Notes under the pieces: generated by a model
What the model saw: only the letters and a program-made list of their open reading frames with translations
What the model was told of the DNA's origin: nothing
Database searches by the model: none
NCBI GenBank assembly: GCA_050174915.1
Contig: JBFXJL010000001.1
Span: forward strand, 539,346 to 603,345
Direction of reading: 5' to 3'
Length of the DNA: 64,000 bases
Source of the DNA: Elusimicrobiales bacterium
Lineage (GTDB): Bacteria > Elusimicrobiota > Elusimicrobia > Elusimicrobiales > UBA9959
Shown: positions 1-64,000 of the stretch, one piece after another
Layout of the letters: every line of letters begins with the position of its first letter
How positions within the stretch are numbered: the stretch's first letter is position 1
Program-made: the position numbers and the translations under genes

Positions 1-441
1 CACGAACATATCTTTCACGGAACCGCCCCAAAAGACGAGGATAGATGAGGCCCGGCCAGTAGAACAAAGCACTGCCCAATCTTGCTGACCTTTCCTGGAA
101 AACTCTCCATGAATGACATTGTGCGGCTTGGTGCTTGTGAATGTCTGGGGAACAGAGCATTGGCGTTTTGAGAGCTCGTCCCTTACCGCGTCCGGCAACT
201 CCGAGAAAGATGCCGGAGAAAGGCGCCGCACCTTAGCGTCGGCTTCATCCCAGATATCAGGACCTTGCTCGTAAGTAACAAGCGTTCTATCGGCCTTGCC
301 GATCGCATCGCCTGTCCCCTCCGGGATTGAAGACTGCGCCCGGGCCGCACTCTCCGGCGCGGTAGTAGCGAGCCGATAATAGACAAAAACCGCTGCCCCC
401 ATTACCATCGCAAGAGCGGTTGTCACCAATAAACGCCGCAT
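1..441 (-). CDS. hypothetical membrane-anchored protein (3' end beyond left window edge)
   Basis: Not in the supplied ORF track because it runs off the edge. ATG at 439-441 (rc) with GGAGGG 8 nt upstream. 147 stop-free codons reach position 1. N-terminus MRRLLVTTALAMVMGAAVFVYY is a TM or signal anchor. No recognisable family. Confidence 0.55.
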   Translation of the reverse strand, partial: MRRLLVTTALAMVMGAAVFVYYRLATTAPESAARAQSSIPEGTGDAIGKADRTLVTYEQGPDIWDEADAKVRRLSPASFSELPDAVRDELSKRQCSVPQTFTSTKPHNVIHGEFSRKGQQDWAVLCSTGRASSILVFWGGSVKDMFV

Positions 442-504
442 GTTATTCGCCCTCCGTCCCCGCGCCCGGCGGTCCCTGTACCCCGCCCCGCAAGCAGGGA
501 TAAT

Positions 505-2100
505 TTAATCCGCGCTGGTCAGTTGGTATTTCCCCTCTTTATTCAAGCGCGGCCCCCAAAAGGCGAGCTCCCCGTCCGCGCTCAATGTGTAGATCCCGTC
601 CTCCGTCCCGATAAAAAGAGAATCCCCCACCCTCCGGACGACGTTTATCACCGCCGGGACATCGTAAACGGCGATCTCGCCAGAAGAGATGTTGTAAGCC
701 GCCAGGCCGCCTGATCCCGGAGCCCCTTCGGCCCGGCCTATCAGCCCCATCCACACTTTCCCCTTCTCCGCCATGAGCGTAGAGCAACCCCAGTTGCTGG
801 TTTTGGAGGAATAAAGGATCTCGTATTTGCGCTCTTTCATGTCGAAGTAACCGATCCCGCCCAGGCCCGTATAGCCTTCGCTGCCGTAAAAATCCGGGCA
901 AAGCCAGATGCGCCCGTCCAACGCCTGGAAAGAACCCAATCCATTATTCATCTTGAAATCTTGGTCACCCGGCCGGAAGCGGGCCAACGTGGCTTTATCC
1001 GGGGACGGCATCGGGTAGAAGCGGCATTTACCGGCTTCAATCTCAAAAACACCGTGCGCGTTCCTTGGTGCGTTCCAGGCCAAGAAGCGGTGCAGCGAAG
1101 GGCTGGACAGTTCCACTATATGCGAAAGCAGTTCCCCCCGCTCGAAAACGCCGTCGTATCTGTCCGGCAGCCACGACTCCCTGCCCGTGGAATCGGTCTC
1201 GCATTTTCCGGAGTACCCCACCCGCCAGGCATCCCCGTTCTCGTATCTCTGCCTCTCGCATTTATCGTAACCTTCCATATACGCCGTCGAGGAGATAGCC
1301 GTAAGCTTTTCGAAAGGGATATCCGCGCAGGGGTTGGCCGCACGGAAATACTTCTCGCTGGTTTTTCTGATCGCGGCCCAGCTTTTTCCGTTAAAGACGT
1401 ATATCGCGTCCAGGGAATACATCCGCAGGAGACCGCCTTCGCCTTTGGCTAGGACCACCGGCGATATTTTGGTCGCGCCTATCTCTGTAAGCACCTCGGC
1501 CTTCTGGGACTCTATCTGGCCGCCCTTCAACGGCGTCCTGATAATCATTCCCTCTTTGTCCACGGCGCCGCCGAAGAAGAGGTCCTGCCCTGAAGGTTCT
1601 ATTGCACTGACATTCATTTTTTTCGACGGGTATTTCGTCGCGGGAGAATCCGCGGACAGGTCGAAGAAATAAGTGTCTCTGGCAATGTCCATCCCGTACA
1701 TGTCACCCTGGAGCACCGTAATAAAGTCCCTCCCGGAGTCAGCCAGAGTGACGGTCTCCGCGTCGCTGCGGAGAACTACTATGGGCTTCACCAAAGTGTT
1801 GGAAGAAGTGTTCACCAGGAAAAAGCCGTAAAGCATGCTCGTCCAGCCGATTTCGCTGTTCTGCGCCATCACGTCCGCCACGGCATGATCGCGCGAAACA
1901 GGACGAAGCCCGCGCTGCCAGAACCAGGTCAGCTCCGGGTGCTCCTGCTTAAGGAACGAGGTTATGCCGTAAGCGTTGGCCGTCGTTATCTCGACTGAAT
2001 CCGGCCGCCCCGTAGCGGCAGATAAGAACACCGCGCAGAGCAGTAACCAGGCACGCGTCCAGCCGAGATGAATATTCTGAGATAGAGAGTGAAAGTTCAT
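505..2100 (-). CDS. hypothetical exported protein (shares a domain with the neighbour at 2126-3643)
   Basis: ORF 505..2253. I move the start to the internal ATG at 2100, which gives MNFHSLSQNIHLGWTRAWLLLCAVFLSAATG, a signal-peptide-like N-terminus. The C-terminal segment FYGSEGYTGLGGIGYFDMKERKYEILY resembles FYSGEGFNGIGGVVFFDVSAQKFGVF in the next gene. Confidence 0.7.
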   Translation of the reverse strand: MNFHSLSQNIHLGWTRAWLLLCAVFLSAATGRPDSVEITTANAYGITSFLKQEHPELTWFWQRGLRPVSRDHAVADVMAQNSEIGWTSMLYGFFLVNTSSNTLVKPIVVLRSDAETVTLADSGRDFITVLQGDMYGMDIARDTYFFDLSADSPATKYPSKKMNVSAIEPSGQDLFFGGAVDKEGMIIRTPLKGGQIESQKAEVLTEIGATKISPVVLAKGEGGLLRMYSLDAIYVFNGKSWAAIRKTSEKYFRAANPCADIPFEKLTAISSTAYMEGYDKCERQRYENGDAWRVGYSGKCETDSTGRESWLPDRYDGVFERGELLSHIVELSSPSLHRFLAWNAPRNAHGVFEIEAGKCRFYPMPSPDKATLARFRPGDQDFKMNNGLGSFQALDGRIWLCPDFYGSEGYTGLGGIGYFDMKERKYEILYSSKTSNWGCSTLMAEKGKVWMGLIGRAEGAPGSGGLAAYNISSGEIAVYDVPAVINVVRRVGDSLFIGTEDGIYTLSADGELAFWGPRLNKEGKYQLTSAD

Positions 2101-2125
2101 TTGAGGCGTTTTTCTCGTCTGCCCA

Positions 2126-3643
2126 CTAATGGTTGCCGGATGATTCCGGGAGCAACTCACAAGTCCACGCATCAATATCAACCGCGTAGCGGCGTGTAAC
2201 CACTTGGTCGCCGTATGTATCGCCGCTGAAAGTAACCACCACCTCGTTTTCACCTTCTCCGGCTACGCAGTGCCCGCTGTAGTCGCGCCACCGGCGCGTT
2301 GGAACGTCAGCCAACTTCAGTATCTTTGCCGGTCGCATGCCAGAGAGGACGAAGCAGCCGACCCTGCTGTGCTTGGCATTCTCATCGAAGGACAGGCGGG
2401 AGTCATAATCCGTATGCGCCGGGTCCTGGGCGAGAGCGCATATGCAGTAATGTTTTTTCGCGTTTTCTTTGCCGGAAAGTTCGATGGCCGCGGGCCGCAA
2501 AGTCGTTATTTCGGTAAGCCATCCGTAGACCTTCATGAACTCTTTTTTCGCCAATCTGGAAAAGACATCGGCGGCTTCCTTCTCATTGATATCCCCAGTC
2601 CCAGCATCTTCAGCCTCTTCCGGCTCCGCCCGCAACGTCTCGTTGGCAGCTCTGCTGTTATCTATCCACATATGGTCGCTGCGGACATCCTTTGGCCTGG
2701 CGGCTTCGGCGGTCGCTCCGGCCTCTGCCTCCTCTCTTGCCGTGCGGAGCATATAGGGAAAAAGTCCTTCAGCCAGGATCTTCTCGCGTTCGGGATCGCT
2801 CCAGTTCGGCGCGTCTTTCTTTTCAAAGCCTGCTTCCCCGGAGAGAACTTTCTCCAAAGGGGCATTATATTTATCACCGAGCAGTATTGCCCCGGGGGCC
2901 GGGTCAGCATCGCGTATCACCTGGCTTTCCTTCGGAATATAAGAGACCGCTTTCAGCGTCTTCAGGTCTATCACGACGACGCCATTGCAGACAGTGGCCC
3001 CTCCTTCCCCTTGCCATGAGGTGCGTACCACAAGGCGCTCATCGCTTACGGCTAAGGCGCCGGCGGAGCAGTCCACCAGCGCCGGATGCCGGAACACTCC
3101 GAATTTCTGCGCACTCACATCAAAAAACACTACGCCGCCAATACCGTTGAATCCTTCTCCGCTATAGAAAGAATTACCAGCCCAGATTCCGTGCGCGCTC
3201 CCGGTGGACTGGCCTATCTCCGTTTCATATGACCACATCTTCGTTTTAGGCCTGTATTTCTTAAAGAGCGATCCGTCCGGGACCGGAAACTCGGCAATCT
3301 TATTCCAGTTGCCGCCTTCACCCTCGCTAAAACCGTAAATATCTTTTCCAAGAACAAGAAAAGACGTTGTTCCGACTTTCACTTCCGTGACCCCGTACGT
3401 TTGAGGGGTTATTGATGGAGTATCGTTAGTAGAAGGACGTTCATAATCCGGAGGCGGATATGCGGCCATCAGAGTCTTGCCGGGCTCGTTTATTGCTTCG
3501 GCAACTCCCTTTGAAACAGAAGAATGCGCTTCGGCAGCCGCCTCGCTGCCGGGCGCCACGGCCACGGGGCGATAAAGAACAAAAATAACCGCCCCAAGAA
3601 GAAAGGCAGCGGCAGCTATCTTCAAAGCCGTAAACTTGTTCAT
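2126..3643 (-). CDS. hypothetical membrane-anchored/exported protein (partial paralog of 505-2100)
   Basis: 505-aa ORF. The N-terminus MNKFTALKIAAAAFLLGAVIFVLY is a hydrophobic anchor. It shares a Gly-rich motif block with the downstream gene. No recognisable catalytic motifs. Confidence 0.7.
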   Translation of the reverse strand: MNKFTALKIAAAAFLLGAVIFVLYRPVAVAPGSEAAAEAHSSVSKGVAEAINEPGKTLMAAYPPPDYERPSTNDTPSITPQTYGVTEVKVGTTSFLVLGKDIYGFSEGEGGNWNKIAEFPVPDGSLFKKYRPKTKMWSYETEIGQSTGSAHGIWAGNSFYSGEGFNGIGGVVFFDVSAQKFGVFRHPALVDCSAGALAVSDERLVVRTSWQGEGGATVCNGVVVIDLKTLKAVSYIPKESQVIRDADPAPGAILLGDKYNAPLEKVLSGEAGFEKKDAPNWSDPEREKILAEGLFPYMLRTAREEAEAGATAEAARPKDVRSDHMWIDNSRAANETLRAEPEEAEDAGTGDINEKEAADVFSRLAKKEFMKVYGWLTEITTLRPAAIELSGKENAKKHYCICALAQDPAHTDYDSRLSFDENAKHSRVGCFVLSGMRPAKILKLADVPTRRWRDYSGHCVAGEGENEVVVTFSGDTYGDQVVTRRYAVDIDAWTCELLPESSGNH

Positions 3644-3978
3644 TTTTTGCAGGTTACCCTAGGGCAAAGGATATAACTTCGGCAGTATAGTGTCAACGCA
3701 TGGCGGAATGCAGAATCCCTAGATGTTTTTGCAGACACCAACGGCACTATCCCGGGCGGGTCATTCCGCCGTATTTGCGGTTTCCCTTGTGTTGAAGAAT
3801 GACTACCAATTCGCGAAGCTGCAGTTGAGCGCACTATAAGGCAGTAATCAGTCCCGCTGGAGTTACGGGTTATATCGTCCGTGTCTTCGCCAGGTGTTTG
3901 CTTAAGTGAAAGCAACCCGCGATACTCGAACAGTTAGCTGCTGACCTGAAAGGATGGCTGCTGGACTGCCCTATCCGC

Positions 3979-5886
3979 CTACTCTCCCTTCCCAAATGAA
4001 TCAACCGCGTAAGAGAGCAAAGGGTCTTCGACCCTGTATTTCGCCAGCACTTCAACTGTCGCCGGCAGATCCGGTAAAACGCCGTGCTCATCGTCTCCAG
4101 GTTTCTGCATCGGGCTAAGAAACTTCTTATCCGAAACTCCGAACATAATACCGCTGTTTCGGAGAGTCAGTTGCAGCATCTCTCCGAAACAACTGGGTAG
4201 TCCGCCAGTTTCGTACCCTGCGATACGCCCCATTCCGAAATCCCTGAACATTACCGCAAAACCTGACGCCGATGAAAAGGTGTAGTTATCGGTAAGGAGA
4301 ATAGCCTTACCTTCATAAAAAGCCTCAGGTTTCTCCTGTTTCTCCTCTTGGATGCGTCTGGTAACCAACACCCCCTTCAGGGCTTTAGCGTCCTCGCCCA
4401 TTTCCGAGCCCCATTTCTCGATATACTGCGGCGACATCTTTAATTGCAGCATCGAAATCCCGCGCACCGGCTTCTCGGTCAAATATTTCGCAATATAGTC
4501 GGCCATGCCAGAATGTCCGCCGCTATTGCCACGTATATCTATGATAAGACGCTTTGCCCCTCTGGCCTTTACTTCCCGAAAAATTCCGTCCACTCTGGTC
4601 CGCTCGGCTTCCGTATACTTGAAGCTGGGATAACGGAAATAAGCCACGCCCCCCGCCAAGAACTTCAGGGAGGTCTCCTCCTTTTTTTGCGGAATAGCCA
4701 AGCTACTGAAGGCTTCGTAATCTATAGTGGCAAGACTTAGTTTTTCGGGGCGCCCGTTCTTATCGGAGAACTCGACAGTTAATCTCGGCGAGCCATCCAA
4801 CAGCCCAGTGAATGCCCACCAGAACGGCTGTTCGCGGGTGAACTTCGCCGCTTTAAAATGGAATAGCTCTCCGGAACATCTGTCGAAAACCGGCTTAAGG
4901 AACTCCTCAGGGCGCTTGCCCGCCATCGAAACCAGATGCTTGCCAACCAACCCCTTGTCACGAGCATCGGACACAATAAACTCTCCGTTCCTATAATCCA
5001 ACAGGAACGGCGGATACCGCGCCACCACCCAGTCGCGCCGTGGCAGGGCACTGTAGTGGATAGAGGTATGACCATCCCCGAAGGCTGCAGCAGCAAAATA
5101 CAACGTATAGGCCAGGTCCCGAACCGAGATACGCCCCCCTTTGGCGGCCTTTGTCTTGGCTATGATCTCTGACTTTATTCGGGACTTCAATTCCAGGTAA
5201 TCTCTTTCCTTAATTTTATACAGCAGGTCAGGGTGGACCTGTTCTGCGTCTGAGAAGAACTGATTAATGTCTTCCTCCGCATCTTCTTCGCTGAGCCCCT
5301 CAGCGCCGTACTTGAAATCCTTATCGTAAAAACCTTCGCGAGCAGTTTCCGAACCAAGAAACACATAATAAGACGCATCACCGGTCCGGACCTTGCCTGC
5401 AAGCAATGCCGCATTGCGGTTCATAGCACAAACAAGCACTTGCCCGCCGGAAGGCTGGTTACTTGCCAGAAAATAAAGGCGTATGTCGTTTCCTCCATAG
5501 GAAACGCCATCGATCTTAATGCTGCTGGGGGTGAAGCTAAGCGAAGGCTTAATCAATGCATTGTACAGACGTGAAACTGGTCCGGGAACCGTGTAAAGAA
5601 AATATTGACCCGTAAGTTTCTGTTTAAGAACCTCGGCGGAAACAGATCCAGCATCTATCAGTTCGGACTTGGGAAAGGCCGCGTCCCTGATCTGGCGCAC
5701 ATAGTCCACAGCTTTCTGCCTGTCTTCGTCATCAGGGAACTCGTAGACTATCGGTATTTCTGGATTACTGTCACGGAATTGCTCAATGGACAAGGACTTA
5801 GCGTCGGCCACATGGACCAAGCACAAGAGCGCCATAAAGAAGAAAGATACTCTTTTTGTTATAAGACCTGTTAAAGCGATTACCAT
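3979..5886 (-). CDS. S41-family serine peptidase (C-terminal-processing/tail-specific protease-like), exported
   Basis: ORF 3979..6012. The start is moved to ATG 5886, giving MVIALTGLITKRVSFFFMALLCLVHVADA (signal peptide). The S41 signature block RLIIDIRGNSGGHSG is present, with ILLTDNYTFSSASGFAVMF downstream (Ser nucleophile region). Confidence 0.75.
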   Translation of the reverse strand: MVIALTGLITKRVSFFFMALLCLVHVADAKSLSIEQFRDSNPEIPIVYEFPDDEDRQKAVDYVRQIRDAAFPKSELIDAGSVSAEVLKQKLTGQYFLYTVPGPVSRLYNALIKPSLSFTPSSIKIDGVSYGGNDIRLYFLASNQPSGGQVLVCAMNRNAALLAGKVRTGDASYYVFLGSETAREGFYDKDFKYGAEGLSEEDAEEDINQFFSDAEQVHPDLLYKIKERDYLELKSRIKSEIIAKTKAAKGGRISVRDLAYTLYFAAAAFGDGHTSIHYSALPRRDWVVARYPPFLLDYRNGEFIVSDARDKGLVGKHLVSMAGKRPEEFLKPVFDRCSGELFHFKAAKFTREQPFWWAFTGLLDGSPRLTVEFSDKNGRPEKLSLATIDYEAFSSLAIPQKKEETSLKFLAGGVAYFRYPSFKYTEAERTRVDGIFREVKARGAKRLIIDIRGNSGGHSGMADYIAKYLTEKPVRGISMLQLKMSPQYIEKWGSEMGEDAKALKGVLVTRRIQEEKQEKPEAFYEGKAILLTDNYTFSSASGFAVMFRDFGMGRIAGYETGGLPSCFGEMLQLTLRNSGIMFGVSDKKFLSPMQKPGDDEHGVLPDLPATVEVLAKYRVEDPLLSYAVDSFGKGE

Positions 5887-6193
5887 GAATAGTTGCCTTG
5901 CGGATAGGAGCTGGTCGGCATCTCCCTCATATTCATAACTTCTGTATTCTACAAAATGAAACAGCCCCCTTTCGGAGGCTGTCTGACCTTGAGTATGACC
6001 TTCCACCTGCAATTCAGACCAGCTGAAATAGGTAAAATCACCTAACAGACGAGCCCGACAACAGTGTGTCGCGATGGAAAGTGCTCAAAACGGCCTAAAA
6101 ATGCGTTTTAAGCCTGTTCTGATGGGTATGGAAGGCCAGCACCCCTACCCGGGTCCGTTAGCCTGGCTAACGACAAAATATGCGGACGGATTT

Positions 6194-6251
6194 TTGGGTG
6201 GCCAAGTTGGTGGCTAATTTGGTGGCTAAATTGGGCAAAATTGGGCAAAAA
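6194..6251. repeat. tandem 10-13-nt TTGG-initiated repeats: TTGGGTGGCCAAG / TTGGTGGCTAAT / TTGGTGGCTAAA / TTGGGCAAAA / TTGGGCAAAAA
   Basis: Read directly from the sequence. Five consecutive units are phased at about one helical turn, in the non-coding stretch between the S41 peptidase gene and the tRNA-Thr fragment. Confidence 0.85.
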
Positions 6252-6382
6252 TGCCATTAAACGATAGTAATGATTTTTAGGCAAAAACAAAGCACAACAA
6301 AACGAGTCTTCTCATGGGAGACTCTAGGCCGTGTGTGGTGGCCTGTTTAGGTCATTTTTTTGGGGTTTTCGGAAGGCTCTTA

Positions 6383-6425
6383 TTCGCTTACGAAGCGAAT
6401 GCTCTACCAATTGAGCTACCTCGGC
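6383..6425 (-). pseudogene. truncated tRNA-Thr(CGT): 5' 43 nt only (acceptor 5' strand, D arm, anticodon arm)
   Basis: The minus strand reads GCCGAGG TA GCTC AATTGGTA GAGC A TTCGC TTCGTAA GCGAA. The following sequence, TAAGAGCCTTCCGAAAACCCCAAAAAAATGACC, has no T arm and no CCTCGGC acceptor 3' strand. Confidence 0.7.
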
Positions 6426-6454
6426 AACGCTACAATTATAAATAATTTTAAGTG

Positions 6455-6494
6455 GAAAACAAAGCCCCCGCCCGCCTCAGTGGCGGCCGGGGGC
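6455..6494 (-). terminator. intrinsic terminator downstream of the AGCS symporter gene
   Basis: The minus strand reads GCCCCCGGCCGCC ACTGA GGCGGGCGGGGGC (one mismatch) followed by TTTGTTTTCC. Confidence 0.6.
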
Positions 6495-6527
6495 GCTCTT
6501 GCGGGGTCGGCCCGGAGCGGCTGGCGG

Positions 6528-7949
6528 TCAGTCCGCTACTTTGGGACTGGCTTTTACGCGGTACTGCATCCGGCCGGAGAAGTAGTCTTTGGTGAGCTTG
6601 GCCACCGTGCCGGACAGGAAGGCCAGGCCTATGAGGTTGGGCAGGGCCATGAAGCCGTTGAGGAAAGTGCCCACAGCCCAGACCATGGGGACCGAGATCA
6701 GCGACCCCACCATGATGAGCGCCGTGAAGACTACGCGGTAGGTCTTCACGCGGGAGGAGCCGAAAACGTACTCGAAGCACTTCTCGCCGTAATAGCACCA
6801 GCCTATCAGCGTGGAAAAACCGAACAGGAAGCTCGACACGGCCACGATGGCCGCCGCGAAAGGGATGCTGGTACCCAGCGCCGCCGCCGTCAGGTCGCCG
6901 CTGGCCCCCTGGAAACGGGCCTCGGTCCACAGCCCCGAGCTGAGGATGATGAAGGCCGTCATGGAGCAGACCACGATGGTATCGAGGAACACCTCGAACA
7001 CGCCCACCACGCCCTGCTCCACCGGGTGCTTGACGTTGGCTATGCCGTGGGCGATGGGAGAACTGCCCAGGCCCGCCTCGTTGGAGAGCACGCCGCGGCT
7101 GACGCCGATCTGTATGGCCCTGGCCACCGAGGCCCCGGCGAAGCCGCCCGCCGCCGCCGCCGGGGTGAAGGCGTCGGTGAAGATCATGGCGAACACGTGC
7201 GGGATAGTGGCGAAGTTGAGGCCGATGTAGAGGAGGGCCGCGAACATGTAGAGCAGTATCATGAACGGCACGATGCGCTCGGCGGTATGGGCTATGCGCT
7301 TGATGCCGCCCAGCAGCACCAGGCCCACGGCCACGGTGATGCCTACGCCCGGCACCCACAGGGGCAGCTGCACGCCGAAGATCACGTCGCAGGCCGACAC
7401 GAAAGTGCGCGCCACGGTGTTGGACTGCGCCATGTTGCCGGTGCCCAGCAGGGCCGCGCAGGTGCCGAAGAAGGCGAAGGCCAGGGCGAGCGCGCGGCCG
7501 GCCCTGGCGTCGGGCAGGCTGCGCTCGATGTAGTACATCGGGCCGCTGGCCAGGTCGCCGGACTCGCGGCGCACGCGGAAATGCACGCCGAGCACGGCCT
7601 CGGCGAACTTGGTGGCCATGCCCACGGTGGCGCACATCCACATCCAGAAGACGGCGCCGGGGCCGCCTATCAGGATGGCGGTGGCCACGCCGCCGATATT
7701 GCCGTTGCCCACCGTGGCCGCCAGCGCCGTCGAGAGGGCCTGGAACGGCGTTATGGTGCCGCCCGAGGGGTCTTTCTTGCCGAAAGCGCCGCGCAGCGAA
7801 AACCGCACGGCCGTCGGAAAGTGCCGGAGCTGTACCAGGCCGGTGCGCACGGTCAGCCAGCCGCCCACTACCAGCAGCAGCAAAGGCATCAGCATGGGCT
7901 GCCAGACCCAGGCGTCCATGGACTCTATTATTGCGGTGAGGTTTTCCAT
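6528..7949 (-). CDS. alanine/glycine:cation symporter (AGCS family)
   Basis: ORF 6528..8096. The start is moved to ATG 7949 (MENLTAIIESMDAWVW), which has AGGGGAAG upstream. The sequence shows the AGCS-typical N-terminal block ITPFQALSTALAATVGNGNIGGVATAILIGGPGAVFWMW and is polytopic. Confidence 0.85.
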   Translation of the reverse strand: MENLTAIIESMDAWVWQPMLMPLLLLVVGGWLTVRTGLVQLRHFPTAVRFSLRGAFGKKDPSGGTITPFQALSTALAATVGNGNIGGVATAILIGGPGAVFWMWMCATVGMATKFAEAVLGVHFRVRRESGDLASGPMYYIERSLPDARAGRALALAFAFFGTCAALLGTGNMAQSNTVARTFVSACDVIFGVQLPLWVPGVGITVAVGLVLLGGIKRIAHTAERIVPFMILLYMFAALLYIGLNFATIPHVFAMIFTDAFTPAAAAGGFAGASVARAIQIGVSRGVLSNEAGLGSSPIAHGIANVKHPVEQGVVGVFEVFLDTIVVCSMTAFIILSSGLWTEARFQGASGDLTAAALGTSIPFAAAIVAVSSFLFGFSTLIGWCYYGEKCFEYVFGSSRVKTYRVVFTALIMVGSLISVPMVWAVGTFLNGFMALPNLIGLAFLSGTVAKLTKDYFSGRMQYRVKASPKVAD

Positions 7950-7990
7950 TTTTCTTCCCCTAAAGGTTACGGAACTCCGGCGAGCCGCCG

Positions 7991-9385
7991 TCAGCCGGCG
8001 GACATGCCGCGCGCCGTCATGATGATGACGAAGAGTATGGCGAGCGGGCAGACATAGCGTATGAGGAAGCTCCAGAGGCGGGCGCCGGGGAAACAATTCC
8101 CTTCGGCGCTCAGCTCGGCCACGGCCTTATCGGCCCCCCAGACCCAGCCGACGAAGACCGAGATCAGCAGGCCGCCCACAGGCAGCGCCCAGTTGTTCCA
8201 GACGGTAGCCATCAGCGTCAGGAAGTCCATGCCGGTACCGGGAACCTTGGTCAGCCAGGGCACCGCGCCCTGCGAAAGTATGGACGGGACCGCCATCACG
8301 GCCACCAGGGCGGCCATCAGCAGCACGGCCTTGCGGCGGCACCAGCCGCGGTCCACCAGGGCCGCCGTGGGCACCTCCAGAAGCGAGATGGCGCTGGTCA
8401 GCGCGGCCAGGGTGAGCAGCACGAAGAAGGCCGCCCCGAACAGCGCGCCGCCGGGCATTGAGCCGAAGAGGCTGGGCAGCACGGCGAAGATCAGCCCTGG
8501 GCCGCCTTCGGCCGGGTTGAAGCCGACTATGGAGAAACCCGCCGGAAAAACCACGAAGCCGGCCAGCAGCGCCACGCAGGTATCGAGCCCCGCCACCCAG
8601 CCGGCGGAGGTGACGCCGTTGGTCTTCTTGGACAGGTAGCTGCCGTAGGTTATCATGGCGCCCATACCGAGGCTCAGCGAGAAGAAAGCCTGGCCCAGCG
8701 CCGCGTTGAGGACGGAGATATTGGCGATCTCCTTGAAGTCCGGCTTGAGGTAGTAGGCCAGGCCCTCGGCCGCGCCCGGCAGGAACAGGGCGCGCACGCC
8801 CAGCAGGATCAGCAGCAGGAAAAGCGCCGGCATCATCACCTTGGAGGCTTTCTCTATGCCCTCGCGTACGCCGCCCAGTATAATGCCCGCCGTGATGATC
8901 AGCACGCCGAAGGAAAGCGCCACGTTCTTCCCCCCGTCGGCCACGAAGGCGCCGAAGAAAGCCCCGGGGTTCTGCCCGGCCGCGCCGGTGAGCGAGTACC
9001 AGACGTAGGCCAGCGTCCAGCCGGCGATGACGCTGTAGAAGGAGAGTATGCCGACGCCGGCCACCACGCCCAGCGCGCCCACCAGCCACCAGGGGGTGCC
9101 GGGTTTTGTAACCTGGAAAGCCCCTATCGGATCGCGCGCGGAAGCCCGCCCCAGCGCCAGTTCGGCCACCAGGATAGGGAAGCAGACGAAGACCACGCAG
9201 GCCAGGTACAGCAGCACGAAGACCGCGCCGCCGCCCTTGCCCACCTGCATGGGGAAGCCCCAGATATTGCCCAGCCCGACGGCGGAGCCCGCCGCGGCCA
9301 TGATAAAGCCGAAACTGGAGCCCCAGGAACCGCGGCCGGCGTCACCGGCGGAAACGCACGCTTTTTCGGTAAGGTTTGAAGCCAT
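7991..9385 (-). CDS. sodium-dependent transporter, neurotransmitter:sodium symporter (NSS/SNF) family
   Basis: 464 aa. NSS signature GFIMAAAGSAVGLGNIWGFP. Polytopic. Lies 41 nt upstream of the AGCS gene and is probably co-transcribed with it. Confidence 0.85.
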   Translation of the reverse strand: MASNLTEKACVSAGDAGRGSWGSSFGFIMAAAGSAVGLGNIWGFPMQVGKGGGAVFVLLYLACVVFVCFPILVAELALGRASARDPIGAFQVTKPGTPWWLVGALGVVAGVGILSFYSVIAGWTLAYVWYSLTGAAGQNPGAFFGAFVADGGKNVALSFGVLIITAGIILGGVREGIEKASKVMMPALFLLLILLGVRALFLPGAAEGLAYYLKPDFKEIANISVLNAALGQAFFSLSLGMGAMITYGSYLSKKTNGVTSAGWVAGLDTCVALLAGFVVFPAGFSIVGFNPAEGGPGLIFAVLPSLFGSMPGGALFGAAFFVLLTLAALTSAISLLEVPTAALVDRGWCRRKAVLLMAALVAVMAVPSILSQGAVPWLTKVPGTGMDFLTLMATVWNNWALPVGGLLISVFVGWVWGADKAVAELSAEGNCFPGARLWSFLIRYVCPLAILFVIIMTARGMSAG

Positions 9386-9423
9386 AATGTTTGGTATGGT
9401 ACTAAATTATAATTAAGCGTTAA

Positions 9424-9457
9424 ACGAAAAAGGCCGCCGGTTTTAGCCGGCGGCCTT
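9424..9457 (-). terminator. intrinsic terminator after the P-loop protein gene
   Basis: The minus strand reads GGCCGCCGG CTAAAA CCGGCGGCC followed by TTTTTCGTTT. Confidence 0.7.
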
Positions 9458-9479
9458 TCTCATTTTTTCTGCGCTGCTT

Positions 9480-10463
9480 TTACTTCTTCGCGGCGGCGGA
9501 CATCGAGAACAGCTTGTCCGTGGCGCCCTTGATGCCGTTGGTGACGTCGGCCACCATCTTCGGGTCCCAGTCCTTCTTCTCCACGCGCAGGAAAGAGGTC
9601 TTGTCCACGCGGTTGTCGAAGCGGCCTATGGGCAGGTGGTACTTCACGCCGTCCTTGGCGATGGTGATGGTGCCGGGGACTTCGGAGTTCTTCTCCAGGT
9701 AGTCCATGTCGTCGCAGCCGTAGTCGTTGAGCATCACTTCCATCGGCACGCCGTGGTGCAGGATGGAGCCCGGGTCGTTGGGGTTGGTGCGGGCGGTGTT
9801 CTTGCGGCGGCTCTCCTCGGGGGTCACCCAGACGTAGAGAATGACGGCGCGCTTGAGGATCTCGGCGTCCAGCTCGCGCAGGGAATACTGGTAGCCCAGC
9901 GGGTCCTGCAGCGGGAAGGTCGATTTATCGGGACCGCCGCGGGCGGCCTCGATTACGATGGTCTTGCCCTCGAAGGAGGCGGGATAGGCGGCGTGCTTCT
10001 CGTCGAGCATGGCGCGGGCCTCGGGCTCCAGGGCGGCGGCCACGGTCTTCCAGGTGGCGGCGTCCAGGCCGGCCAGGCGCGGGGCGATCTTGGCCTTCTC
10101 GCCGGCCTTGTCGATGCGCTTCATCAGCAGGTCGGCGGCGGAGTCGGTCTTCACCACGTTCTTACCCATCAGGTCGTGGTAGTCCTCGTTGAGCAGGTGG
10201 ATGAGCGTGCCCCAGTCACGGGTGTCGATGAAAGGGCGGTCGCCGGACTTGAAGAACACGCGGCTCTTGCCCAGCTTCGCCAGCTCGTCGTCGGCGCGGC
10301 GCATCATGTGCACGTACGGGAAATCGTCGAGCTGCAGGTTGGGGCCGATGTGGAACTCTTTCTGGAGCCGCTCGGGCTCCACGTTGGCCAGGAAGCGCCT
10401 GACCTCGGATTTGCCGGAAGCCGGCAGGGCCAGCAGCAGAACTATGTCGAATGTGTCGCTCAT
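9480..10463 (-). CDS. P-loop NTPase/kinase-like protein of unknown function
   Basis: 327 aa. Walker-A-like LALPASGKSE near the N-terminus, loosely reminiscent of 6-phosphofructo-2-kinase-type P-loops (GLPARGKT). No further assignment is possible by eye. Confidence 0.6.
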   Translation of the reverse strand: MSDTFDIVLLLALPASGKSEVRRFLANVEPERLQKEFHIGPNLQLDDFPYVHMMRRADDELAKLGKSRVFFKSGDRPFIDTRDWGTLIHLLNEDYHDLMGKNVVKTDSAADLLMKRIDKAGEKAKIAPRLAGLDAATWKTVAAALEPEARAMLDEKHAAYPASFEGKTIVIEAARGGPDKSTFPLQDPLGYQYSLRELDAEILKRAVILYVWVTPEESRRKNTARTNPNDPGSILHHGVPMEVMLNDYGCDDMDYLEKNSEVPGTITIAKDGVKYHLPIGRFDNRVDKTSFLRVEKKDWDPKMVADVTNGIKGATDKLFSMSAAAKK

Positions 10464-10607
10464 TGTTTCCTCCTATACAGAATATGATGTCTAGATTTTA
10501 AACAATATCGGCCGAAGATTCAAGGAAACTACCGGGGCAACCCCCTTGGAGTCCTGGCCCGTCCAAGCCACCTTACCGCGGCGCCCCGCTTTTTATATAA
10601 TCCCCTT

Positions 10608-11537
10608 ATGACCCCTCTTGAAATAATGTGGATAGTTTTTTCCGTCACCGCTACCGGCCTTTTCGTGGCGGACATCAAGCTCTCGGCCGGCCGCGCCCAC
10701 GAGATAGGCCGCAAAGAAGCCATGCTGCTCTGCGCCTTCTGGATCCTGGTCGCCTCCGTCTTCGGCGTGCTGACCGGCTACATGCTGGGCTTCGACCGCA
10801 TGGTGGAGTTCTTCACGGCCTACACCATAGAGTATTCCCTCTCGATGGACAACATGTTCGTGTTCATCATGATCTTCTCGTACTTCGGCGTGCCAAAAAA
10901 GTACCAGCCGAAGATCCTGACCTGGGGTATCCTGGGCGCGGTATTCATGCGCCTCATCCTGATCTTCGCCGGCGTTGGGCTCATCAACAAGTTCCACTGG
11001 CTCATCTACGTCTTCGGCGGCATCCTCATCCTGACGGCGGTGAAGATGCTGCTGCACAAAGACGGCGATGTGGACCCCGGCAAGAACCCACTGCTCAAAC
11101 TCCTGGGCAAGTTAATGCCCATAGATAAAGAAGCCTCCGGCGGGGACTTTTTCGTAAAGAAAGAGGTCTGGCACGCCACGCCGCTGTTCGCGACCCTGCT
11201 GGTCATCGAGACCACCGACCTGGTCTTCGCGGTGGACTCCATCCCGGCCGTGCTGGCCATCTCGCGCGAGCCTTTCATCGTCTATACCTCCAACGTCTTC
11301 GCCGTGGTCGGCCTGCGCTCGCTGTACTTCCTGCTGGCCTCGGTGATGGACCTGTTCCGTTACCTGAAGTACGGCATCGCCATCATCCTCTTCTATGTAG
11401 GCGTCAAGATGAGCATCTCCGGCTACTACAAGATAGACCCCCTTATCTCGCTGGGCGTGGTGCTGGCCATATTGGCGGGCTCCATACTGCTCTCGGTGCT
11501 CATCAAGAACGAGATAAAAGCTGCCAAGGCGGAATAG
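10608..11537 (+). CDS. TerC-family integral membrane protein
   Basis: 309 aa. TerC blocks YTIEYSLSMDNMFVFIMIF and ETTDLVFAVDSIPAVLAIS are present. Confidence 0.85.
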   Translation: MTPLEIMWIVFSVTATGLFVADIKLSAGRAHEIGRKEAMLLCAFWILVASVFGVLTGYMLGFDRMVEFFTAYTIEYSLSMDNMFVFIMIFSYFGVPKKYQPKILTWGILGAVFMRLILIFAGVGLINKFHWLIYVFGGILILTAVKMLLHKDGDVDPGKNPLLKLLGKLMPIDKEASGGDFFVKKEVWHATPLFATLLVIETTDLVFAVDSIPAVLAISREPFIVYTSNVFAVVGLRSLYFLLASVMDLFRYLKYGIAIILFYVGVKMSISGYYKIDPLISLGVVLAILAGSILLSVLIKNEIKAAKAE

Positions 11538-11557
11538 CCGCTCCGCAGCCCGCAGAA

Positions 11558-11586
11558 AAGCCCCGGTCTGACCGGGGCTTTTTTTG
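11558..11586 (+). terminator. intrinsic terminator after the TerC gene
   Basis: AAGCCCCGG TCTGA CCGGGGCTT followed by TTTTTTG, 20 nt after the TerC stop codon. Confidence 0.8.
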
Positions 11587-11605
11587 TATATTGTTCCAAG
11601 GGGAT

Positions 11606-14254
11606 ATGACGAACACACACACCGCGAAAGATTGGCATAAGCTGGACACCGCCGCCCTTTACAAAGAGCTCGGCACTTCGGCCGAAGGCCTGGCCGCCGC
11701 CGAGGCAGCCCTGCGCCTGGGCAAATACGGCCCCAACGCCCTCAACGAAAAACCCAAGCGCTCGCCGCTGGCCATGTTCGCCGACCAGTTCCGGGACTTC
11801 ATGATCCTGGTGCTGGTGGCCGCCGCCGTGATCTCCGGCGTGATAGGCGAAGTGCTGGACACGGTAATCATCCTGGCCATCGTGCTGCTCAACGCCGTCA
11901 TGGGCTTTTTCCAGGAATACCGCGCCCAAAAGGCAATGGAGGCCTTAAAACGCATGGCCGCCCCGTCGGCTTCGGTGCTGCGCGGCGGTACCCCCGCAGC
12001 CGTGCCGGCGGCATCATTGGTGCCCGGCGACCTGGTGCTGCTGGAAGCCGGCAGCGTTATCCCCGCCGACCTGCGCCTCATCGACTGCGCCTCGCTCAAA
12101 ACGGAAGAGGCCGCGCTCACCGGCGAATCCCTCTCCGTGGAGAAGCACGCCCTGCCCATCCCCGAGGACGGCCTGCCGCTGGGCGACCGGCGCAACATGG
12201 CCTATAGCGGCACTTCCGTTTCCTACGGCCGGGGGCGCGGCATAGTGACGGCCACCGGCATGGCCACGGAGCTCGGCAAGATCGCCGGCCTGCTGCAGGA
12301 CGAGGAGGAAGTGCAGACCCCGCTGCAGCGGCGGCTGACCGCTTTCGGCAAGCGGCTAGCCTGGGGCATACTGGGCATCTGCGCCATCGTCTTCACAGCC
12401 GGCCTGGCGCGCGGCGAACCCCCGGCCCTGATGTTCCTCACGGCGGTCTCGCTGGCCGTCGCGGCCATCCCGGAGGCGCTGCCGGCGGTGATGAGCATAG
12501 CGCTGGCGCTGGGCGCGGCCAAGATGGTCAAGCAGAACGCGCTGGTGCGCAAGCTGCTGGCCGTGGAAACCCTGGGCTCCATAACGCATATCTGTTCCGA
12601 CAAGACCGGCACCCTGACGCAGAACAAAATGACGGCGCAGGAGACCAGCCTCGACGGCGCGCCCCTTAAGGCCGGGGCAGAAGTCCCCCCCGCCCTGCAG
12701 CCCCTGCACGCCGTGCTGCTCAAGGCCGGCGCGCTCAACAACGATTCCCGCCGCGGTCCCGACGGCTGGCTCGGCGACCCCACCGAGACCGCCCTGTGCG
12801 CGCTGGCCGAGGCCGCCGGGCAGGCCAAGGCAAGCCTGGACGCCGCCCACCCGCGCCTGGGCGAGCTGCCTTTCGATTCCGAGCGCAAGATGATGACCAC
12901 GCTGCACTCCGGCGCCCTGGACGAGCGCGGCGGGGCGTACTTCTCCGTCACCAAGGGAGCGGCCGAGAATCTGCTGGAGAATTCATCTTCCTTCCTGGCC
13001 CCCGGCGCCAGCGCCGACGCTCTGCGCGCCGCCGCCGAGGAGATGGCCGCCCGCGGCCTGCGGGTGCTGGGCCTGGCCTACAGGCGCTGGGACGCCCTGC
13101 CGGCTAAAGCCGACCCGGGCGCCGAAAAGGACCTGGTCTTCATCGGCCTCGTCGGCATAGAGGACCCGCCCCGCCCGGAGGCGGCGGCCGCCGTGGCCGA
13201 ATGCGGCGAGGCCGGCATCATACCGGTGATGATAACCGGAGACCACCCGGTGACGGCCCGCAATATCGCCGAGCGGCTGGGCATAGTCAAGCCCGGAGAC
13301 GAGGCGGTCATGCTTACCGGCCGCGAGCTGGAAGCGCTGGACGACGAGGAATTCGCGCGCAGGGTGGAGACGGTGCGGGTTTACGCCCGGGTGGCGCCGG
13401 AGCAGAAGCTGCGCATAGTCAAAATGCTGCAGCAGAACGGCCACTTCGCCGCGATGACCGGCGACGGCGTCAACGACGCCCCGGCCCTCAAGCGCGCCGA
13501 CATCGGCGTGGCCATGGGCATCACCGGCACGGACGTCTCCAAAGAAGCCGCCCACATGATACTGCTCGACGACAATTTCGCCACCATCGTTAAGGCCGTC
13601 AGGGAAGGCCGCCGCATCTACGACAATATCCGGCGCTTTATCCGCTACATCCTCGCCTGTAACTCAGGCGAGATCTGGACCATTTTCCTCGCGCCTTTCC
13701 TGGGCCTGCCCATACCGCTGCTGCCCATACAGATATTGTGGATCAACCTCATCACCGACGGGCTGCCGGGACTGGCGCTAGCCTCCGAGCCGGCCGAACC
13801 GGACATCATGCGGCGCCCCCCCCGCCAGCCCGGCGAGAGCATCTTCGCCGGCGGCCTGGGCAGCCACGTGGTGTGGGTGGGCCTGCTGATAGGCGCCGTC
13901 TGCCTGGCGGCCCAGTACTGGGGCATAAAGACCGGGCGCGACCACTGGCAGACCATAGTGTTCACCGTGCTCTGCCTCAGCCAGCTGGGCCAGGCGCTGG
14001 CCATCCGCTCGGAGAAACGCACGCTCTGGGAGTTGGGGCTGCTGAGCAACCGCCCGCTGCTGGCCGCGGTCTGCCTTACGGCCGGCCTGCAGGGCCTGGT
14101 CATCTACACGCCCTGGCTCAACCGCCTCTTCCGCACCTCGCCGCTCTCGGCCGCAGAGCTGGCCCTGGCGCTGGCCCTTTCCGCCGCAGTGTTCCTGGCC
14201 GTAGAGGCCGAGAAACTGGTGCGGCGCCGCCTTACCGCGGACCGCGCCAAATAA
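11606..14254 (+). CDS. P-type cation-transporting ATPase (P2-type, Ca2+-ATPase-like)
   Basis: Motifs ICSDKTGTLTQNKM (phosphorylation site), MITGDHPVTA and AMTGDGVNDAPALKRADIGVAMG. An N-terminal cation-ATPase domain is present. The start is either ATG 11606 or the TTG at 11591 used by the ORF track. Confidence 0.9.
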   Translation: MTNTHTAKDWHKLDTAALYKELGTSAEGLAAAEAALRLGKYGPNALNEKPKRSPLAMFADQFRDFMILVLVAAAVISGVIGEVLDTVIILAIVLLNAVMGFFQEYRAQKAMEALKRMAAPSASVLRGGTPAAVPAASLVPGDLVLLEAGSVIPADLRLIDCASLKTEEAALTGESLSVEKHALPIPEDGLPLGDRRNMAYSGTSVSYGRGRGIVTATGMATELGKIAGLLQDEEEVQTPLQRRLTAFGKRLAWGILGICAIVFTAGLARGEPPALMFLTAVSLAVAAIPEALPAVMSIALALGAAKMVKQNALVRKLLAVETLGSITHICSDKTGTLTQNKMTAQETSLDGAPLKAGAEVPPALQPLHAVLLKAGALNNDSRRGPDGWLGDPTETALCALAEAAGQAKASLDAAHPRLGELPFDSERKMMTTLHSGALDERGGAYFSVTKGAAENLLENSSSFLAPGASADALRAAAEEMAARGLRVLGLAYRRWDALPAKADPGAEKDLVFIGLVGIEDPPRPEAAAAVAECGEAGIIPVMITGDHPVTARNIAERLGIVKPGDEAVMLTGRELEALDDEEFARRVETVRVYARVAPEQKLRIVKMLQQNGHFAAMTGDGVNDAPALKRADIGVAMGITGTDVSKEAAHMILLDDNFATIVKAVREGRRIYDNIRRFIRYILACNSGEIWTIFLAPFLGLPIPLLPIQILWINLITDGLPGLALASEPAEPDIMRRPPRQPGESIFAGGLGSHVVWVGLLIGAVCLAAQYWGIKTGRDHWQTIVFTVLCLSQLGQALAIRSEKRTLWELGLLSNRPLLAAVCLTAGLQGLVIYTPWLNRLFRTSPLSAAELALALALSAAVFLAVEAEKLVRRRLTADRAK

Positions 14255-14282
14255 AAAAGCCCCGGCTGCCCGGGGCTTTTTT
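14253..14282. terminator. bidirectional intrinsic terminator between convergent ATPase and FKBP genes
   Basis: AAAAAA GCCCCGG CTGC CCGGGGC TTTTTT, with an A-tract and a T-tract flanking a perfect 7-bp GC stem. Confidence 0.8.
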
Positions 14283-14298
14283 CAGGATCTCGGCCGAA

Positions 14299-15057
14299 TT
14301 ATTTCTTAACTTCTTCCTTCTTGGCTTCTTCTTTCTTCGGCTCTTCCTTCTTGGCTTCGGGCTTCATGGCCGGCTTGGGCATAGCCGCGGCCTCTTCCTT
14401 GGGGATCTCGAGCAGTTCCACTTCGAAGACCAGCGTGGCGCCGCCGGGGATGGTGCCGCCCGCGCCCTGGTCGCCGTAAGCGGTGTCGGAGGGGCAGACC
14501 AGCTTGGCCTTGCCGCCCACCTTTATCTTCTGCACGCCCTCGGTCCAGCAGGGGATCACGCCGCCCAGCGGGAACTCGGCCGGCTGGCCGCGCTCCACCG
14601 AGGAGTCGAACACCTTGCCGTCGGGGAAGGTGCCGTGGTAGTGGACCTTCACCATGTCGGAAGCTTTGGGGTAGGCGCCCTTACCGGCCTTGACGGGGAT
14701 AACGATAACGCCGGAGGGCAGCTTCTGCGCGCCTTTCTCCTTGGCCATCTTGGCGAGAAAGGGCTTGGCGGCGTCTTTCTGCTTGGCCACGATGGCTTCC
14801 TGCTTCTTGGCCAGGTAGGCGTTGAGCTTCATGCCGTAGGTCTCGTCGGCCTTGGACTTCTGGCCGGCGAGCGCCTCGGAAAAGCCCTGCACGATGAACT
14901 TGGTCTCGTCGGGGGTGAATTCGAACTGCTTGATCTTGGAGCTGACGGCCTGCCCCAGGAAATAAAGGGTCTTCTGGTCTTCCGTCATCCCGTCGTCCGC
15001 GGCGAAAGCCGGGGCGGCGATCAGACAGGCTATTGCGATTAACATGTTTCTCTTCAT
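14299..15057 (-). CDS. FKBP-type peptidyl-prolyl cis-trans isomerase, exported (FkpA-like)
   Basis: Signal peptide MKRNMLIAIACLIAAPAFA. FKBP core VHYHGTFPDGKVFDSS...GGVIPCWTEG...YGDQGAGGTIPGGATLVFEVELLEI. Unusual Lys/Glu-rich C-terminal tail KPEAKKEEPKKEEAKKEEVKK. Confidence 0.9.
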   Translation of the reverse strand: MKRNMLIAIACLIAAPAFAADDGMTEDQKTLYFLGQAVSSKIKQFEFTPDETKFIVQGFSEALAGQKSKADETYGMKLNAYLAKKQEAIVAKQKDAAKPFLAKMAKEKGAQKLPSGVIVIPVKAGKGAYPKASDMVKVHYHGTFPDGKVFDSSVERGQPAEFPLGGVIPCWTEGVQKIKVGGKAKLVCPSDTAYGDQGAGGTIPGGATLVFEVELLEIPKEEAAAMPKPAMKPEAKKEEPKKEEAKKEEVKK

Positions 15058-15112
15058 GTGGTTATCTCCTCCTGTGTGTCTTGCGATATATTACAAATTT
15101 TGCCGCCCTTCC

Positions 15113-16246
15113 CTAAAGAGAGGCCGGGTATTCAGCGCGGAAGGTGGTGCCTTCCGGACCGGTAGAGAACGAAACCTTCCCCTTGAGGTACCGCTCCGTC
15201 AGCAGCCGTATGCTGTAGGTGCCCAGCCCGCGCCCGGCCCCTTTGGTGGAGAAGGAACGCTGAAAGACCTGCAGGCGGGAATCTTCCGGCATTTGCGAAG
15301 GGTTATGCACGGTGAATACGGCGCCGCTCCCGCTCTTTTTGCAGTTCAGCGTTACGGCGGCCCCCGCCGCTTCGGCTTCCAGCGCGTTCTTGGCCAGGTT
15401 GCCGATCACACGGGCGAGAAGCGTTCTGTCGGTCTGTAGGCGGACGGCTTCGCAATCCGGAGCGACAAATATTTTCTTATTCTTTGCGACCTCGTGCGCG
15501 GCAAACATGGAGGCCACCCCGTTAAGGAAAGCGGGGGCGTCCACCTCCTCGGCCTTTGGCTGAAGCTCGCCGCTCTCGGCGGCGGCCAGGTCCTTTTGCG
15601 AGAGTATCTGCTCCACCAGCCGGTCCGAAGCCGCGGCCGCGGGCTGCACGTAGCTTTTTATCTCTTCGGCGTCCGAGGCTTCCATCAGGCCGAGCAGCCC
15701 CTGCACGCCGCCTGCGGTATTGATAATATCGTGGAAGAAAAGCCGTTCCATCACTTCCCGGCGCTTGTCGCCGCTGATGTCCATCAGCGAAAGCAGCAGA
15801 AATTCCTCGCCTTCGACCTTTAGCGGCTTGGCGCTGACCTCCAGGTCCAGCTCGTCGCCGGCACTGCGTGAGAGGATGCGGCATTCCCTGGCGGCCTGCT
15901 CCCCCTTGAGCGCCTGCTCAAGCGCCTGCGCGGCCCCGCAGCGGCGGCAGGCCTGGGTCGTTCCGCAGCCCCCCTCCGCCTCGGGCGGATGTTTGCAGCC
16001 CACCAGGCTGCCCATCCGGTTGCCTATAAAGTCCGCTATGCCATGAGCGGACAGGAATTCGCGCAGGGGTTTATTGGCGAAAACCGCCTGCCGCTGCCTG
16101 TTAAGCACCAGCACGAAATTCAGCATCCCGTCTAGCATTTCGGCCACCAGCGGGGACGCCTCTATAAGGGCGAGCTGTCGTTTCACTTCCCCGGGAGCGG
16201 CAAGTTCGGCGGGCAGGTAGCTGGTAGGCAGTTTTTCTTCAGGCAT
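15113..16246 (-). CDS. sensor histidine kinase with a Cys4-containing PAS-like input domain
   Basis: H-box FFHDIINTAGGVQGL. HATPase_c blocks IGNLAKNALEA and STKGAGRGLGTYSIRLL. The N-terminal PAS-like region carries CKHPPEAEGGCGTTQACRRC. The start lies 8 nt downstream of the GspE-REC stop, so the two are probably an operon. Confidence 0.8.
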   Translation of the reverse strand: MPEEKLPTSYLPAELAAPGEVKRQLALIEASPLVAEMLDGMLNFVLVLNRQRQAVFANKPLREFLSAHGIADFIGNRMGSLVGCKHPPEAEGGCGTTQACRRCGAAQALEQALKGEQAARECRILSRSAGDELDLEVSAKPLKVEGEEFLLLSLMDISGDKRREVMERLFFHDIINTAGGVQGLLGLMEASDAEEIKSYVQPAAAASDRLVEQILSQKDLAAAESGELQPKAEEVDAPAFLNGVASMFAAHEVAKNKKIFVAPDCEAVRLQTDRTLLARVIGNLAKNALEAEAAGAAVTLNCKKSGSGAVFTVHNPSQMPEDSRLQVFQRSFSTKGAGRGLGTYSIRLLTERYLKGKVSFSTGPEGTTFRAEYPASL

Positions 16247-16253
16247 TTTTTCC

Positions 16254-18437
16254 TTATCCCAGGCGGCCGGTGCGGCGCAGCGCCGCCGCGACGCGGGCCA
16301 TCACCAGCGGCCCCTTGAACGGCTTGATCACGTAGTCGTCGGCGCCCATCTGGAAGGCCAGTTCCTGGCTCTTGTCGGAATTCTCGGTGGTCAGCATGAT
16401 CACCGGCAGGTCCAGCAGGCCCAGCGCGCCGCGCACGCCTTTTACCAGGTCGTAGCCGTTCATGCGGGGCATGTTGATATCCGAGATCAGCAGGTCGGGG
16501 GCCGGCCCCTCGGCTATTTTAGTGAGGGCCTCTTCCCCGTCGGCGGCTTCCACAGCCTCGTAGCCGGCGTTCTCTATGAATTTTTTCAGCAGCATGCGCA
16601 TGATGGGGTCGTCATCGGCTATCATCACCCGCGGCTTGCCGGCGGGCGCGGAAGGCGGCGCTTTTTCCTGCGCCGGAACGGCGGCCGCGGCCGGGGCGGC
16701 GGCTGTAACCGCAGGCGCAACCTGTTCCCCGGCTTTCTCGAGTTTCAGGTACGGCCCCAGTTCTTTCAGGTCGGACTGTCCCGCAGCCAGGTGCCAGAGC
16801 GCGTCTTTGGTGATGGTGCGCAGGGCGCCGGTCTCTATGGCGGCCCTGGTTATCTGCTCGGCGGTGGCGTTGTTGTTTATGAGTTCCTTAACTTTGGGGT
16901 TGAGCGCCAGGAGCTCCACTATGGAGGTGCGCCCGGTGTAGCCGCTCATCTCGCAGGCCTTACAGCCCACCGCGCGGCAGTATTTTTCCTCAAAGCCGTT
17001 CTCGCCCAGGGCCCGGAGTATTCCAGGGTCGGCTTCGGCCGCCGTGACCTGCTGCCGGCAGGCCGGGCAGAGCCGGCGCACCAGGCGCTGAGCGGTAATG
17101 GCCAGCAGGCCGGGAGAGATCTTGAAGTGGTCCACCCCCATGTCCACCAGGCGCGAAAGCGTGGAAACGGTGTCATTGGTGTGCAGCGTCGAAAGCACCA
17201 GGTGGCCGGTCATGGCGGCCTGGAAGGCTATGTCGGCCGTCTCCTTGTCGCGGATCTCGCCCACCATGATGATGTCCGGGTCCTGGCGCAGCACCGAGCG
17301 CAGCACGGCGGCGAAGTTGAGCCCCTGCTTTTCGTTTACCTGCACCTGGTTGATGCCGGCCAGCTTGTACTCTACGGGGTCCTCGGCGGTGACCACGTTG
17401 GTGGTCTCGCTCTTGACCTTGTTGAGCACCGAGTAGAGCGTAGTGGTCTTGCCCGAGCCGGTGGGGCCGGTGACTAGTATTATACCCTGCGTGGAAGTAA
17501 GGCACTTGTCCAGGCCGTCAACAACCTCGGGCGCGAAGCCCAGCTTCTCGAAGGGCACCTCGGCGGCGCGCTGGTCGAGGATGCGCATCACCACCTTCTC
17601 GCCGAAGGAGGTGGGCAGCGTAGACACGCGCAGCCCCACTTCCGCCGTGCCTATGCGCAGCTTGGTGCGGCCGTCCTGCGGCACGAAATGTTTGGAGACG
17701 TCCAGGTCGGACATGATCTTGATGCGCGACACCACGGGCCCCATGGCGATGTAGCGCGGCAGCCGCATCACGTTCTTGAGTTCGCCGTCCACGCGGAAGC
17801 GCACATGGCTGGATTTCTCCTCGTGCTCTATGTGTATGTCGGAGGAGCGCTTGCGGTAAGCCTCTGAAATTATGGAATTGACCAGCTTGATGACCGGCGA
17901 GGTAACGGAGGCGTCCTGGGAATCGGCCGAGGTCCTCTCCCCCAGCACCAGGATTTCCTCGGGCGACTCCACCTTGCTGAGCAGGTCGAAGATCACCGTG
18001 TCGGCGCTGAACAGCTGCTCCATGCAGGCGTCCACCTCGCGCGGCAGGCAGAACTGCGGCAGCACCCTGCGGCCGGTCAGGGCCTCCACGTCGGCCTGGG
18101 CCGTCATGTCCGCGGGATCGGCCATCGCCACTTTTATTTCGGCGTCCATGACCTTAACCGGTATCAGCCCGTGCTTGCGGCAGATCTTCTCCGGCAGCAG
18201 CGAGAGCGCGAACTTGTCCACCTTTTCCGGGTACAGGGACAAATACGGGGTTTTAAAAAGAGCTTCGGCGGCCCGGACGAACTTGTCCTGGGTCACCAGG
18301 CCGGCGTCGATCAGCGCGTGTGAGAGGTATTTCTTTTTTTCGGCGCGCAGCCGCTCCACAGTCTGCGGGGGCAAATCCGGCAACCCCCCCGCCACCCTGA
18401 CCGCCCATTCGTCGCTAAAGCGCCATGTATCAGCCAT
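16254..18437 (-). CDS. GspE/PilB-family secretion/pilus ATPase fused to a C-terminal response-regulator receiver domain
   Basis: 727 aa. It has a T2SSE N-domain, Walker A VTGPTGSGKTTTLYS, the blocks VGEIRD and LVLSTLHTN, and tetracysteine CPAC...CKAC. A Pro/Ala linker leads into the REC domain: VMIADDDPIMR...LLISDINMPRMNG...DYVIKPF. Confidence 0.85.
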   Translation of the reverse strand: MADTWRFSDEWAVRVAGGLPDLPPQTVERLRAEKKKYLSHALIDAGLVTQDKFVRAAEALFKTPYLSLYPEKVDKFALSLLPEKICRKHGLIPVKVMDAEIKVAMADPADMTAQADVEALTGRRVLPQFCLPREVDACMEQLFSADTVIFDLLSKVESPEEILVLGERTSADSQDASVTSPVIKLVNSIISEAYRKRSSDIHIEHEEKSSHVRFRVDGELKNVMRLPRYIAMGPVVSRIKIMSDLDVSKHFVPQDGRTKLRIGTAEVGLRVSTLPTSFGEKVVMRILDQRAAEVPFEKLGFAPEVVDGLDKCLTSTQGIILVTGPTGSGKTTTLYSVLNKVKSETTNVVTAEDPVEYKLAGINQVQVNEKQGLNFAAVLRSVLRQDPDIIMVGEIRDKETADIAFQAAMTGHLVLSTLHTNDTVSTLSRLVDMGVDHFKISPGLLAITAQRLVRRLCPACRQQVTAAEADPGILRALGENGFEEKYCRAVGCKACEMSGYTGRTSIVELLALNPKVKELINNNATAEQITRAAIETGALRTITKDALWHLAAGQSDLKELGPYLKLEKAGEQVAPAVTAAAPAAAAVPAQEKAPPSAPAGKPRVMIADDDPIMRMLLKKFIENAGYEAVEAADGEEALTKIAEGPAPDLLISDINMPRMNGYDLVKGVRGALGLLDLPVIMLTTENSDKSQELAFQMGADDYVIKPFKGPLVMARVAAALRRTGRLG

Positions 18438-18504
18438 GCCTTTATTATATTAATTTAAAGACAACGGCTCTCGAAAAAGACGAAAGCCGAAATTTAAAAC
18501 CCCT

Positions 18505-18537
18505 ATAAACACGAAGCCCCAGACTTGCGTCCGGGGC
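18505..18537 (-). terminator. intrinsic terminator downstream of tRNA-CAT
   Basis: The minus strand reads GCCCCGGAC GCAA GTCTGGGGC (9-bp stem including one G-U pair, GNRA loop) followed by TTCGTGTTTAT. Confidence 0.55.
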
Positions 18538-18578
18538 ACGGTCCTGATATTTCTAGTTCCAGGTTCGAATCTCTTAAA

Positions 18579-18655
18579 TGGTTGCGGGGGTTGGATTTGA
18601 ACCAACGACCTCAAGGTTATGGGCCTTGCGAGCTACCAGGCTGCTCTACCCCGCA
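18579..18655 (-). tRNA. tRNA with anticodon CAT (elongator Met or Ile2-type), CCA encoded
   Basis: Hand-folded cloverleaf, 77 nt: TGCGGGG TA GAGC AGCCTGGTA GCTC G CAAGG CCCATAA CCTTG AGGTC GTTGG TTCAAAT CCAAC CCCCGCA ACCA. All four stems are perfectly paired. It is not initiator-like: positions 1-72 are paired and the anticodon stem has only two G-C pairs. The anticodon loop has C where U33 is normally found. Confidence 0.85.
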
Positions 18656-18733
18656 GTATTATTATACCACAAGGTTCAAGCGGTTGCAACATTTATCGTC
18701 GGGAATAATTACATTCTAAGACGGTGACATGTA

Positions 18734-18785
18734 GTGATCACCTGAAAAATGATCGACTCAAAGTGATGATCGGATTTGTGATCGG
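18734..18785. repeat. cluster of GTGATC(G/A)-type octamers (left flank of the Fic cassette)
   Basis: GTGATCA (18734), TGATCGA (18750), GTGATGATCGG (18763) and GTGATCGG (18778). TGATCGGATTTGTGATCGG here matches TGATCGGATTGGTGATCGC at 20851-20869. Confidence 0.75.
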
Positions 18786-18874
18786 TTTGGGCGGAAACCC
18801 GAGAATTGATGCCTAGTGCTGGCTGGTGATTACTAGCCGCCCTTCAACTGGTCGCAATTACAGTTGGAACACCA

Positions 18875-19738
18875 TCACTCGCCGCGGCGGTAGGTCAAGA
18901 TCATTCCTGCCGAATCTTTCAGCAGGAGGTGCTTGGAGCTGACCGCCACCAAGTTGTATACTATCCGTGCCGCGGAGGAGTCCCGCCCCCCTGCGCTCAC
19001 ACAATCCAGTTCCAGCTTCGCCTCGTCCTCATCCAGCCTCCAGTTCAAGCAGGCAAGAGCGGCCATGTTTACTGATTTAGCTTCGCCTCCGGATTTCAGA
19101 CTAAAACCCGCCTCTGCGCCCGGCATACTGTCCACGGAATGCAGCCAGGTGCCCACAAGGTCGGATTCTTTCACGTTGTATCCGTGAATATATTCTTCGC
19201 CGGAATTGAATTTTACTATTCCCGCTACGGCAATAACTGCCAGAATAACGATCCAAACCTGCCCTGACGAGCCCGCTACCGGCATTTCCAACTGCCTATG
19301 AAAGGCCCACCCGAACGCTCCAAGAAGCATCGAGCCTAATACAAGTGCGGTTAGCACTACCCCCACAAAACTTCCAGCCTGCCCCATAGCAGCCGCTTCG
19401 AACACAAAGAACATTATAAGACTGGGCAATGCAATCAGGATACGCCAAAGAAACGACCATAAAATGCCCGGCAAGGCCATCCCATATTCTTTTAACGCTA
19501 CTTTCTTCGCAGAATACACCAGCGCAGCCATCAGCAGACAGAAGCCGCTGTAGCCCAACAAATTTTTCCCTGCTATCTTTTGCAGATCCGGGACAATTTC
19601 CACAATTGCATAGAACAAGCCATAGGGCAACATTGCCCGCCATAACAATGCCCAGCCAATCTTCAGGTTCTGTCTGCAAAGCAAAGACAGGGGTTTTGTT
19701 AGGCTAATATGCGGTGGATTGATAAAATCAAACCTCAT
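18875..19738 (-). CDS. hypothetical polytopic membrane protein with a soluble C-terminal domain
   Basis: 287 aa. About 5 hydrophobic segments are followed by a soluble tail (NVKESDLVGTWLH...). It overlaps the upstream Fic gene by 11 nt, indicating an operon. G+C is lower than the surroundings. Confidence 0.6.
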   Translation of the reverse strand: MRFDFINPPHISLTKPLSLLCRQNLKIGWALLWRAMLPYGLFYAIVEIVPDLQKIAGKNLLGYSGFCLLMAALVYSAKKVALKEYGMALPGILWSFLWRILIALPSLIMFFVFEAAAMGQAGSFVGVVLTALVLGSMLLGAFGWAFHRQLEMPVAGSSGQVWIVILAVIAVAGIVKFNSGEEYIHGYNVKESDLVGTWLHSVDSMPGAEAGFSLKSGGEAKSVNMAALACLNWRLDEDEAKLELDCVSAGGRDSSAARIVYNLVAVSSKHLLLKDSAGMILTYRRGE

Positions 19739-20729
19739 ACTTCCCGGTCTTATGACCCCCGGAACGTTTTACAAACCCGGCGCCCAGCAAAGGCTTCAGA
19801 ATAAAATGCGCACCGGGCTTTGTTACTTTCAACACGGACATTATTTCCTGTATGCCGCGAGGGGCTTCTTTCAGGAGACCTAATAGACGCTCCTGGTTCT
19901 TTGTTAATGAAACGGATTTGTTCCTGGTGAGGGTGCGGATAGAATCTATGCGCTTCCAAGTGCGTTCAAGGGCTTCCAGCACAGTCTCGGAGGAGTACTC
20001 TACCCAGCCGGAAACATCCCCGCCCTGCGTCTGGACTCGGTTCAAGGCATGATAATAGGCCTGTCTGTCCTCCAAGAAGACTTCGTCCACGGCGAAAATG
20101 TGGTTGGTGTCGAAATGTTTGCGATAAAGTTCCCAAGTTGCCAAGGCCCGGCCCACGCGGCCATTGCCGTCGCCAAAGGGATGGATATACTCGAACTGGT
20201 AATGCAGGATGGCAGAACTTACCAGCGCGGGCCAGTCTTTACCCGGACCATTAAGCCAGTCGCATAATTCTCCGGTCAAATACGGCACTGAGGCCGGCGG
20301 CGGCGGGATATGCCCCCCCACAAAGACCTTATAATCCCGGAAATCGCCCACGGGGCCGCGGTCCAGCGCGTTCTGGCGGCCTATTATCGAATGCAGTTTA
20401 AGTACTTGGGGGACCTTTATAGCGGCAATAGCCGAGTTCTTGCCGATAAAGCGCAAAACCTCGAAATAGTTAAGTATTTCCTGCACCGCGCGCGGTTTGG
20501 CGCCGGGCACTGTGCCGCCTGCGGCGAGGGTCTTGATCTCCGGCAGGGTAAGGGGATTGCCCTCTATGGCGGTAGAGCCGTGAGTCTGCCTGGCCAGCGC
20601 TTCGCGCTGCATGTCCGGCAACCAGCTTACGCCTATGGCGGCGCTCTGTATCTTAGCCTTCAGTTCGGCGGCCTGCTCGATAGTCTTGAGAAGATGGTGC
20701 GTCGGGCTGAATTTTGGATTGAATGGCAT
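19728..20729 (-). CDS. fic: Fic-family protein (AMPylase-type) with an N-terminal inhibitory motif and a C-terminal winged-helix-like tail
   Basis: Canonical Fic motif IHPFGDGNGRVGRA. The N-terminal HGSTAIEGNPLT fits the (S/T)xxxE(G/N) auto-inhibitory helix. Confidence 0.9.
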   Translation of the reverse strand: MPFNPKFSPTHHLLKTIEQAAELKAKIQSAAIGVSWLPDMQREALARQTHGSTAIEGNPLTLPEIKTLAAGGTVPGAKPRAVQEILNYFEVLRFIGKNSAIAAIKVPQVLKLHSIIGRQNALDRGPVGDFRDYKVFVGGHIPPPPASVPYLTGELCDWLNGPGKDWPALVSSAILHYQFEYIHPFGDGNGRVGRALATWELYRKHFDTNHIFAVDEVFLEDRQAYYHALNRVQTQGGDVSGWVEYSSETVLEALERTWKRIDSIRTLTRNKSVSLTKNQERLLGLLKEAPRGIQEIMSVLKVTKPGAHFILKPLLGAGFVKRSGGHKTGKYEV

Positions 20730-20832
20730 ACTCTCCCCCTCTTCTTAAGTAAAGCATAAGTATAGTAATACGTCAAGTACTCAGCAGACGCAAAATCCGC
20801 CCCAAGAAACATCCGACCTGATTGACCGGAAA

Positions 20833-20869
20833 GTGATCGGTTGAGAATGGTGATCGGATTGGTGATCGC
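20833..20869. repeat. three GTGATCG(G/C) octamers (right flank / upstream of the Fic cassette)
   Basis: GTGATCGG at 20833, GGTGATCGG at 20849 and GGTGATCGC at 20861, lying 100-140 nt upstream of the Fic start codon. Confidence 0.8.
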
Positions 20870-20907
20870 TTCTAGGTATGTCTAGCGACTTCTCCTGATC
20901 CGTCAGG

Positions 20908-20940
20908 AGAATAATAAAGCACGACTCTCGTAGTGCTTGC
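20908..20940 (-). terminator. putative terminator hairpin after the PocR-PAS kinase gene (member of a repeated element)
   Basis: The minus strand reads AAGCAC TACGAGAGTC GTGCTT followed by TATTATTCTCC. About 80% identical by eye to the hairpin element at 26241-26275. Confidence 0.4.
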
Positions 20941-20982
20941 CTTTCGATGAACTGCGCCGCTCCTCGCCCGAGGCCCGGCCCC

Positions 20983-23900
20983 TTAACCGGGACCGGGGGA
21001 ATCCAGCATCTTGCGGACCTTGCACAGGAGCAGGTCCGGGCTGAAAGGTTTGGGCAGCAGCTCCGCCCCGCTCTCCAGCAGGTCCTGGCTTTGTATGATG
21101 TCGTCGGTATAGCCGGAAACCAGGAGGATCTTCCCCTTGAAGCCCCGATGCGCGAGCTCGCGGGACAACTCGAGGCCGCTCATGCCCGGCATCAGCATGT
21201 CGGTAATGACCAGCTTAACTCCCGGCGCTTTCTCCAGGGCGGCCAGGGCTTCAGCCCCCCCGGCCACGGCCGTCACAACGTAGCCGTTCTCCCGCAGGAC
21301 GCGCTCCCCGAGCCTGCGCAGCTGCTCGTCGTCTTCCACGAGAAGTATCTTCTCACCGCCGGAAACCTCGTTCTCCCCGCAAACAGGAGCCTTCAGTTTC
21401 CCCTCGGGGTCGGGCCGCTCGCCGGCGGCCAGCGGGAAGTACAGCTTGAAAGTTGTGCCCTTGCCGGGCGAACTGGCCAGTTTCACCGCGCCCCCGCTCT
21501 GGGCCACTATACCGTAGACCATGGGCAGCCCCAGGCCCGTGCCTTTTCCCTTCTCCTTGGTAGTGAAGAACGGCTCGAAGATTTTCCCCATGACCTCCGG
21601 GGTCATGCCGCTGCCGGTGTCGGAGACGCGCAGCACGACGAAGGGCCCCGGCCTGAGGTTCGGGTTCTCGGCGAAGAATTGTTCGGGAGGAGTCTCGGCG
21701 CGGGTGGAGATGGCAAGCGTGCCGCCTTTGGCCATGGCGTCCCTGGCGTTGACCGCCAGGTTCATGATTACCTGGCCGATCTGCCCGTAGTCGGCCAGTA
21801 TCAGGCATTGCCCGGGGAGGAGATCTATCTTAAGCTTTATATCCTCGCCGATAACGCGCTTGAGCATTTTCACCGTGCTCTCGACGGACGCGTTGAGGTC
21901 CAGCACCACGGGTTTCAGCACCTGCTTGCGGCTGAAAGCCTGGGGAACGCCCTCGTAGGCGAGCCCTATCAGCCTGGGGGCCTCCTCCATGGAATTCTTC
22001 CCGTCGGGCTGCGTAGGCGGCGAGAACTGTTTCGGATGGGCGCCCAGGATCTGCTCGCGGGTGCAGCCGAAGACCCGCTCAGCGGCCTTGTTGCAATCTA
22101 TCCACCTTCCGTCGGCGAAGAGCAGGATGGCGCCTTCGGCCGTCTCGAACAGCGTGCGGTACTTCTCCTCGCCGGCCCGCGTCGCTTCTTCCGCGCGCTT
22201 ACGGCCGGTGATGTCTAGGGACGTGCCTTTTAAGACCGCCGGGCAGCCGTCGGGGCCGTATTCCAGTTTGCCCCGGACATAAAGCCAGCGCAGTTCCTTG
22301 TCGCTCGGCCGGATTATCCGGAATTCCCTGTCGAAATCCAGGCCTTTAGCCAGCACTTCGTTCTGCAGGTATGCCTGTACCGCGGCCCGGTCCTCCGGAT
22401 GTATGCCGGCCGCCCAGCCCTCCATGGTATGCGGATAAGCCTTGTCTATCCCGTAGACACGGTCCATGGTCTCTGAGGTTTTAAAGACGCCGGTCTTGAG
22501 ATCCAGCGCCCATGTGCCCAGCCCCGCGTTATGCTGCGACTCGAGTATCTCCTGCGCGCTTTCCCGCAGTTTTTGCTCGGCCAGCCTGGCTTCCGTCAAA
22601 TCGATATTGGTGCCTATCATCCGCAAAGGCTTGCCGTCGGCGCCGCGCAGCGTGTGAGAATCCGCTTTAAGATAGCGCACCGTGCCGTCCGGCCAGACGA
22701 TGCGGAATTCGGGGTCGTACTCCCGCTCGCCGCGCAAGGCGGCGTCTATGTCGGCCTGCACCCGGGCCTTGTCCTCCGGGTGTATCCGGGCAACCCAGGC
22801 CTCGTAGGCGCCGCCGAAATCCCCGCGGCGTACATTGTAGAGCCGGTACATAGAATCGTCCCAACTCAGTTCGTTCTTCGGGATGTCCCAGTCCCAGATG
22901 CCGATATTGGCCGCCTGGACGGCCACCGACAGGCGCTCAGCCGTCAGTTCAAGCTCCCGGTTCTTCTCTTCAAGTTCTTTTTCAGCCAACTTGCGCTCGG
23001 TTATATCCCGGAAAATGCCGAGGATAAAATCTCCCCCGCCCAGCCGTACCCGCGAGGCCCGTATTTCCACCGGGACAGTCTTGCCGCCTTTGGAGAGCAG
23101 CACGTCCTCCAGCGGGGTGTCGGGATTTTCAGATAAGTGCTGTTTAAAAGTGTCGCCTTTGCTCTCCGGGGAGTCCGCCGCGGGGTGAAGCATGGCCCGG
23201 TTCTGGCCTATGAGTTCTTCCCGGGCGCGGCCGAGCAGGCGGCACAGGGCCGGGTTGCAGTCCAGCAGCTCCCCGTTTGCGGGATCCGCTATGGCTATGC
23301 CGTCCTGGGCGGAGTCGAACAACGCCCGATATCTTCCCTCCGCCTGCTTGCGGTCCGTTATGTTCTTGCCGAAAACGGAAATGGCGAAAGGCCGGCCTTC
23401 CTTCTTTAGCAGGTTCAGTTCCAGCAGCATGGTTATGCCGGATTTATAGGTGGTATATTCCGCGGCATACCTGCCGTCCCTGCGCGCACCGGAGAAAGCG
23501 TTCTTCCACCACGCGACATACTGCGGGTCCTGAAACAGGTCCTGGGGCCTCTTGCCGGCCAGGTCGTCTATGCCGCGGCTCTTGGAAAAGTATGTTCCGA
23601 AGGCGGTATTCCAGGTCATGATCCCGAAATTCTCCGGGTCCACGGTCCAGATGAAGTCCTGGGTACCTTCGAAGATGGCGCTCAGCAGCGCTTTGTTCTC
23701 AATTGCGCGTTTGCGGTCCACGCTCAAGGTGGTGATCACGCGGGTCATGCGCTCCAGCAGATCCAGGATGACAGGAATCCTCGCCTCGTCCACCACCGGC
23801 ACTTCGCGCGCGGCGGCCAGGTAGTCATCCTCCGGGAAGCCGTACCGCTGCGCCTGGGCGCGAAAGCGCGCCTCGTCTGGCGGCTGCGTCATGAACTGGC

Positions 23901-24294
23901 CGATGAAAACATTGGCTACGTGCTTGCCCTCTATAACGATAGGCGAGGCGCAGTCGGTCAGGCCGTTGGCGCAGGGAAAAATGGCGTAGTGCTTGCCCTC
24001 GGTAAGCTTCTGCGCTATGTCGGTATCGCTCGCTACGCAGAGGACGCAGGTTTCCGGGTTTACCCGGTGAAACTGCGTGCAGATGCGCTGCCAGCGGGAG
24101 GAAAGCAGCACGTTGGCCTTCAGGTCAATGATCGCGACCGGGATTTTGATCAGCTTGTAATAAGACTCGAACAGCTGCTGCACTTCCGTCTCTTTGAGCA
24201 GTTGCGCGAGCATTGCCGAATCGGCCGGCAGCGCGCCGCCGTAGCGGTAAGCCGCGGGCACATCCGTATCTGTTATGCGTTCGTAGGAAACCAT
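20983..24294 (-). CDS. PocR-domain / multi-PAS sensor protein with HATPase_c and receiver domains but no recognisable DHp (H-box) domain
   Basis: 1103 aa. The N-terminus is PocR-like (KIPVAIIDLKANVLLSSRWQRICTQFHR...CASPIVIEGKHVANVFIGQF). At least 5 PAS/PAC units follow. HATPase_c blocks: IGQVIMNLAVNARDAM, DTGSGMTPEV, GTGLGLPMVYGIV. REC: ILLVEDDEQLR...LVITDMLMPGMSG...LLPKPF. Confidence 0.85.
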   Translation of the reverse strand: MVSYERITDTDVPAAYRYGGALPADSAMLAQLLKETEVQQLFESYYKLIKIPVAIIDLKANVLLSSRWQRICTQFHRVNPETCVLCVASDTDIAQKLTEGKHYAIFPCANGLTDCASPIVIEGKHVANVFIGQFMTQPPDEARFRAQAQRYGFPEDDYLAAAREVPVVDEARIPVILDLLERMTRVITTLSVDRKRAIENKALLSAIFEGTQDFIWTVDPENFGIMTWNTAFGTYFSKSRGIDDLAGKRPQDLFQDPQYVAWWKNAFSGARRDGRYAAEYTTYKSGITMLLELNLLKKEGRPFAISVFGKNITDRKQAEGRYRALFDSAQDGIAIADPANGELLDCNPALCRLLGRAREELIGQNRAMLHPAADSPESKGDTFKQHLSENPDTPLEDVLLSKGGKTVPVEIRASRVRLGGGDFILGIFRDITERKLAEKELEEKNRELELTAERLSVAVQAANIGIWDWDIPKNELSWDDSMYRLYNVRRGDFGGAYEAWVARIHPEDKARVQADIDAALRGEREYDPEFRIVWPDGTVRYLKADSHTLRGADGKPLRMIGTNIDLTEARLAEQKLRESAQEILESQHNAGLGTWALDLKTGVFKTSETMDRVYGIDKAYPHTMEGWAAGIHPEDRAAVQAYLQNEVLAKGLDFDREFRIIRPSDKELRWLYVRGKLEYGPDGCPAVLKGTSLDITGRKRAEEATRAGEEKYRTLFETAEGAILLFADGRWIDCNKAAERVFGCTREQILGAHPKQFSPPTQPDGKNSMEEAPRLIGLAYEGVPQAFSRKQVLKPVVLDLNASVESTVKMLKRVIGEDIKLKIDLLPGQCLILADYGQIGQVIMNLAVNARDAMAKGGTLAISTRAETPPEQFFAENPNLRPGPFVVLRVSDTGSGMTPEVMGKIFEPFFTTKEKGKGTGLGLPMVYGIVAQSGGAVKLASSPGKGTTFKLYFPLAAGERPDPEGKLKAPVCGENEVSGGEKILLVEDDEQLRRLGERVLRENGYVVTAVAGGAEALAALEKAPGVKLVITDMLMPGMSGLELSRELAHRGFKGKILLVSGYTDDIIQSQDLLESGAELLPKPFSPDLLLCKVRKMLDSPGPG

Positions 24295-24577
24295 TCCCCT
24301 CCCCCCGATCCCCTGATGCCGAAATTATACATAATCGGCATGATGAAGAAATCGGTTGAGACAAGTCCCTGTCCCTGGACGGCACCGACCTGTACGTCTG
24401 GCTGGAAAGGCTGGGCTCGAAAGACGAGAACGCGCTGGACAAGACCTGTAAGGACAGCGGCGCCATGATAACGCTGGCGCTGAACCTTCTGTTCTAAATA
24501 CAACTGGCGCGGGCCACAGGACCGGAAAAGTAAGGTAGAATAACAGCGGGCGGCGGGGCCGGCCGTGGAGCTACCTT

Positions 24578-25906
24578 ATGGCAAAGATCATACCTATCGA
24601 CGTGCTGGGCGAATGCGGGCACCCCTCGCCGTTCAAGGCCAATTACCCGAAGTTCTTTACCGACGACAACGGCGTGATCCGGCTGGTACACGCCCTGGAC
24701 TACGCGCCCGGCGCCTCCGTTGAGGATATAGAATATTTCCAGCGGGCCGGGGCCCGCGAGCGCCTCTTCTTCAGGCCTGAGGAGACCACGGTGGGAGTAG
24801 TCACCTGCGGGGGCCTCTGCCCCGGTCTCAACGGCGTCATCCGCGCCGCCACTTTCTGCGCGGTCGAAGGGTACGGGGTAAAAAAGGTGCTGGGGTTCCG
24901 CTACGGCTACCAGGGCCTGGCCGACGATGAGACCTACCCGCCCCTGGAACTGATCCCCGATGATGTCGACGAGATCCACGAGAAAGGCGGCACTGTTCTA
25001 AAATCTTCCAGGGGCCCGCAGGACTCGGGCAGGATGGCAGAAACGCTGCGCCGCCGCGGCGTAAACGTGCTGATAGTTATCGGCGGCGACGGCACCCTGC
25101 GCGGCGCGCGGGGCCTGCAGACCGAGCTGAAAGCGCGGGGCCTGCCCATCGCCGTGGTCTGCGTGCCCAAGACCATAGACAACGATATCGGGGTTATAGA
25201 GCGCTCCTTCGGCTTCGAGACGGCCGTGCAGCAGGCCTCGGAAGTCATCACCCGCGCCCACGCGGAGGCCAAATCGATCAGGCACGGCGTGGGACTGGTA
25301 AAACTGATGGGCCGCGAATCCGGCTGGATAGCGGCCTCGGCCTCGGTCTCCAACAGCAACGTCAATTTCTGCCTCATCCCCGAAGTGCCGTTCGGCCTGG
25401 AAGGCCCCGGCTGCTTCTTCGACCATCTGCGGCGGCGGCTGGAAAACAAGGACCACGCCGTGGTCGTGGTGGCCGAGGGGGCCGGGCAGGCCCTGATGGC
25501 TCCCGCGAGCGGCGAGGACAGGTCCGGCAACCGCCGGCTGGCCGACATCGGGCCTTTCCTTAAAGACAGGGCCGAGGCCTGGTTCCGCCGGGCGGGGGTA
25601 GAGGTGAATATCAAATATTTCGATCCCAGCTACGCCATACGCAGCACCCCGGCCAACGCGGCCGATTCGGAATACTGCCTGCGCCTGGGTTATAACGCCG
25701 TTCACGCCGGCATGGCCGGCAAGACCGGCCTGGTGCTGGGGCTTCACAATGACCGTCTGGTGCATTTGCCCATAGCGCTCACAGCGGAGCGCAAGTTGGT
25801 GGACCCCCAGGGCTGGCTGTGGCAGATGGTGCTGCAGGCCACCCGCCAGCCGGTATGCATGCTGGGCAAGGCCGGACCCTCTACGGCAGCGCCGCAAAAT
25901 CATTAA
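24578..25906 (+). CDS. pfkA: 6-phosphofructokinase (PfkA family; GGDG motif suggests ATP-dependent)
   Basis: Motifs GVVTCGGLCPGLNGVIRA, LIVIGGDGTLRGA, VPKTIDNDI and KLMGRESGWIA. Confidence 0.85.
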   Translation: MAKIIPIDVLGECGHPSPFKANYPKFFTDDNGVIRLVHALDYAPGASVEDIEYFQRAGARERLFFRPEETTVGVVTCGGLCPGLNGVIRAATFCAVEGYGVKKVLGFRYGYQGLADDETYPPLELIPDDVDEIHEKGGTVLKSSRGPQDSGRMAETLRRRGVNVLIVIGGDGTLRGARGLQTELKARGLPIAVVCVPKTIDNDIGVIERSFGFETAVQQASEVITRAHAEAKSIRHGVGLVKLMGRESGWIAASASVSNSNVNFCLIPEVPFGLEGPGCFFDHLRRRLENKDHAVVVVAEGAGQALMAPASGEDRSGNRRLADIGPFLKDRAEAWFRRAGVEVNIKYFDPSYAIRSTPANAADSEYCLRLGYNAVHAGMAGKTGLVLGLHNDRLVHLPIALTAERKLVDPQGWLWQMVLQATRQPVCMLGKAGPSTAAPQNH

Positions 25907-25988
25907 AACAGCCTCTTGAAATTCCGCAAGAGGCGGGGCATTTCTGGGCGGTGCCTGCCCATGACGTAATGGTCAGCGAGGTTAGACA

Positions 25989-26168
25989 ATGAAGAAACTT
26001 GTGTTTTGGGAAATAGTACTTATACTGGCCAGCGTGCCGCTGTTCCGCTCGCTCTGGGAGTTGATGGACGGGATAGCGTGGTTCAGCGGCAGGCCGGGAC
26101 TCTACATTTCTTTCGCCGCCGGCCTCGCGCTGGCTTCGCTGGCAATTTTCCGGATCAACGAAGCGTAA
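25989..26168 (+). CDS. small hypothetical membrane protein (59 aa)
   Basis: Below the ORF-track size cut-off. ATG 25989 with GAGG 8 nt upstream. Translation: MKKLVFWEIVLILASVPLFRSLWELMDGIAWFSGRPGLYISFAAGLALASLAIFRINEA, with two hydrophobic helices. Confidence 0.45.
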   Translation: MKKLVFWEIVLILASVPLFRSLWELMDGIAWFSGRPGLYISFAAGLALASLAIFRINEA

Positions 26169-26244
26169 CAGACCGCCGGCGCCCGCTTTTCATTTTCGCT
26201 GCCCACGGCGGAAGGAAGCGCTCTCCCCTGATTCCCCGGCAGAA

Positions 26245-26275
26245 TAAAAAAGCACGACTCTTGTCGTGCTTTTTT
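26245..26275. terminator. bidirectional intrinsic terminator
   Basis: AAAAA AGCACGAC TCTT GTCGTGCT TTTTT, between the small + strand ORF and the convergent metallophosphoesterase gene. Confidence 0.75.
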
Positions 26276-26369
26276 CAGCAGGTCCTTTTGGCGGGACTAT
26301 TCCACGAACTGCCAGACGGCGCTCGAACCCAGAAGGCCATAGCGGGTAGCGGGACAAAGCAAGTTAAAA

Positions 26370-27545
26370 CTATTTTTGGATCTCGAAGGTGTCCACTATG
26401 TCGCCGGCCTTGTCGTAGACCGTCATCTTCAGGTACTTGTCCTTCACGTCGAAAATGGCAAAGTGGTAGACCGGCAGGAACCTGGCGGACCAGTCCTCGT
26501 TGCGGCGCTGGATGTAGAGCGGCGCGCCGCCGCCGCCCAGGGTGAGGTAGGTTATCCCCCCGGCCTGGTCCACCAGGCCTTCCTTCACCGGGTGCGTGCG
26601 TTCGTAATTATGATCGTGACCCTGCAGCACCAGGTCTACCTTGTACTTGTGCAGCAGCGGCTCCAGCGCGGCCACCAGTTCCTCGGTAGGGCCGTGCGCG
26701 CCGGTGGAATAGAGCGGCTCGTGCACCACCACGAACTTCCAGACCTTCTCGCCGGACTTGGAGAGGAAGCGCTCCAGCCACTTATACTGCTTGCTGCCGG
26801 GCTTAAGCGACGGCGCGAACTTGGCGCCGTAGAAATCGTTGACGTCGAGCACGAAGAACCGCGCGTGCGCGACGTCGAAGAAATAGTAATGGGGCGGCAG
26901 CCCGGTCAGCGGCGTGCTGTGGAAAGGCGTGAAGTTGGCGCGCAGGAAACCCTTGCCCGCCGGCGTCTTCAGGTCGCGGCCGTAGTCGTGGTTGCCCAGC
27001 GTCAGGAAGAACGGCGCGCGGGAGAGCAACGGCGCATAGGGCCGAAAATATTCCTCGTCGGCCATTTCCTCCAGGCCCTCGGACAGCACGTCGCCGGTAT
27101 GCAGCACGAACTCGGGGCTGAACTTAACCATCTGCGCGGCCAGGGCAAACTGTTCCTCAGAGCCGGAGCCGGAATCCCCGAAGGCGAGGAAATTAAAGTA
27201 GGGTTTATCCTCGCCGCGGAACGTGGTAAATGACCCCTCGAAGGCCTTGTAGACGGCGGTGCTGGCTTCGGCGGGCAGGTAGAGGCGGTAGCAATGGGTG
27301 GTGTCGGGCAGCAGCCCGAAGAGCGTAACCCTCTGTTCTTTCACGGCCGTGGTCGGGGTCAGGAAGCGCTCGCAGTCCGGCGCCGCGCCGTAGGACAGCC
27401 AGGCCTGGCTGGCCGCGTCCACCCGGAAACGCACGGTGACCATGTCGCGGGTCATGTTCTCCAGGTACGGGCCGCGCTCCAGCTGCGCCGCCAGGGACGG
27501 CGCGCAGCAGAGCGCTAGCAGCGGCAGCGCCGCCAGAAGCCTCAT
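26370..27545 (-). CDS. exported calcineurin-like metallophosphoesterase (purple-acid-phosphatase-like)
   Basis: ORF 26370..28160. The start is moved to ATG 27545, giving [20 protein letters not shown] (signal peptide). Motifs FLAFGDSGSG, LHTGDV, LGNHDY, VVVHEPLYS and LQGHDHNYERT. An N-terminal FN3-like PAP domain is present. The ATGA overlap with the adenine deaminase stop indicates coupling. Confidence 0.85.
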   Translation of the reverse strand: MRLLAALPLLALCCAPSLAAQLERGPYLENMTRDMVTVRFRVDAASQAWLSYGAAPDCERFLTPTTAVKEQRVTLFGLLPDTTHCYRLYLPAEASTAVYKAFEGSFTTFRGEDKPYFNFLAFGDSGSGSEEQFALAAQMVKFSPEFVLHTGDVLSEGLEEMADEEYFRPYAPLLSRAPFFLTLGNHDYGRDLKTPAGKGFLRANFTPFHSTPLTGLPPHYYFFDVAHARFFVLDVNDFYGAKFAPSLKPGSKQYKWLERFLSKSGEKVWKFVVVHEPLYSTGAHGPTEELVAALEPLLHKYKVDLVLQGHDHNYERTHPVKEGLVDQAGGITYLTLGGGGAPLYIQRRNEDWSARFLPVYHFAIFDVKDKYLKMTVYDKAGDIVDTFEIQK

Positions 27546-29287
27546 TTGCCGGCGGGCCCCTGGGTGAACAGCTCGGTCACCTTGAAGTTGACGGCGTCGA
27601 TGACGCCCCGGTCGGTGATGCGCAGCTCGGGGATGGGCGGCAGCGTGAGGAAGGCCATGGCCATGAACGGGTCGCTGAGCCGCGAGCCCAGCATCCGGGC
27701 GGTCTCGCCCAGCCGCTTGAGCTTCTCGCGCACGAACTCCGAAGAGCGGTCGCTCATCAGGCCGGCCACGGGCAGCGGCAGGGCTTCCAGCACCTGGCCG
27801 TTGAGCGCGGCCACTATGCCGCCCTGCATCTTGACCACCTGCACGGCGGCGGTGTACATGTCCCCGTCGTGCGTACCGATCACCACTATATTGTGCGAAT
27901 CGTGCGAGACAGAAGAGGCGATGGCGCCCTTCTTGAGGCCGAAGCCCTTCACCAGGCCCAGCGCTATGCGGCCGCTGGCCATGTGGCGCTCTATCACGGC
28001 GATCTTGAGGATGTCGCGGTCGGTATCGGAGGAGACGTAGCCGCCGTCCTGCTTGACCTTCTCCACGCTCATCTTGGTCACTATCTGGTCGGGGATAACG
28101 TTGATCACCTTGGCGCAGGGGCCCTGCGCCTTGAGCGCGAAGTCCTCGTGCTCGATCCACTTAACGTTCACGGTGCCGCGGGTCTTGCCCTCGTAGTCCT
28201 TGATGACGCCGGGGGTGATCTTGCGGTCGCTGGCTACCAGCCGGCCCTGCTTGAACACCTTGGTGACCTTGAGGCTCTTGAGGTCCTGCAGGATCACCAG
28301 GTCGGCCTGGTAGCCGGGGGCGATGGCGCCCAGGTTCTTGAGACCGAAATACTCGGCGGTGTTGATGGTGGCCATCTGGATGGCGCGGATCGGGTCCACT
28401 CCCAGCTTGATGGCGGTGCGCACCAGGTAATCGATATGGCCCTGCTTCTCGATGTCCTCGAGGTGGCGGTCGTCGGTGACGAAGAGGAACTTGCGGGAAT
28501 TCTCGGAGTTGACCAGCGGCAGCAGGTTCTTGAGGTTCTTGGCCGCCGTACCCTCGCGGATCATGATGTACATGCCGGCGCGCAGCTTCTCGGCGGCTTC
28601 CTTCACATCGGTGCACTCGTGGTCGCTCTTGATGCCGGCCGACACGTAGGCGTACAGCTGCTTGCCCTTGAGCATCGGGGCGTGGCCGTCTATCACCTTG
28701 TTCTTGGCGATGGCGAGTTTCTCCAGCACGCCGCGGTCGCGGTAGATCACGCCGGGGTAATTCATCATCTCGCCTATGCCCAGCACGCGCTCGTCGCCCA
28801 AGAGCAGCGACAGGTCGTGGGCGTCCAGCTCGGCGCCGGCGGTCTCCAGGTTGGTGGCCGGCACGCAGGAGGGCAGCATCACGTACACGCCCAGCATGGC
28901 GTTGAGGCTCGAAGACAGCATATACTTGATGCCGTCGAGGCCCAGCACGTTGGCGATCTCGTGCGGGTCGATGACCACGGAGGTGGTGCCGCAGGGCAGC
29001 ACGGTGCGGGCGAACTCCGGCACCTTCACCATGGAGCTCTCTATGTGCACGTGGCCGTCTATGAAGCCGGGGGCGAGGTAGGCGCCCTTGAGGTCCATGG
29101 TGGCCTTGGCCTTGTAGTCGCCGAAGCCCACCACCTTGCCGCCGTGTATGGCCACGTGGGTGCGGTGGATGTCGCCGGAAAAAGTGTTGACCACCCGGGC
29201 GTTCTTGAGCAGCAGGTCTACCCGCTTGCCGCCGCCGGAGATCTCTATCGTGTTCCTGAGGTTTTCAAGGTTGGAGTCTTTTTCCAT
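27542..29287 (-). CDS. ade: adenine deaminase
   Basis: 581 aa. Amidohydrolase metal site [16 protein letters not shown]. Length and the block order ...DGHAP...SDHE... are as in Ade/AdeC. Confidence 0.85.
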
Positions 29288-29419
29288 ATAGCCACCGCCT
29301 CTTATAATTTACTTTAAATTCTACATATTATGCCCCCGCCCCGCAAAGAGGCTAAACCCCGTTATTTTGTATCATACACTCAAAGCGCGGGGCGGCAAAC
29401 AGGGGGCGGTTTTACGCTT

Positions 29420-32779
<3,360 letters not shown>

Positions 32780-32781
32780 AC

Positions 32782-33549
32782 ATGGAGCTGCTGCACGAAC
32801 CCTACCTCCCCCTCACGCTGCTGGTCTTCCTGGCCGGCTTCGTGGATTCCATCGCCGGCGGAGGAGGCCTCATAACCCTGCCGGCCTACCTCGCCTTCGG
32901 GCTGAACCCGGCATTGCTGCTGGGCACCAACAAGCTGTCCTCTTCCATGGGCACGGCGGTGGCGGCTGCCAAGATGCTCAAGGAGGCCCGCTTCGGCCTG
33001 GATTTCCTGTTCATCCTGGTCGTGCTGGCCGCGGGCGGCTCTTTCCTGGGCGCGCGCCTGATCTCGCTGGTGCCGCCCGAAGCCATACGCTACCTGCTCA
33101 TAGTGCTGCTGCCGCCGATAGCGGTGTTCCTGGCCGCGCGGCGGCGCTTCGGCCTGGCCGACACCAGCCGGGCGCACTCGGAGGGGGCGCTGCTGCGGCG
33201 CTCGGGCGGGCTGGCTTTCGGGGTGAGTTTTTACGACGGACTGCTGGGGCCGGGCACCGGCACCTTTCTGGCGGTGGGCTTCGCGCGGCTGTGCGGCTAC
33301 GACCTGCTGCGCGCCACGGCGCTGGCCAAGCTGCTCAATTTGGTCTCCAACGTGGCGGCGCTGGCCGCCTTCCTCTGGCTGGGCGCGGTGGATATAAAAT
33401 TAGGCCTGGCCATGGGCCTGGCGGGCATGGCCGGCAATTATGCCGGGGCGCACGTGGCGCTTAAGCGGGGCGGCTGGGCGATAAGGCCCATGCTGCTCAC
33501 GGTTTCGGCCGCGCTGCTGGCCAAGATAGCCTGGGACATGCTCAGGTGA
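32782..33549 (+). CDS. TauE/SafE (TSUP, DUF81) family membrane transporter
   Basis: 255 aa. Family block FVDSIAGGGGLITLPAYLAFGLNPALLLGTNKLSS. The start lies 2 nt after the kinase stop. Confidence 0.8.
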   Translation: MELLHEPYLPLTLLVFLAGFVDSIAGGGGLITLPAYLAFGLNPALLLGTNKLSSSMGTAVAAAKMLKEARFGLDFLFILVVLAAGGSFLGARLISLVPPEAIRYLLIVLLPPIAVFLAARRRFGLADTSRAHSEGALLRRSGGLAFGVSFYDGLLGPGTGTFLAVGFARLCGYDLLRATALAKLLNLVSNVAALAAFLWLGAVDIKLGLAMGLAGMAGNYAGAHVALKRGGWAIRPMLLTVSAALLAKIAWDMLR

Positions 33550-34324
33550 GCAGGGCCAGCAGGCCGAACCGGCCGGTCTTCTCTCCGTCGCGCCGCCAGG
33601 AGTAGAACATCTCCTTCTCGGCGTAGGTGCACAGGTGCATGAACTCGTACTTGCCCACGCCCAGCGCCTCCAGCCGCAGCCGCAGCAATTCCCTCAGGTT
33701 GAAGAAATGCCGCCCTTCCTTCATGGTCAGGAAGTGCTTGTCCGCGCCGCCGGGGTAGAAGGCCTGCAGTTTTTTTAGAAAATCTTCCTTCACCGGGTAA
33801 TGCGCAGCCGAGATCATGGGCGAAACGCCGGCCACCACGTCGGCCGGCTCCGTGCCGTAATGCAGGCGCATAGCGGCCAGGGCGGCCCCATAGACGTCGA
33901 GCAGGGCCCCGCGCCAGCCGCTGTGGATTACGGCCAGCGCCTTATGCGCGGGGTCGTAGAAGACGGTGAGCGCGCAGTCGGCCGAGAGCGCCAGCAGCGG
34001 CAGCCCCTGCGCCGAGGTTACCAGCGCGTCGGTATTGTCGGGCGGCGTCCCGCCGCCGGCCTCCAGCACGGCCACGTTGGCGGTGTGGCGCTGGCGCATG
34101 CGGCCCAGGCGGGCCGGTTCGGCGCCCAGCGCTGCGCAGAACAGTTCCAGGTTGGCTTCCACGTTCTCTATTTTATCGCCGGTGCCGGAGCCCAGGTTCA
34201 GCCCGGCGTAAGGCCCCGTGCTGACGCCGCCCTGGCGGGTGGCCACGGCGCAGTCCAGGCCGGGCAGGCCTTTAAATACCCCAAAGCGCAGCAGTCTAAG
34301 ACCGTTCTTCTCTTCGGTATGCAT
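33542..34324 (-). CDS. pgeF: YfiH/PgeF-family laccase-domain protein (peptidoglycan editing factor)
   Basis: 260 aa. Motifs ALSADCALTVFYD, VIHSGWRG and CTYAEKEMFYSWRRDG. Confidence 0.85.
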   Translation of the reverse strand: MHTEEKNGLRLLRFGVFKGLPGLDCAVATRQGGVSTGPYAGLNLGSGTGDKIENVEANLELFCAALGAEPARLGRMRQRHTANVAVLEAGGGTPPDNTDALVTSAQGLPLLALSADCALTVFYDPAHKALAVIHSGWRGALLDVYGAALAAMRLHYGTEPADVVAGVSPMISAAHYPVKEDFLKKLQAFYPGGADKHFLTMKEGRHFFNLRELLRLRLEALGVGKYEFMHLCTYAEKEMFYSWRRDGEKTGRFGLLALLT

Positions 34325-34350
34325 GTTCCCCCCTGGCCCGGGCGCAGCGC

Positions 34351-35256
34351 CTAGGCTTTCAGACCCAGAATATAGGACTTCACAAAACGCGCCGGGTAAT
34401 AAGACTCTTTGGCCTTCTTGAGCCCCGGCAGGCCCAGGTCGTTCTCTTTGTTGATGAACCGGTACCCCGACGGCACGGTCTTGGCCGCCTCGCTGTCGAG
34501 GAACTGGTACAAGCCTTTAACCTCGGCGTCGGCCTTCTCGAAATTGAGCGTCCAGGTGTCGGCCGTCAGGCGCGACCCGAAAGCAAAGCCCGCTATTTTC
34601 CCCCCGGCCTCCACCGCCACGCCGCTCAGTTCCAGCTCGCGGAAATGAGAAAGGCCGTTGACGATGGCCTTGCGCTCGCAGTTGGGGATGTCGGCTATCA
34701 CCGGGCCGCCCTGCCGCGTCTGCCAGTCGTCAAAGACCTGCAGGCATTTCTCCAGCCAGGCGCCCTCGAGCGGGTGCACTTTTACGCCGGGCCCTGAGGC
34801 CTTGCAGAACTGGGCTATCATGTTGCGCTTGCGCGAGTACTTGTGGCCCTTGAGGTCCGCCAGGTCGGCGGTATTGTAAATATAATCCCCGTAGCCGCTC
34901 TCTTCGGTGACGGTGAAATAGGCCGCTATATTTTCGGCGCCGATGATCTCCAGGTAATCCTGCGGCACGTAGTGATATTCCCCAAAGCCCAGGGCTTTGG
35001 CAGTATCCGCCAGCTCTTTTGGCGTGGGAAAACGGAACGGGCGCAAGATGGGCAGCAGCAAGCGCCCCTGTTTGGGCTCCTCAATATCCACCTCGGAAAG
35101 GAACAGGGTGCCGTTCTCCTCGCGCCAGAAGGCCTCATGCACGCAACCGCTCCAGATTATCATCGAGGCGAGCGAGTAGGGGCAGAGCGGGTATAGCTGG
35201 GCGTCAAAGTAAGGTTTAAGGCGGGCATAATCGCCGGGGGTTATCTTTTTAAGCAT
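34351..35256 (-). CDS. DUF2156-like protein (MprF/LysX C-terminal-domain-like GNAT fold), function unknown
   Basis: 301 aa. The N-terminal pattern YARLKPYFDAQLYPLCPYSLASMIIWSG and the overall length resemble DUF2156 proteins. Assigned by resemblance only. Confidence 0.5.
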   Translation of the reverse strand: MLKKITPGDYARLKPYFDAQLYPLCPYSLASMIIWSGCVHEAFWREENGTLFLSEVDIEEPKQGRLLLPILRPFRFPTPKELADTAKALGFGEYHYVPQDYLEIIGAENIAAYFTVTEESGYGDYIYNTADLADLKGHKYSRKRNMIAQFCKASGPGVKVHPLEGAWLEKCLQVFDDWQTRQGGPVIADIPNCERKAIVNGLSHFRELELSGVAVEAGGKIAGFAFGSRLTADTWTLNFEKADAEVKGLYQFLDSEAAKTVPSGYRFINKENDLGLPGLKKAKESYYPARFVKSYILGLKA

Positions 35257-35668
35257 GGGGGCCGCCGATCATCATAGCTTCGCTGTCCGGCGGCGCGGTG
35301 AAGCCGAGGGCCCGGTAGAAAGGCGCAGAACCGGAGCTGGCTATCAGCCCCACCCACCTTATGCCGCCCGCCCGCAGGCGACGCACCAGCCGGCGCACCA
35401 ACTGCGAGCCAATGTCGCGGCCGCGGGCCGCCCGCAGCACCGCCACATCGTGGATGTAGGCTTCGCGGGAATGGGCGTCGATGGCCCTGGCCATGCCCAC
35501 CGCCCGGCCGCCGTCGAAAGCCGCCAGGAAGAGCCGGCTGCCTTTAACTATGCCGCCCAGCAGGGCGGGCTTGTCGTCCCGCTTCCACCAGCCCTGCTCG
35601 CGGTAGATCTCTATGAGCTGGGCCCTGGTTTTTGCGTCGGGGCGCTTGAGGAAACGGTAGGTTATCAT
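35249..35668 (-). CDS. GNAT-family N-acetyltransferase
   Basis: 139 aa. Acetyl-CoA binding block VAVLRAARGRDIGSQLVRRLVRRL...FYRALGF. 8-nt overlap with the downstream gene. Confidence 0.8.
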   Translation of the reverse strand: MITYRFLKRPDAKTRAQLIEIYREQGWWKRDDKPALLGGIVKGSRLFLAAFDGGRAVGMARAIDAHSREAYIHDVAVLRAARGRDIGSQLVRRLVRRLRAGGIRWVGLIASSGSAPFYRALGFTAPPDSEAMMIGGPHA

Positions 35669-35714
35669 CGCTGGAAAAATCCTAACTTATATACCCTCCG
35701 CCGGTCAAACCGCG

Positions 35715-35748
35715 GAAAATGAAAAGGCCCGGCGTGAACCGGGCCTTT
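35715..35748 (-). terminator. intrinsic terminator after the M14 carboxypeptidase gene
   Basis: The minus strand reads GGCCCGG TTCACG CCGGGCC followed by TTTTCATTTTCC. Confidence 0.7.
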
Positions 35749-35762
35749 CGTGTGCGCCTCTT

Positions 35763-37052
35763 TTAAAGCACTTTGTAAGGGTTGTCGGTGATGCCCAGCA
35801 GGTAGAGTCCGGCCTTTATATTCTTCTCCACCGAGTTCTTGATGATGGCCGCACCCGGGTAGAAGCCGCGGCCTTCGAGCTCGAAGGTGAAGGCGAAGGC
35901 GCCGGTGGCGGCGTAGGCCCAGTCGGCGCTGTCGCCGGTGGCCACGTACATGTCGCTGGACTTCTGCGAATAGTAGCCGGTCAGTTTGGCCATCGCGTCG
36001 CCGGCCTTGATGAAGACGTTGCGGTCTCGCTCGTCGGGCACGTCCGCCTCGTTGCCCCCCCAGGGGTACAGGATCAGGCTGCCGTAGGTGTGGTAGCTGA
36101 TATGCGTCCTGATGTTGCGCCGGCTTTCCATGAAGCGCTTGATATGCTGGCTCTCCGGCTCGGAGAAAGCCTTGGGGCCGCAGTAGGTGTCGGCGCCGGG
36201 ATAGGTGGAGGCCCCGGACTCGCACCACCAGGAGTCGAAATTGCGGTTCAGGTCCACGCCGCGGGAACCGTTGGCGTTCTTGGCCATGTTCTTGCGGTAG
36301 TACTGGTAGTCGCCGTTCTTGATGTCGTACTCGGCGCCGTCGGGGTTGCCCATCGGCAGCACGTAGATGTCCAGCGAGGAAATGTATTTCTTAATCTCGG
36401 CGTCGCTGCGGTGCTCGAGGAGCCACGCGGCGAAGAGCAGCGGCACTTCGTTGGCCAGGTGCTCGCGGGCGTGGATGTTGCCCAGGAAGAAGGCGCCCGG
36501 TTTGGAGCTGGGGGTCTCGCCCTTGGCGTTGGAGTTGACGCGCAGGCACCAGAGGTCGCGGCCCTCCACCGTTTTGCCGATGGAGAACAGCGAGGCGATG
36601 TCGGAATTCGCGGCGGCCAGGCTCCGCAGCCGGTCGGTGGTCTCCTGGTAGTTGTGGTATATCTCGTCCTGGGACGGGAAATCCTTGGCGAAAGAAGTGA
36701 AGTAGGCGGCGAGCGGGGTTTTGCCGAGCACGGTGACGGACTTGGAGGCGAGCAGGCCCTCCAGCTCGGGGCCGGCTATGCCGGACACGCGGTCCCGCTC
36801 CACTTCCACGATATCCAAGCCGGCTTCCAGCAGGGCGGTGCGCTCGCGCTTATCGGAAGTCTTTATAGTCACCCAGTAGCGGCCCTCGGCCTGCTGCACG
36901 AAAGCGGCTTTGGCTTCTGGGACGGAGGCGGACGCGGGCGGGGTGGTTATTTCGCGCAGCAGCTGCTCGTAGGAAACGTTGGCGTTATCGCCGGCGAGCG
37001 CGGTGACGGCGCTGACGGCCAAAAGGACAAAGGTGAAAAGCGTGTTCCGCAT
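35763..37052 (-). CDS. M14-family zinc carboxypeptidase, exported
   Basis: ORF 35763..37148. The start is moved to ATG 37052 (MRNTLFTFVLLAVSAVTALAG), which has GGAGG 8 nt upstream. Zn ligand blocks GNIHAREHLANE and ISYHTYGSLILYPWG, plus MGNPDGAEY. Confidence 0.85.
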   Translation of the reverse strand: MRNTLFTFVLLAVSAVTALAGDNANVSYEQLLREITTPPASASVPEAKAAFVQQAEGRYWVTIKTSDKRERTALLEAGLDIVEVERDRVSGIAGPELEGLLASKSVTVLGKTPLAAYFTSFAKDFPSQDEIYHNYQETTDRLRSLAAANSDIASLFSIGKTVEGRDLWCLRVNSNAKGETPSSKPGAFFLGNIHAREHLANEVPLLFAAWLLEHRSDAEIKKYISSLDIYVLPMGNPDGAEYDIKNGDYQYYRKNMAKNANGSRGVDLNRNFDSWWCESGASTYPGADTYCGPKAFSEPESQHIKRFMESRRNIRTHISYHTYGSLILYPWGGNEADVPDERDRNVFIKAGDAMAKLTGYYSQKSSDMYVATGDSADWAYAATGAFAFTFELEGRGFYPGAAIIKNSVEKNIKAGLYLLGITDNPYKVL

Positions 37053-37172
37053 GTTAAAAGCCTCCGCTGCGCTGTTGACTATAATCAATGTATTAATTAT
37101 AGGGCCTAAAAAGCAAATCACGCAAGACCAAAAGGCCCAAATACACATGGGTCCTAGGGCCCATGACGAATG

Positions 37173-37832
37173 TCAATCCAGTCTTATCAGGCCCCTCAGG
37201 CCCAACAATAGATACCACAGGCCGGCCAGCAGCAGGGTAAGCCGGCCTATTTCATTGGCACGGCGCCCTATCCAGGGGGTGCCCAGCAGCACAGGGGAGA
37301 TGAACAGGGAGGTGGCCAAGAAGAAACCGCCGAAATAAGAAAAGCCCTTCGCTATATCCGCCAGTTCCAGCAGGCGGATAAAGCCGGCGGCGAAAGGAGG
37401 GCAGATATTAAGGCCGGTCAGGAAGCCCAGGGCCAGCGGCAAGCGCTTGAAGTACGGGGTCAGGTCCCGCCGGAGCAGGCAGGGAGCGGCTTCCCCCCGC
37501 AACCGTGCGGCGGCGAGGTAAACCATCAGCAGGCCGCAAGCGGCCATGCAAAGCGGCAGCGCCCAAACCGGCAGGGCGTAGCGGCCGGCCTGGCCGGCCA
37601 GCGAGGCCAGCAGGGCGAACAGCATGTAGGCCGCAAACCTGCCGGTCAGGAATTGCAGAAAAATACCGAAGTTTAATTTCCAGGCGCTCCTGCCTTCGGC
37701 CAGCAGGTACGGCGCCAGCAGGGGCAGGCAGGAGGCCAGGCAATAGAAGCCAGTGGACAGGCCCAGCAGGAAGCCTTCCGAGAGGAGGGCCGGCACTCTT
37801 AGAGGGTAACTGCCCTGCTGCAGCGCTTGCAC
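37173..37832 (-). CDS. polytopic membrane protein, DsbD_2/CcdA-like (putative thiol-disulfide/electron transfer)
   Basis: 219 aa, about 6 TM segments. Membrane-embedded Cys/Pro motifs GFYCLASCLPLLAPYL and GLNICPPFAAGF. Family assigned by resemblance only. The annotated start overlaps the upstream zinc-ribbon gene by 34 nt, so the true start is uncertain. Confidence 0.4.
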   Translation of the reverse strand: MQALQQGSYPLRVPALLSEGFLLGLSTGFYCLASCLPLLAPYLLAEGRSAWKLNFGIFLQFLTGRFAAYMLFALLASLAGQAGRYALPVWALPLCMAACGLLMVYLAAARLRGEAAPCLLRRDLTPYFKRLPLALGFLTGLNICPPFAAGFIRLLELADIAKGFSYFGGFFLATSLFISPVLLGTPWIGRRANEIGRLTLLLAGLWYLLLGLRGLIRLD

Positions 37833-37993
37833 CAGCCGGCGGCCTTGCCGGAATTATTCTTCCGGCTGAGGGTCACCGAGTCCTTGCAGCCGGGGCATTT
37901 TACGTCCAGGCCCGACAGGTCCAGCTTGACGTAATCCTTCTCGAAGATCTCCTTGCTGGTATAGCGCGGCTCCAGCCATTTTCCGTCTTTCAT
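37799..37993 (-). CDS. small zinc-ribbon protein (64 aa)
   Basis: ORF 37799..38050. The start is moved to ATG 37993, which has a perfect AGGAGG 6 nt upstream. Translation: MKDGKWLEPRYTSKEIFEKDYVKLDLSGLDVKCPGCKDS...WCKRCSRAVTL (CPGC...CKRC). Confidence 0.6.
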   Translation of the reverse strand: MKDGKWLEPRYTSKEIFEKDYVKLDLSGLDVKCPGCKDSVTLSRKNNSGKAAGWCKRCSRAVTL

Positions 37994-38001
37994 TTTTCCT
38001 C

Positions 38002-39156
38002 CTAACCCCCGATAATTTTTACCAAGTCGCGCAGCGCGGCAGGGGCCCACAACGACGAGAATGCTGCCCCCAGCGTGAGCGCTGAGAAAACGTAGAAATA
38101 TTTTACCGAGTACAACCCGCCGAGAAAGCCGCCGGCCGCCGGCAGGTCCAGGCCGAAGACGGTGTAGCGCAGCCCGCCTTTAGGGCAGGCGTCCAGGCAT
38201 TGCCCGCAGAGGTTACAGTAGGCCAGGATCTCGGCCTTGCCGCCGAGGGCGCAGCTGATGGCCGTCATCGGGCAGGCGGCCACACAGCTCCGGCAGCCGC
38301 TGCACTGGTCGGCCGCGGCCGTCAGGCGGAAAGGATTCAGTCTGCCCCAGAAAGCCTGCCAGGCGGCGAAAGGACAGAGAAAGGAACAGAAGAAGCGCTT
38401 GCGGGTCAGCAGCGGCGCTATTACCAGCGCGGCCAGGGCCGCCAGCATCAGCGCGTACTGGGCGGTCCGGTGCCACCCCTGCCCGTCGAGAAAGGAGCCC
38501 GTGAGCTTGAACGGGCAGAGCCACAGGCAATACACCGGCAGCGCGTAGCCAAGCGACAGCAGCAGCAGGAAGATCAGCAGCGCCGCCGGCAGGTCGCGCG
38601 CTTTCAGCGCCCAGCGGTCGATCTTAAGCAGCGGTTTTTTGGGCAGGGCGCTCAGCCCGTCGTCGATGCCGCCGTAGAAGCAGGCCCATGAGCACCAGGC
38701 CCGGCCGATGGCCAGCGTGACGAACAGCCAGAGCGCGCCCAGGCTCAGCGGCCCCCACAAGGCCCAGCCGCCGGCGGCGAGCGCGAGGTACTGCTGGCGC
38801 AGGTAATTCAGAAAATACGGGGCCATCGCTATATGGCAGAAAGGCGTGTCCGTAAAACATGACGGAGCCAGCGACTTGGAGACCAGGCCGAGTTTGAAAT
38901 GCAGCAGGAAAGCCAGTGCGGAGACCGAGAAAAACAGCCTGCGCCAGGAGGAGACGCGGCCGGTGTAGGCTATGGCGAAGGCCGTCCCCCCGGCGAACAG
39001 CGCCCAGGCCAGCGCGTAGAGCCTGCTGATCTCCCTGCCCGCTATCGCCGAGGAGAAGAACAGAACCGGCACGAAAACCAGAAGCGCAAAGACCGCGGCG
39101 GCGGGCGCCGTGTTCCCGTTTTCGGCCGCGGGCTTCATCGGCAAGGGAAGTTTCAC
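38002..39156 (-). CDS. NapH/MauN/NosH-type membrane polyferredoxin (2 CX3CP motifs plus 2 [4Fe-4S] ferredoxin motifs)
   Basis: Polytopic. CX3CP motifs: CLWLCPF and CSFLCPF. Ferredoxin motifs: CSGCRSCVAACP and CNLCGQCLDACP. The start is either GTG 39156 (GTGA overlap with the upstream stop) or ATG 39138. Confidence 0.75.
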   Translation of the reverse strand: MKLPLPMKPAAENGNTAPAAAVFALLVFVPVLFFSSAIAGREISRLYALAWALFAGGTAFAIAYTGRVSSWRRLFFSVSALAFLLHFKLGLVSKSLAPSCFTDTPFCHIAMAPYFLNYLRQQYLALAAGGWALWGPLSLGALWLFVTLAIGRAWCSWACFYGGIDDGLSALPKKPLLKIDRWALKARDLPAALLIFLLLLSLGYALPVYCLWLCPFKLTGSFLDGQGWHRTAQYALMLAALAALVIAPLLTRKRFFCSFLCPFAAWQAFWGRLNPFRLTAAADQCSGCRSCVAACPMTAISCALGGKAEILAYCNLCGQCLDACPKGGLRYTVFGLDLPAAGGFLGGLYSVKYFYVFSALTLGAAFSSLWAPAALRDLVKIIGG

Positions 39157-40619
39157 CGTTGTCTCCCCTCCTCGAACGAGTCTACCGTAAAGGAATACAA
39201 GTCGGTACCGGCCTGCCGCCAGCAGTCGCGCGGCAACCCCGCTTTCTGGGCGCAGAGCTCGCCCATAAAATCATCTTTGGCCGGGATCTGGTCCCAGACC
39301 TGAGGCAGGAAAAGGCCGCTGCGGCCGTCCTTGCGCAAAAAGACTCCGGAGCCGTGCTTTATGGCGTCAGGCTGCACCGGCTCGAGGGGCGACAGCACGG
39401 AGATCTCCAGGCGTACCGCGGCTAATTCGTCCTCGCGCAGCGGCTTGAAGCGGCCGTCCTCGAACGCGGCGCCGAGGGCGCCGTAGCGCACGGCGTCGGC
39501 CAGCGTAAGTGCGGGCTGGACAGTGCCCACGCAGCCGCGCAGCGCGCCGCTCCGCAGCAGGGTCACGAAAGCCGCCCCCGGCAGGTTCAGCCGGGGATCG
39601 GCGTGCAGGCCGGCCGGGCTTTCCCCCCCGGAGAAATGCCGCTCCAGCGCCAGGCGGGCCTCGCTCAGGAGGGCCGCCTTTTGCTCTTTTGAGAGAGCAA
39701 GACTTGCGGGCCGGCCGGTTTTCAGGAAAAGGCCGGAAAGATAACCGACCACGCGGTCCGGGGAGCCCGCCGGGTTCTGGTCGTAGGAATTGGAAAGCGC
39801 CAGCGACCGGAAAGACTTAGCCCCCAGCAGGCGCGCGGCCGTGAGACCGGCTTCTATGGCTGCCTCGCCGCAGGCGCAGGTGTCCAGCCCGGGTATCTTT
39901 TTGCGCGCTATGAACTGCGCCGCGTCGCGCAGCAGGGCCGGGTCCATGGCCTCCAGGGCCAGGCGCAGCGCCCCGTCGGAAGCGGCGGCGTCGGCCCTGG
40001 ACGGGTAATGGGAAAGGTCGGCCGAGATCACGAGCAGCGCCTTTTTGCCTTTCAGCGCGCCGGCCAGGGCTGCGCCTATCTCCGCCCGCTCGGCCGGGCC
40101 GGCGGCGTTAAGGGTGGCGGCCAGCAGCTTGAAAGGTTTCTTCAGCCGGCGCTGCAGGAAAGGCAGTTGCACCTCCACGGCATGCTCGGCCGCGTGGGCC
40201 GAAGGCTTGTCCTCGAAGAGAGGGCTGGCTTTTACCAGCGCGGCCGCCAGGGCGCGATCGGGCTCCACCCTGCCCAGGGGCGTGACATAGGCGTCGGAGG
40301 CCAGCAGGGCAGCGCCGCGCACCCCCTCGGTATGCCCGGTGGCCAGGATGACAACGGTGTCGTAGCGGTCGGCGGTATATTTATAGGCGAGACCCGCCAG
40401 GCGGCCGGAGTATTCGTATCCGGCATGCGGCGCCAGCACCGCCGCGATCTCCCCCTCCGGCCCTGGGATCTTCCCGGCGGACAGGTACCCGTCCACGGCC
40501 GCGGCGAGAGCCGCGGGGTCCGACGGGTAGAAGCGGCCCGCTACGGCCGCTTCGCGCGCCCCCGCGGCTGCGCAGGAGGAGAGGCACAGCGCGGCGGAGA
40601 GTAACAATTCCAGACGCAT
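39153..40619 (-). CDS. fusion of Memo-like (AmmeMemoRadiSam system protein B) and AMMECR1 (protein A) domains, with an N-terminal lipoprotein-like signal
   Basis: N-terminus MRLELLLSAALCLSSCAAAG (lipobox-like LSSC). Memo blocks: GRFYPSDP, LAPHAGYEYSG, ADLSHY. C-terminal AMMECR1 block: AFVTLLRSGALRGCVGTVQP...AFEDGRFKPL...LEISVLSPLEPV. Confidence 0.8.
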   Translation of the reverse strand: MRLELLLSAALCLSSCAAAGAREAAVAGRFYPSDPAALAAAVDGYLSAGKIPGPEGEIAAVLAPHAGYEYSGRLAGLAYKYTADRYDTVVILATGHTEGVRGAALLASDAYVTPLGRVEPDRALAAALVKASPLFEDKPSAHAAEHAVEVQLPFLQRRLKKPFKLLAATLNAAGPAERAEIGAALAGALKGKKALLVISADLSHYPSRADAAASDGALRLALEAMDPALLRDAAQFIARKKIPGLDTCACGEAAIEAGLTAARLLGAKSFRSLALSNSYDQNPAGSPDRVVGYLSGLFLKTGRPASLALSKEQKAALLSEARLALERHFSGGESPAGLHADPRLNLPGAAFVTLLRSGALRGCVGTVQPALTLADAVRYGALGAAFEDGRFKPLREDELAAVRLEISVLSPLEPVQPDAIKHGSGVFLRKDGRSGLFLPQVWDQIPAKDDFMGELCAQKAGLPRDCWRQAGTDLYSFTVDSFEEGRQR

Positions 40620-40620
40620 A

Positions 40621-40929
40621 TTACTTACCGGGGGCGGCGGGTCCGGCGTAAACCAGCGTCTTTATACGGCCGCCGTAGTTGACCCTGACCTTGCAGCGGC
40701 CGACGGCGCCTTCCGGCAGGAAGCACTCGTAGGGGCAGAGACGGCACTGCAGGCCGTTGCACGCGGGCACGGCAAAGCGGCCCGGCCGCACGTTCGGGTG
40801 CTCCGGCGGGTAGACGAGGGAGAAGGTGGATGGAGGCGGGTAAAAAGCCGCAAGGGCGGAGGCGCCCAGCGCCGCGCAGGCGGTTAATACCGCCCACAGC
40901 GCCGCCGCCTTCCGCCCTTGCAGTTTCAT
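40621..40929 (-). CDS. small exported Cys-rich protein resembling only the N-terminal motif of the AmmeMemoRadiSam radical-SAM enzyme
   Basis: ORF 40621..41046. The start is moved to ATG 40929 (MKLQGRKAAALWAVLTACAALGASALAAF, signal-like; TAATG overlap with the LOG stop). LQCRLCPYECFLPEGAVGRCKVRVNYGGRIKTLVYAG matches the V-C-x-L-C-P-x-x-C-x-[ILV]-x-x-G-x-x-G-x-C-x-V-R-x-N-x-x-G-x-[LI]-x-[ST]-L-V-Y-G pattern that precedes the CxxxCxxC core in PflX-type enzymes. The protein then stops. Confidence 0.6.
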   Translation of the reverse strand: MKLQGRKAAALWAVLTACAALGASALAAFYPPPSTFSLVYPPEHPNVRPGRFAVPACNGLQCRLCPYECFLPEGAVGRCKVRVNYGGRIKTLVYAGPAAPGK

Positions 40930-41789
40930 TATTTCCCGTTGGCCAGCGGGTACTTCTTGTAGAAGTCCTCTATATGCTCGAGGATCTCGGCGCCGGTCTC
41001 GGCGTACCTGAACAGCTTGAGGTCTTCCTTGGCGATATAGCCCCACTTGGCCATGTTAGGGAAGTTGATCACGTCCTGCCAGTAGTCCTTGCCGACCAGG
41101 ATGATGGGCAGGCGGGTCTTCTTGCCGGTCTGCACCAGCGTCAGCACCTCGAAGAGTTCGTCCATGGTGCCGAAGCCGCCGGGGAAAGCCACCAGCGCGC
41201 GGGCCCGCATGACGAAGTGCATCTTGCGGATGGCGAAGTAGTGAAAGCGGAAGCAGAATTCCGGGGAGATGTAGGGGTTGGGGCCCTGCTCCATGTCGAG
41301 CGTGATGTTGAGGCCGATGTTCTTGGCGCCGGCGTCGTGGGCTCCGCGGTTGGCGGCTTCCATGATGCCGGGGCCGCCGCCGGTGACCACCACGAGCTTG
41401 CGGTCCTTGAACACGTCCGCCTGCGAGACCAGGCGGCCGAAGTCGCGGGCCACGTCGTAATACTTGACGGACTTCTTGAGCCCTTCCACCGAAGCCAGCT
41501 TGCTCTTGAGCAAGGGATTCTTAGGGTCCTTGCGGAGCATGGCGCGCACTTGGGCCGACCGCTCCTCGGACTGCGGCTTATCCCAGATGCGGGCGCTGCC
41601 GAAGACCACGACCGTGGACTTTACGCCGTGCTCGCTCAGCGTCATCTCCGGCTTCTGCAGCTCCAGTTGCAGGCGCACCGGGCGCATCGCGTCGCTGCTG
41701 AGAAATTCGGGGTCCAGGTAGGCTTTCCGGTAGGCTTTGGCCCTGCGAAGCGTCATAACTTCCTTGCTGATCTTGGGTTTCTTGTTCAC
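40929..41789 (-). CDS. LOG-family (TIGR00730, lysine-decarboxylase-like) nucleotide phosphoribohydrolase
   Basis: 286 aa. Motifs VVTGGGPGIMEAANRGA and FPGGFGTMDELFEVLTLVQTGK. Confidence 0.85.
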   Translation of the reverse strand: MNKKPKISKEVMTLRRAKAYRKAYLDPEFLSSDAMRPVRLQLELQKPEMTLSEHGVKSTVVVFGSARIWDKPQSEERSAQVRAMLRKDPKNPLLKSKLASVEGLKKSVKYYDVARDFGRLVSQADVFKDRKLVVVTGGGPGIMEAANRGAHDAGAKNIGLNITLDMEQGPNPYISPEFCFRFHYFAIRKMHFVMRARALVAFPGGFGTMDELFEVLTLVQTGKKTRLPIILVGKDYWQDVINFPNMAKWGYIAKEDLKLFRYAETGAEILEHIEDFYKKYPLANGK

Positions 41790-41819
41790 GGTTGCTCCTT
41801 GTTGCGTTGTGTTGCGGAT

Positions 41820-43703
41820 CTATGTGCGCGCGCTGGGCGCCTGGCGGCCCAGCCAGGCCGCGGCCGCCGCGGCCATGCGCTCCGGCGAAAGGCCGGTGTC
41901 GGCGTAAAGCTCCTCGGGCTTGCCCTGTTCCACGTAGGCGTCGGCGATGCCGAGCCGCAGCACGCGGGCCTGGATGTCTTCGGCGTTGAGGTACTCCAGC
42001 ACGGCCGAACCGAAGCCGCCGGCCAGCGCGCCGTCCTCGGCCGTCACCAGCGGGCCGGCCGCGGCCAGCTCCCGGATCAGGTCGCCGTCGAGGGGCTTGA
42101 TGAAGCGCATGTCGGCCACCCCGGCGTCTATGCCGGAGGCTTTCAGCAGCTCGGCCGCCCGCAGCGCCGGGTGTACCCGGTTGCCGATGGCCAGGAAATT
42201 CAGGTCGCGCCCGCTCGAGAGGATCCGCCCTCTGCCGATCGGCAACGGCTTAGGCTCGGGGTCCATGGACACGCCATAGCCCCGGCCGCGGGGATAGCGC
42301 AGCAGCGCGGGCAGGCCGCAGGCGAAAGCCGTAGCCAGCATGTGCTGCAGCTCGTTCTCGTCGGCCGGCGCCATGGCTACCACGTCGGGCAGCGTGCGGA
42401 AGATGGCCATGTCGAAAACGCCGTGATGCGTGGGCCCGTCCTCTCCCACCAGGCCGGCGCGGTCCATGGCGATGACCACCGGCAGTTTCTGCAAAGAAAC
42501 GTCGTGCTGCACCTGGTCGTAGGAGCGCTGCATGAACGAGGAGTAGACCGCGACCAGGGGGCGGGCGCCTTCGGCGGCGAGGCCGGCGGCGAAAGTGACG
42601 GCGTGCTCCTCGGCTATGCCCACGTCGTAGTACCGGCGCGGGAAGGCGTCGCGGAACTTGTCCAGGCCGGTGCCTTCGGGCATCGCGGCCGTGATGGCGC
42701 AGATGCGGGGATCTTTTTTTGCCAGCCGCACCAGGGTGTCGCCGAACACGGCGGTGAAAGTGGGAGCGCCGCCCCCGCCGCTTTTCCTGACCAGCTCGCC
42801 GGTCTCGATGTCGAACTTGGGCGTGCCGTGAAAATGGGTGGGCGCGTCCTCGGCGGGCTCGTAGCCGCGGCCCTTCTTGGTCACCACGTGCAGCAGCACG
42901 GGCCCCTTGAGTTTCTGGACGTAACCGAGCACCTCTACGAGCTCCTCGATATTGTGGCCGTCCACGGGGCCGTAATAATGGAAGCCCATCTCCTCGAAGA
43001 TCATGCCGGGAAAGAACATGACCCGGGCGCGCTTGGCCACGCGCAGGATCTTCTTGCCCCAGAACTCGAAGCGGTTGAGGAACAGCTCGAACTTGCGCTC
43101 GGCGTTCTGCACCGTGCCCAGCGTCAGCAGCTTGGTGAGGATCTTGCCCAGGCGCCCGACGCGCTGCGAGATGAACATCTGGTTGTCGTTGAGCACCACC
43201 AGCAGGTCCGTGTTCAGCTGGCCGACGTTCTGCATGGCCTCCCAGGCCATGCCGCCGGTCATCGCGCCGTCGGCCACCACCGCCACCACGCGGTGCGCGG
43301 TCCCGGCCTGGTCGCGCGCGGCGGCCATGCCGGCCGCGGCCGACAGGGCCGTGGAGGCGTGGCCGGCGCCGAAGGCGTCATACTCGGACTCGTAGCGCTT
43401 GAGGAAGCCCGACAGGCCGCCCTTGGTGCGGATGGTGTGGAACTTATCGGCGCGCCCGGTGAGGATCTTGTGGGCGTAGGCCTGGTGCCCGGTGTCGAAG
43501 ACCAGGCGGTCGCGGGGCGTGTCGAAGACGTAATGCAGCGCGAGGATCAGGTCGGTCGAGCCCAGGCTGCTGGCTAAATGCCCGCCGGTGCGGCTTACGC
43601 CCTCTACGATGAGCTTGCGCACCTCGGCCGCCAGGCGCGGCAGCTCGGCCGCGTTCAGCTTCTTGATGTCTTCCGAGCCTCTGATATTGTTGAGCAATGA
43701 CAT
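41820..43703 (-). CDS. dxs: 1-deoxy-D-xylulose-5-phosphate synthase
   Basis: 627 aa. Motifs GGHLASSLGSTDLILALHYVF, DTGHQAYAHKILTGR, ThDP motif GDGAMTGGMAWEAMN and PDVVAMAPADENE. TAATG overlap with the ispA stop. Confidence 0.95.
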   Translation of the reverse strand: MSLLNNIRGSEDIKKLNAAELPRLAAEVRKLIVEGVSRTGGHLASSLGSTDLILALHYVFDTPRDRLVFDTGHQAYAHKILTGRADKFHTIRTKGGLSGFLKRYESEYDAFGAGHASTALSAAAGMAAARDQAGTAHRVVAVVADGAMTGGMAWEAMQNVGQLNTDLLVVLNDNQMFISQRVGRLGKILTKLLTLGTVQNAERKFELFLNRFEFWGKKILRVAKRARVMFFPGMIFEEMGFHYYGPVDGHNIEELVEVLGYVQKLKGPVLLHVVTKKGRGYEPAEDAPTHFHGTPKFDIETGELVRKSGGGGAPTFTAVFGDTLVRLAKKDPRICAITAAMPEGTGLDKFRDAFPRRYYDVGIAEEHAVTFAAGLAAEGARPLVAVYSSFMQRSYDQVQHDVSLQKLPVVIAMDRAGLVGEDGPTHHGVFDMAIFRTLPDVVAMAPADENELQHMLATAFACGLPALLRYPRGRGYGVSMDPEPKPLPIGRGRILSSGRDLNFLAIGNRVHPALRAAELLKASGIDAGVADMRFIKPLDGDLIRELAAAGPLVTAEDGALAGGFGSAVLEYLNAEDIQARVLRLGIADAYVEQGKPEELYADTGLSPERMAAAAAAWLGRQAPSART

Positions 43704-44644
43704 TAGTTTTCCCGCCTGTAGACGAAATCGGCTATGCCGGCCAGGGCCGCTTTGGGCGCCTCGGCGCCGCGCACCCCGCGCAGCCTGGCCAGCGAGCGCC
43801 GCAGCAGCTCCTCGCCCTCGCGCCGCGCCTGCTCCACGCCCAGCAGCGAGGCGTAGGTTAGTTTCCGGTTGCGGGCGTCGCTGCCGCTCTTGCCCAGCTT
43901 AGCCTTGTCCCCCACCACGTCCAGCACGTCGTCGGCCACCTGAAAACAGAGCCCCAGCTCGCGGCCGAAGGCGGACACCGCCCTGAAATCTTTTTCCGGC
44001 GCGCCGGCCAGCGCGGCGCCCATCTCGACGGCGGCCGTGATCAGGTCCGCGGTCTTGTGCAGGTGAATGTAGGCCAGCAGCGCCTGCCCGGCGGCCCGGC
44101 GGCCGGGCGTCAGGCGGCCTTTCAGGAAGCCTTCTGCCTGCAGGTCCGCGGCCTGGCCGGAAACCATGCCGCGGGCCCCGGCGCGCGCCGAGAGCACGGC
44201 CGCCGCGCGCAGCAAATGCGCCGGTCTCACGCAGGCGGGGTATTTGGAGGCGAGCAGCACGGTGAAGGCGTCGGTCAGCAGGGCGTCGCCGGCCAGGATG
44301 GCCAGGGCCTCGCCGTAAACTTTGTGGCTGGTGGGGCGGCCGCGGCGCAGGTCGTCGTCGTCCATCGCGGGCAGGTCGTCGTGCACCAGGGAATAAGTGT
44401 GCACCATCTCCAGCGCGCAGGCCGCGGGCAGGATGTCGCGGGCCCGGCCGCCGAACATCTCGTAGGCGGCGCCCATCAGCACGGGGCGCAGGCGCTTGCC
44501 GCCGGCGGCCAGGGAATAGGTCATGGCTTCGGCCAGGCGGGGCTGCGCCCCCTTCAGGCCGAGCACGAAAGCGGGCAGGGCCCTGTTGACCGCGGCGGCC
44601 CGTTCTTTAATATATCTTTCGATATCCACGCTTAAATTATACAA
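43703..44644 (-). CDS. ispA: polyprenyl (farnesyl/geranylgeranyl) diphosphate synthase
   Basis: FARM motif LVHDDLPAMDDDDLRRGRPT and SARM motif FQVADDVLD. The start is either TTG 44644 (ORF track) or GTG 44629. Confidence 0.9.
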   Translation of the reverse strand: MYNLSVDIERYIKERAAAVNRALPAFVLGLKGAQPRLAEAMTYSLAAGGKRLRPVLMGAAYEMFGGRARDILPAACALEMVHTYSLVHDDLPAMDDDDLRRGRPTSHKVYGEALAILAGDALLTDAFTVLLASKYPACVRPAHLLRAAAVLSARAGARGMVSGQAADLQAEGFLKGRLTPGRRAAGQALLAYIHLHKTADLITAAVEMGAALAGAPEKDFRAVSAFGRELGLCFQVADDVLDVVGDKAKLGKSGSDARNRKLTYASLLGVEQARREGEELLRRSLARLRGVRGAEAPKAALAGIADFVYRREN

Positions 44645-44689
44645 ATATCGCGGGGATTTGAAGCCGCCGGGCCGCGCGGGGAGCGCGGC

Positions 44690-45727
44690 CTACCAGATGA
44701 ACTGCACTCCCAGGCGATGGGTGGCGCCGAGGCTGCCGTAGTCCACGTAAGAGTAGTCCACGCGGGCCCCGCGCACCAGACTGTTCCTGTCCGCCAGCCG
44801 GTCGAAGTTCATGCCGAAGCCGCCGGAGAGCTTGGAGCCGGCGTCCTTGTTGTTGCGGTAGCCGAGGCGCAGCTGGAACATCTTCATCACGTCCATCTCC
44901 AGGCCGGTTACTGAGATGTAGTCCTGGTCGGTATATTTGACCATGTCCGAGGCCACCGTGAAAATCATGATGTCGTTGATGGTGCGGAAATCCTTGGCCA
45001 CGCCGAAGCGCAGCGACGAGGGCAGGCCGGAGGAGGCCTCCGCGAATTTCTGCCCCCCGCCCAAATTGAGCGCGGACATCCCGAGCTGGAAATGCCGCGG
45101 CAGCACCAGCGTCACCCCGGCGTCGAAAGCGTAGGTGCCGGAGGTTTCCCCGGCGAGTTTTTCGTCGATCTTCTTTACGCTGGCGCCCGCGGCAAGGCGG
45201 TAGACCTTGGGGCGGTAGTCGGTTACCGGCTCTATCCGGCTCCAGGGCGGGTTGATCAGCATCGGGTCCAGGCGGCCGGCGTCCTTCCTGAAATGCGGCC
45301 AGCTCTGCGCCACGGAGAGCACCAGCAGCCGGTGGCCGGTGGAGGTCTTGCCTATGGGCATGTCGTTATCGTCGTAGGCGTCGATGTCGCCGCTGGACAG
45401 CGAGGAGAAAGCCGCGCCCACCGTGGCGAAAGGGAAGCGCCAGGCCACGGCCAGGTACTCCTGCTTAACTCCGATGAGGTACTGGTTATGCGCTCCCGAG
45501 AAAGCGGAGTAGCTCATCAGGCCCAGGCCGGCGGGGTTGTAAAGGATGGAGTCGGGGCCGACCATGGCCGTGTAAGCCTCGCCCATACCACTGGGGAGCG
45601 CGGCCACCGGAATCTTGAGAAAATTAGCGGCTGTGGTGCCCGCCCCCTCGGCGCCGGCGGGCGCGGCAAGGCGGACGGCCAACAGGGCCGCCGCCGCAAC
45701 GCTCTCTAGATACCGCCGCATTTTCAT
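44690..45727 (-). CDS. PorV/PorQ-family-like outer-membrane beta-barrel protein
   Basis: ORF 44690..45784. The start is moved to ATG 45727 (MKMRRYLESVAAAALLAVRLAAPAGA, a signal peptide). The N-terminal block TTAANFLKIPVAALPSGMGEAYTAMVGPDSILYNPAGLG resembles the PorV/UPF0164 signature. Alternating beta-strand pattern, and the protein ends ...RLGVQFIW. Confidence 0.55.
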   Translation of the reverse strand: MKMRRYLESVAAAALLAVRLAAPAGAEGAGTTAANFLKIPVAALPSGMGEAYTAMVGPDSILYNPAGLGLMSYSAFSGAHNQYLIGVKQEYLAVAWRFPFATVGAAFSSLSSGDIDAYDDNDMPIGKTSTGHRLLVLSVAQSWPHFRKDAGRLDPMLINPPWSRIEPVTDYRPKVYRLAAGASVKKIDEKLAGETSGTYAFDAGVTLVLPRHFQLGMSALNLGGGQKFAEASSGLPSSLRFGVAKDFRTINDIMIFTVASDMVKYTDQDYISVTGLEMDVMKMFQLRLGYRNNKDAGSKLSGGFGMNFDRLADRNSLVRGARVDYSYVDYGSLGATHRLGVQFIW

Positions 45728-45917
45728 ATGGCAAAATGGCAGACAGGCCCAAAAACGCCCGTTCGCCGACATTATAGTATACACTAATGATAAAGCATTT
45801 CAATGACAGATTTGTTACAGTCCGCGGCGCTTTCTCCGCCCCTTGCGGTTCTCCTTGTGCCCGCCGCCCGCACTATAATATAATCGGTTAATACGCATAT
45901 TAATGCGGGGGACCCTA

Positions 45918-47423
45918 ATGATAAAATATTTCCTGTTTGCCGCCTTGGCGGCCTCGCAATTTCTCCTGGCCGCGGCGCCGCTGGCGGCCCAGACCGCCAG
46001 CCGGTCGTCTATAGAGGCCAAGCTCGCGCTGGAGAACTCGCTTGAGAAGCGCGTGCGCATGGTGCTCTCGGAGGCGCTGGGCACGGAGGACATCATAGTG
46101 ATGATCTCCGCCGAACTGCAGGAGCCGGACAAGAAGGCCAGGGAGATCCTTCCCGGCATCCCGCGCCAGGAAAAGATGGGCGAGGCCTCGCTGTCAAGCA
46201 GCCTCACCATGGTCAAGAAGATCTCGGCCAGCCTGATCCTCGACAAGTCCGTTTCCGAGGAGGACGCGCAGCTGGCCCGCAAACTGGCCGGCGGCCTGCT
46301 GGGCCTGCCCTCCGACAGGCAGGACCTGATAACCCTCGAGCGCATGGATTTCCGCAAGGTCCGGCCGCTTACCTTCGCCGACCTGTTCCTCCCCCCCAAC
46401 CTCTGGAGCCTGACCTGGATAGTAGTGGTGGGCGCCCTGGCCTTCCTGACCGTTTTCAAATTCCTGGCGCCGCTCTCGCGCAGCGCCGGAGCCTTCGTAG
46501 AGGCCTTCAGCGCCCACGCCGCGGCGGCCGCCGCCGGCGGAGAGCGCGCCGAACGCGGCGAGCGCCGCGACGAACCGGAAGCCCGCGAGACGGCCAAGGC
46601 GGCGCAGGAGGCCCAGGCCGCCCAGCCCGCCGACGGCCGCAAACCCCCGTTCTGGTTCCTGACCGCCGGGCACCTCTCCAGCCTGGCCTTCATCATGAAG
46701 TCGCGCCCGACCGAGGACCTGACCATCGTGCTCAGCTACGCCCCCGGAGACGTGGCGTCCCGGCTGGCAGAGACCCTCTACCCGAAAAGCGCCGACGCCC
46801 TGGCCCAGCTGCCCAAGGTGACCCTGATGCCGGAGGCGCGCATCCGCTCGCTCGAGGCCGAGATACAGGCCGCGCTGGACTACGTGGTGGGCGGCGAGGA
46901 CAAGGCCGTCGGCATAATCAGCGGCCTCGACGAAGCCGTGCAGGAGAAAGCCCTGGCGGCCTTCGCCCGCCTCGACCCCGTGATGGGCAAGAAGCTCAAC
47001 GCCTCCGTAGTGCGCCTGGCCAACATCCAGGACCTGGAACCGGCCCACGCGCAGACGCTGGCCCGCAGACTGCCGGTGAGAGTGCTGGCGGCAGCACTCA
47101 AAGGCTCCCCCCACGCGCCCGCCTTCCTGGCCAAGCTGGCAGGCGGAATGCAGGAGCGTTTCAAACAGGAGCTGGAACTAACCCGCGACCTGCCCGCCGA
47201 AGCCTACAAGAGCGACAGGGCCAGGGTGGTAGAGACTCTGCGCCAGCTGATCAAAGAAGGCCTGGTGACGCTCAGGGGCCGCGGCGCTCCCGCCCCCAGG
47301 CCCGCGGCCGCCCCGGCGGCGGCCAGGCCCGCCGGCGCGACCCCCGCCCCCGGCGTAAGACCAGCGGCCGCTCCGCCCGCCGCCGCCCCCAAGCCCCCGC
47401 CGGCCGCGGCCGCCAAACCCTGA
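45918..47423 (+). CDS. membrane protein combining a FliF/SctJ-like periplasmic domain, one TM helix and FliG-like middle and C-terminal domains
   Basis: ORF 45903..47423. ATG 45918 is preferred, giving MIKYFLFAALAASQFLLAAAPLAAQ (signal/TM1). ORF aa 36-148 run LENSLEKRVRMVLSEALGTEDIIVMISAELQ...SASLILDKSVSEEDAQLARKLAGGLLGLPSDRQDLITLE, an alpha-beta-beta-alpha-beta ring-building-motif-like pattern. TM helix LWSLTWIVVVGALAFLTVFKFLAPL. After a charged linker, aa 249-457 are FliG-like: RPTEDLTIVLSYAPGDVASRLAETL..., VRVLAAALKGSP..., GMQERFKQELELTRDLPAEAYKSDRARVVETLRQLIKEGLVTL. The tail is Pro/Ala-rich. Confidence 0.65.
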   Translation: MIKYFLFAALAASQFLLAAAPLAAQTASRSSIEAKLALENSLEKRVRMVLSEALGTEDIIVMISAELQEPDKKAREILPGIPRQEKMGEASLSSSLTMVKKISASLILDKSVSEEDAQLARKLAGGLLGLPSDRQDLITLERMDFRKVRPLTFADLFLPPNLWSLTWIVVVGALAFLTVFKFLAPLSRSAGAFVEAFSAHAAAAAAGGERAERGERRDEPEARETAKAAQEAQAAQPADGRKPPFWFLTAGHLSSLAFIMKSRPTEDLTIVLSYAPGDVASRLAETLYPKSADALAQLPKVTLMPEARIRSLEAEIQAALDYVVGGEDKAVGIISGLDEAVQEKALAAFARLDPVMGKKLNASVVRLANIQDLEPAHAQTLARRLPVRVLAAALKGSPHAPAFLAKLAGGMQERFKQELELTRDLPAEAYKSDRARVVETLRQLIKEGLVTLRGRGAPAPRPAAAPAAARPAGATPAPGVRPAAAPPAAAPKPPPAAAAKP

Positions 47424-47441
47424 CTCCCGAGGTAAACTATT

Positions 47442-48215
47442 ATGGACCTGATGACATTCCTTGGAGGCCTGACCGGGCTGGGCGTCATAATCTTCGTGCT
47501 CTCCACCGGCGGCATGCTGAAATTCCTGCTCAACTGGGAAGCCATTATCCTGATCTTCGGCGGTACGGCCGGCTCGGTGATGATCGCCTACCCCTGGGCT
47601 TCGCTGAAGTGGCTTAAGTCCTCGGTGAAAATGGTGATCTTCCCCCCCAAGCGCCCGGCCATACACGAGCTCATCCGCGCCATCGTGCGCTACGCCGAGA
47701 TCGGCAAGAAGAACGGCATCGACGCCATCGCCGGCGAGCTGCGCACCTCGCCGCACCCGTTCCTGACCGACGCCTGCCAGATGATGCTCGACGGCGTGGA
47801 CATACACATCCTGCGCGAGCGCATGGAAAACGACATCAACACCACCCGCCTGCGCCACCAGCAGCAGACCAACATCTTCAACTCGGCCGGCACCTTCGCC
47901 CCGATCTTCGGCCTGCTCGGCACGCTCATCGGCGTCGTGCAGGTGCTCCGCAACATCCAGGACCCGTCCAAGATGGGTTCGTCGATGGCCATCGCCATGA
48001 CCGCGTCCTTCTACGGCATCTTCTCGGCCAACTTCCTGTTCCTGCCCATCGCCAGCAAGCTGGGCTACTATTCCGACGAGGACATCCTCAGCCGCGAGAT
48101 CATCGCCAAGGGCGTGCTCTCCATCTACGACGGGGACGTGCCCTGGCTGGTCTCCAAGAAACTGGAAGGCTACCTGTCCCTGGCGCTGAGACGCAAGGCC
48201 AAGACGGGCGCGTAA
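47442..48215 (+). CDS. motA: MotA/PomA-family proton-channel stator protein
   Basis: 257 aa, 4 TM segments. Conserved blocks include both functionally important prolines: GTFAPIFGLLGTLIGV and SANFLFLPIASKL. GAGG sits upstream of the ATG. Confidence 0.85.
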   Translation: MDLMTFLGGLTGLGVIIFVLSTGGMLKFLLNWEAIILIFGGTAGSVMIAYPWASLKWLKSSVKMVIFPPKRPAIHELIRAIVRYAEIGKKNGIDAIAGELRTSPHPFLTDACQMMLDGVDIHILRERMENDINTTRLRHQQQTNIFNSAGTFAPIFGLLGTLIGVVQVLRNIQDPSKMGSSMAIAMTASFYGIFSANFLFLPIASKLGYYSDEDILSREIIAKGVLSIYDGDVPWLVSKKLEGYLSLALRRKAKTGA

Positions 48216-48245
48216 AGTCAGCGGCCGCTTACCGAGGCACAGCTC

Positions 48246-48920
48246 ATGAAGTTCTTCATCTCCAGATACTCCAGTTACAGAGTGGGCGACAACCCGCTCT
48301 GGCTGGTCGTGCTGGCGGACATCATGACCAACCTCATGCTGTTCTTCCTGATCCTCTACGTCTTCACCACCCGCCCCGACCTGGCCTCCAACTCCGAGTT
48401 CCTGGAGGGCTTCGACAAGGATACCGCCCAGCAGCAGAAGGAAAAGAAGGCCGAGGACGTGGTAAAGAAATTCACCGAGGAGGACCTGGCGCGCAAGCTC
48501 GCCGAGGACCTGCTCAAGGCGGGCATGAAGGACCTGGCCGAAGTGCAGATCACCGCCAAACAGATCAAGATTAACATCGCCGCCCCGGTGCTCTTCCGCT
48601 CCGGCAAGGCGGAGCTGGGCGGCTCTTCGGCCGAGGTGCTGGGACCGGTGGCCGCGGTGCTAAACACGCTGCCCAACGACGTGATAGTGGAGGGCCACAC
48701 CGACGCCGTGCCCATCAAGTCCGGCGACTACGGCACCAACTGGGAACTCTCGGCGGCCCGCGCCAACGCCGTGGTGGACCTGCTGGCCGCCAGGTACTCG
48801 GTGCCGCAGGAGCGGATGATAGCGGCGGCCTACGGCGAGCACCGGCCGGCCGCCCCCAACGACACGGCCGAAGGCCGCGCCAGGAACCGCAGGATCGAGA
48901 TCATAGTCCCCCGGGAATGA
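48246..48920 (+). CDS. motB: MotB-family stator protein 1 (OmpA-like peptidoglycan-binding C-domain)
   Basis: N-terminal TM helix with the channel Asp: PLWLVVLADIMTNLMLFFLILYVF. OmpA-like domain: VEGHTDAVP...NWELSAARANAV...NRRIEIIV. Confidence 0.85.
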   Translation: MKFFISRYSSYRVGDNPLWLVVLADIMTNLMLFFLILYVFTTRPDLASNSEFLEGFDKDTAQQQKEKKAEDVVKKFTEEDLARKLAEDLLKAGMKDLAEVQITAKQIKINIAAPVLFRSGKAELGGSSAEVLGPVAAVLNTLPNDVIVEGHTDAVPIKSGDYGTNWELSAARANAVVDLLAARYSVPQERMIAAAYGEHRPAAPNDTAEGRARNRRIEIIVPRE

Positions 48921-49567
48921 GCGAAAAGAAAGACATCTCCCAGCTCTGGATGGTCCCTTACGCGGACCTGATGACCTGCATGGTCATCCTGTTCCTTGCC
49001 CTCTACGGCTTCGCCTACAACATGAAAGGCTCCGAATACGAGAAGGCGCTGGCCCAGATGCAGAAGGAGCTGGGCATCAAGCACGCCGACCAGAAGCTCA
49101 GGGAGCTCGAGGCCGCCAGCAAGGTGGAAGAGGACCTGAAGGAACAGATCAAGGAAGGCAGCCTGGGCCTGGAGTTCAGCACGTCGCGCATCAAGCTCAC
49201 CTTCGCCTCGCCGGTGCTCTTCGACTCCGGCTCGGCCAGGCTCAAGCCGTCCGCGCTGGCGGTGCTGGATCCGGTGGCCGACAGCCTGCTGAAGATGGAA
49301 AACAGCGTGGTGGTGGAGGGCCATACGGATTCGGCCCGCATGCTCGGCAGGAAATTCGCCTCCAACCGGGAACTATCCATCATGCGCGCTTTCTCGGTGA
49401 TCGACTACCTGGCCTCCAGGGGCGTGAGCCCCGGGCGGCTCACGGCCTTCGGCTACGGGGAGTTCCGCCCGGCCGCCCCGAACGACACCGACGAGAACCG
49501 CGCCCGGAACCGGCGCATAGAGATGATCATCATGCGCCAGGAGCAGCCACAGGGAACCAAATCATGA
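48917..49567 (+). CDS. motB: MotB-family stator protein 2 (paralog)
   Basis: TM helix with Asp: QLWMVPYADLMTCMVILFLALYGF. OmpA-like domain: VEGHTDSARM...NRELSIMRAFSV...NRRIEMII. ATGA overlap with MotB-1. Confidence 0.85.
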   Translation: MSEKKDISQLWMVPYADLMTCMVILFLALYGFAYNMKGSEYEKALAQMQKELGIKHADQKLRELEAASKVEEDLKEQIKEGSLGLEFSTSRIKLTFASPVLFDSGSARLKPSALAVLDPVADSLLKMENSVVVEGHTDSARMLGRKFASNRELSIMRAFSVIDYLASRGVSPGRLTAFGYGEFRPAAPNDTDENRARNRRIEMIIMRQEQPQGTKS

Positions 49568-50490
49568 AAACACTTATCCTCGCCGCGGCGCTCGCCGCCT
49601 TCTCCGGGCCCGCCGCCCTGGCGCAGCCCGCCCCCGAAAATTTCGACCTCAAGGCCTATTACGACAAGGCCTTCTCCTATTACGTGGCCGGGGAATATTC
49701 CAAAGCCATCGAGCAGTGGAACATGGTGCTGCGCTCCGACCCCAAGCAGACCACCGCCAAGAACATGATAGAGGAAGCCCGCCGGAAAATGGCCGGTTCC
49801 GCTTCCGACCTGAAAGGCGCCTTCGCGCGCCTGGTACAGCGCGCCCAGTACGCCGACGCGCTGCAGAAGCTCGAAGAGCTGCTGGCCACCGACCCCACGA
49901 ACCCCTACTATGTGTCGGCCCAGGGCCGGTTGAGAACCATCTCGGCCATCGCCCCCCGCCGCCCTTCCGCCTCGCGCGCCTGGGGCGCCGCCGCGGACGG
50001 CATCGGCGCCTGGCTGGGAGAAAAAGCGGACCTGCCCTTCGCCTACGACGCGCTGCGTTACGCCGCCGAACTGGCCCCCGCCGAGCGGGCCTTTCCCCGC
50101 CTGGTGGCCGCTCTCGAGGCCGAGGCGCCCCAGCTGCGGCTCAACGACACCAAGCCGGAGAACGTAGCCGTGCTCGAGCACAAGAAGGAAAAGGCGCTGC
50201 ACCACATCTACGATTCCAAATTCTACCTGGCCGTCAAGGAGCTCGAAGGCGTGCTGCGCCTGGAGCCCGACGACGTCACCGCGCTCAAACGTGCGGGATC
50301 GGCCTACCTGCAGCTCAAGGATTACCGCCAGGCCCGGAGTTCCTGGCAGCGCGCGCTGGAGCTCTCCCCCGGCGACGAGCAGCTGCCGGAATACCTGAAG
50401 GCGCTCGACGAGGCCATGCCCGAGGCCGCCCGGCCCGGGCCGAGCAAAACCCGGAAAGGCGCCCGCAAACAGGCCGGCGCCCGCTACTGA
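49564..50490 (+). CDS. periplasmic TPR-repeat protein
   Basis: Signal peptide MKTLILAAALAAFSGPAALAQ. TPR-like units (YYDKAFSYYVAGEYSKAIEQWNMVLRSDP; GSAYLQLKDYRQARSSWQRALELSP). ATGA overlap with MotB-2. Confidence 0.75.
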   Translation: MKTLILAAALAAFSGPAALAQPAPENFDLKAYYDKAFSYYVAGEYSKAIEQWNMVLRSDPKQTTAKNMIEEARRKMAGSASDLKGAFARLVQRAQYADALQKLEELLATDPTNPYYVSAQGRLRTISAIAPRRPSASRAWGAAADGIGAWLGEKADLPFAYDALRYAAELAPAERAFPRLVAALEAEAPQLRLNDTKPENVAVLEHKKEKALHHIYDSKFYLAVKELEGVLRLEPDDVTALKRAGSAYLQLKDYRQARSSWQRALELSPGDEQLPEYLKALDEAMPEAARPGPSKTRKGARKQAGARY

Positions 50491-50512
50491 CCTTCCTCTC
50501 CCCCAATAAATC

Positions 50513-50538
50513 AAAAAGGGCCGGCAGCGGCCCTTTTT
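50513..50538. terminator. bidirectional intrinsic terminator between the motor operon and the convergent beta-barrel gene
   Basis: AAAAA GGGCCG GCAG CGGCCC TTTTT. Confidence 0.7.
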
Positions 50539-50560
50539 CCACGCTCCGGCGGCGCGCCGG

Positions 50561-52474
50561 TCAGAAAGAGTAATTGTACCTGGTCATCACGTTCAGCACG
50601 GTCTCGTCGGCGGCCGGGTTGAGGTTGTCCGCGCGCGAGACCCCTCCCACGCCGAAGGTAAACCGGGAGTTCTGGCTCTTCAGCCAGACCGTTTCCACGT
50701 TGAGCGTGACGGAGCTGTTGTCGGCCGGCGAGAGGGGCGAGTCGTTCTCGGCCGAGGCCAGCGTGGCCCAGCACTGCACCGCCATGCCGCGCCGCGGCAT
50801 GGCGTAGGAGAGGCTGGCGGTGAGGCTGTTGTTCTTGCCGGTGGAGGAATCAACCTTGTCCTTCGTCTCGGAACTGACCAGGCCCGTCGACAGGGACAGG
50901 CGCCGGTTGAGCTTGAAAGAGCCGTTGAGAGAGAGCAGCGAGCTGTCCAGGTCGTGCGACAGGCCCAGGTTATCCTTGAAGGAAGACTGCTGCACGCCGG
51001 CCGACAGCGTGTGGCGGCCCAGCGGCTGCGTTACCGAGAGGTTGAGCGTGGTGGTCTGGTTGTCCTGTACGCCCTCGGTCTGGGCCTTGGCGGTATTGGT
51101 CATGATCGAGGTGTTCACCACCGTCTTGCCCAGGATCCTCAGCGTGTTGCCCAGCGTGGTCTGGGCCTGGTCCGTGGTGGTCTTGGCCGGGTCGGCGTCG
51201 AGGTTGTCGGTGTAGGCGTTGTAGGCCACCGTGAAGGTGGTCCAGTCCGCCGGAAAAAGCCCCAGCTCGGCGTCCAGCACCTCCCGGTCCGCGATCACCG
51301 ACGGACTACCGAAGGAATAGAATTTGGGATCTATGCGCGACAGCGCGCCGCGCGCGGTAAACAGGTCGGCGCGGTATTTAAGTTCCTGCTTCCAGGCCGA
51401 GCCGCCCACCGCCGCCCCGGAGGCTTCCAGGTCCGCTTTGTAGGCGCTCATCTGGAAATCGCTGTTGAGGGAGAACGCCTTCAGGAACTTCCACTCGGCG
51501 TTGAGACCGTAGACCACGGTCTGCTGGGGCTTGATGGTCAGCGCCGTCGTGGTGATGTTGATGGAATGCATGTCGTCACGGCTCATCACCGCGTCCGCCG
51601 AGACCTTGAGGTTGGGCCGGAACTGCCAGCCGGCCTTCAGGCCGCTGGTATAGCGCGCGAAGCGGCCGCCGCTGTTGGGGCCAGGCTCCTCGGGCGCCAC
51701 GATGCGCCCCACCAGGGCCAATAACGAATACTTTCCCCGCGCCCGCTCGAACGAGACGCCGCGCATGCCCTGCCCGTCCATCGACAGCGGCGTCAGGGTG
51801 GGCGAGATGTCGCCTACGCTCAGGGTACCCCAGGGGGCGTAGTAGTTGAGCAGCACTATCGTGGGCGTGATCGGGCGGTGGTAGGTGTGCACCACGTAGG
51901 TATTGAACAGGAAGGAGGACTGGCGGATCTTGCCCACCAGATTGGCCGACGTGATCCCCTGGTGGTGGTCCCAGCCGTCGCGGCTGTTGTTCTTGTAGGT
52001 GAAAGAGACGTCGCCGCCGATCTTGAAATCTTCGGGCACAGTGTAGCGCAGCTCCTTTTCTATGACCTGGAAGCCCTTGAAATCGGTCTCGAGGATGCGG
52101 CGGCCGTCCTTGATGAGGAAGACGCGGTAAAGCAGGCGGCGGCCGGCCAGGTTGTCGGGCACGCGGAAAGCCAGCTGCACGCCCTGCGCCGCGCCCGGGG
52201 CCACGTCCTCGGCCGGCGACACGCTGGCCGTCTGGGTGAGAAAGCGGCGGCCCTCACCCTCTATGGCGTATACCTCGCCTATCCAGTAGTAACTGCCGCG
52301 CTCCCACACGGAGGCGCCGCTGTTGACGGCCAGCGTCTGAAGCGTCACTTCCTCGCCGGCCATCACCGGGTCGGGCGCGGCCACCGTGAACTGCAGGCTC
52401 GCGGCGTCCTGCGCCAGCAGCGGCCGGGCCTGACAGACGAGGGAGAAAAATATTATTGCGGCAAGTTTACGCAT
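50561..52474 (-). CDS. outer-membrane beta-barrel protein with an N-terminal Ig-like domain, unknown family
   Basis: Signal peptide MRKLAAIIFFSLVCQARPLLAQ. The alternating-residue beta-strand pattern persists throughout. C-terminal OMP signature ...VMTRYNYSF (terminal Phe). Confidence 0.7.
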   Translation of the reverse strand: MRKLAAIIFFSLVCQARPLLAQDAASLQFTVAAPDPVMAGEEVTLQTLAVNSGASVWERGSYYWIGEVYAIEGEGRRFLTQTASVSPAEDVAPGAAQGVQLAFRVPDNLAGRRLLYRVFLIKDGRRILETDFKGFQVIEKELRYTVPEDFKIGGDVSFTYKNNSRDGWDHHQGITSANLVGKIRQSSFLFNTYVVHTYHRPITPTIVLLNYYAPWGTLSVGDISPTLTPLSMDGQGMRGVSFERARGKYSLLALVGRIVAPEEPGPNSGGRFARYTSGLKAGWQFRPNLKVSADAVMSRDDMHSINITTTALTIKPQQTVVYGLNAEWKFLKAFSLNSDFQMSAYKADLEASGAAVGGSAWKQELKYRADLFTARGALSRIDPKFYSFGSPSVIADREVLDAELGLFPADWTTFTVAYNAYTDNLDADPAKTTTDQAQTTLGNTLRILGKTVVNTSIMTNTAKAQTEGVQDNQTTTLNLSVTQPLGRHTLSAGVQQSSFKDNLGLSHDLDSSLLSLNGSFKLNRRLSLSTGLVSSETKDKVDSSTGKNNSLTASLSYAMPRRGMAVQCWATLASAENDSPLSPADNSSVTLNVETVWLKSQNSRFTFGVGGVSRADNLNPAADETVLNVMTRYNYSF

Positions 52475-52519
52475 TATCAGCCTTAAATTATATTAATTTA
52501 CCAGCGGCCGGCGGCCGGC

Positions 52520-55500
52520 CTACCTCACCACCGCGAACTTCTTTACCACCTTCTCCGACCGGCCGGTGGTAAGGCCCTTGATCCGCAGCACGTAGAGATA
52601 CACGCCCGAGGCCGCGCCGTCGCGCACCAAGTCCCAGGTCAGGCGCCTGCCTCCCAGCTGCGCCAGGTCCGGCGCGTGGGCGTCGAGCGTTCTGAGCAGC
52701 CGCCCGGAGACGTCGAAGATCTGCGCCTCGGCCTCGTAAGGCTCCGGCGGCTGCGGAAAATGGAAATGCACTTCAGTGCTGGCCGGGTTGGGATAGGCGA
52801 AGACGCCGGCCTTGTTGAGCAGGTCCCATTTGGGAGCGAAGACCAGGCGCTCGCCGGGGCCCAGCTTCACCGTTTCCATGCGGCTGAACTCCGAACCGTT
52901 GAAGACACGCAGCGAGTAGGTGCCGGGCAGCAGGTTCGGGATTTCAAAGGCGCCGGCGGCGTCGGTATAGGCCGCGCCGATGCGGCGGCCGCGGCTGTAG
53001 ACTTCCACGAAGGGTTCGGCGCCGGAAGAGACGCGGGCCTCGCGCGTGGTATAGCGCGCGGTAGCGGGCCGCGCGGCGGAGGCGGCCGGCAGGTAGTTCG
53101 ACGGGATCACGCCGAGAATGCTGGCCAGCTGGTAGGAAACGCTAAGGCTGAAATTCACGTTGGACGAACCGTTAGGCACATTATCCTTGGAAACCGAGCT
53201 CTCGATGTCCTGCGCGGTCCAGACCGCCCGCAGCGTGAGGTAGAGCGAGTCCACGCCGGGGATGGAGTAGTCGCCGAAAGCGTCCGTGTAATCGCTGCCC
53301 TCCAGCGCGCCCGCCGGCGAGCGGGCCTCCACCAGCACGCCGGTGAGCGGCTGGGCGGCGGCGTCGGTGACGCGGCCGGTGAGCGCGCCGCTGCCCGGGG
53401 CCCCGCTGAGCGCCGAGGCCTCGCTGGAGGCCGCGGACCAGTTCTGCGCGTCGTCGGCGGTCCAGAGCGTGAAATAATAGACGGCGGCCGGGTCCAGGCC
53501 GGTCAGCGTCCAGTAGCGCGTGGTACCGGCGCTGACCGAGGCGGTGGCGATGGCCACCTGGGCCGTATCCGTGGAGACGGGGGCGCCCGCGTAGGTGGAG
53601 TAGGCTATCTTGTACGAGCCCTCCGGCAGGTAGCCGCCGGCCGCGTTGTCGCCGGCGGAAGGCCAAGAGAGGTTGACGGCGCCGCTGAAAGCCCCGGGAA
53701 CGGCGGCCAGGCCGGCCGTGGGCGGCGGCGGCGTGGCGTCGGAGTAGGTGAAGGTGGAACCGGACGCGTAGAAAGCGCCGGTGTTTACCGGCACGGCCAG
53801 GTCGGAGGCGCGCACGGTGACGTAATAGGAAGCGCCGTGAACCAGCGAATCGCGCAGGTAAGGCTGGAAGGTCCAGGTCCAGTACGGCGTGGTGCCGGCC
53901 TGCAGCGGCTCGGGCGCGGCGGCCCACTCGGAAACGGAGTTCTTCCACCATTTCCCGTCGGAGAGGCGCTTCAGCGCGACGTCCACCGAGGCTATGCCGG
54001 AATGCGGGTCGGCGGCGGTACCGCTGACCGAGGCCACGGAGGGCGAGGTCGAGCCGTCGGCGGGGTACAGCACCGCCGCGTCCGGGGCGCCCGCGTCGAA
54101 AGTGAAGGTATGAGTGGCCAGCAACTGCGAGTAGTCCCCGGCCGAGTCGGAGGACCGGGCCACCACCTGGTACTGGCGGCCGCCGATCAGCGGCAGGTTC
54201 TGAAAAATAATGGTGTAGCTGCTGGGGAAATCCTGGGCATCCTGCCAGGCCTGGGAGCCGGAGAGGAAATCGCCGCCGTTGTAATAGAGCAGGCTGGCCA
54301 GGTCGCGGATGGACACTTCGGTGCCCTTTACCTGGTGGGCGTTGGTCTCGGCCGTGCCGCCCGCCACGCGCGTGAACGTAGACAGGAACAGGGCGGTGGG
54401 CGTGGAAATGGTCACTACGGGGCCGCTGACGTTCTTGGCTATGCCGAAGGCGTCGGTGAGCGTGCGGGTGGAGCCGGCCACGTCGACCGCCCGGAAACTG
54501 AAGTAGTTGGAGGTAGCGTTGGCCAGCGCGTTAAAGCTGTAAGTCAGAGTGGGGCGATACCAGGTGGCGCCGGCGGTGAGCCCGGAGATATCCGTCCACG
54601 GGATAACCGCGCCGTCGGCGAAGTTCTTGGAGGCGCTGACGCTGAACTGCACCCGGGCCAGGCCGGAGAGCGGATCCCCGAAATCCAGGCCGGCCACGTC
54701 CCCGGGGTAATCGGTCAGCCAGGCCTCCGGGGCCGCGTAGCCCGATTCCACCGAAGGGGGCGTGGTGTCCTTGCGCACCATGAACGCCTCCAGGACCTCT
54801 CCGTAGTTGCCGGAGCGGTCATAGGCCCGGATGGAGACGTAGTTGGAAGCCCCGTCGAGCATAATGTCCCAGGCCTGCTGAGTAAGCGGCCAGTCAGCCG
54901 AATAGGATTCCTGGTCTATGCCCGTAAGAACGGGGGTCCAGCCGCCGACGAAACTGGCCGGGTCGGCTTCCCTGGTGGAGACGCGCACTTCTATCCGGTC
55001 CAGGCCGGCCGCGCCCACGTCGGTGAAATTCACGTCGCAGAGGAAGGTGTTGGTGGACTGCCAGCCGGGGATATTGCCCTGCTGGTCGTCGATAGTGGGG
55101 CTGCTGATGTCCAGCGCGGGATCGAAGCCGGTGCGCACCGCGGGCAGCTCTGCGTAGCGCGATAATTTTTCGGGTTCCTCCAGGCGGACCCGGGCGTAAT
55201 AGGTGGTGCTCTGCTGCAGCCCGGTCAGTACCGCCGAAAGAACGCCGGCCGCGCTGAGTGAGAAAGAGTGGGAATAGTCGGAATGAGAAGAGTAGACCAG
55301 GCTGTAATCGGAGCCGGGCGGGTTGCCGTTGGCGGTCCAGTTGACGGTGGCCGAAGACACCCAGACATTAGTCCAGGCGGCGGTGCCGGGAACTGCGGCG
55401 TAGGTAAACGTGGAGCCGGCCTGCGAGAACTGGGTGGCGACGCCGGCCCAGTTGCGGGCCCGGGCGCGGTAGTAGTACTGCGTGAGCGGCTGCAGGCCGG

Positions 55501-57130
55501 AGAAGGAGAAGGACGGGCTGGCGGACCACCCGGAAGTTTCGGCGCCGGTGAAGCCGCTGTTAAGCGCCACCTCTGCCTGGTACTCGGCGCCCAGGGCCGC
55601 GGCGGAATAGACCGAATCCGACGGGGTGGACCCGGGAGAGCCGCCAAAGAGGTAGAGCCGCGGGCCGGCCAGCGCCACGGCCGGGAACTGGCGCTCCGCC
55701 GGCATGGGGGGCCCGGCTTCCCAAGGCGCGATTCCGGCTACGGGCACGCTGCTGTGGAACACGTGCCGCTGCGGGCCGTAACCGTTGTTGCCGCCGAATA
55801 CATACAGGCGGTTGCCGGCGGCGGCCGCCGCATGGCCGTAACGGGGAGACGGCAGCGGGGCGTAAGCCGTCCAGTCCTCTGTATCCGGGTCGTAGGTCCA
55901 GGCCTCGGCCCTTACTGCGGCACCGTCGCTGCCGCCGGCCAGCAGCAGGCGGCCTTCCAGGGCAGTCAGCGAGTGGCCGTAACGGGGCGCGGGCAGGCCT
56001 TCCCCCGCCCCCTGCCAGGCCGACAGGGCGCCGTCGGGACCGATCTCCGCGTAGGCCAGGCCGCTCAGCACGCCTACCCCGGACTTATAACCGCCGCTGA
56101 CATAAATGCGGTTCTCCGCCAGGGTCGCGGCATGTAAATAAACCGGCTCCCCCAGCCCGGCCTCCGGCAGCCAGACGCCCAGGACGCCAGAAGAAGAAAT
56201 GTCAGCCGACCAGACCTCGTTGCGGGCGGCGCCGGACTCCGAGCCGCCCAGGATATACAGCCGTCCGCGCGCCGCCACGGCCTGGTGGCCGTAAAGGCCG
56301 GCAGGCATATACCCGGCCGTGCTCCAGCCTCCCAGCGAACCGTCGCCGTTAATTTCGGCCCGGAAAACAGCGCTGGAAAAATAGATACCGTCGAAACCGC
56401 CGCTCACGTAGACGTGCGAACCGTAAACCACCGAGGCCGAGCCGGAGCGGGGAGCCGGCAGGGCGCCCGGGAGACCCGCGGTTTCCCACCCTCCGAGCAG
56501 CGGCGGCGGGTTACCCGAGTAGGCGAAAGCCAGCCCCAGCGTGCCGTGGCCGGCGTCGGCCAGCGTGAACTCGCCCGTGGAAGGAACCACGGCCATGGTC
56601 ACGGCCGTGGAGGAGGCGGGAGCGGAGTAATCCCCCTCCATGTAATTGGCGATCAGGAAATTGTAGTAGCTGGTATTGGGCGCCAGGCCTTCCACCGGGT
56701 AACCGTGTTCGTCGGTGGAATAAGTGACCATATACGGGTCGGCCTCGGCCCAGGTGGAAACGAAGAAGTCGTAGGTGGTCCCGGGCGGGTTCGCTGGGTA
56801 CGGCCCGCCCTGTTCCGTCCAGACCAGCGTGTAGCTGCTGCCCCCCTGCGCCGAGTAGTCCAGCACCGCCGCCGAGGAAACCAGCCGCGAATAGAAGCCG
56901 GACTCCAGCGCTATATCGTTGCTCATATCCTGAAATATCTGAGTGCCGTGGGCCGCGCCGGCCAGCCCCCCCTGCAGCACCGTGCCGTCGGCGTGCGACT
57001 GTCCCGCGCTGGCAGACGAGTAGTCCGCCGCGTCACCGAGCACGGTAATGTCTCCCGCTGTTTTTTGGGCCGCCGCCTGTACGGTAAACAGGCATGCCAA
57101 CATGGCGGCCGCGCTGATGAGCGCTTTCAT
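52520..57130 (-). CDS. giant exported protein: Kelch-type beta-propeller, multiple FN3/Ig-like domains, carboxypeptidase-regulatory-like domains and a T9SS-type (FlgD-Ig-like) C-terminal domain
   Basis: 1536 aa. Signal peptide MKALISAAAMLACLFTVQAAAQ. Kelch units: GHQAVAARGRLYILGG, RYGHSLTALEGRLLLAGG, RYGHAAAAAGNRLYVFGG. FN3-like units: LQPLTQYYYRARARN, LQQSTTYYARV. C-terminus: VFAYPNPASTEVHFHF...IFDVSGRLLRTL...SGVYLYVLRIKG...KKFAVVR. Confidence 0.75.
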   Translation of the reverse strand: MKALISAAAMLACLFTVQAAAQKTAGDITVLGDAADYSSASAGQSHADGTVLQGGLAGAAHGTQIFQDMSNDIALESGFYSRLVSSAAVLDYSAQGGSSYTLVWTEQGGPYPANPPGTTYDFFVSTWAEADPYMVTYSTDEHGYPVEGLAPNTSYYNFLIANYMEGDYSAPASSTAVTMAVVPSTGEFTLADAGHGTLGLAFAYSGNPPPLLGGWETAGLPGALPAPRSGSASVVYGSHVYVSGGFDGIYFSSAVFRAEINGDGSLGGWSTAGYMPAGLYGHQAVAARGRLYILGGSESGAARNEVWSADISSSGVLGVWLPEAGLGEPVYLHAATLAENRIYVSGGYKSGVGVLSGLAYAEIGPDGALSAWQGAGEGLPAPRYGHSLTALEGRLLLAGGSDGAAVRAEAWTYDPDTEDWTAYAPLPSPRYGHAAAAAGNRLYVFGGNNGYGPQRHVFHSSVPVAGIAPWEAGPPMPAERQFPAVALAGPRLYLFGGSPGSTPSDSVYSAAALGAEYQAEVALNSGFTGAETSGWSASPSFSFSGLQPLTQYYYRARARNWAGVATQFSQAGSTFTYAAVPGTAAWTNVWVSSATVNWTANGNPPGSDYSLVYSSHSDYSHSFSLSAAGVLSAVLTGLQQSTTYYARVRLEEPEKLSRYAELPAVRTGFDPALDISSPTIDDQQGNIPGWQSTNTFLCDVNFTDVGAAGLDRIEVRVSTREADPASFVGGWTPVLTGIDQESYSADWPLTQQAWDIMLDGASNYVSIRAYDRSGNYGEVLEAFMVRKDTTPPSVESGYAAPEAWLTDYPGDVAGLDFGDPLSGLARVQFSVSASKNFADGAVIPWTDISGLTAGATWYRPTLTYSFNALANATSNYFSFRAVDVAGSTRTLTDAFGIAKNVSGPVVTISTPTALFLSTFTRVAGGTAETNAHQVKGTEVSIRDLASLLYYNGGDFLSGSQAWQDAQDFPSSYTIIFQNLPLIGGRQYQVVARSSDSAGDYSQLLATHTFTFDAGAPDAAVLYPADGSTSPSVASVSGTAADPHSGIASVDVALKRLSDGKWWKNSVSEWAAAPEPLQAGTTPYWTWTFQPYLRDSLVHGASYYVTVRASDLAVPVNTGAFYASGSTFTYSDATPPPPTAGLAAVPGAFSGAVNLSWPSAGDNAAGGYLPEGSYKIAYSTYAGAPVSTDTAQVAIATASVSAGTTRYWTLTGLDPAAVYYFTLWTADDAQNWSAASSEASALSGAPGSGALTGRVTDAAAQPLTGVLVEARSPAGALEGSDYTDAFGDYSIPGVDSLYLTLRAVWTAQDIESSVSKDNVPNGSSNVNFSLSVSYQLASILGVIPSNYLPAASAARPATARYTTREARVSSGAEPFVEVYSRGRRIGAAYTDAAGAFEIPNLLPGTYSLRVFNGSEFSRMETVKLGPGERLVFAPKWDLLNKAGVFAYPNPASTEVHFHFPQPPEPYEAEAQIFDVSGRLLRTLDAHAPDLAQLGGRRLTWDLVRDGAASGVYLYVLRIKGLTTGRSEKVVKKFAVVR

Positions 57131-57204
57131 TTTAAATCCGCTTGGTTACAACTCCACCTAATCTCCCGCCTCCCGCTTTAGAACCTCGATTTATTGTTGT
57201 TGCA

Positions 57205-60200
57205 TTACTTCAATAGCAGGGTCGCCTTCCCGCCGACGCAGTTGGTCAGGAACAACCCGACGCTGGTGCCGCTGGAGGGAAGCCCGACGCCTCCAACCGC
57301 ACCGACCGTGGCTGAAGTGACAGCATGCTGCCCAAATGCGCCGTTGATGCAGTTGGCAACAACTACTCCGGCCACCGCTATTTTGGCCGTGCTAGCCACT
57401 GTACCGCTGCCAATCGCCACACCGATAACGGTGGAAGTAGAAGCCACCCCTATGGTGCCGAACTGATTGTTCCCGGAAGCGATCACCACGTCGCCATCCA
57501 CAAAAGGTGTTGAAGCGGTCAGCCAGATCACTATCGGCGTATTCCCTATCTGACTGCCGTCGCCGAGCCCCAGGTCTCCGCTAACCTGCAGCCTGGCGGG
57601 GTTGGCCGGGTTAACGCCGTCGTTCGTAATGAAGACGTTGCCTTCGAAACGGCCGGCATAACCGCTGCCGGCCACGCCTTTTATAGCGGTCGCGGCGCTG
57701 TTAGACCAGCCATAAACGCCGGCGTCCGTGCTACTGGGTGAACTGGTCAGGCCCGCGATCGCCCCCCCGGCCAAGTCCTTCACATGCAGCTTAAAGCCGG
57801 GGGTGTTAGTGCCTATCCCGACCTTGTTGGCATTACTGACGTAAAGCGCGGGGTCGGCGTAGGCTGTACCGGTGGAAACCCAGAAGCCGCCGGCGGCTTT
57901 AAACATCACCTGGTCCCCCACCGAATTCTCCACCACCACGCCCTTGCTGTCGGCCCAGGTGAACGTGCCGTTAGCCGTGGAACTGGACATGTAACCGGCC
58001 GCGAAGGAATAGTTGCCTTTGGCCGTGTTGTTGCTGCCGCCCGGCACGGCGGAATCTCCGCCGGTCGCCATGTTGGAGGAGCCGCCGGCTACCACCGAAT
58101 TGTCCCCGGTTGCATGGTTGCCGCCGCCGGCGCCCACGAACGAGGATCCGCCCAGGGCCTTGTTCCCCCAGCCGGCCACCACGCCCGCGTAATATTCAGA
58201 AGCCGCACCCGCAGTGTTCATCCAGCCGCCGGCCACCACGGAGTAGGCCGTGCTGGCGGTATTGCCGTAACCGCTTCCCACGAAGGCGAACATTTCTTCG
58301 GCGAGGTTGTCCTGGCCGGAGAAGATCGCCGAGTGGCTCCCGTACACGGAGTTGCCCTTACCGCCTCCGATAGTACCGAAGTAGGAGGCCGCGTAGTTGC
58401 CCTCGCCGCCGGAGATGACGGCCGAAGTGCCGGCCGCTATGTTGTAGCGGCCGCCGGCTACCACGGTGTTGGAACCGAGCACGGTGTTGTAGGCGCCGCC
58501 GCTGAGGGTTGAAAAATCGCCCAGCGCCACCTGGCCGGACACCTCGCGGGCCGTCTGCAGGTCCACCGCCCCCATGCCGCGCACCCCCGCGCCCGAGATG
58601 CCGTTGCCCACACCGACCGTGACTATGGAGCCGGCCGTCGATACCTGTATTCCGGTAGTAGCGAAGTCATATGTGTAAAGCGCGGGATCAACACTGATGG
58701 TAAGGTTGCCGGACATATTGTCGCCGGTCTTCGACACTTTAGAGGAAAGCGCGTCCACCTGGGCGTAAAGCACGCCGGAAGCCGTCATGCTGGCGCGTAT
58801 CACGCCGCCGGCGTCGCGCCATATCTGCGCCACCGTGGCAGTGGAGCGTATGTCCAGCATGGCCTGCGGGGCTCCGGTAGCGATACCGACGCCGCCGTCG
58901 CTCCGTATCACCATGCGCGTCTGCGCCTCCGCGGTGCCGTCGGCAGCTGTCATGAACTCCAGCCTGCCGGGCATATCGAGCGCGGGATGAACGCTGGCCA
59001 CGCCGTCCACGCGGCCGACTATCGCCGCCGCGGTCGGGAATGGGTCTCCGGGCGAGGCGTTATAGCCGCCGAAGGCCAGCACGCCCAGGTTGTCTCCGGA
59101 CTGGACCACGGCCTGCGAATTGGCCGTGCCGCGCGCCTTGAGCAAGGCGAGATAGGAGCCTTCAGGAGTATCGCTGTTATGCTCCACCACAATGCCCTCG
59201 TCCTTGGTGGCCGCGGTAAGGTGCAGCGGGGCCTGAGGCCGCTGCGTGTTGATACCAACCCAGCCGCCGGTGGTCACCACCAGGTGGTAAGCGGAGGCCG
59301 AAGTTCCCACGCGCACGGTGTAGGAGGAAACGGCCACATCGGCCTGCACCACGCTCAGCGCCGCGTCGGGCGCGGGCGTGCCCACGCCCAGGCGGTTCTC
59401 CACCACAAGGCTGTTGGCCGGAGGATGGGCTAGGTTGTAGGTGGCCCCCACGCTCATGCTGCCCTTCAACTGCAGCTGCGGGGACAGGAGATCGCTCTGT
59501 ATGCCGGCGCCGGGGCCAATACCGATGTGCTCGCCGCCGTAACCCACATGCATGTATTTCGTGGCCCCGCTATAGAAGACCATACCGCCAGCCCCGTTGG
59601 ACAACAGCCCGTCGGTAACGGGGTTGCCGCCGGCATTGGTGGAGATCAGCACCCTGCCGGAAATGTCCAGCGCCTCGGCCGGCGAAGCGATTCCGATGCC
59701 CACACGCCCGGCATCGGTGACGCGCAGGCGCTCAGTGCCCGCGGTGGCAAAAGCAAGCTGGTCCTGGCCAGGGCTATAAAAGCCCGTATTTTCATCCCCG
59801 CTGAAGGAAAGGGAAGGCACCGCGGCCGTTCCCTGCGGCAGCAGCAGCGCGCCGGTCATGGTGTCGCCGGTCTTCTGCACCGCGCTGGCAGAGGTAACGC
59901 CGGTCAGGCCGGAGCCGTCTCCATAGTAGCGCGCTGCGGAACTGAAGCCGACTACATAGACATTAGTGGAGATCCTGATGCCGGCGCCTAAGGCCGGGTC
60001 GGTCTCCGGGGAAATGGTGCGGGAGGCGTCCGACAGGACCAGGCCCGCGCTGGTGCCGCGCGTCGTTATCGAGCCGTTATAGACGTCGAACTTAGAGGCG
60101 GGACCTGTGGAACCCATGGAGATCTTCCCGTCCCCGCGCACGGAGAGAACCGTGTTCGCTCCGTTGTTGGCCGTAATGTTCAAGGCATACTTAGTTGGGC

Positions 60201-63200
60201 TGGAGGTCATGAGCGCGATAGTGACGCCATCCGAAGAACTATTGTCAGTAACGAAATGGGCTATCCCTCCGGTTCCCTGCCCGAGAACGCTCAACGGCAG
60301 CAGCGGAGCGGCGACGTCTTTCTGTACTACCGACAGGAGGGCGCTGGGAGTAGCGGTACCGACGCCGACCAGGCCGGAGTCGACGAAGAAAGTGGAGACG
60401 CCAACGCTGAAGGCGTTGCCTTGCACGGTGATAGTGGAGAGCGTCGTCAGCTGCCCGCTCATGAAGTCGCCGGTCTTTTGCACCGCACCGGCGGAGGTAA
60501 CGCCCGTCAGGCCCGAGCCGTCGCCGTAGAAGACGCCGGTGGCGGTGACGCTGGCGCGCGTCACGCCGTCAGAGTCGCGCCAGACCTGGGCGTACTGGTT
60601 GACCGTGGTGCCCGTGGAGATGATATCGAGCATGCCTTGGTTAAGCGGAAGTACCGGATTGCCGGCTACCGTGCTGCCAACGACCATGAAGCCGCCCTCG
60701 GTCTTGAACAGCGCGCGGTCGGCGGCGGTATTGCGTATTTCGTACCCCTTGGAGTCGCTCCAGGTGAAGGCGCCGTTGGCGGTGGAAGAAGATCGGTAAC
60801 CGCCGGCCCAGGAATACTGCCCAATGGCGGTATTATACGCGCCGCCGGAAACCGTCGCGCGGCCACCGCTGGCGCTATTGTTTTGACCGCCGGAAACCGT
60901 CGCGTAGATACCATTTGCCGTGTTTTGAGAACCGCCGGTAATAGTCGCATACGTACCGCTGGACCTGTTTTGATAACCGCCGGAAACAGTCACATATAAT
61001 TGCAAGGCCGTATTTTCATAACCGCCGGAAACCGTCGCATAGCCCAAAGAGGCCATGTTGCTTTGACCGCCGGAAACCGTCGCCTGAGGACCGCTGGCCG
61101 TGTTATTTACGCCGCCGGAAACCGTCGAATAATCGCCACTGGCGGTATTATTTTGACCACCGCCAATCGACGAAACTTTCCCGCTGGCCACCTGGGCCCC
61201 CAGGGCCCGGTAGGTCTGCAGGTCCACGGCTCCCATGCCGCGTGCGTTGCCGACGGCGGAGCCGTGGCCGAGGCCCGTGGTGCGTATCGCGCCGCCGGTG
61301 GAGATGACTATGCCGGTGGTGATGAAGTCCGAAGTGTCGCTCAGAAGGTCGTCGGAAAGTATAGACAGCGGCCCGGTCATGGTATCGCCGGACTTGAGGA
61401 CCGAACCGGCAGCGGCCGGCAGATTGGTAAGGCCGGAACCGTCGCCGTAGAAGACGCCGGTGGCAGTGACGCTGGCGCGCGTCACGCCGTCCGAATCGCG
61501 CCAGATCTGGGTATAATCGCTGACCGTATTGCCAGCGGCCAGCACGTCCAGCGCGGCCTGCGGGGCGCCGGTGGAAATGCCAACGCGGCCTTCGCCGGTG
61601 ATGAAGACGCCGCGGTCCAGGGGGCCGGTCATCGAGGTGTTGGTGGAACCGGTCACCAGGAAGCCGCCGCGGCTCTTGAACACGGTGCGGTCGGTGACAT
61701 CGTTGACAAGGTTAATGGCCGCTCCGCCGCTGTCCTGCCAGGTGAAGGCGCCCTGCGCTGTAGAGCTGGACCGCCCGCCGGCGGCGAAGGAATAATTGGC
61801 TTTCGCCGTGTTGTTGTATCCGCCGGGCACGGTCGCGTACATCCCGCTCGCGCGATTGTCGTTACCGCCGCCCACGAAAGCGTACTGCGCTTCGGCGCGG
61901 TTGCCGGCTCCGCCCGCCACGGCCGACTGGGCGCTGATGGCGGCGTTCCCCTGTCCTCCCGCCACTACAGCGTGGTTGGCCGAGGCCGTATTGCCCTGGC
62001 CGCCACCGACGTAAGAGTAGGCGTTGACAGCGGTATTTGAAAGACCGCCCCCGGCCGAGGAGTGCATTCCTGACGCGATATTATACTCGCCGCCGGCCAC
62101 CACGGCGGAAGTGCCGACTACCGTGTTATAAGCGCCACCGCCTACGACCGAATTGGAGCCGCTGACCACATTGAACACGCCGCCGGAAACAGCAGAGGAA
62201 TGACCGCTTACGACATTATCTATACCGCCGCCGACAGTGGAATAATACGCGGAAGCTGAATTAGTTTCACCTCCCGAAATGACGGACCGCAGGCCAGTGG
62301 CGCTATTTTCCCACCCGCCGCCGACTACGGCAGCGACACCGCTGGCGCTATTTGTATAACCACCGCCCACGGTGGAGTAGATGCTGCTGGAGGTATTTCT
62401 GAATCCTCCGGACAGGACCGAGTAGCTGCCGCTGGCTGTCTGGGCCGACAGTGCCCGGACGGTCTGCAAGTCCACCGCACCGATGCCGCGGGCGTTGCCG
62501 GCGACCGTGCCGTGACCTATGCCCGTGGTGCGTATCGCGCCGCCGGTGGAAATGACGAGGCCGGTGGTGATGAAATCCGAAGTGTCGCTCAGAAGGTCGT
62601 CGGAAAGGATATGTAGCGGCCCGGTCATAGTGTCGCCGGCCTTCTGCACCGCGCCGGCGGAGGTAACCCCGGTCAGGCCGGAGCCGTCGCCTATGAAGCG
62701 CACCGCCTGCAGGGAACCGGTGACGCTCATAGAACCGACGATAAGGCCGGTAGAGTCGCGCCAGATCTGGGCCATCTGCGTATGTGCGGTGCCTGTCGAG
62801 ACTATGTCCAGAGCCGCCTGCGGGGCACGCGTGGAAATACCTACGGTTTTAACGCCCAGCTGGCCAAAGATCAGCCCGCCGATATTCAGTTCGCTCGCGG
62901 AGTCAGAAGCTGAGGTCTGCTGATTGTAGCCGATGACGATGTTCTGAAGTCCGCTAATATTGGCGCTCCCGGCAGCGGAGCCGATAAACGTGTTCCCTGT
63001 GCCGGTGATATTAGCGGAGCCGGCATCGTGGCCTACCAGGACATTATGGATCCCGGAACTATTGACCTTTCCGGCAGCCGAACCCACAAATACGTTAAAT
63101 TGCCCGTAGTTTACCGCGCCGGCCATCGGCCCGACCTTAAGCGTATTGGAGGCCAGCCCGCCGCCCAGGGCCAGCACCGTGCTGCCGCTGACCTGGTAAT

Positions 63201-64000
63201 AAGGGGCGCTGACGCCGTAAGAACCGAAGCTGGCGGTGCCGGTGGAATTGTTGACCGTGCCGTAACCCAGCGCCAGGCTGAGTTCGGCGTTGGCCTTGGC
63301 CTGCGCGCCCAGCGCGGTGGCCGAGGACGAAGCGTAGGAATAGGCGCCCAGCGCCGCGCCGAAGCCGGCGTTATACTGAGAATACGCGCCCACACCTACT
63401 GCGTAATTGTCGTTGTTCTGCGCGTAAGCGCCCACGCCGACGCCGTAATTATCGTTGTTCTTAGCGCTGTGACCAATGCCTGTACCGTTTTGGAAGTTCT
63501 CAGAGGCTTCGGCGCCTACGCCAACACCACTGTTGTAATTTCTGGAAGCAAAGGCTCCGATTCCGACGCCATAGCTGCCGTTTTCACTGGCAAATGCCCC
63601 CAATCCGACGCTGTAGTAAGAATTCAGGTAAGCGCTATAACCTATTCCAATTCCGGAATCAGAGTTGCTATAAGAATTGGAGCCAATGGATATTCCATAT
63701 CCCACATTCGTCCCCCCCGTGCCGGGCGGGACTATGGCTATGCTACCGCCCTGCATGGTGATAGTAGAGACGCCGGAGAGGAAATTGCCATCCATGTCGA
63801 TGGCCCCCTGCATGGTGCCGCCGGTAAGCTGGAGGGCGTTCGGGTCGGTGCCGGTGGCGCCGGTCACGCCGGTCAGGCCGGAGCCGTCGCCGTGAAAGCG
63901 CGTCGCGTGCGCGCCGTCGCCCTCCACCCAGAACAGGTTGCTGGTGCCGGTAGACACGGCCATTATGGTGCCGGCCTCGCCGGCGCCGCTGGAAACGACC
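57205..64000 (-). CDS. giant repetitive surface protein with tail-fibre-like and YadA-head-like beta-helical repeats (5' end beyond right window edge)
   Basis: 2252 aa from the first Met, and the frame stays open upstream to position 64000 (VVSSGAGEAGTI-MAVST...). It contains recurrent modules Q(I/V)WRDSxG...(F/Y)xGDGSGLTGVT...K(T/S/A)GD(T/F/N)M(T/S)GxL. It also has long runs of 14-residue xSGGxxNxAS repeats and FTWxDSxG...GGFxV closing motifs. The N-terminal region has GxGxGAxAxxN repeats. Confidence 0.8.
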   Translation of the reverse strand, partial: VVSSGAGEAGTIMAVSTGTSNLFWVEGDGAHATRFHGDGSGLTGVTGATGTDPNALQLTGGTMQGAIDMDGNFLSGVSTITMQGGSIAIVPPGTGGTNVGYGISIGSNSYSNSDSGIGIGYSAYLNSYYSVGLGAFASENGSYGVGIGAFASRNYNSGVGVGAEASENFQNGTGIGHSAKNNDNYGVGVGAYAQNNDNYAVGVGAYSQYNAGFGAALGAYSYASSSATALGAQAKANAELSLALGYGTVNNSTGTASFGSYGVSAPYYQVSGSTVLALGGGLASNTLKVGPMAGAVNYGQFNVFVGSAAGKVNSSGIHNVLVGHDAGSANITGTGNTFIGSAAGSANISGLQNIVIGYNQQTSASDSASELNIGGLIFGQLGVKTVGISTRAPQAALDIVSTGTAHTQMAQIWRDSTGLIVGSMSVTGSLQAVRFIGDGSGLTGVTSAGAVQKAGDTMTGPLHILSDDLLSDTSDFITTGLVISTGGAIRTTGIGHGTVAGNARGIGAVDLQTVRALSAQTASGSYSVLSGGFRNTSSSIYSTVGGGYTNSASGVAAVVGGGWENSATGLRSVISGGETNSASAYYSTVGGGIDNVVSGHSSAVSGGVFNVVSGSNSVVGGGAYNTVVGTSAVVAGGEYNIASGMHSSAGGGLSNTAVNAYSYVGGGQGNTASANHAVVAGGQGNAAISAQSAVAGGAGNRAEAQYAFVGGGNDNRASGMYATVPGGYNNTAKANYSFAAGGRSSSTAQGAFTWQDSGGAAINLVNDVTDRTVFKSRGGFLVTGSTNTSMTGPLDRGVFITGEGRVGISTGAPQAALDVLAAGNTVSDYTQIWRDSDGVTRASVTATGVFYGDGSGLTNLPAAAGSVLKSGDTMTGPLSILSDDLLSDTSDFITTGIVISTGGAIRTTGLGHGSAVGNARGMGAVDLQTYRALGAQVASGKVSSIGGGQNNTASGDYSTVSGGVNNTASGPQATVSGGQSNMASLGYATVSGGYENTALQLYVTVSGGYQNRSSGTYATITGGSQNTANGIYATVSGGQNNSASGGRATVSGGAYNTAIGQYSWAGGYRSSSTANGAFTWSDSKGYEIRNTAADRALFKTEGGFMVVGSTVAGNPVLPLNQGMLDIISTGTTVNQYAQVWRDSDGVTRASVTATGVFYGDGSGLTGVTSAGAVQKTGDFMSGQLTTLSTITVQGNAFSVGVSTFFVDSGLVGVGTATPSALLSVVQKDVAAPLLPLSVLGQGTGGIAHFVTDNSSSDGVTIALMTSSPTKYALNITANNGANTVLSVRGDGKISMGSTGPASKFDVYNGSITTRGTSAGLVLSDASRTISPETDPALGAGIRISTNVYVVGFSSAARYYGDGSGLTGVTSASAVQKTGDTMTGALLLPQGTAAVPSLSFSGDENTGFYSPGQDQLAFATAGTERLRVTDAGRVGIGIASPAEALDISGRVLISTNAGGNPVTDGLLSNGAGGMVFYSGATKYMHVGYGGEHIGIGPGAGIQSDLLSPQLQLKGSMSVGATYNLAHPPANSLVVENRLGVGTPAPDAALSVVQADVAVSSYTVRVGTSASAYHLVVTTGGWVGINTQRPQAPLHLTAATKDEGIVVEHNSDTPEGSYLALLKARGTANSQAVVQSGDNLGVLAFGGYNASPGDPFPTAAAIVGRVDGVASVHPALDMPGRLEFMTAADGTAEAQTRMVIRSDGGVGIATGAPQAMLDIRSTATVAQIWRDAGGVIRASMTASGVLYAQVDALSSKVSKTGDNMSGNLTISVDPALYTYDFATTGIQVSTAGSIVTVGVGNGISGAGVRGMGAVDLQTAREVSGQVALGDFSTLSGGAYNTVLGSNTVVAGGRYNIAAGTSAVISGGEGNYAASYFGTIGGGKGNSVYGSHSAIFSGQDNLAEEMFAFVGSGYGNTASTAYSVVAGGWMNTAGAASEYYAGVVAGWGNKALGGSSFVGAGGGNHATGDNSVVAGGSSNMATGGDSAVPGGSNNTAKGNYSFAAGYMSSSTANGTFTWADSKGVVVENSVGDQVMFKAAGGFWVSTGTAYADPALYVSNANKVGIGTNTPGFKLHVKDLAGGAIAGLTSSPSSTDAGVYGWSNSAATAIKGVAGSGYAGRFEGNVFITNDGVNPANPARLQVSGDLGLGDGSQIGNTPIVIWLTASTPFVDGDVVIASGNNQFGTIGVASTSTVIGVAIGSGTVASTAKIAVAGVVVANCINGAFGQHAVTSATVGAVGGVGLPSSGTSVGLFLTNCVGGKATLLLK

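What the first reader, a model, noticed from the sequence alone, without database searches (positions are those of the whole stretch)
15113..18437. Orphan GspE/PilB secretion ATPase fused to a receiver domain and paired with its own histidine kinase
The 727-aa protein has a complete T2SS-E/PilB architecture (N-domain, Walker A GPTGSGKT, Asp/His boxes, tetracysteine CPAC…CKAC). It continues through a Pro/Ala linker into a canonical receiver with acidic pocket DDD, phospho-Asp in LLISDINMP, and Lys in VIKPF. Eight nucleotides downstream starts a soluble histidine kinase. No PilC/GspF platform, pilin, secretin or PilM-Q gene is nearby, and the next element upstream is a tRNA. This implies direct phosphorylation control of a hexameric secretion/pilus motor ATPase, an uncommon output for a two-component pair.
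Basis: partly seen in the sequence, partly recalled or inferred. Interest (0 to 1): 0.55.

Follow-up and report, generated by a model that had tools for sequence, protein, structure and literature searches.

The report
Pilus-motor ATPase fused to phospho-receiver
An Elusimicrobia bacterium encodes a type IV pilus/secretion motor ATPase with a two-component receiver domain fused to its C-terminus and its own sensor kinase next door, a conserved but unstudied arrangement that suggests the motor is switched directly by phosphorylation.

Summary
ORF 16254..18437(-) is a 727-aa MshEN + T2SSE + Response_reg protein. Seven nt downstream, ORF 15113..16246(-) is a soluble PAS–DHp–CA histidine kinase with an invariant Cys4 motif.

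- **The fusion is real.** All of the 120 best homologues (50–93% id, named ones Elusimicrobia MAGs) carry the receiver except one, which I showed to be a chimeric contig. The phospho-acceptor residues and all ATPase motifs are invariant or nearly so.
- **The kinase pairing is a conserved module.** It recurs at 69% and 57% identity, the latter in unrelated flanks. It is lost in some relatives and replaced by other kinases in others.
- **No pilus or secretion partner is nearby.** No platform, pilin or secretin gene lies in the 64-kb window or within 8–10 kb of the gene in eight related loci.
- **The ATPase is PilB-like but fits no curated family.** It scores below the PilB and GspE equivalog cut-offs, and its c-di-GMP motif is degenerate.
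- **The architecture is not unique.** It also occurs in Gemmatimonadota, Omnitrophota, Actinomycetota and a Deltaproteobacteria MAG, often beside kinases. Elusimicrobia also have a REC–PilB–REC paralogue inside a phosphorelay cluster.

I found no published description. The mechanism (phosphorylation gating hexamer activity or engagement) is inferred, and the machine it drives is unidentified. I rate it a new variant of a known kind, of moderate interest.

The parts
16254..18437 (-). PilB-like ATPase with a C-terminal receiver (727 aa), a response regulator whose output domain is a secretion/pilus ATPase
   Evidence: Pfam finds MshEN, T2SSE and Response_reg. The best solved relatives are Geobacter and Myxococcus PilB at about 398 bits, ahead of GspE at about 350 bits. 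119 of the 120 best homologues share the fusion.
18255..18404 (-). N-terminal four-helix bundle (residues 12-61), MshEN_N-like, with a degenerate c-di-GMP tandem motif. It is preceded by a family-specific conserved WRFxDEW motif (residues 5-11).
   Evidence: Helices 12-18, 24-32, 38-44 and 50-61 have block-mean pLDDT of 87-92. The tandem-motif score is 11 of 22, against a median of 17 for canonical PilBs. F7, D9 and E10 are invariant and W11 is at least 90% conserved.
18000..18257 (-). MshEN / T2SSE_N1 domain (residues 61-146)
   Evidence: Pfam PF05157, E 2.2e-15.
16758..17903 (-). T2SSE ATPase core (residues 179-560). It contains Walker A 324-331 (17445..17468), E394, the His box H412/H419 and the tetracysteine C457/C460/C492/C495.
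   Evidence: Pfam PF00437, E 2e-133. All of these motif residues are invariant in alignment A1.
16632..16757 (-). Pro/Ala-rich flexible linker (residues 561-602)
   Evidence: pLDDT is below 50 for residues 568-598. The low-complexity sequence is visible, and linker length varies among homologues (A1 has 820 columns).
16272..16631 (-). Receiver domain (residues 603-722). The phospho-acceptor D653 is the codon at 16479..16481. The acidic pocket is D608/D609, with T683 and K705. The alpha5 helix is OmpR/PhoB-like (ARVAAALRR).
   Evidence: Pfam PF00072, E 4e-29. D609, D653 and K705 are invariant; D608 and T683 are at least 90% conserved. The best natural solved match is B. subtilis PhoP, aligned through alpha5. 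The model shows a (beta-alpha)5 fold.
16247..16253 (-). 7-nt intergenic spacer (GGAAAAA) between the ATPase-REC stop codon and the kinase ATG, implying co-transcription or translational coupling
   Evidence: Sequence read.
15113..16246 (-). Soluble PAS-DHp-CA histidine kinase (377 aa). The Cys4 motif C84/C94/C100/C103 lies at 15938..15997. The phospho-His H172 is at 15731..15733. The CA domain (273-375) lies at 15122..15430.
   Evidence: HATPase_c, E 2e-12. The four Cys are invariant and H172 is at least 90% conserved across 24 homologues of 46-81% identity. The AF2 model has pLDDT 81.5. Foldseek top hits are WalK, VicK, YF1 and ThkA.
18438..18578 (-). Upstream non-coding region. It holds two terminator-like hairpins after the tRNA (18537-18516 and 18489-18465), then an A/T-rich stretch with TATAAT and AAAGG before the ATG. 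This suggests the ATPase-REC/kinase pair has its own transcription start.
   Evidence: These are pattern matches only.
14299..15057 (-). Signal-peptide-bearing FKBP_N + FKBP_C peptidyl-prolyl isomerase (FkpA/Mip-like), 55 nt downstream of the kinase. A recurrent neighbour; a functional link is uncertain.
   Evidence: Pfam and signal-like N-terminus. An FKBP follows the module in L001, L004 and L006, and parvulin/SurA-type isomerases follow it in L002.

Best explanation
This is a two-gene signalling module typical of Elusimicrobia. A cytoplasmic PAS-type histidine kinase, whose sensor carries an invariant four-cysteine (probably metal- or redox-sensing) motif, phosphorylates Asp653 of an OmpR/PhoB-like receiver. 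That receiver is tethered by a disordered linker of about 40 residues to the C-terminus of a catalytically intact PilB-type hexameric ATPase.

Phosphorylation most likely changes receiver-receiver contacts (alpha4-beta5-alpha5 dimerisation) or receiver-ATPase contacts. This would gate either hexamer assembly and ATP turnover, or engagement of the motor with its membrane platform. A type IV filament machine (pilus or pseudopilus) encoded elsewhere in the genome would then be switched post-translationally by an intracellular signal.

In this family the receiver appears to have taken over the regulatory role that c-di-GMP binding to the MshEN N-terminus plays in many other PilB/MshE ATPases.

Shown:
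- the domain architecture
- conservation of catalytic and phospho-acceptor residues
- conservation of the fusion and of the kinase pairing
- lack of local pilus genes
- a degenerate c-di-GMP motif

Inferred:
- phosphotransfer from this kinase to this receiver
- the effect of phosphorylation on the ATPase
- the identity of the machine it drives
For: - **Architecture and residues:**
- **The fusion is under long-term selection.** 119 of the 120 best homologues at 50-93% identity retain the receiver. D609, D653 and K705 are invariant.
- **The kinase is co-transcribed.** The spacer is 7 nt.
- **The same kinase family follows the gene in other genomes.** The gap is 17 nt in L004 (69% id). It is 8 nt on the P0088 contig (57% id), where the flanks are otherwise unrelated.
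- **Where this kinase is absent, other kinases can abut the gene.** A hybrid kinase overlaps the start codon by 4 nt in L002. A PAS-HisKA kinase sits 3 nt downstream in Omnitrophota L013, and a hybrid kinase lies convergent in Gemmatimonadales L011.
- **Paralogous REC-PilB-REC and PilB-REC3 proteins sit among Hpt, hybrid kinase, GGDEF and HD-GYP genes**.
- **The ATPase is PilB-like.** PDB PilB scores 398 bits against GspE 353 and PilT 127.
- **The MshEN tandem motif is degenerate.** It scores 11 of 22 against a median of 17 in 82 non-fused PilBs.
- **There is precedent in trans.** Phosphorylated PixG binds PilB1 in Synechocystis (PMC11181946), and PilG governs PilB polar recruitment in P. aeruginosa (PMC11656802).
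Against: - No platform (T2SSF), pilin, prepilin peptidase, secretin or PilMNOPQ gene is linked to the gene in any of nine loci examined. The machine it would drive is therefore unidentified.
- I could not search a whole Elusimicrobia genome. The protein could be a second, accessory ATPase rather than the motor.
- It scores below the NCBIfam cut-offs for both PilB (539 vs 675.65) and GspE (533 vs 630.25).
- The kinase pairing is missing in L001 and L005.
- No experimental data exist for any member. The structural effect of phosphorylation is pure inference, and AF2 gives no information on where the receiver docks.
Confidence: 0.55

Rival explanations
1. The protein is not a filament motor. It is a signalling ATPase: a PilB-derived hexamer recruited as the output or integrator node of phosphorelays. 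It might control exopolysaccharide, c-di-GMP turnover or another process through protein-protein contacts, or it might power an as yet unknown machine.
For: - The gene is consistently unlinked from all pilus and secretion genes.
- The related REC-PilB-REC gene sits inside a seven-gene cluster made entirely of signalling genes: REC-HD_5, REC, two hybrid kinases, REC, GGDEF-REC and Hpt.
- L091 has Hpt, MshEN-REC, PilB-REC3 and PilB-REC in a row.
- In an NJ tree, 22 REC-fused proteins, including the window's, form their own clade apart from pilB-pilT-linked PilBs (support 83).
- The protein is below the equivalog cut-offs for both PilB and GspE.
Against: - Every residue class needed for a working PilB motor is invariant: Walker A and B, Asp and His boxes, Arg residues of the N2 domain, and the Zn-binding Cys4.
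- The N1/MshEN domain, which in GspE binds the membrane partner GspL, is retained.
- Motor genes unlinked from structural genes are common in type IV pilus systems (own knowledge).
- No alternative partner is visible in the neighbourhoods.
Confidence: 0.22
2. Phosphorylation does not regulate catalysis. Instead it controls where the motor goes: the receiver acts as a built-in PilG/PixG-like targeting module that recruits the ATPase to a pole or to particular machines.
For: - Known response regulators that act on PilB (PilG, PixG) mainly affect localisation or recruitment (PMC11656802; PMC11181946).
- The long disordered linker suits a tethered adaptor better than a tightly docked allosteric domain.
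Against: - The receiver resembles OmpR/PhoB-family receivers slightly more than CheY/PilG-type ones. PhoB scores 87.5 bits against CheY 68.7, and the best natural PDB hit is PhoP. OmpR/PhoB receivers typically act by dimerisation (own knowledge).
- No polarity or chemosensory genes are nearby.
- This rival overlaps with the best explanation and is hard to separate from it by sequence.
Confidence: 0.15
3. The fusion or the pairing is an artefact (frameshift or misassembly), or the receiver is a degenerate pseudo-receiver that is never phosphorylated.
For: Metagenome contigs can be chimeric. I found one such case in this very family (L092/P0089).
Against: - The fusion is found in more than 100 independent clusters from NCBI, JGI, ENA and Logan assemblies.
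- The reading frame is continuous.
- All phospho-acceptor residues are conserved.
- A kinase is co-transcribed.
Confidence: 0.02

Closest known systems
Type IVa pilus assembly ATPase PilB (Geobacter, Myxococcus, Thermus PilF; PDB 5TSG, 5ZFR, 3JC8)
   Same: The N-terminal MshEN/N1 region, N2 domain, CTD and tetracysteine are all aligned over residues about 28-560. This is the best solved match at about 398 bits. All catalytic motifs are conserved.
   Different: - It carries an extra linker and receiver at the C-terminus.
- It scores below the TIGR02538 cut-off.
- It has no adjacent pilT or pilC, whereas PilT-like ORFs directly follow many of the canonical PilBs retrieved.
- Its c-di-GMP motif is degenerate.
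- It branches in a separate all-REC clade.
PilG/PilH-ChpA (P. aeruginosa) and PixG/PixH-PixL (Synechocystis): response regulators acting on PilB in trans
   Same: A phosphorylated receiver controls the extension ATPase. Phospho-PixG binds PilB1 (PMC11181946), and PilG controls PilB polar recruitment (PMC11656802).
   Different: - Here the receiver is covalently fused to the ATPase.
- The kinase is a simple PAS kinase, not a CheA-type kinase with a chemoreceptor.
- The receiver is slightly closer to OmpR/PhoB-type receivers than to CheY-type ones.
- There is no PATAN domain.
MshE / PilB-type c-di-GMP receptors (MshEN domain; Wang et al. 2016, PMC5013675)
   Same: The same ATPase family, with a small-molecule or signal input built into the same polypeptide. 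MshEN is reported to co-occur with REC domains in other architectures.
   Different: - The window protein lacks the RLGxxLLxxGLL...LxxxLxxQ tandem motif.
- The signal enters through a C-terminal receiver instead.
- Some distant REC-fused relatives (L012, L091) keep both inputs.
NtrC1/DctD-type bacterial enhancer-binding proteins (receiver controlling assembly of a ring ATPase)
   Same: Works-like analogy only. A receiver in the same chain as an oligomeric P-loop ring ATPase uses phosphorylation-dependent receiver dimer changes to gate ring assembly (own knowledge).
   Different: - The ATPase fold is unrelated (AAA+ sigma54 activator versus PilT-class RecA-like secretion ATPase).
- The receiver is N-terminal there and C-terminal here.
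- The output there is transcription.
FimX-PilZ-PilB (Xanthomonas, Pseudomonas)
   Same: A REC-containing regulator delivers a signal to PilB post-translationally.
   Different: The FimX receiver lacks the phospho-Asp, and the signal is c-di-GMP relayed through separate proteins. Here the receiver is canonical and fused.

Membership tests
PilT-class secretion ATPase superfamily (Pfam T2SSE, PF00437), GspE/PilB branch | Walker A, Walker B/Glu, Asp box and His box, full-length match to the T2SSE model | tested here: met
   T2SSE scores 445 bits over model positions 5-368 of 370. G324-T332, E394, E352/D353, H412 and H419 are invariant.
PilT-class secretion ATPase superfamily (Pfam T2SSE, PF00437), GspE/PilB branch | Tetracysteine zinc-binding motif in the CTD and an N-terminal N1/MshEN domain. 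These distinguish GspE/PilB from PilT. | tested here: met
   C457, C460, C492 and C495 are invariant. MshEN E 2e-15. PilT scores only 127 bits and 185 bits.
Type IVa pilus assembly ATPase PilB (NCBIfam TIGR02538 equivalog) | Score above the curated equivalog cut-off | tested here: not met
   539 bits against a cut-off of 675.65.
Type IVa pilus assembly ATPase PilB (NCBIfam TIGR02538 equivalog) | Genomic or functional association with PilC platform, PilT, PilMNOPQ and pilins | tested here: not met
   None in the 64-kb window nor within 8-10 kb in eight related loci. A whole-genome test was not possible.
Type II secretion ATPase GspE (NCBIfam TIGR02533 equivalog) | Score above the curated cut-off, and linkage to gspC-M and the secretin gspD | tested here: not met
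   533 bits against a cut-off of 630.25. No gsp genes are nearby (the same calls as for the PilB linkage row).
Two-component response regulator (receiver domain, PF00072) | (beta-alpha)5 fold with acidic pocket DD, phospho-Asp, Thr/Ser and Lys | tested here: met
   Response_reg scores 101 bits. D608/D609, D653, T683 and K705 are conserved. The fold is confirmed in the model. The domain aligns to PhoP and CheY.
Two-component response regulator (receiver domain, PF00072) | Phosphorylation by a cognate histidine kinase | not testable with these tools
   Only genomic evidence is available: a 7-nt spacer to a kinase and a conserved pairing.
OmpR/PhoB-family response regulator | Receiver plus a C-terminal winged-helix Trans_reg_C DNA-binding domain | tested here: not met
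   The best receiver matches are to PhoB, PhoP and CpxR, but there is no Trans_reg_C domain. The receiver is the last domain of the protein.
MshE-type c-di-GMP receptor (MshEN_N tandem motif) | Two 24-residue RLGxx(L/V/I)(L/V/I)xxG(L/V/I)(L/V/I)xxxxLxxxLxxQ motifs spaced by 5 residues (PMC5013675) | tested here: not met
   The best tandem score is 11 of 22 (3 + 8). The better copy, YLSHALIDAGLVTQDKFVRAAEAL, lacks the R, G and Q. The canonical PilB median is 17, and 39 of 82 score 18 or more. Binding itself was not assayed.
Class I (HisKA-type) sensor histidine kinase | DHp helical hairpin with a phospho-accepting His, plus a CA domain with N and G boxes | tested here: met
   HATPase_c 47.8 bits. 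The Pfam HisKA model is not matched. The model has DHp helices at 158-190 and 193-224. H172, D173, N287 and G336-G342 are conserved. Foldseek hits WalK, VicK and HK853 at E down to 2e-19.

The most novel reading that the evidence does not exclude
REC-fused PilB-like ATPases are an old, separate lineage of 'motor response regulators'. This includes the window's clade, the REC-PilB-REC clade and the multi-REC forms. On this reading they no longer serve classical pilus operons. They act as ATP-driven output devices of phosphorelays, either powering an undescribed envelope machine in Elusimicrobia and other poorly studied phyla, or working as signalling hexamers. In the window's family, phosphorylation would have replaced c-di-GMP as the control input.
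Probability: 0.18. Interest if true: 0.8.

Novelty: new variant of a known kind. Interest (0 to 1): 0.55.

Why it matters
How extension ATPases of type IV filament machines are switched on and off is an active question. Known inputs are c-di-GMP, PilZ/FimX, and the free response regulators PilG and PixG. For those free regulators, direct contact with the motor is missing (PilG) or rests on yeast two-hybrid assays (PixG).

A natural covalent PilB-receiver fusion with a dedicated, soluble kinase offers a minimal two-protein system. In it, the effect of receiver phosphorylation on a PilB hexamer could be measured directly by ATPase assays, oligomer analysis and cryo-EM.

It also adds a motor ATPase to the list of response-regulator output domains. 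It flags Elusimicrobia, whose pilus biology is essentially unexplored, as a phylum in which these ATPases are wired deeply into two-component signalling.

Tried and rejected
1. **A REC-less 'orthologue' next to PilC (P0089/L092).** This looked like evidence that the lineage pairs with a PilC platform and a PilS/PilR-like system. It is an assembly chimera:
   - Protein identity is about 92% up to roughly residue 400 and then collapses.
   - Nucleotide identity drops from about 0.9 to 0.35 after nt 1200.
   - GC content jumps from about 0.63 to about 0.72.
   - The PilC is 100% identical to a Rokubacteria GWC2_70_16 protein.
   I discarded it.
2. **The single genome-contig scan.** A systematic neighbourhood census in species-representative genomes was therefore not obtained. 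It did reveal REC-fused PilBs in other phyla.
3. **Whole-genome search for platform genes lacking an ATPase.** This was not possible because the tools return only 10-kb flanks.
4. **Literature searches.**
   - Searches on PilB/GspE plus receiver or fusion terms, on T2SSE plus Response_reg, and on Elusimicrobia plus pili found no description of this architecture.
   - The 2024 PilB regulation review does not mention it.
   - Herlemann 2009 and Galperin 2006 are not held.
   - The supplement of Wang 2016 lists MshEN-REC combinations, but a T2SSE-REC entry could not be confirmed.
5. **A fixed partner for the kinase family.** Paralogues of the kinase occur in other contexts: after an HD-GYP-like gene in L009, and alone in a Myxococcales genome in L008. 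The kinase family is therefore not exclusive to this module.
6. **AF2 of the full-length monomer.** It confirms the folds and the disordered linker but cannot show where the receiver docks.

Full report
**1. Observation**

The two ORFs exist as described on the minus strand: 16254..18437 (727 aa) and 15113..16246 (377 aa).

Pfam places three domains on the long protein:
- MshEN at residues 61-146
- T2SSE at residues 179-560 (445 bits)
- Response_reg at residues 604-715 (101 bits)

The short protein has HATPase_c at residues 273-375.

The spacer between the two genes is 7 nt (TAA GGAAAAA ATG), not 8. tRNA-Met lies at 18579..18655 on the same strand. It has its own promoter-like site. It is followed by two terminator-like hairpins and a TATAAT/AAAGG stretch before the ATG at 18437. 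The ATPase-REC/kinase pair therefore looks like its own transcription unit.

I scanned 35 ORFs across the 64-kb window against Pfam. None is a T2SSF platform, pilin, prepilin peptidase, secretin or PilMNOPQ protein. No prepilin cleavage signature exists in any frame.

**2. The fusion is real and conserved**

The 120 best homologues (50-93% identity) come from NCBI, JGI, ENA and Logan assemblies. Those that carry an organism name are all Elusimicrobia or Elusimicrobiales MAGs. All but one carry PF00072 after PF00437, so the source is an Elusimicrobia genome.

In a 28-sequence alignment spanning that identity range, these residues are invariant:
- Walker A
- E394
- H412 and H419
- C457, C460, C492 and C495
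- D609, D653, K705 and P706

D608 and T683 are at least 90% conserved.

An AF2 model (pLDDT 83.5) shows confident N-terminal, N2, CTD and receiver folds. Residues 568-598 form a linker with pLDDT below 50.

The single REC-less hit (P0089) is a chimeric contig. Protein identity collapses after about residue 400. GC content jumps. The neighbouring PilC is 100% identical to a Rokubacteria protein.

**3. What kind of ATPase**

Solved relatives rank as follows:

| Relative | Bits |
|---|---|
| PilB (Geobacter, Myxococcus) | about 398 |
| Thermus PilF | 371 |
| GspE | 343-353 |
| BfpD | 138 |
| PilT | 127 |

NCBIfam scores PilB at 539 bits and GspE at 533 bits. Both are below their equivalog cut-offs of 675.65 and 630.25.

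I built an NJ tree of 130 ATPase cores with PilT as outgroup and 100 bootstraps:
- The window protein, its Elusimicrobia relatives and 11 other representatives form a clade of 22. All 22 carry a C-terminal receiver (support 83).
- A REC-PilB-REC family forms a separate deep clade (support 100).
- Further C-terminally fused proteins from other phyla branch unresolved near the base of the canonical group.
- PilT-like ORFs directly follow many of the canonical PilBs.

The tree uses a simple distance method. The representatives in it were selected for having a receiver. The number of independent fusion events is therefore open.

**4. The receiver**

Among natural proteins, the receiver is closest to OmpR/PhoB-family receivers:
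- B. subtilis PhoP scores 83.9 bits.
- CovR/VicR-like and CpxR proteins score about 78 bits.
- H. pylori CheY scores 77.5 bits, so the margin over CheY-type receivers is small.
- The alignment runs through an alpha5 helix reading ARVAAALRR.

That family typically signals by alpha4-beta5-alpha5 dimerisation (own knowledge). There is no DNA-binding domain.

**5. c-di-GMP input**

I scored the MshEN tandem motif defined by Wang et al. (PMC5013675).
- The window protein scores 11 of 22, and no member of its family scores higher.
- The median for 82 non-fused PilBs is 17, and 39 of them score 18 or more.
- A few distant REC-fused proteins (L012, both L091 genes, P0246) keep a full motif.

In the window's family the receiver is therefore the only recognisable regulatory input.

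**6. The kinase**

The 377-aa protein models as a PAS-like domain (about residues 44-156), then DHp helices (158-224), then a CA domain. The model has pLDDT 81.5. Foldseek matches WalK, VicK, YF1, ThkA and HK853.

Across 24 homologues of 46-81% identity:
- H172 (FFHDIINTAGG) is at least 90% conserved.
- C84, C94, C100 and C103 in the PAS insert are invariant.

The invariant cysteines suggest a metal or redox cofactor. That is an inference.

**7. Is the pairing conserved?**

*The same kinase follows the gene*
- L004 (69% id): a 17-nt gap, with the same FKBP-TerC synteny as the window.
- The P0088 contig (57% id): an 8-nt gap, in entirely different flanks.
- L006: a kinase present but split into two ORFs.
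These include the adjacent locus tags A3J79_08540 and A3J79_08545.

*The kinase is absent*
- L001, which is otherwise syntenic with the window.
- L005.

*A different kinase lies next to the gene*
- L002 (50% id): a 1466-aa GAF-CHASE3-PAS hybrid kinase with Hpt overlaps the start codon by 4 nt.
- L007: a CheB-CheR-PAS-HisKA_3 kinase and a GerE-type regulator lie upstream.

Paralogues of the kinase also occur elsewhere in other contexts.

The ATPase-REC plus PAS-Cys4 kinase is thus a conserved module within one Elusimicrobiales subclade, but not an obligate pair. None of these loci has pilus or secretion genes.

**8. Wider distribution**

A search with the C-terminal 298 residues against 1.84 billion representatives found many 700-740-aa proteins matched end to end.

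Pfam and source names show several variant architectures:
- REC-MshEN-T2SSE-REC (P0288, and P0330 from Elusimicrobiales)
- REC-Hpt-REC-MshEN-T2SSE-REC (P0253, Elusimicrobia)
- MshEN-T2SSE-REC-REC-REC (P0246)

Contexts of these variants:
- P0288 is flanked only by signalling genes: REC-HD_5, REC, two hybrid kinases, REC, GGDEF-REC and Hpt.
- P0393 lies after Hpt and MshEN-REC genes and before a second T2SSE-REC gene.

The genome scan also returned MshEN-T2SSE-REC proteins outside Elusimicrobia:
- Gemmatimonadales (L011, with a convergent hybrid kinase)
- Omnitrophota (L013, with a PAS-PAS-HisKA kinase 3 nt downstream)
- Actinomycetota (L044, L059)
- A Deltaproteobacteria MAG (L012)

**9. Mechanism (inferred)**

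The conserved catalytic core argues for a working hexameric ATPase. The conserved phospho-acceptor and the co-transcribed kinase argue for real phosphorylation.

The most economical model has the cytoplasmic PAS-Cys4 kinase phosphorylating D653. The tethered OmpR-like receivers, six per hexamer, then change their pairing or docking. That gates hexamer assembly or turnover, or gates engagement with the platform.

This is analogous in logic to NtrC1/DctD (own knowledge). It resembles a covalent version of phospho-PixG binding PilB1 (PMC11181946) and of PilG controlling PilB recruitment (PMC11656802).

The driven machine is unidentified. Published surveys report Tad-like and type II/IV pilin genes in Elusimicrobia (PMC6668835; PMC8809381). 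I could not examine a whole genome.

**10. Novelty**

No paper in the searchable library describes a receiver-fused PilB/GspE. Wang et al. note only that MshEN co-occurs with REC in other architectures. Public annotations call these proteins generically 'GspE', 'PilB' or 'T2SS/T4P/T4SS family ATPase'.

I therefore rate this as a new, uncharacterised variant of two known kinds (PilB-type motors and response regulators with enzymatic outputs). It is moderately surprising and experimentally tractable.

Noticed in passing
window 45903..48920 (+): A 506-aa protein with a FliG_C domain (residues 356-457, E 1e-9) is directly followed by a MotA/ExbB-family gene (47442..48215) and a MotB_plug+OmpA gene (48246..48920). 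No other flagellar genes are in the window. This is a FliG-like/stator trio without a flagellum.
   Followed up: no
window 18656..20729 (-), next to tRNA-Met: A low-GC stretch (0.527, against about 0.63 in the flanks) carries a Fic/DOC gene (19728..20729) and a lipocalin-like gene (18875..19738). It is inserted between tRNA-Met and the rest of the locus. In relatives L001 and L004 the gene upstream of the ATPase-REC is different. This is probably a small island at the tRNA.
   Followed up: partly
window 18405..18425 (-), residues 5-11 of the ATPase-REC: A family-specific N-terminal motif W-R-F-x-D-E-W precedes the four-helix bundle. F7, D9 and E10 are invariant and W11 is at least 90% conserved across 50-93% identity. 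It has no counterpart in the MshEN c-di-GMP motif. Its function is unknown; it may be a partner-binding peptide.
   Followed up: no
window 14299..15057 (-); L001 12288-13085; L004 11380-12180; L006 14066-14848; L002 12190-14128: A signal-peptide-bearing peptidyl-prolyl isomerase repeatedly lies just downstream of the ATPase-REC(/kinase) module. It is FkpA-like FKBP in the window and three relatives, and parvulin/SurA-type in the 50%-identity relative. This may be plain synteny, or a link to envelope protein folding.
   Followed up: partly
L092 (ENA ERZ27254739 k141_1154926), junction near locus position 7200: This public metagenome contig is an inter-phylum chimera joined inside pilB at the conserved Walker B region. 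The Elusimicrobia part lies upstream. A Rokubacteria pilB 3' end with pilC and pilS/pilR-like genes lies downstream. Its product P0089 sits in protein databases as a 564-aa 'PilB'.
   Followed up: yes
L091 7982..15663; L010 1..12903: These are clusters made almost entirely of signalling genes around PilB-like ATPases. L091 has Hpt, MshEN-REC, MshEN-T2SSE-REC3 and MshEN-T2SSE-REC in tandem. L010 has REC-HD_5, REC, hybrid kinase, REC, GGDEF-REC, hybrid kinase, REC-MshEN-T2SSE-REC and Hpt. The L091 ATPases keep an intact c-di-GMP motif, so they would take both phosphoryl and c-di-GMP inputs.
   Followed up: partly
window 52520..63963 (-) and 40830..43577 (+): Two giant adjacent genes: one of 1536 aa with Kelch, fn3 and CarboxypepD_reg repeats, and one of 2252 aa with no significant Pfam match. 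These are probably surface proteins. Separately, a 915-aa ORF has first-codon-position GC of 0.90 and no Pfam hit.
   Followed up: no
window 20983..24294 (-) and 29330..32779 (+): Two large hybrid kinases flank the region: PocR-PAS-PAS-HATPase-REC (1103 aa) and CHASE3-PAS-HisKA-HATPase-REC-REC-Hpt (1149 aa). The CHASE3 kinase, or a close homologue, is also near the ATPase-REC in L004. Such Hpt-bearing kinases could be additional phosphodonors.
   Followed up: no

Follow-up and report, generated by a model that had tools for sequence, protein, structure and literature searches.

The conservation of Memo and AMMECR1 extends from archaea to humans, where they have links to disease, and we know of no biochemical function for any component of the AmmeMemoRadiSam system to which their bacterial counterparts belong. 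The locus analysed here, from an Elusimicrobiales genome, raises the question of how a Memo-AMMECR1 fusion comes to stand beside a set of membrane redox genes with no complete radical-SAM gene in sight, and whether those genes have taken over the work of the missing enzyme. We compared the window (64 kb of a 764-kb contig) with related loci from genomes and metagenomes, designated below by L-numbers. The locus is probably an envelope-located AmmeMemoRadiSam system in reduced form, the product of two deletions which spared the N-terminal module of the radical-SAM enzyme.

The radical-SAM remnant and the Memo-AMMECR1 fusion

On re-reading the window we found the five genes, spacings and Cys motifs of an earlier note on this DNA all in place; the genes lie on the minus strand. 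Directly upstream is a LOG/TIGR00730-family gene (40929..41789, minus strand; TIGR00730, 99.2 bits; PF03641), which is syntenic across all Elusimicrobiales loci examined. Its stop codon overlaps the ATG of the first of the five, a 102-aa ORF, by one base (TAATG), and the two are probably in the same transcription unit. The earlier note saw no radical-SAM remnant at the locus, a view that this ORF (40621..40929; NCBI: hypothetical protein AB7V08_02635) overturns, being the 5′ third of that gene. By homology it corresponds to the N-terminus of the AmmeMemoRadiSam radical-SAM enzyme, of which ~100 residues are retained as a membrane anchor and a five-Cys module. It matches TIGR04337 with 19.9 bits over profile positions 12–46 of 349 (E = 2.7e-4) and is 57–80% identical to residues 1–~100 of full 409–411-aa enzymes, the homology ending right before their DPIEKKP / CNLxCxxCQNWE sequence. 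A custom N-terminal HMM gives it 175 bits and the radical-SAM core HMM no score, and its length is 102 aa in all four independent assemblies. That the full gene is absent holds for the 64-kb window, in which the core HMM has no match, the only ORFs of at least 100 aa with CxxxCxxC are two spurious GC-rich frames, and no protein combines a TIGR04337 score above the 220-bit cutoff with a CxxxCxxC core beside proteins A and B.

Residues 3–29 of the small protein (40843..40923), flanked on the N-terminal side by a basic QGRK, are modelled by AF2 as a helix (pLDDT 80–97) and coincide with one TM segment in a hydropathy scan. The segment does not match the Tat motif [ST]-R-R-x-F-L-K, the window reading QGRKAAALW with no RR, and is best interpreted as a membrane anchor (an uncleaved signal) or a degenerate Tat signal. 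After it come the Cys-rich module, C57-x4-C62-x2-C65-x3-C69-x9-C79, and a GGRIKTLV hairpin (together 40651..40761). The five Cys are invariant in 73 aligned proteins, truncated and full-length, and may hold an Fe-S cluster or Zn; an autonomous fold of the Cys-rich part, for which AF2 confidence is low (pLDDT 40–57), is no more than possible.

A single base (40620) separates the stop of this ORF from the ATG of the fusion (39153..40619; 488 aa; PF01875, PF01871). Its Memo-first architecture is borne out by both profiles, TIGR04336 (Memo, protein B) scoring 207 bits over residues 22–297 against a cutoff of 26 bits and TIGR04335 (AMMECR1, protein A) 156.5 bits over residues 316–482 against 99 bits. 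All 62 columns that are invariant among 120 homologues are kept, including H96, D201, H204, C250 and C363. Neither the fusion nor its lack of a nearby radical-SAM gene is as novel as first supposed: Memo-AMMECR1 fusions are encoded in at least 596 representative genomes, and of 80 fusion loci sampled about 36 showed no radical-SAM gene within the stretch available for each, at most 10 kb on either side and in several cases a short contig.

The fusion looks exported through a conserved Sec-type signal, in agreement with the original suggestion of export. Its presequence (residues 1–21; 40557..40619) has a charged n-region, a hydrophobic core and an AxA directly before the conserved RE-xx-AG-x-FYP, which by pattern predicts cleavage by signal peptidase I between MRLELLLSAALCLSSCAAAGA and RE. 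A hydrophobic presequence, corresponding to a signal peptide of 20–30 aa, is present in 103 of 108 scorable aligned homologues, and an AxA-RE-like site in 87; the Sec pattern applied was a basic n-region, 10–15 hydrophobic core residues and AxA at −3/−1. We reject the proposal that LCLSSC is a lipobox for signal peptidase II, since the AxA-RE site is conserved and the Cys is not: 62 of the 108 have a presequence Cys at any, varying position, and the closest four homologues (P0002–P0005) lack one at the LSSC position, two of them having none in the presequence at all.

Two deletions and their recurrence

The ancestral order in the Elusimicrobiales is LOG gene, radical-SAM gene, fusion, memSpeE (on the opposite strand), NapH-like gene, zn64 and DsbD_2. 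It is still present in sister genomes, where the radical-SAM enzyme has 409 aa and an N-terminal membrane anchor; that of L005 scores 323.7 bits on TIGR04337. There the NapH-like gene is separated from the fusion by memSpeE, whose product is a polytopic membrane protein of 682 aa with a domain resembling spermidine synthase (matching Spermine_synth and MFS_SpdSyn). This gene is present in L001, L003, L005 and L007, and no homologue occurs anywhere in the 64-kb window. The first deletion (~0.95 kb) removed radical-SAM codons ~101–409 and the intergenic spacer, starting just past the GGxIKTLV hairpin and stopping one base short of the fusion ATG, and left the junction ...PAAPGK-TAA-T-ATG (40617..40635); in blastn comparison, collinearity with L005 breaks at L005 7043/8052. 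The second (~2 kb; break at L005 9461/11537) took memSpeE and the divergent intergenic region, leaving the fusion stop overlapped with the GTG start of the NapH-like gene as GTGA (39153..39156). Junction 1 is identical in L004, L087, L088 and the window, and this agreement of four assemblies (NCBI MAG, Logan and two JGI) rules out misassembly. The comparison shows that two deletions in the window lineage packed the remaining genes into one tight string. The close coupling of fusion and NapH-like gene, at first taken as an original feature, exists because the ~2-kb gene between them was deleted.

Two to five clades underwent the same paired loss independently of one another. In each case the radical-SAM core and memSpeE went together, the first ~93–101 radical-SAM codons were spared, and what is kept of the gene ends just after GGxIKTLV. 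Both are kept in L001, L003 and L005 and both lost in the window, L004, L087, L089, L091, L092 and L093; among metagenome loci, memSpeE accompanies the core in 27 of 27 and is found in none of six truncated loci. That the two are always lost together points to their interdependence. In our tree the full-length L005 is sister to the window clade (96–100% bootstrap), and L089/L092 and L091/L093 branch away from that clade. L106, whose DNA is 90–92% identical to that of L005, is truncated nonetheless and has both deletions with different junction sequences (junction 1 at L005 7051/8000). L139, with an L001-like module sequence, appears to be a further independent truncation. In L091 and L093 the fusion gene has gone as well; the small ORF is kept even there, as is the operon downstream. 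In five clades the breakpoints are confined to a stretch of about 8 codons in a gene of 410, and such clustering argues for a constraint on keeping the N-terminal module, although a mutational hot spot, or a need for translational coupling to the downstream gene, could account for part of it.

The NapH-like, zn64 and DsbD_2 genes

The NapH-like protein (38002..39156; 384 aa; Fer4_5, Fer4_9) is a polytopic membrane polyferredoxin with about five TM segments. Its basic C-terminal domain, which by prediction lies on the cytoplasmic side, has two [4Fe-4S] motifs of the form CxxCxxCxxxCP (CSGCRSCVAACP at 285 and CNLCGQCLDACP at 314). Two CX3CP motifs (CLWLCP at 210, CSFLCP at 257) and a third CX3C at 155 complete the set. 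Since its TIGR02163 score of 63.7 bits is below the cutoff of 213, we place it in the NapH/MauN superfamily and do not regard it as a NapH orthologue. It can be compared with NapH/NapGH quinol dehydrogenase and other membrane polyferredoxins of the NapH family (MauN, NosH/NosR, RdhC, CcoG). The family resemblance extends from topology and motifs to a gene position beside enzymes whose predicted site of action is outside the cytoplasmic membrane. In contrast, genes of the nap, nos, mau or rdh type are absent nearby, and the protein has DsbD_2 as its partner, joined in Elusimicrobiales by a Zn ribbon of 64 aa.

That ribbon, the CPGC/CKRC zinc-ribbon-like protein zn64 (37799..37993), is encoded after an 8-nt gap containing a strong ribosome-binding site, AGGAGG. 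It has no match in Pfam or NCBIfam, is 75–91% identical across Elusimicrobiales loci and always follows the NapH-like gene. The DsbD_2 gene comes last (37173..37796), its start placed at GTG 37796 by comparison with L087 and L005 (207 aa; an alternative upstream GTG at 37832 gives 219 aa). The product matches PF13386 (51.6 bits, residues 21–209; gathering score 24.9) and is polytopic with Cys inside TM segments (CLASC in TM1, CMAAC in TM3), in which it resembles DsbD/CcdA; it differs in having neither a thioredoxin-like partner nor a cytochrome c maturation context. The gene was lost independently in L004, by a 515-bp internal deletion, and in L093.

In L001, L003 and L005 the three genes stand beside a radical-SAM gene that is intact, and among the 27 full metagenome loci the NapH-like gene is found in all and the whole trio in 22. 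This shows that the operon predates both deletions, and it is therefore not a replacement for the enzyme, as had been proposed. In distant metagenome loci (L150, L152–L154 and L156) the radical-SAM, memSpeE, NapH-like and DsbD_2 genes are still clustered, with no LOG, M14 or zn64 genes; L150 has them in a different order, and the flanks of L154, the sole distant locus with annotated flanks, are unrelated genes. In three Omnitrophota loci DsbD_2 adjoins the radical-SAM or fusion gene. Given that clustering persists in such distant genomes, the NapH-like protein and DsbD_2 are probably linked in function to the system, much as the earlier note had it. Its further idea, that NapH-like partners might recur where the radical-SAM gene is missing, was not borne out: the sampled fusion loci of other phyla with no radical-SAM gene nearby have no such neighbour.

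Readings of the reduced locus

The window locus is like other AmmeMemoRadiSam loci in that A and B score above their cutoffs, in a B-A fusion common across phyla, and in that the locus occupies the place where sister genomes have a bona fide TIGR04337 gene. It is unlike them in keeping only the N-terminal ~100 radical-SAM residues, in the predicted export or anchor signals of its proteins, and in having relatives with additional partners: memSpeE in many phyla and, for Elusimicrobiales and some other groups, the NapH-like protein and DsbD_2. Genomic contexts of the system were reportedly discussed by Burroughs et al. (2019, J Biol Chem 294:10211; cited via PMC7159879). In the searchable literature we found no description of memSpeE, the NapH-like protein or DsbD_2 as its partners.

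In the reading that we favour, the anchored Cys-rich module of 102 aa and the exported fusion would still function outside the cytoplasmic membrane, with no radical-SAM chemistry. The NapH-like protein and DsbD_2, possibly together with zn64, would form a membrane redox module which, in the intact system, most likely passes reducing equivalents across the membrane to an extracytoplasmic radical-SAM enzyme, with the retained N-terminal module as the most likely point of contact. Other NapH-family proteins pass reducing equivalents to periplasmic enzymes, and it is by this analogy that an electron relay is proposed for the NapH-like protein; the predicted cytoplasmic orientation of its Fe-S domain is a point against it.

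A more elaborate account, to which we give only tentative credence, has AmmeMemoRadiSam chemistry itself taking place outside the cytoplasm. A radical-SAM enzyme that is Tat-exported or membrane-anchored would be fed by the NapH-like protein and DsbD_2 via its Cys-rich domain, memSpeE would be a partner handling the SAM-derived moiety, and the remnant would be an autonomous, periplasm-facing redox mini-protein using the NapH-like module. The system was described at the outset as normally cytoplasmic; export-type signals on homologues from other lineages speak against this, and suggest that an exported class is widespread, its radical-SAM partner often having a Tat-type signal (TRRELL in L154, TRREFIKK in L033, and others). 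A point against export is that a radical-SAM enzyme in that location would raise questions of how it is supplied with SAM and Fe-S clusters.

It is improbable that the locus is rearranged yet complete, with a full radical-SAM gene (and memSpeE) acting in trans from elsewhere in the genome. The examined stretch is a small part of its contig, and the many other-phylum fusion loci with no radical-SAM gene in the retrieved sequence suggest that unlinked arrangements may exist. However, the remnant is found precisely where synteny places the gene, which speaks for destruction of the local copy and not for its transfer, and neither core nor memSpeE is found in the window. Among the 120 best radical-SAM homologues listed, none is on a contig of 764,300, 207,678, 106,127 or 46,679 bp, which is weak evidence to the same effect. 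The joint disappearance of the two genes, repeated in several clades, is also easier to explain by loss of a function than by one relocation after another.

We think it slightly less probable still that decay is in progress and that the small ORF and fusion are functionless relics which erosion has yet to reach. Losses are indeed continuing nearby, of the fusion in L091 and L093 and of DsbD_2 in L004 and L093; between L106 and L005 the fusion shows faster divergence than the flanking genes (dN 0.12 vs 0.02–0.05), and dN/dS of the small ORF within the window clade (0.31–0.71; Cys-rich module, 0.23–0.47) is above that of its neighbours (NapH-like, 0.13–0.16; zn64, 0.08–0.12). Against this, fusion dN/dS is 0.17–0.24, with every family-invariant residue in place. 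At least 10 truncated sequences have the small ORF uninterrupted by frameshift or stop, all of them keep the five Cys, and the dN/dS of the ORF is 0.15 between L106 and L005; its nonsynonymous deficit is significant (pooled binomial p = 0.003), a moderate signal from few substitutions. The clustered breakpoints, too, speak for constraint, and both genes, judged by these substitution patterns, remain under purifying selection.

Least likely of all is that the NapH-like, Zn-ribbon and DsbD-like proteins were recruited to supply the fusion with the redox chemistry of the lost enzyme, an idea that draws on the present tight coupling, on purifying selection across all the genes and on the apparent linkage in other genomes, and that is largely refuted by the same trio beside intact radical-SAM genes, by the deletional origin of the coupling, by the persistence of operon and small ORF with no fusion in L091 and L093, by the lack of NapH-like neighbours in other-phylum loci with no radical-SAM gene nearby, and by distant loci in which the module travels with radical-SAM and memSpeE rather than with Memo-AMMECR1.

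Eukaryotic MEMO1 and AMMECR1 are not known to have a dedicated radical-SAM partner, and the Memo and AMMECR1 domains of the window likewise appear to operate with none. The eukaryotic proteins are separate and cytosolic or nuclear, whereas the window domains are fused behind a predicted signal peptide, and the loss of the partner in the window lineage is recent and traceable. The locus and its relatives can be regarded as natural experiments, L005 and L106 differing only by the loss of core and memSpeE. They indicate that Memo-AMMECR1 can persist with neither, and that the Cys-rich N-terminal module of the radical-SAM enzyme can be selected on its own. If true, an exported class with a Tat-type radical-SAM enzyme and a NapH-like module would challenge the assumption that radical-SAM enzymes are confined to the cytoplasm, and would provide concrete partners for the study of Memo and AMMECR1.

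A remnant of the radical-SAM enzyme

The locus in the window is a reduced variant of the AmmeMemoRadiSam system, and the small ORF preceding its Memo-AMMECR1 fusion is, as judged from homology, a remnant of the radical-SAM enzyme. The gene string, all on the minus strand of a 764,300-bp contig from an Elusimicrobiales MAG, was established by listing the ORFs and reading the junctions directly, with identities taken from HMM scans. A LOG/TIGR00730-family gene (40929-41789) is followed by the 102-aa small ORF (40621-40929), whose ATG overlaps the LOG stop by one base, and then, after a single-base spacer (40620), by the 488-aa fusion (39153-40619), which scores above cutoff against both Memo (TIGR04336, 207 bits) and AMMECR1 (TIGR04335, 156.5 bits) and so bears out the identity first given to it. 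A GTGA overlap forms the boundary with a gene for a 384-aa NapH-like polyferredoxin (38002-39156; 63.7 bits against TIGR02163, NapH/MauN, below the cutoff of 213), for which a PDB sequence search returned generic ferredoxin matches only. Next come an 8-nt gap containing AGGAGG, the gene for a 64-aa CPGC/CKRC protein (zn64; 37799-37993), a DsbD_2 gene (PF13386, 51.6 bits; 37173-37796, or to 37832) and an M14 carboxypeptidase gene (35763-37052). The Cys motifs named in the earlier note are all present in these genes. A promoter and terminator consensus scan gave nothing decisive, the only candidate being a weak terminator-like hairpin directly past DsbD_2 (37146-37165).

The small ORF protein matches TIGR04337, the AmmeMemoRadiSam radical-SAM profile, at positions 12-46, and is 57-80% identical to the first ~100 residues of the radical-SAM proteins (409-411 aa) that related contigs encode at the equivalent position. 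Homology to the full enzymes stops shortly ahead of two core motifs, DPIEKKP and CNLxCxxCQNWE. One such enzyme, from the related genome GCA_028688015.1 (locus L005), is a bona fide TIGR04337 member (323.7 bits; cutoff, 220). The earlier note had held that the radical-SAM gene was absent and had left no remnant. The first part stands for the core within the 64-kb window, where no real ORF contains CxxxCxxC, the core HMM has no match and tblastn with the enzyme recovers the N-terminal part alone; the second part falls with the 102-aa ORF. An AlphaFold2 model of the 102-aa protein (73 sequences) is confident for a transmembrane helix only, the Cys-rich part having pLDDT values of 40-57, and a PDB sequence search with the radical-SAM enzyme found no relative of known structure.

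Elsewhere in the window, two very large minus-strand ORFs of 1536 aa (52520-57130, with a signal-like N-terminus) and 2252 aa (57205-63963) are rich in repeated Gly/Ser/Thr/Ala motifs and are therefore probably surface or adhesin-like proteins; a weak radical-SAM tblastn match at 55096-55356 on the plus strand is spurious, lying antisense within the first of them. G+C content is clearly lower at 4001-6000 and 18001-20000 (0.51 and 0.53) than elsewhere (about 0.63-0.69), and the sole Rfam match of the window, a minus-strand tRNA (18582-18655), lies inside one of these segments.

Comparison by blastn with L005, whose fusion is 73% identical to that of the window, shows the two loci to be collinear except for two gaps. 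The first (L005 ~7044-8000) removes radical-SAM codons ~100-409 and the spacer, and the second (L005 ~9462-11536) removes an opposite-strand gene for a 682-aa protein, hereafter memSpeE. Because L005 has this intervening gene, the tight junction between the fusion and the NapH-like gene, which had been read as meaningful wiring, is a secondary product of the second loss. Misassembly is ruled out, since the junctions recur in independent assemblies: the 102-aa ORF and the radical-SAM junction are identical to those of the window in L004 (Logan) and in L087 and L088 (JGI), and the fusion is likewise joined straight to the NapH-like gene in L004 and L087, the L088 contig ending at the fusion.

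Recurrent truncation and selection on what remains

Searching with the 102-aa protein recovered other 95-119-aa proteins on long contigs. Two of these loci (L089 and L092) lack memSpeE and retain the fusion and the NapH operon alongside the small ORF. In two more, from one clade (L091:8001-9430 and L093:3645-5232), the fusion is missing and an N-terminal module of 98 or 119 aa directly precedes the NapH-like gene, which it overlaps by 4 nt in L091. Further truncated metagenome loci are L095, L097-L099, L106 and L139. In bootstrapped neighbour-joining trees built from 2,187 and 1,322 ungapped columns of flanking-protein alignments, the window clade has the full-length L005 as its sister, with 96-100% support, and L089/L092 and L091/L093 fall outside that clade, beside the full-length L003. 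The DNA of L106 is 90-92% identical to that of L005, yet both segments are missing from L106; its junction sequences are unlike those of the window, and it retains the NapH promoter region which the window has lost. We thus count at least two independent truncation events, in L106 and in the window clade; with L089/L092, L091/L093 and L139 added, the number probably rises to as many as five. Each event removed memSpeE jointly with the radical-SAM core, and homology always ends 0-8 codons past GGxIKTLV. DsbD_2 was lost independently in two lineages without the radical-SAM core, L004 (equivalent to window 37248-37762) and L093 (5442-5585); NapH-like and zn64 are retained in every case.

What remains is under constraint. 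Within the window clade, dN/dS is 0.17-0.22 for the fusion, 0.16 for the NapH-like gene, 0.12 for zn64 and 0.03-0.09 for LOG, and the fusion retains 62 of 62 columns invariant among 120 homologues. For the small ORF the corresponding values are 0.31-0.71 over its whole length and 0.23-0.47 for the Cys-rich half, with a nonsynonymous deficit over two pooled, phylogenetically independent contrasts (p = 0.003 overall; p = 0.013 for codons 46-95). The N-terminal module gives 0.15 between L106 and L005, and all five of its cysteines are invariant in 73 aligned proteins, truncated and full. These selection signals and the invariant cysteines together provide moderate evidence that the small protein is probably functional. 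The L106 and L005 fusions differ by dN 0.12 and dS 0.50 (neighbouring genes, dN 0.02-0.05 and dS 0.19-0.35), which could reflect faster evolution after partner loss or a recombination event.

An apparently exported class with a fourth partner

Localisation was called from sequence patterns. Among 108 scorable fusion homologues of at least 50% identity, 103 carry a 20-30-aa presequence with a basic start and hydrophobic core, in keeping with the proposal that the fusion is apparently exported, and 87 have an AxA-type site right before a conserved RE-xx-AG-x-FYP. The earlier reading of LCLSSC as a lipoprotein signal is rejected, the Cys being missing in all four closest relatives; the N-terminus instead fits a Sec/signal-peptidase-I signal. 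Both the small protein and the full enzyme begin with a basic flank followed by a single ~22-residue hydrophobic helix. More broadly, in a sample of 80 representative genomes spanning many phyla, about two-thirds of the Memo-AMMECR1 fusions start with a signal peptide, and many of these peptides are lipobox-like. About 19 of 46 adjacent radical-SAM N-termini contain a twin-arginine-type motif such as TRREFIKK, DRRSFLQ or NRRDFIKK, counting KR variants in Bacteroidota, and about 10 more have a hydrophobic anchor. Loci with such motifs beside the fusion are L010, L017, L022, L023, L026, L027, L033, L034, L036, L038, L040, L041, L051, L052, L057, L062, L068, L083 and L154, the last encoding an enzyme of the same subfamily as that of Elusimicrobia (TRRELL). 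These motifs suggest Tat export of the radical-SAM enzyme, and the premise of three normally cytoplasmic proteins appears to fail for a large class. We found no description of Tat-signal enzymes of the TIGR04337 family in the searchable literature.

The product of the second deleted gene (L005:9431-11479, minus strand) is a polytopic membrane protein that contains a spermidine-synthase-like domain; an Omnitrophota homologue matches Spermine_synth (E = 9e-24) and MFS_SpdSyn (E = 4e-13). In the apparently exported AmmeMemoRadiSam class memSpeE is conserved as a fourth partner, and it is seen only beside fusions with an exported-type N-terminus and never beside signal-less ones. Scanning metagenomes with the NapH-like protein as query yielded 27 loci in which the radical-SAM gene is full-length, and memSpeE is present in all of these versus none of six truncated loci. 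Its homologues, 680-750 aa long (for example L011:11390-13645, minus strand), also occur in about 24 of the 80 loci from genomes.

The fusion itself and the missing nearby radical-SAM gene had both been considered novel, and both proved common: at least 596 of 599 genome stretches encode a fusion relative (the best, among the matches listed in the genome-contig scan, being 61% identical), and loci without a nearby radical-SAM gene are frequent. An 801-aa ORF in L079 (OY763407.1, ending about 11380) is an apparent radical-SAM/Memo/AMMECR1 triple fusion with no signal peptide. AmmeMemoRadiSam is mentioned only in passing in the searchable literature, where the exported class with memSpeE, the NapH-like/DsbD_2 association and the recurrent truncation sparing one domain all appear to be undescribed; some contexts may be covered by Burroughs et al., 2019.

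The NapH-like operon and a possible mechanism

The earlier note proposed that an Fe-S module replaces the radical-SAM enzyme. This is contradicted by L001, L003 and L005, in which the NapH-like, zn64 and DsbD_2 genes adjoin intact radical-SAM and memSpeE genes in the same placement (as does the operon in L007, a contig which keeps just the 3′ end of the radical-SAM gene), and by the 27 full metagenome loci, which have NapH-like in 27, DsbD_2 in 25 and zn64 in 16. Since the block of ~17 kb is conserved as a whole, local synteny does not by itself establish a functional link. More distant loci (L150, L152-L154 and L156; 40-45% NapH identity) nevertheless cluster radical-SAM, memSpeE, NapH-like and DsbD_2 genes, in rearranged order in L150, and lack LOG, M14, zn64 and detectable Memo-AMMECR1. 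L154, the only one with annotated flanks, has unrelated neighbours (an MMPL transporter and ResB/CcsA). In Omnitrophota, DsbD_2 lies directly upstream of the radical-SAM gene in L011 and L024 (with a 4-nt overlap in L024), and a weaker match (39 bits) lies directly downstream of the fusion in L042. The operon is thus no replacement for the enzyme yet is probably linked to the system, and the suggested functional tie of NapH-like and DsbD_2 is borne out as probable. At 33-36% identity the pair stands alone, and therefore looks like a self-standing two-gene module which some lineages have attached to the radical-SAM system.

NapH, NosR/NosH, RdhC, MauN and CcoG support enzymes that lie outside the membrane, and by analogy the NapH-like/DsbD_2 module of the intact system may pass reducing equivalents to an extracytoplasmic radical-SAM enzyme. 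Eukaryotic Memo and AMMECR1 proteins are not known to depend on radical-SAM chemistry. In the window, where that chemistry would be gone, the exported fusion may likewise be active without it, and the anchored Cys-rich module may still partner the NapH-like module.

Follow-up and report, generated by a model that had tools for sequence, protein, structure and literature searches.

A FliG/MotAB-type motor cassette linked to PorV-like and CTD-bearing surface proteins in Elusimicrobia

In Elusimicrobia, a motor cassette with a FliG-like rotor protein is linked to genes for PorV-like and CTD-bearing surface proteins. Comparative genomics strongly supports this link, as the shared neighbourhoods are conserved and in some cases fused. 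We consider it rather probable that the FliG/MotAB motor and the CTD/PorV surface half are the two halves of one envelope-spanning machine that is specific to Elusimicrobia. The window, i.e. the whole stretch of DNA that was analysed, comprises 64 kb of an Elusimicrobia chromosome (source: Elusimicrobiales bacterium). The first-pass annotation had placed the motor cassette between a PorV-like gene and a barrel/CTD operon, and every element was found at the position it had been given.

The motor operon and its flagellar traits

The motor operon (45903–50490) begins with the gene for the rotor-like FliG fusion, which is followed by those for MotA, for two MotB paralogs and for a TPR protein of the periplasm. 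The rotor-like protein (45903–47423, + strand) combines a signal peptide, a periplasmic FliF-type ring-building motif (RBM), one transmembrane helix, and the cytoplasmic FliG middle and C-terminal domains. The rotor-like profile A1 matched FliG_MC in the PDB with an E-value of 9e-30. In the AlphaFold2 model, an alpha-beta-beta-alpha-beta domain spans residues 34–148 and the transmembrane helix residues 164–190. Foldseek searches with this model retrieved FliG_MC (E 1e-7) and the FliF RBM3/S-ring (E ~1e-2), and according to AlphaFold2 and Foldseek the periplasmic part consists of a single RBM of ~115 aa. Relatives of the protein show weak matches to YscJ_FliF_C and SpoIIIAG, and JGI labels some members of the family FliG. 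The FliG N domain was not found in the rotor. The FliG model TIGR00207 scored 22 vs 226.7. Likewise, the FliM-binding motif EHPQR is absent from the rotor family, in which the EHPQ position reads S/T-R-P-V-E-D.

The MotA/PomA-type stator A subunit (47442–48215, +) matches the PDB MotA structure 9lu9 over its full length (E 2.5e-53). NCBIfam MotA/PomA models scored 174–185 bits, which is under their equivalog cut-offs (185 vs 340), and the type assignment is given by 185 bits for MotA/PomA versus 18 bits for TolQ. In some relatives (L068 and L070) FlbD adjoins MotA. When the interacting surfaces are inspected with the residue roles assigned to the FliG helix and the MotA loop in earlier work (PMC12505986, PMC7564593), both prove to be strongly conserved across the family. 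In the stator-facing torque helix of the rotor, G415, Q422 and E423 are invariant. In its charged ridge, the R281 equivalent is the invariant Gly (G415), D288 is changed to Gln and D289 to Glu. In the MotA loop, K/R89-90 and E99 are conserved and the E98 equivalent is replaced by A97. Since the equivalents of both E. coli R281 in the rotor and E98 in MotA are missing, torque generation in the flagellar style is not assured.

Two MotB paralogs follow (48246–48920 and 48917–49567, both +), which share 43% identity and each carry a transmembrane segment with an Asp, a plug and an OmpA-like peptidoglycan-binding domain. Both genes passed the Pfam cut-offs for MotB_plug (24.9 and 33, respectively, vs 24) and OmpA (E 9e-19 and 2e-20), and two MotB genes are present in nearly all of the 45 loci that carry the cassette. 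A Zorya anti-phage system was rejected, as MotA has no ZorA match and the MotB paralogs show generic ZorB/MotB similarity only. The last gene of the operon encodes a secreted TPR protein (49564–50490, +; Pfam TPR_2, E 5e-13) with weak matches to the tol_pal_ybgF and BamD models.

The cassette thus described shares with the flagellar motor (FliF, FliG, MotA5MotB2) a full-length MotA/PomA homolog, MotB with its transmembrane Asp, plug and OmpA-like domain, the FliG middle and C-terminal domains including the conserved torque helix, an RBM of the FliF/PrgK type in the periplasm, and FlbD as an occasional neighbour of MotA. It differs in that RBM and FliG are united in one polypeptide that spans the membrane once and carries a signal peptide, in the lack of the FliG N domain and EHPQR, in the replaced R281/E98 pair (G415, A97), and in the presence of two MotB paralogs. 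On the grounds of the flagellar-type features of FliG, MotA and MotB plug/OmpA, the FlbD genes in L068 and L070 and the JGI labels, one could regard the cassette as the core of a divergent but real flagellum, with the FliF-FliG fusion as MS-ring and the surface genes as incidental neighbours. We deem this highly improbable, because FliF has three RBMs instead of one, the FliM-binding motif is missing, and the neighbours are PorV and CTD genes. Moreover, genes for flagellar export, rod, hook or filament were not detected in the window, none was recognised among the genes that recur in the ±10-kb surroundings of 58 related loci, where part of the ORFs were profiled, and there are no switch genes nearby.

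The surface-protein genes on both flanks

Upstream of the motor operon and divergent from it lies the PorV/PorQ-family outer-membrane barrel gene (44690–45784, −), followed on the same strand by the housekeeping genes ispA and dxs. Its product contains the block FLKIPVAALPSGMGEAYTAMVGPDSILYNPAGLG, on which the PorV-like assignment had been based, and passes the NCBIfam model of the PorV/PorQ family (NF033709, 99.3 bits vs cut-off 90, E 3e-28). As the equivalog cut-offs for PorV (NF033710) and PorQ (NF033711, 46.5 vs 220) were missed, PorV-like membership holds at the family level only. The gene probably starts at the ATG at ~45727, since the GTG at 45784 falls inside a promoter-like site (45776–45803, −; TTGAAA-16-TATACT). 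This site, a consensus match only (10/12), is located in the divergent intergenic region common with the motor operon.

Convergent with the motor operon are three co-directional genes (50561–52474, 52520–57130 and 57205–>64000, all −) with gaps of 45 and 74 nt, just as the first-pass annotation had described. Between the two convergent stop codons there is a GC-rich hairpin (50513–50538) with an 11-bp stem (AAAAAGGGCCG...CGGCCCTTTTT), flanked by A5 and T5, which is likely a bidirectional terminator common to both operons. Because the two operons converge and end at this shared hairpin, they are not co-transcribed.

The first of the three genes codes for a 637-aa protein that had been read as a barrel with a terminal Phe. 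It indeed ends in RYNYSF, and AlphaFold2 (pLDDT 80.8) predicts an N-terminal Ig-like sandwich and an outer-membrane barrel of 26 strands (residues 150–636). No Pfam family matched, and the named members of the family are all from Elusimicrobia. The best PDB match was the 26-strand MtrB of MtrCAB (6r2q_B, E 2e-10), i.e. a barrel that is likewise wide enough to sheath a polypeptide crossing the outer membrane. However, with 10% identity, a TM-score of 0.51 and no cytochromes nearby, the likeness concerns barrel size only. We estimate that a Kelch propeller in its folded state would not fit through a pore of 26 strands.

Such a propeller would be part of the second product, a secreted 1536-aa surface protein with Kelch, fn3 and CarboxypepD_reg domains. 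A type-A T9SS C-terminal domain (CTD; 52523–52837) had been proposed for the last ~90 aa. This assignment survived the TIGR04183 search, as the PorV-like one had survived NF033709, yet it did so marginally (24.2 vs 23), and Pfam PF18962 was failed (18.2 vs 27). Orthologous CTDs scored 30–35 bits with TIGR04183 (30.1 and 35.4). The CTD alignment (A3) displays the motif YPNPA...FD..GRL...ASGVYLY...KVVKK.AVVR, and the profile built on it retrieved 1520 PF18962/PF13860 proteins, some of them from Flavobacteriia and Ignavibacteriales, and with them genuine CTDs of the T9SS type. In relatives, the same CTD terminates proteins of 627 to 7195 aa with differing domain make-up that are encoded upstream of the barrel, including proteins of 5,000–7,000 aa in distant loci. 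The cargo tag is therefore more constant than the cargo itself. Other CTD proteins occur at unrelated loci, e.g. in an LPS-core cluster, and some general CTD pathway must hence exist.

The third gene has its 5′ end outside the window. As its reading frame runs on past the edge, the giant repeat protein has a length of at least 2264 aa, in agreement with the more than 2252 aa noted before. Its label as tail-fibre-like had to be abandoned: no PHROG family matched at E ≤ 1e-3, and residues 518–751 resemble the head of the trimeric autotransporter UspA1 instead (3pr7, E 1.8e-20). A Chlorovirus glycoprotein repeat match stayed below threshold (26.4 vs 27). While its repeats thus recall the UspA1/YadA head, the protein departs from trimeric autotransporters in its unrelated C-terminus, in the lack of a YadA-type anchor (Pfam, NCBIfam), and in the position of its gene, which precedes those for a CTD protein and for a barrel of its own. 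The giant protein itself has no CTD. L002, L003, L005 and L018 have homologs at the corresponding place.

Conserved and fused neighbourhoods

In a comparison of 58 Elusimicrobia loci, the barrel/CTD operon directly follows the TPR gene, with which the motor operon ends, in 27 of 30 loci that were informative. The cassette is thus mostly not found in relatives without these neighbours. The three remaining loci (L007, L011 and L012), and also L046, carry a pullulanase-type gene block after the TPR gene and no barrel. Among relatives with less than 50% FliG identity (31–47%), the barrel operon is retained behind the motor in 7/7, whereas the PorV/ispA/dxs flank is kept in 2/7 only and that side is otherwise scrambled. 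The difference between the two flanks served as an internal control. FliG and barrel identities are correlated (r 0.95), and a reciprocal search from distant barrel homologs (38–41% identity) again led to the motor. In L060 a full motor operon converges on the barrel, and in L063 it is found 7.5 kb away from it, across an accessory insertion.

The PorV-like gene lies upstream of the motor in 29/37 informative loci. It is the upstream neighbour in the nearer clade only, often with a gene for a C11 peptidase in between, and L016 and L022 lack it. PorV-like and CTD genes are also paired in L015, L054 and L066; in L015 the PorV-like gene (PorV_fam 155.6 bits) is part of the barrel operon.

A different arrangement emerged when five family members at a greater distance were inspected. 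In four of them (L066, L067, L069 and L070), a gene for a CTD giant (2,329–17,141 aa), a PorV-TPR fusion and the FliG-like rotor gene succeed one another on the same strand. The PorV part of the fusion scored 116.5 bits with PorV_fam in L066, and a local PorV HMM gave E-values of 6e-36, 2e-35 and 2e-42 for the three other loci. In L066 and L070 the string goes on with MotA and MotB, which in L067 are convergent to it and which were not seen within the L069 locus. A PilZ gene is located near the motor in L066. In the L066 fusion, the N-terminal half is matched by the PorV-like protein of the window (E 9e-7), and residues 385–510 of the C-terminal half by its TPR protein (BLASTP, E 8e-18). By these alignments, the separate PorV-like and TPR genes correspond to the two halves of the distant fusion. 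The fusion-carrying loci do not contain the 26-strand barrel, so that its role is not universal.

These data also bear on whether the two gene sets, though conserved side by side, have different tasks. The PorV-like and 26-strand barrels and the CTD proteins would then form a self-sufficient outer-membrane sorting unit, and FliG-like protein, MotAB and TPR protein would serve another envelope task, such as a Tol-Pal/CpoB-like tethering of peptidoglycan to the outer membrane, or act as a regulated brake or sensor. Co-regulation or inherited gene order would then explain why the genes are adjacent. The convergent, separately terminated operons of the window, the four loci without a barrel operon beside the motor, the weak tol_pal_ybgF and BamD matches of the TPR protein and the PilZ gene of L066 are in line with this reading, and the tracking of FliG and barrel identities is expected from simple vertical inheritance. 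Nevertheless, we regard it as unlikely. The barrel flank is kept in all seven deep relatives and the other flank in two, MotA is of the flagellar and not the TolQ type, and in four distant loci the gene immediately before the FliG-like one is a co-directional PorV-TPR fusion that follows a CTD giant.

Relation to known machines and a proposed mechanism

Resemblance to the T9SS and gliding apparatus of Bacteroidota extends to the type-A CTD cargo, the PorV/PorQ-family barrels encoded beside it, giant adhesin-like cargo, and a genetically linked, ion-driven inner-membrane motor of the MotAB/ExbBD/GldLM superfamily. In T9SS, porU adjoins porV; here, a clan-CD peptidase gene (C11) is found beside the PorV-like gene in relatives. 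The motor, however, is made of MotA and MotB (plug, OmpA) on a FliG-type rotor and not of GldL/GldM, the large barrel is MtrB-like with 26 strands in contrast to the 36 strands of SprA, and the host phylum is outside the FCB group. In agreement with the first-pass annotation, which had seen none of GldK/L/M/N, SprA and PorU, Pfam and NCBIfam scans of ORFs in the 64-kb window gave no match to GldL/PorL, GldM/PorM or GldK/N (PorK/N), and none of the SprA/Sov translocon, the PorU sortase and PorZ was found there. The sole PorU similarity in the window concerns the CTD of PorU itself. For ten contexts (L060–L070), the precomputed Pfam annotation likewise contained no T9SS core component, including GldK/N, SprA, PorU and PorZ.

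A canonical T9SS (GldKLMN, SprA, PorU/Z) encoded elsewhere might still export the CTD proteins and own the PorV-like proteins, in which case the motor cassette would be unrelated. CTD and PorV families are T9SS families, and CTD proteins at unrelated loci imply a general pathway. We consider this scenario quite unlikely, given the lack of core components in window and contexts, the PorV-TPR fusion directly upstream of the FliG-like gene, which it can hardly explain, and the absence of any link between Elusimicrobia and T9SS in the literature searched. In addition, T9SS core genes are reported to be absent outside the FCB phyla (PMC11285876).

With regard to its composition, the locus can also be set beside a gliding machine. 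The Agl-Glt system of Myxococcus comprises the AglR/Q/S motor, the periplasmic TPR protein GltC, the outer-membrane barrels GltA/B/H and the adhesin CglB. Like the Elusimicrobia locus, it combines three motor subunits (one of type A and two of type B) with a TPR protein in the periplasm, barrels in the outer membrane and a surface adhesin as output. Unlike the latter, the Agl motor is TolQR-like and has no OmpA domains, FliG partner, PorV family or CTD tag.

We return to a probable single machine with two halves. In the inner membrane, MotA and the two peptidoglycan-anchored MotB paralogs would constitute an ion-driven stator of the flagellar type. It would act on a rotor ring of the single-pass protein, whose FliG middle and C-terminal domains face the cytoplasm and whose FliF-like ring-building domain lies in the periplasm. 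The secreted TPR protein may bridge the periplasmic part of the ring to the outer membrane. There, the PorV-family barrel and the 26-strand barrel with its periplasmic Ig-like domain would be joined by very large, Sec-exported adhesin-like proteins that would be recognised via the type-A T9SS CTD. Motor work might pull proteins with this tag through the outer-membrane barrel(s) or out of them, and/or move these proteins on the surface. This role would be analogous to the one that GldLM has in Bacteroidota for SprB and for cargo bound to PorV, albeit with a FliG/MotAB motor and no GldKLMN/SprA nearby.

The first-pass annotation had suggested that the motor may energise export, anchoring or movement of the surface proteins. 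From gene order and fusion we likewise infer a physical coupling of the halves, a flow of energy from motor to surface and an output in secretion, anchoring or gliding. We found no description of such a machine in the literature searched. The conserved linkage and the co-directional gene string of the distant loci point to a proton-powered machine that exports or moves adhesins.

The motor cassette and its flagellar-type parts

The window consists of high-GC chromosomal DNA from an Elusimicrobia bacterium, whose FliG-like protein shares 96% identity with its counterpart in HGW-Elusimicrobia-3 and 93% with the one in GWB2_63_16. The motor cassette is an operon of five forward-strand genes, which encode the FliG-like protein (45903-47423), MotA (47442-48215), two MotB paralogs (48246-48920 and 48917-49567) and a TPR protein (49564-50490). 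Divergent from it lies the reverse-strand gene for a PorV-like barrel (44690-45784), and convergent with it are three reverse-strand genes, for a 637-aa barrel (50561-52474), a 1536-aa Kelch/fn3 protein (52520-57130) and a giant repeat protein (57205 to the window end, where the ORF remains open). The genes are exactly those placed here by the first-pass annotation, including the gaps of 45 and 74 nt between the convergent ones. Since a strong hairpin flanked by A5/T5 (50513-50538) separates the converging stop codons of the TPR and barrel genes, the motor operon and the barrel operon represent separate transcription units.

The remaining genes serve ordinary housekeeping and signalling. A type II/IV secretion ATPase (MshEN plus T2SSE) with a fused C-terminal response-regulator receiver domain is encoded at 16254-18437 on the reverse strand, adjoined by a histidine kinase gene (15113-16246). 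Proteins without family match are encoded in two stretches, 1-6500 and 18400-20900, which have a GC content of 0.50-0.57 vs 0.62-0.69 elsewhere and may be acquired islands; a gene for a Fic-domain protein (19728-20729) lies within the second.

MotA is a full-length homolog of the solved flagellar MotA/PomA (E 2.5e-53). As it scores 185 bits against flagellar MotA models and 18 against TolQ, a Tol-Pal-like reading of the motor is weak. The Zorya defence system was rejected because MotA gave no ZorA match. Both MotB paralogs, which share 43% identity, retain the transmembrane Asp, the plug and the OmpA-like domain.

Searched against the PDB, the family profile of the FliG-like protein finds the middle and C-terminal domains of FliG (FliG_MC; E 9e-30). 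A structural model of moderate overall confidence (pLDDT 68) predicts a signal peptide, a periplasmic alpha-beta-beta-alpha-beta domain (residues 34-148, pLDDT 80-89) and a transmembrane helix (164-190) ahead of the FliG part. According to Foldseek, the periplasmic domain resembles the FliF RBM3/S-ring (RBM, ring-building motif) and PrgK, weakly but repeatedly (E ~1e-2), and relatives of the protein give weak YscJ_FliF_C and SpoIIIAG matches. Because of the RBM-like periplasmic fold, the transmembrane helix and FliG_MC, the protein looks like a minimal FliF-FliG fusion. When residues with known roles in FliG and MotA (PMC12505986, PMC7564593) are compared, the equivalent of E. coli R281 is an invariant Gly and that of D289 an invariant Glu. 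On the MotA side, K/R stands at the position of R90 and Ala at that of E98, followed by a conserved Glu two positions further along. The rotor-stator interface differs from the flagellar one on either side, but within the family it is strongly conserved, a pattern that fits a putative working but non-canonical rotor-stator pair.

MotAB and FliG_MC are common to the flagellar motor and the window system, but the latter has no FliG N domain, switch motif or charge ridge, and none of the axial and export parts is encoded in the window. That we are dealing with a divergent true flagellum is scarcely credible, given the single RBM, the absence of the FliM-binding EHPQR motif from the FliG-like protein and the lack of flagellar neighbours. 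The literature searched contained neither a description of the window system nor anything relevant on non-flagellar FliG/MotAB systems.

Barrels, CTD proteins and the giant repeat protein

The PorV-like protein passes the NCBIfam PorV/PorQ family cut-off (99.3 vs 90 bits) and falls below both the PorV and the PorQ equivalog cut-offs; the PorV/PorQ-type assignment of the first-pass annotation thus stands at the family level only. The longest-ORF start (GTG at 45784) lies inside the gene's own promoter-like site (45803-45776). An ATG at ~45727 provides a normal signal peptide and fits the length of ~345 aa in relatives. Signal peptides were likewise seen on the Kelch protein, the 637-aa barrel and the TPR protein.

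The 637-aa protein matched no curated family, and its homologs are annotated only as "hypothetical", all named source organisms being Elusimicrobia. A confident AlphaFold2 model (pLDDT 80.8, from a 30-sequence alignment) predicts an eight-strand Ig-like N-terminal domain followed by a 26-strand barrel, in agreement with the barrel proposed earlier. The top match among solved structures is the 26-strand MtrB, followed by ushers and TonB-dependent receptors as generic barrels; with this strand number and ranking, an assignment as SprA-, PorV- or usher-type barrel was rejected.

The 1536-aa protein carries a signal peptide and Kelch, fn3 and CarboxypepD_reg domains. Its last ~90 residues, described earlier as a T9SS type-A sorting domain (CTD), narrowly pass TIGR04183 (24.2 vs 23), fail the cut-off of Pfam PF18962 and resemble the CTDs of PorU and PorZ. 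Orthologous CTDs pass TIGR04183 more clearly (30.1 and 35.4 bits), so that the earlier description holds in profile tests, marginally for the window protein itself. An alignment of the CTDs contains the usual motifs YPNPA / FD..GR.V / ASGVY...K. The corresponding profile retrieved more than 1,500 PF18962/PF13860 proteins, some of them 'T9SS type A sorting domain' proteins from Flavobacteriia and Ignavibacteriales; the 120 matches listed are short proteins only, and the search speaks to homology rather than providing a census of Elusimicrobia cargo. The CTD is conserved, whereas the passenger parts differ widely, both in size (627-7195 aa) and in their domains (Kelch, beta-helix, FG-GAP, fn3). 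CTD proteins also occur at loci unrelated to the motor, as at L064:10001-15835 and L065:9490-14107, where a 179-aa protein consisting of little beyond a type-A CTD (TIGR04183 31.9 bits) is encoded within an LPS-core cluster (LpxK, two GT9 genes, KdtA), followed by 956/762-aa or 1341-aa proteins without family match.

The third convergent protein, at least 2264 aa long, had been labelled tail-fibre-like. It gave no PHROG match, and residues 518-751 resemble the head of the trimeric autotransporter adhesin UspA1 (E 1.8e-20), with which its repeats fit. It is therefore an adhesin-like repeat protein rather than a phage tail fibre; both a CTD and a YadA anchor are lacking.

Cargo tag and PorV family are common to this system and the T9SS. 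However, the window system fails the tests for the T9SS motor, ring, translocon and sortase, at least locally: as noted at first pass, none of GldKLMN, SprA and PorU is encoded within the 64-kb window. A canonical T9SS encoded elsewhere in the genome might handle the CTD proteins, but we consider this decidedly unlikely, as T9SS genes are said to be absent outside the FCB phyla (PMC11285876), and the literature searched links Elusimicrobia with neither T9SS nor PorV.

Conserved neighbourhoods and a PorV-TPR fusion

All window proteins were mapped onto 58 related Elusimicrobia loci. The five-gene motor operon is present wherever sequence is available. In 27 of the 30 informative loci, the next gene downstream of it is the convergent barrel gene, mostly at a distance of 3-130 nt from the TPR gene, and behind the barrel gene comes one whose product carries the same CTD at its end. 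All seven loci with 31-47% FliG identity retain the barrel/CTD flank, but only two of the seven the opposite flank (PorV-like, ispA, dxs); the contrast serves as an internal control that speaks against mere inheritance of gene order. The first-pass annotation had asked whether the cassette occurs in relatives without these neighbours. Apart from the 27 loci in which the barrel operon adjoins it, this is the case for the exceptions L007, L011 and L012, plus L046, where a common pullulanase-type gene block follows the TPR gene, probably due to one or two rearrangements. When starting reciprocally from distant barrel homologs (38-41% identity), the motor is found again. In L060, genes for a giant CTD protein, a 721-aa protein, a FecR-like protein and the barrel converge on a full motor operon, and in L063 the motor is located 7.5 kb from the barrel operon, across a toxin-antitoxin insertion. 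The contexts of L061 and L062 end about 1.3 kb past the barrel and are left out of this comparison.

Several of these loci contain additional genes. The ~7.5 kb situated exactly between the two operons of L063 (4861-12235) are mostly toxin-antitoxin and accessory genes (HipA, PemK, HTH regulators). In L060, the TPR gene of the motor operon is followed by two genes (12285-15627, reverse strand) for polytopic membrane proteins (590 and 526 aa) with a GT-C-like look and no family match. In deeper relatives (L048:16340-18816, L051, L053, L060, L061, L063), genes for a FecR-domain protein (~244 aa) and a CARDB-like protein (~580-720 aa) come between those for the CTD protein and the barrel. L015 encodes the CARDB-like protein too, with a PorV-family gene standing where the FecR gene would be, and the window clade has neither the FecR nor the CARDB-like gene.

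Of the 37 informative loci in the nearer clade, 29 have a PorV-like gene upstream of the motor; it is missing from L016 and L022. Taken by itself, this adjacency is weak evidence. PorV-family genes also accompany CTD genes at other places: the one of L015 is part of the barrel operon (155.6 bits), and another in L054 adjoins the gene for an 853-aa CTD protein. In about 25 of the 29 loci, a gene for a Peptidase_C11 (clostripain, clan CD), co-directional with the PorV-like gene, is placed between the latter and the motor, as in L003 (8615-9868, reverse strand; Pfam E 6e-51); tblastn found no copy anywhere in the window. The arrangement recalls the porU-porV gene pair of Bacteroidota, and by analogy the C11 peptidase of these relatives could be a CTD-processing enzyme.

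The RBM-FliG family is large: a profile search against 1.84 billion representative proteins yielded 241 clusters at E <= 1e-30, mostly full length, with all named members from Elusimicrobia or Elusimicrobiota. The 26-strand barrel is not universal across this wider family. From the distant members we inspected a small sample of five loci (L066-L070). Four of them carry a co-directional string of genes for a CTD protein, a PorV-TPR fusion and the FliG-like protein. The first protein has 16,931 aa in L066 (TIGR04183 24.1 vs 23), 2,329 aa in L067, 17,141 aa in L069 (CTD-like end by eye only) and 14,454 aa in L070. The fusion scores 116.5 bits with the PorV/PorQ family model in L066, and a local PorV HMM detects it in L067 (E 6e-36), L069 (E 2e-35) and L070 (E 2e-42). 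MotA and MotB come next on the same strand in L066 and, after FlbD, in L070; they are convergent in L067 and were not seen within the fetched locus of L069. L066 also contains a second PorV-family gene adjoining a second CTD protein gene. L068 is without the PorV and giant genes, MotA coming next on the same strand after FlbD, where the contig ends.

Just after the FliG-like or stator genes, three of these loci encode a long coiled-coil protein (L066:13288-15762, 824 aa; L067:14011-15843, 610 aa; L068:12045-15214, 985 aa), and large unannotated proteins occupy the same position in L070 (11938-14810, 800 aa) and L069 (11912-20087, 1604 and 1118 aa). FlbD is encoded directly upstream of MotA in L068 and L070, and some of the FliG-like proteins have an extra C-terminal TPR region.

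In alignments with the L066 fusion, the window PorV-like protein matches the N-terminal half (E 9e-7), and the window TPR protein the C-terminal half (126 aa, E 8e-18). Since each half has its match, the two genes flanking the window motor cassette correspond to one gene in distant relatives, and there the fused gene has the CTD cargo gene on one side and the rotor gene on the other. Fusion and gene order together constitute classic fusion-plus-neighbourhood evidence of a functional link. It has to be considered that the neighbours are conserved but might have separate jobs. We regard this as rather unlikely, as it is contradicted mainly by the fusion and the co-directional strings.

A candidate motor-driven surface machine

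From these data, which come from sequences, predicted structures and genome comparisons throughout, it is very likely that the motor and the PorV/CTD module work together. The first-pass annotation had suggested that the MotAB/FliG-like module may energise export, anchoring or movement of the surface proteins encoded next door. The link itself is strengthened by the conserved neighbourhood (27/30) and the PorV-TPR fusion; the powering role is what we infer, and it is fairly likely that the motor drives export, anchoring or movement of these proteins.

In such a machine, cargo would leave the cytoplasm via Sec, and its CTD would be bound by the PorV-family barrel, as in the T9SS. From its place at the outer membrane, the TPR module would stretch into the periplasm to approach the RBM ring or the MotB domains. 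Ion flow through MotA-MotB1-MotB2 would turn or strain the FliG-RBM ring, and this work would release or pull cargo across the outer membrane, or move adhesins across the cell surface. The 26-strand barrel would be the obvious conduit or anchor in the window clade. By our own estimate, its pore seems too narrow for a folded Kelch propeller. The output may be either secretion or gliding; the single giant adhesin-like gene heading each string recalls SprB. The likeness to the Myxococcus Agl-Glt machine is in outline only.

We place the system, as a variant, with the machines in which an ion motor is coupled to the sorting or movement of CTD-tagged surface proteins at the outer membrane. More tentatively, it might represent a third, flagellum-independent use of the FliG/MotAB pair, in which peptidoglycan-anchored stators turn a minimal FliF-RBM/FliG fusion ring, a TPR arm passes the work to PorV-family barrels, and CTD adhesins of 1,500-17,000 aa are extracted or propelled, so that T9SS cargo recognition would be combined with a power train from flagellar parts or a pre-flagellar rotor-stator module. 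That it deserves the name of a new class of FliG/MotAB machine seems to us slightly doubtful.

If the coupling is real, PorV/CTD-type sorting would reach beyond the FCB superphylum, the range of the T9SS in the literature (PMC11285876). Stators with plug and OmpA domains have been described as specialised for flagellar rotation (PMC12505986); together with a FliG rotor, they would turn out to power a non-flagellar device. The minimal rotor, with one RBM, FliG_MC and no switch complex, would be a small test system for how MotAB turns a ring and how rotation reaches the outer membrane. Real coupling would also bear on the assembly of the flagellar motor from older modules, and would hint at the way in which adhesins as long as about 17,000 residues are displayed in a little-known phylum.
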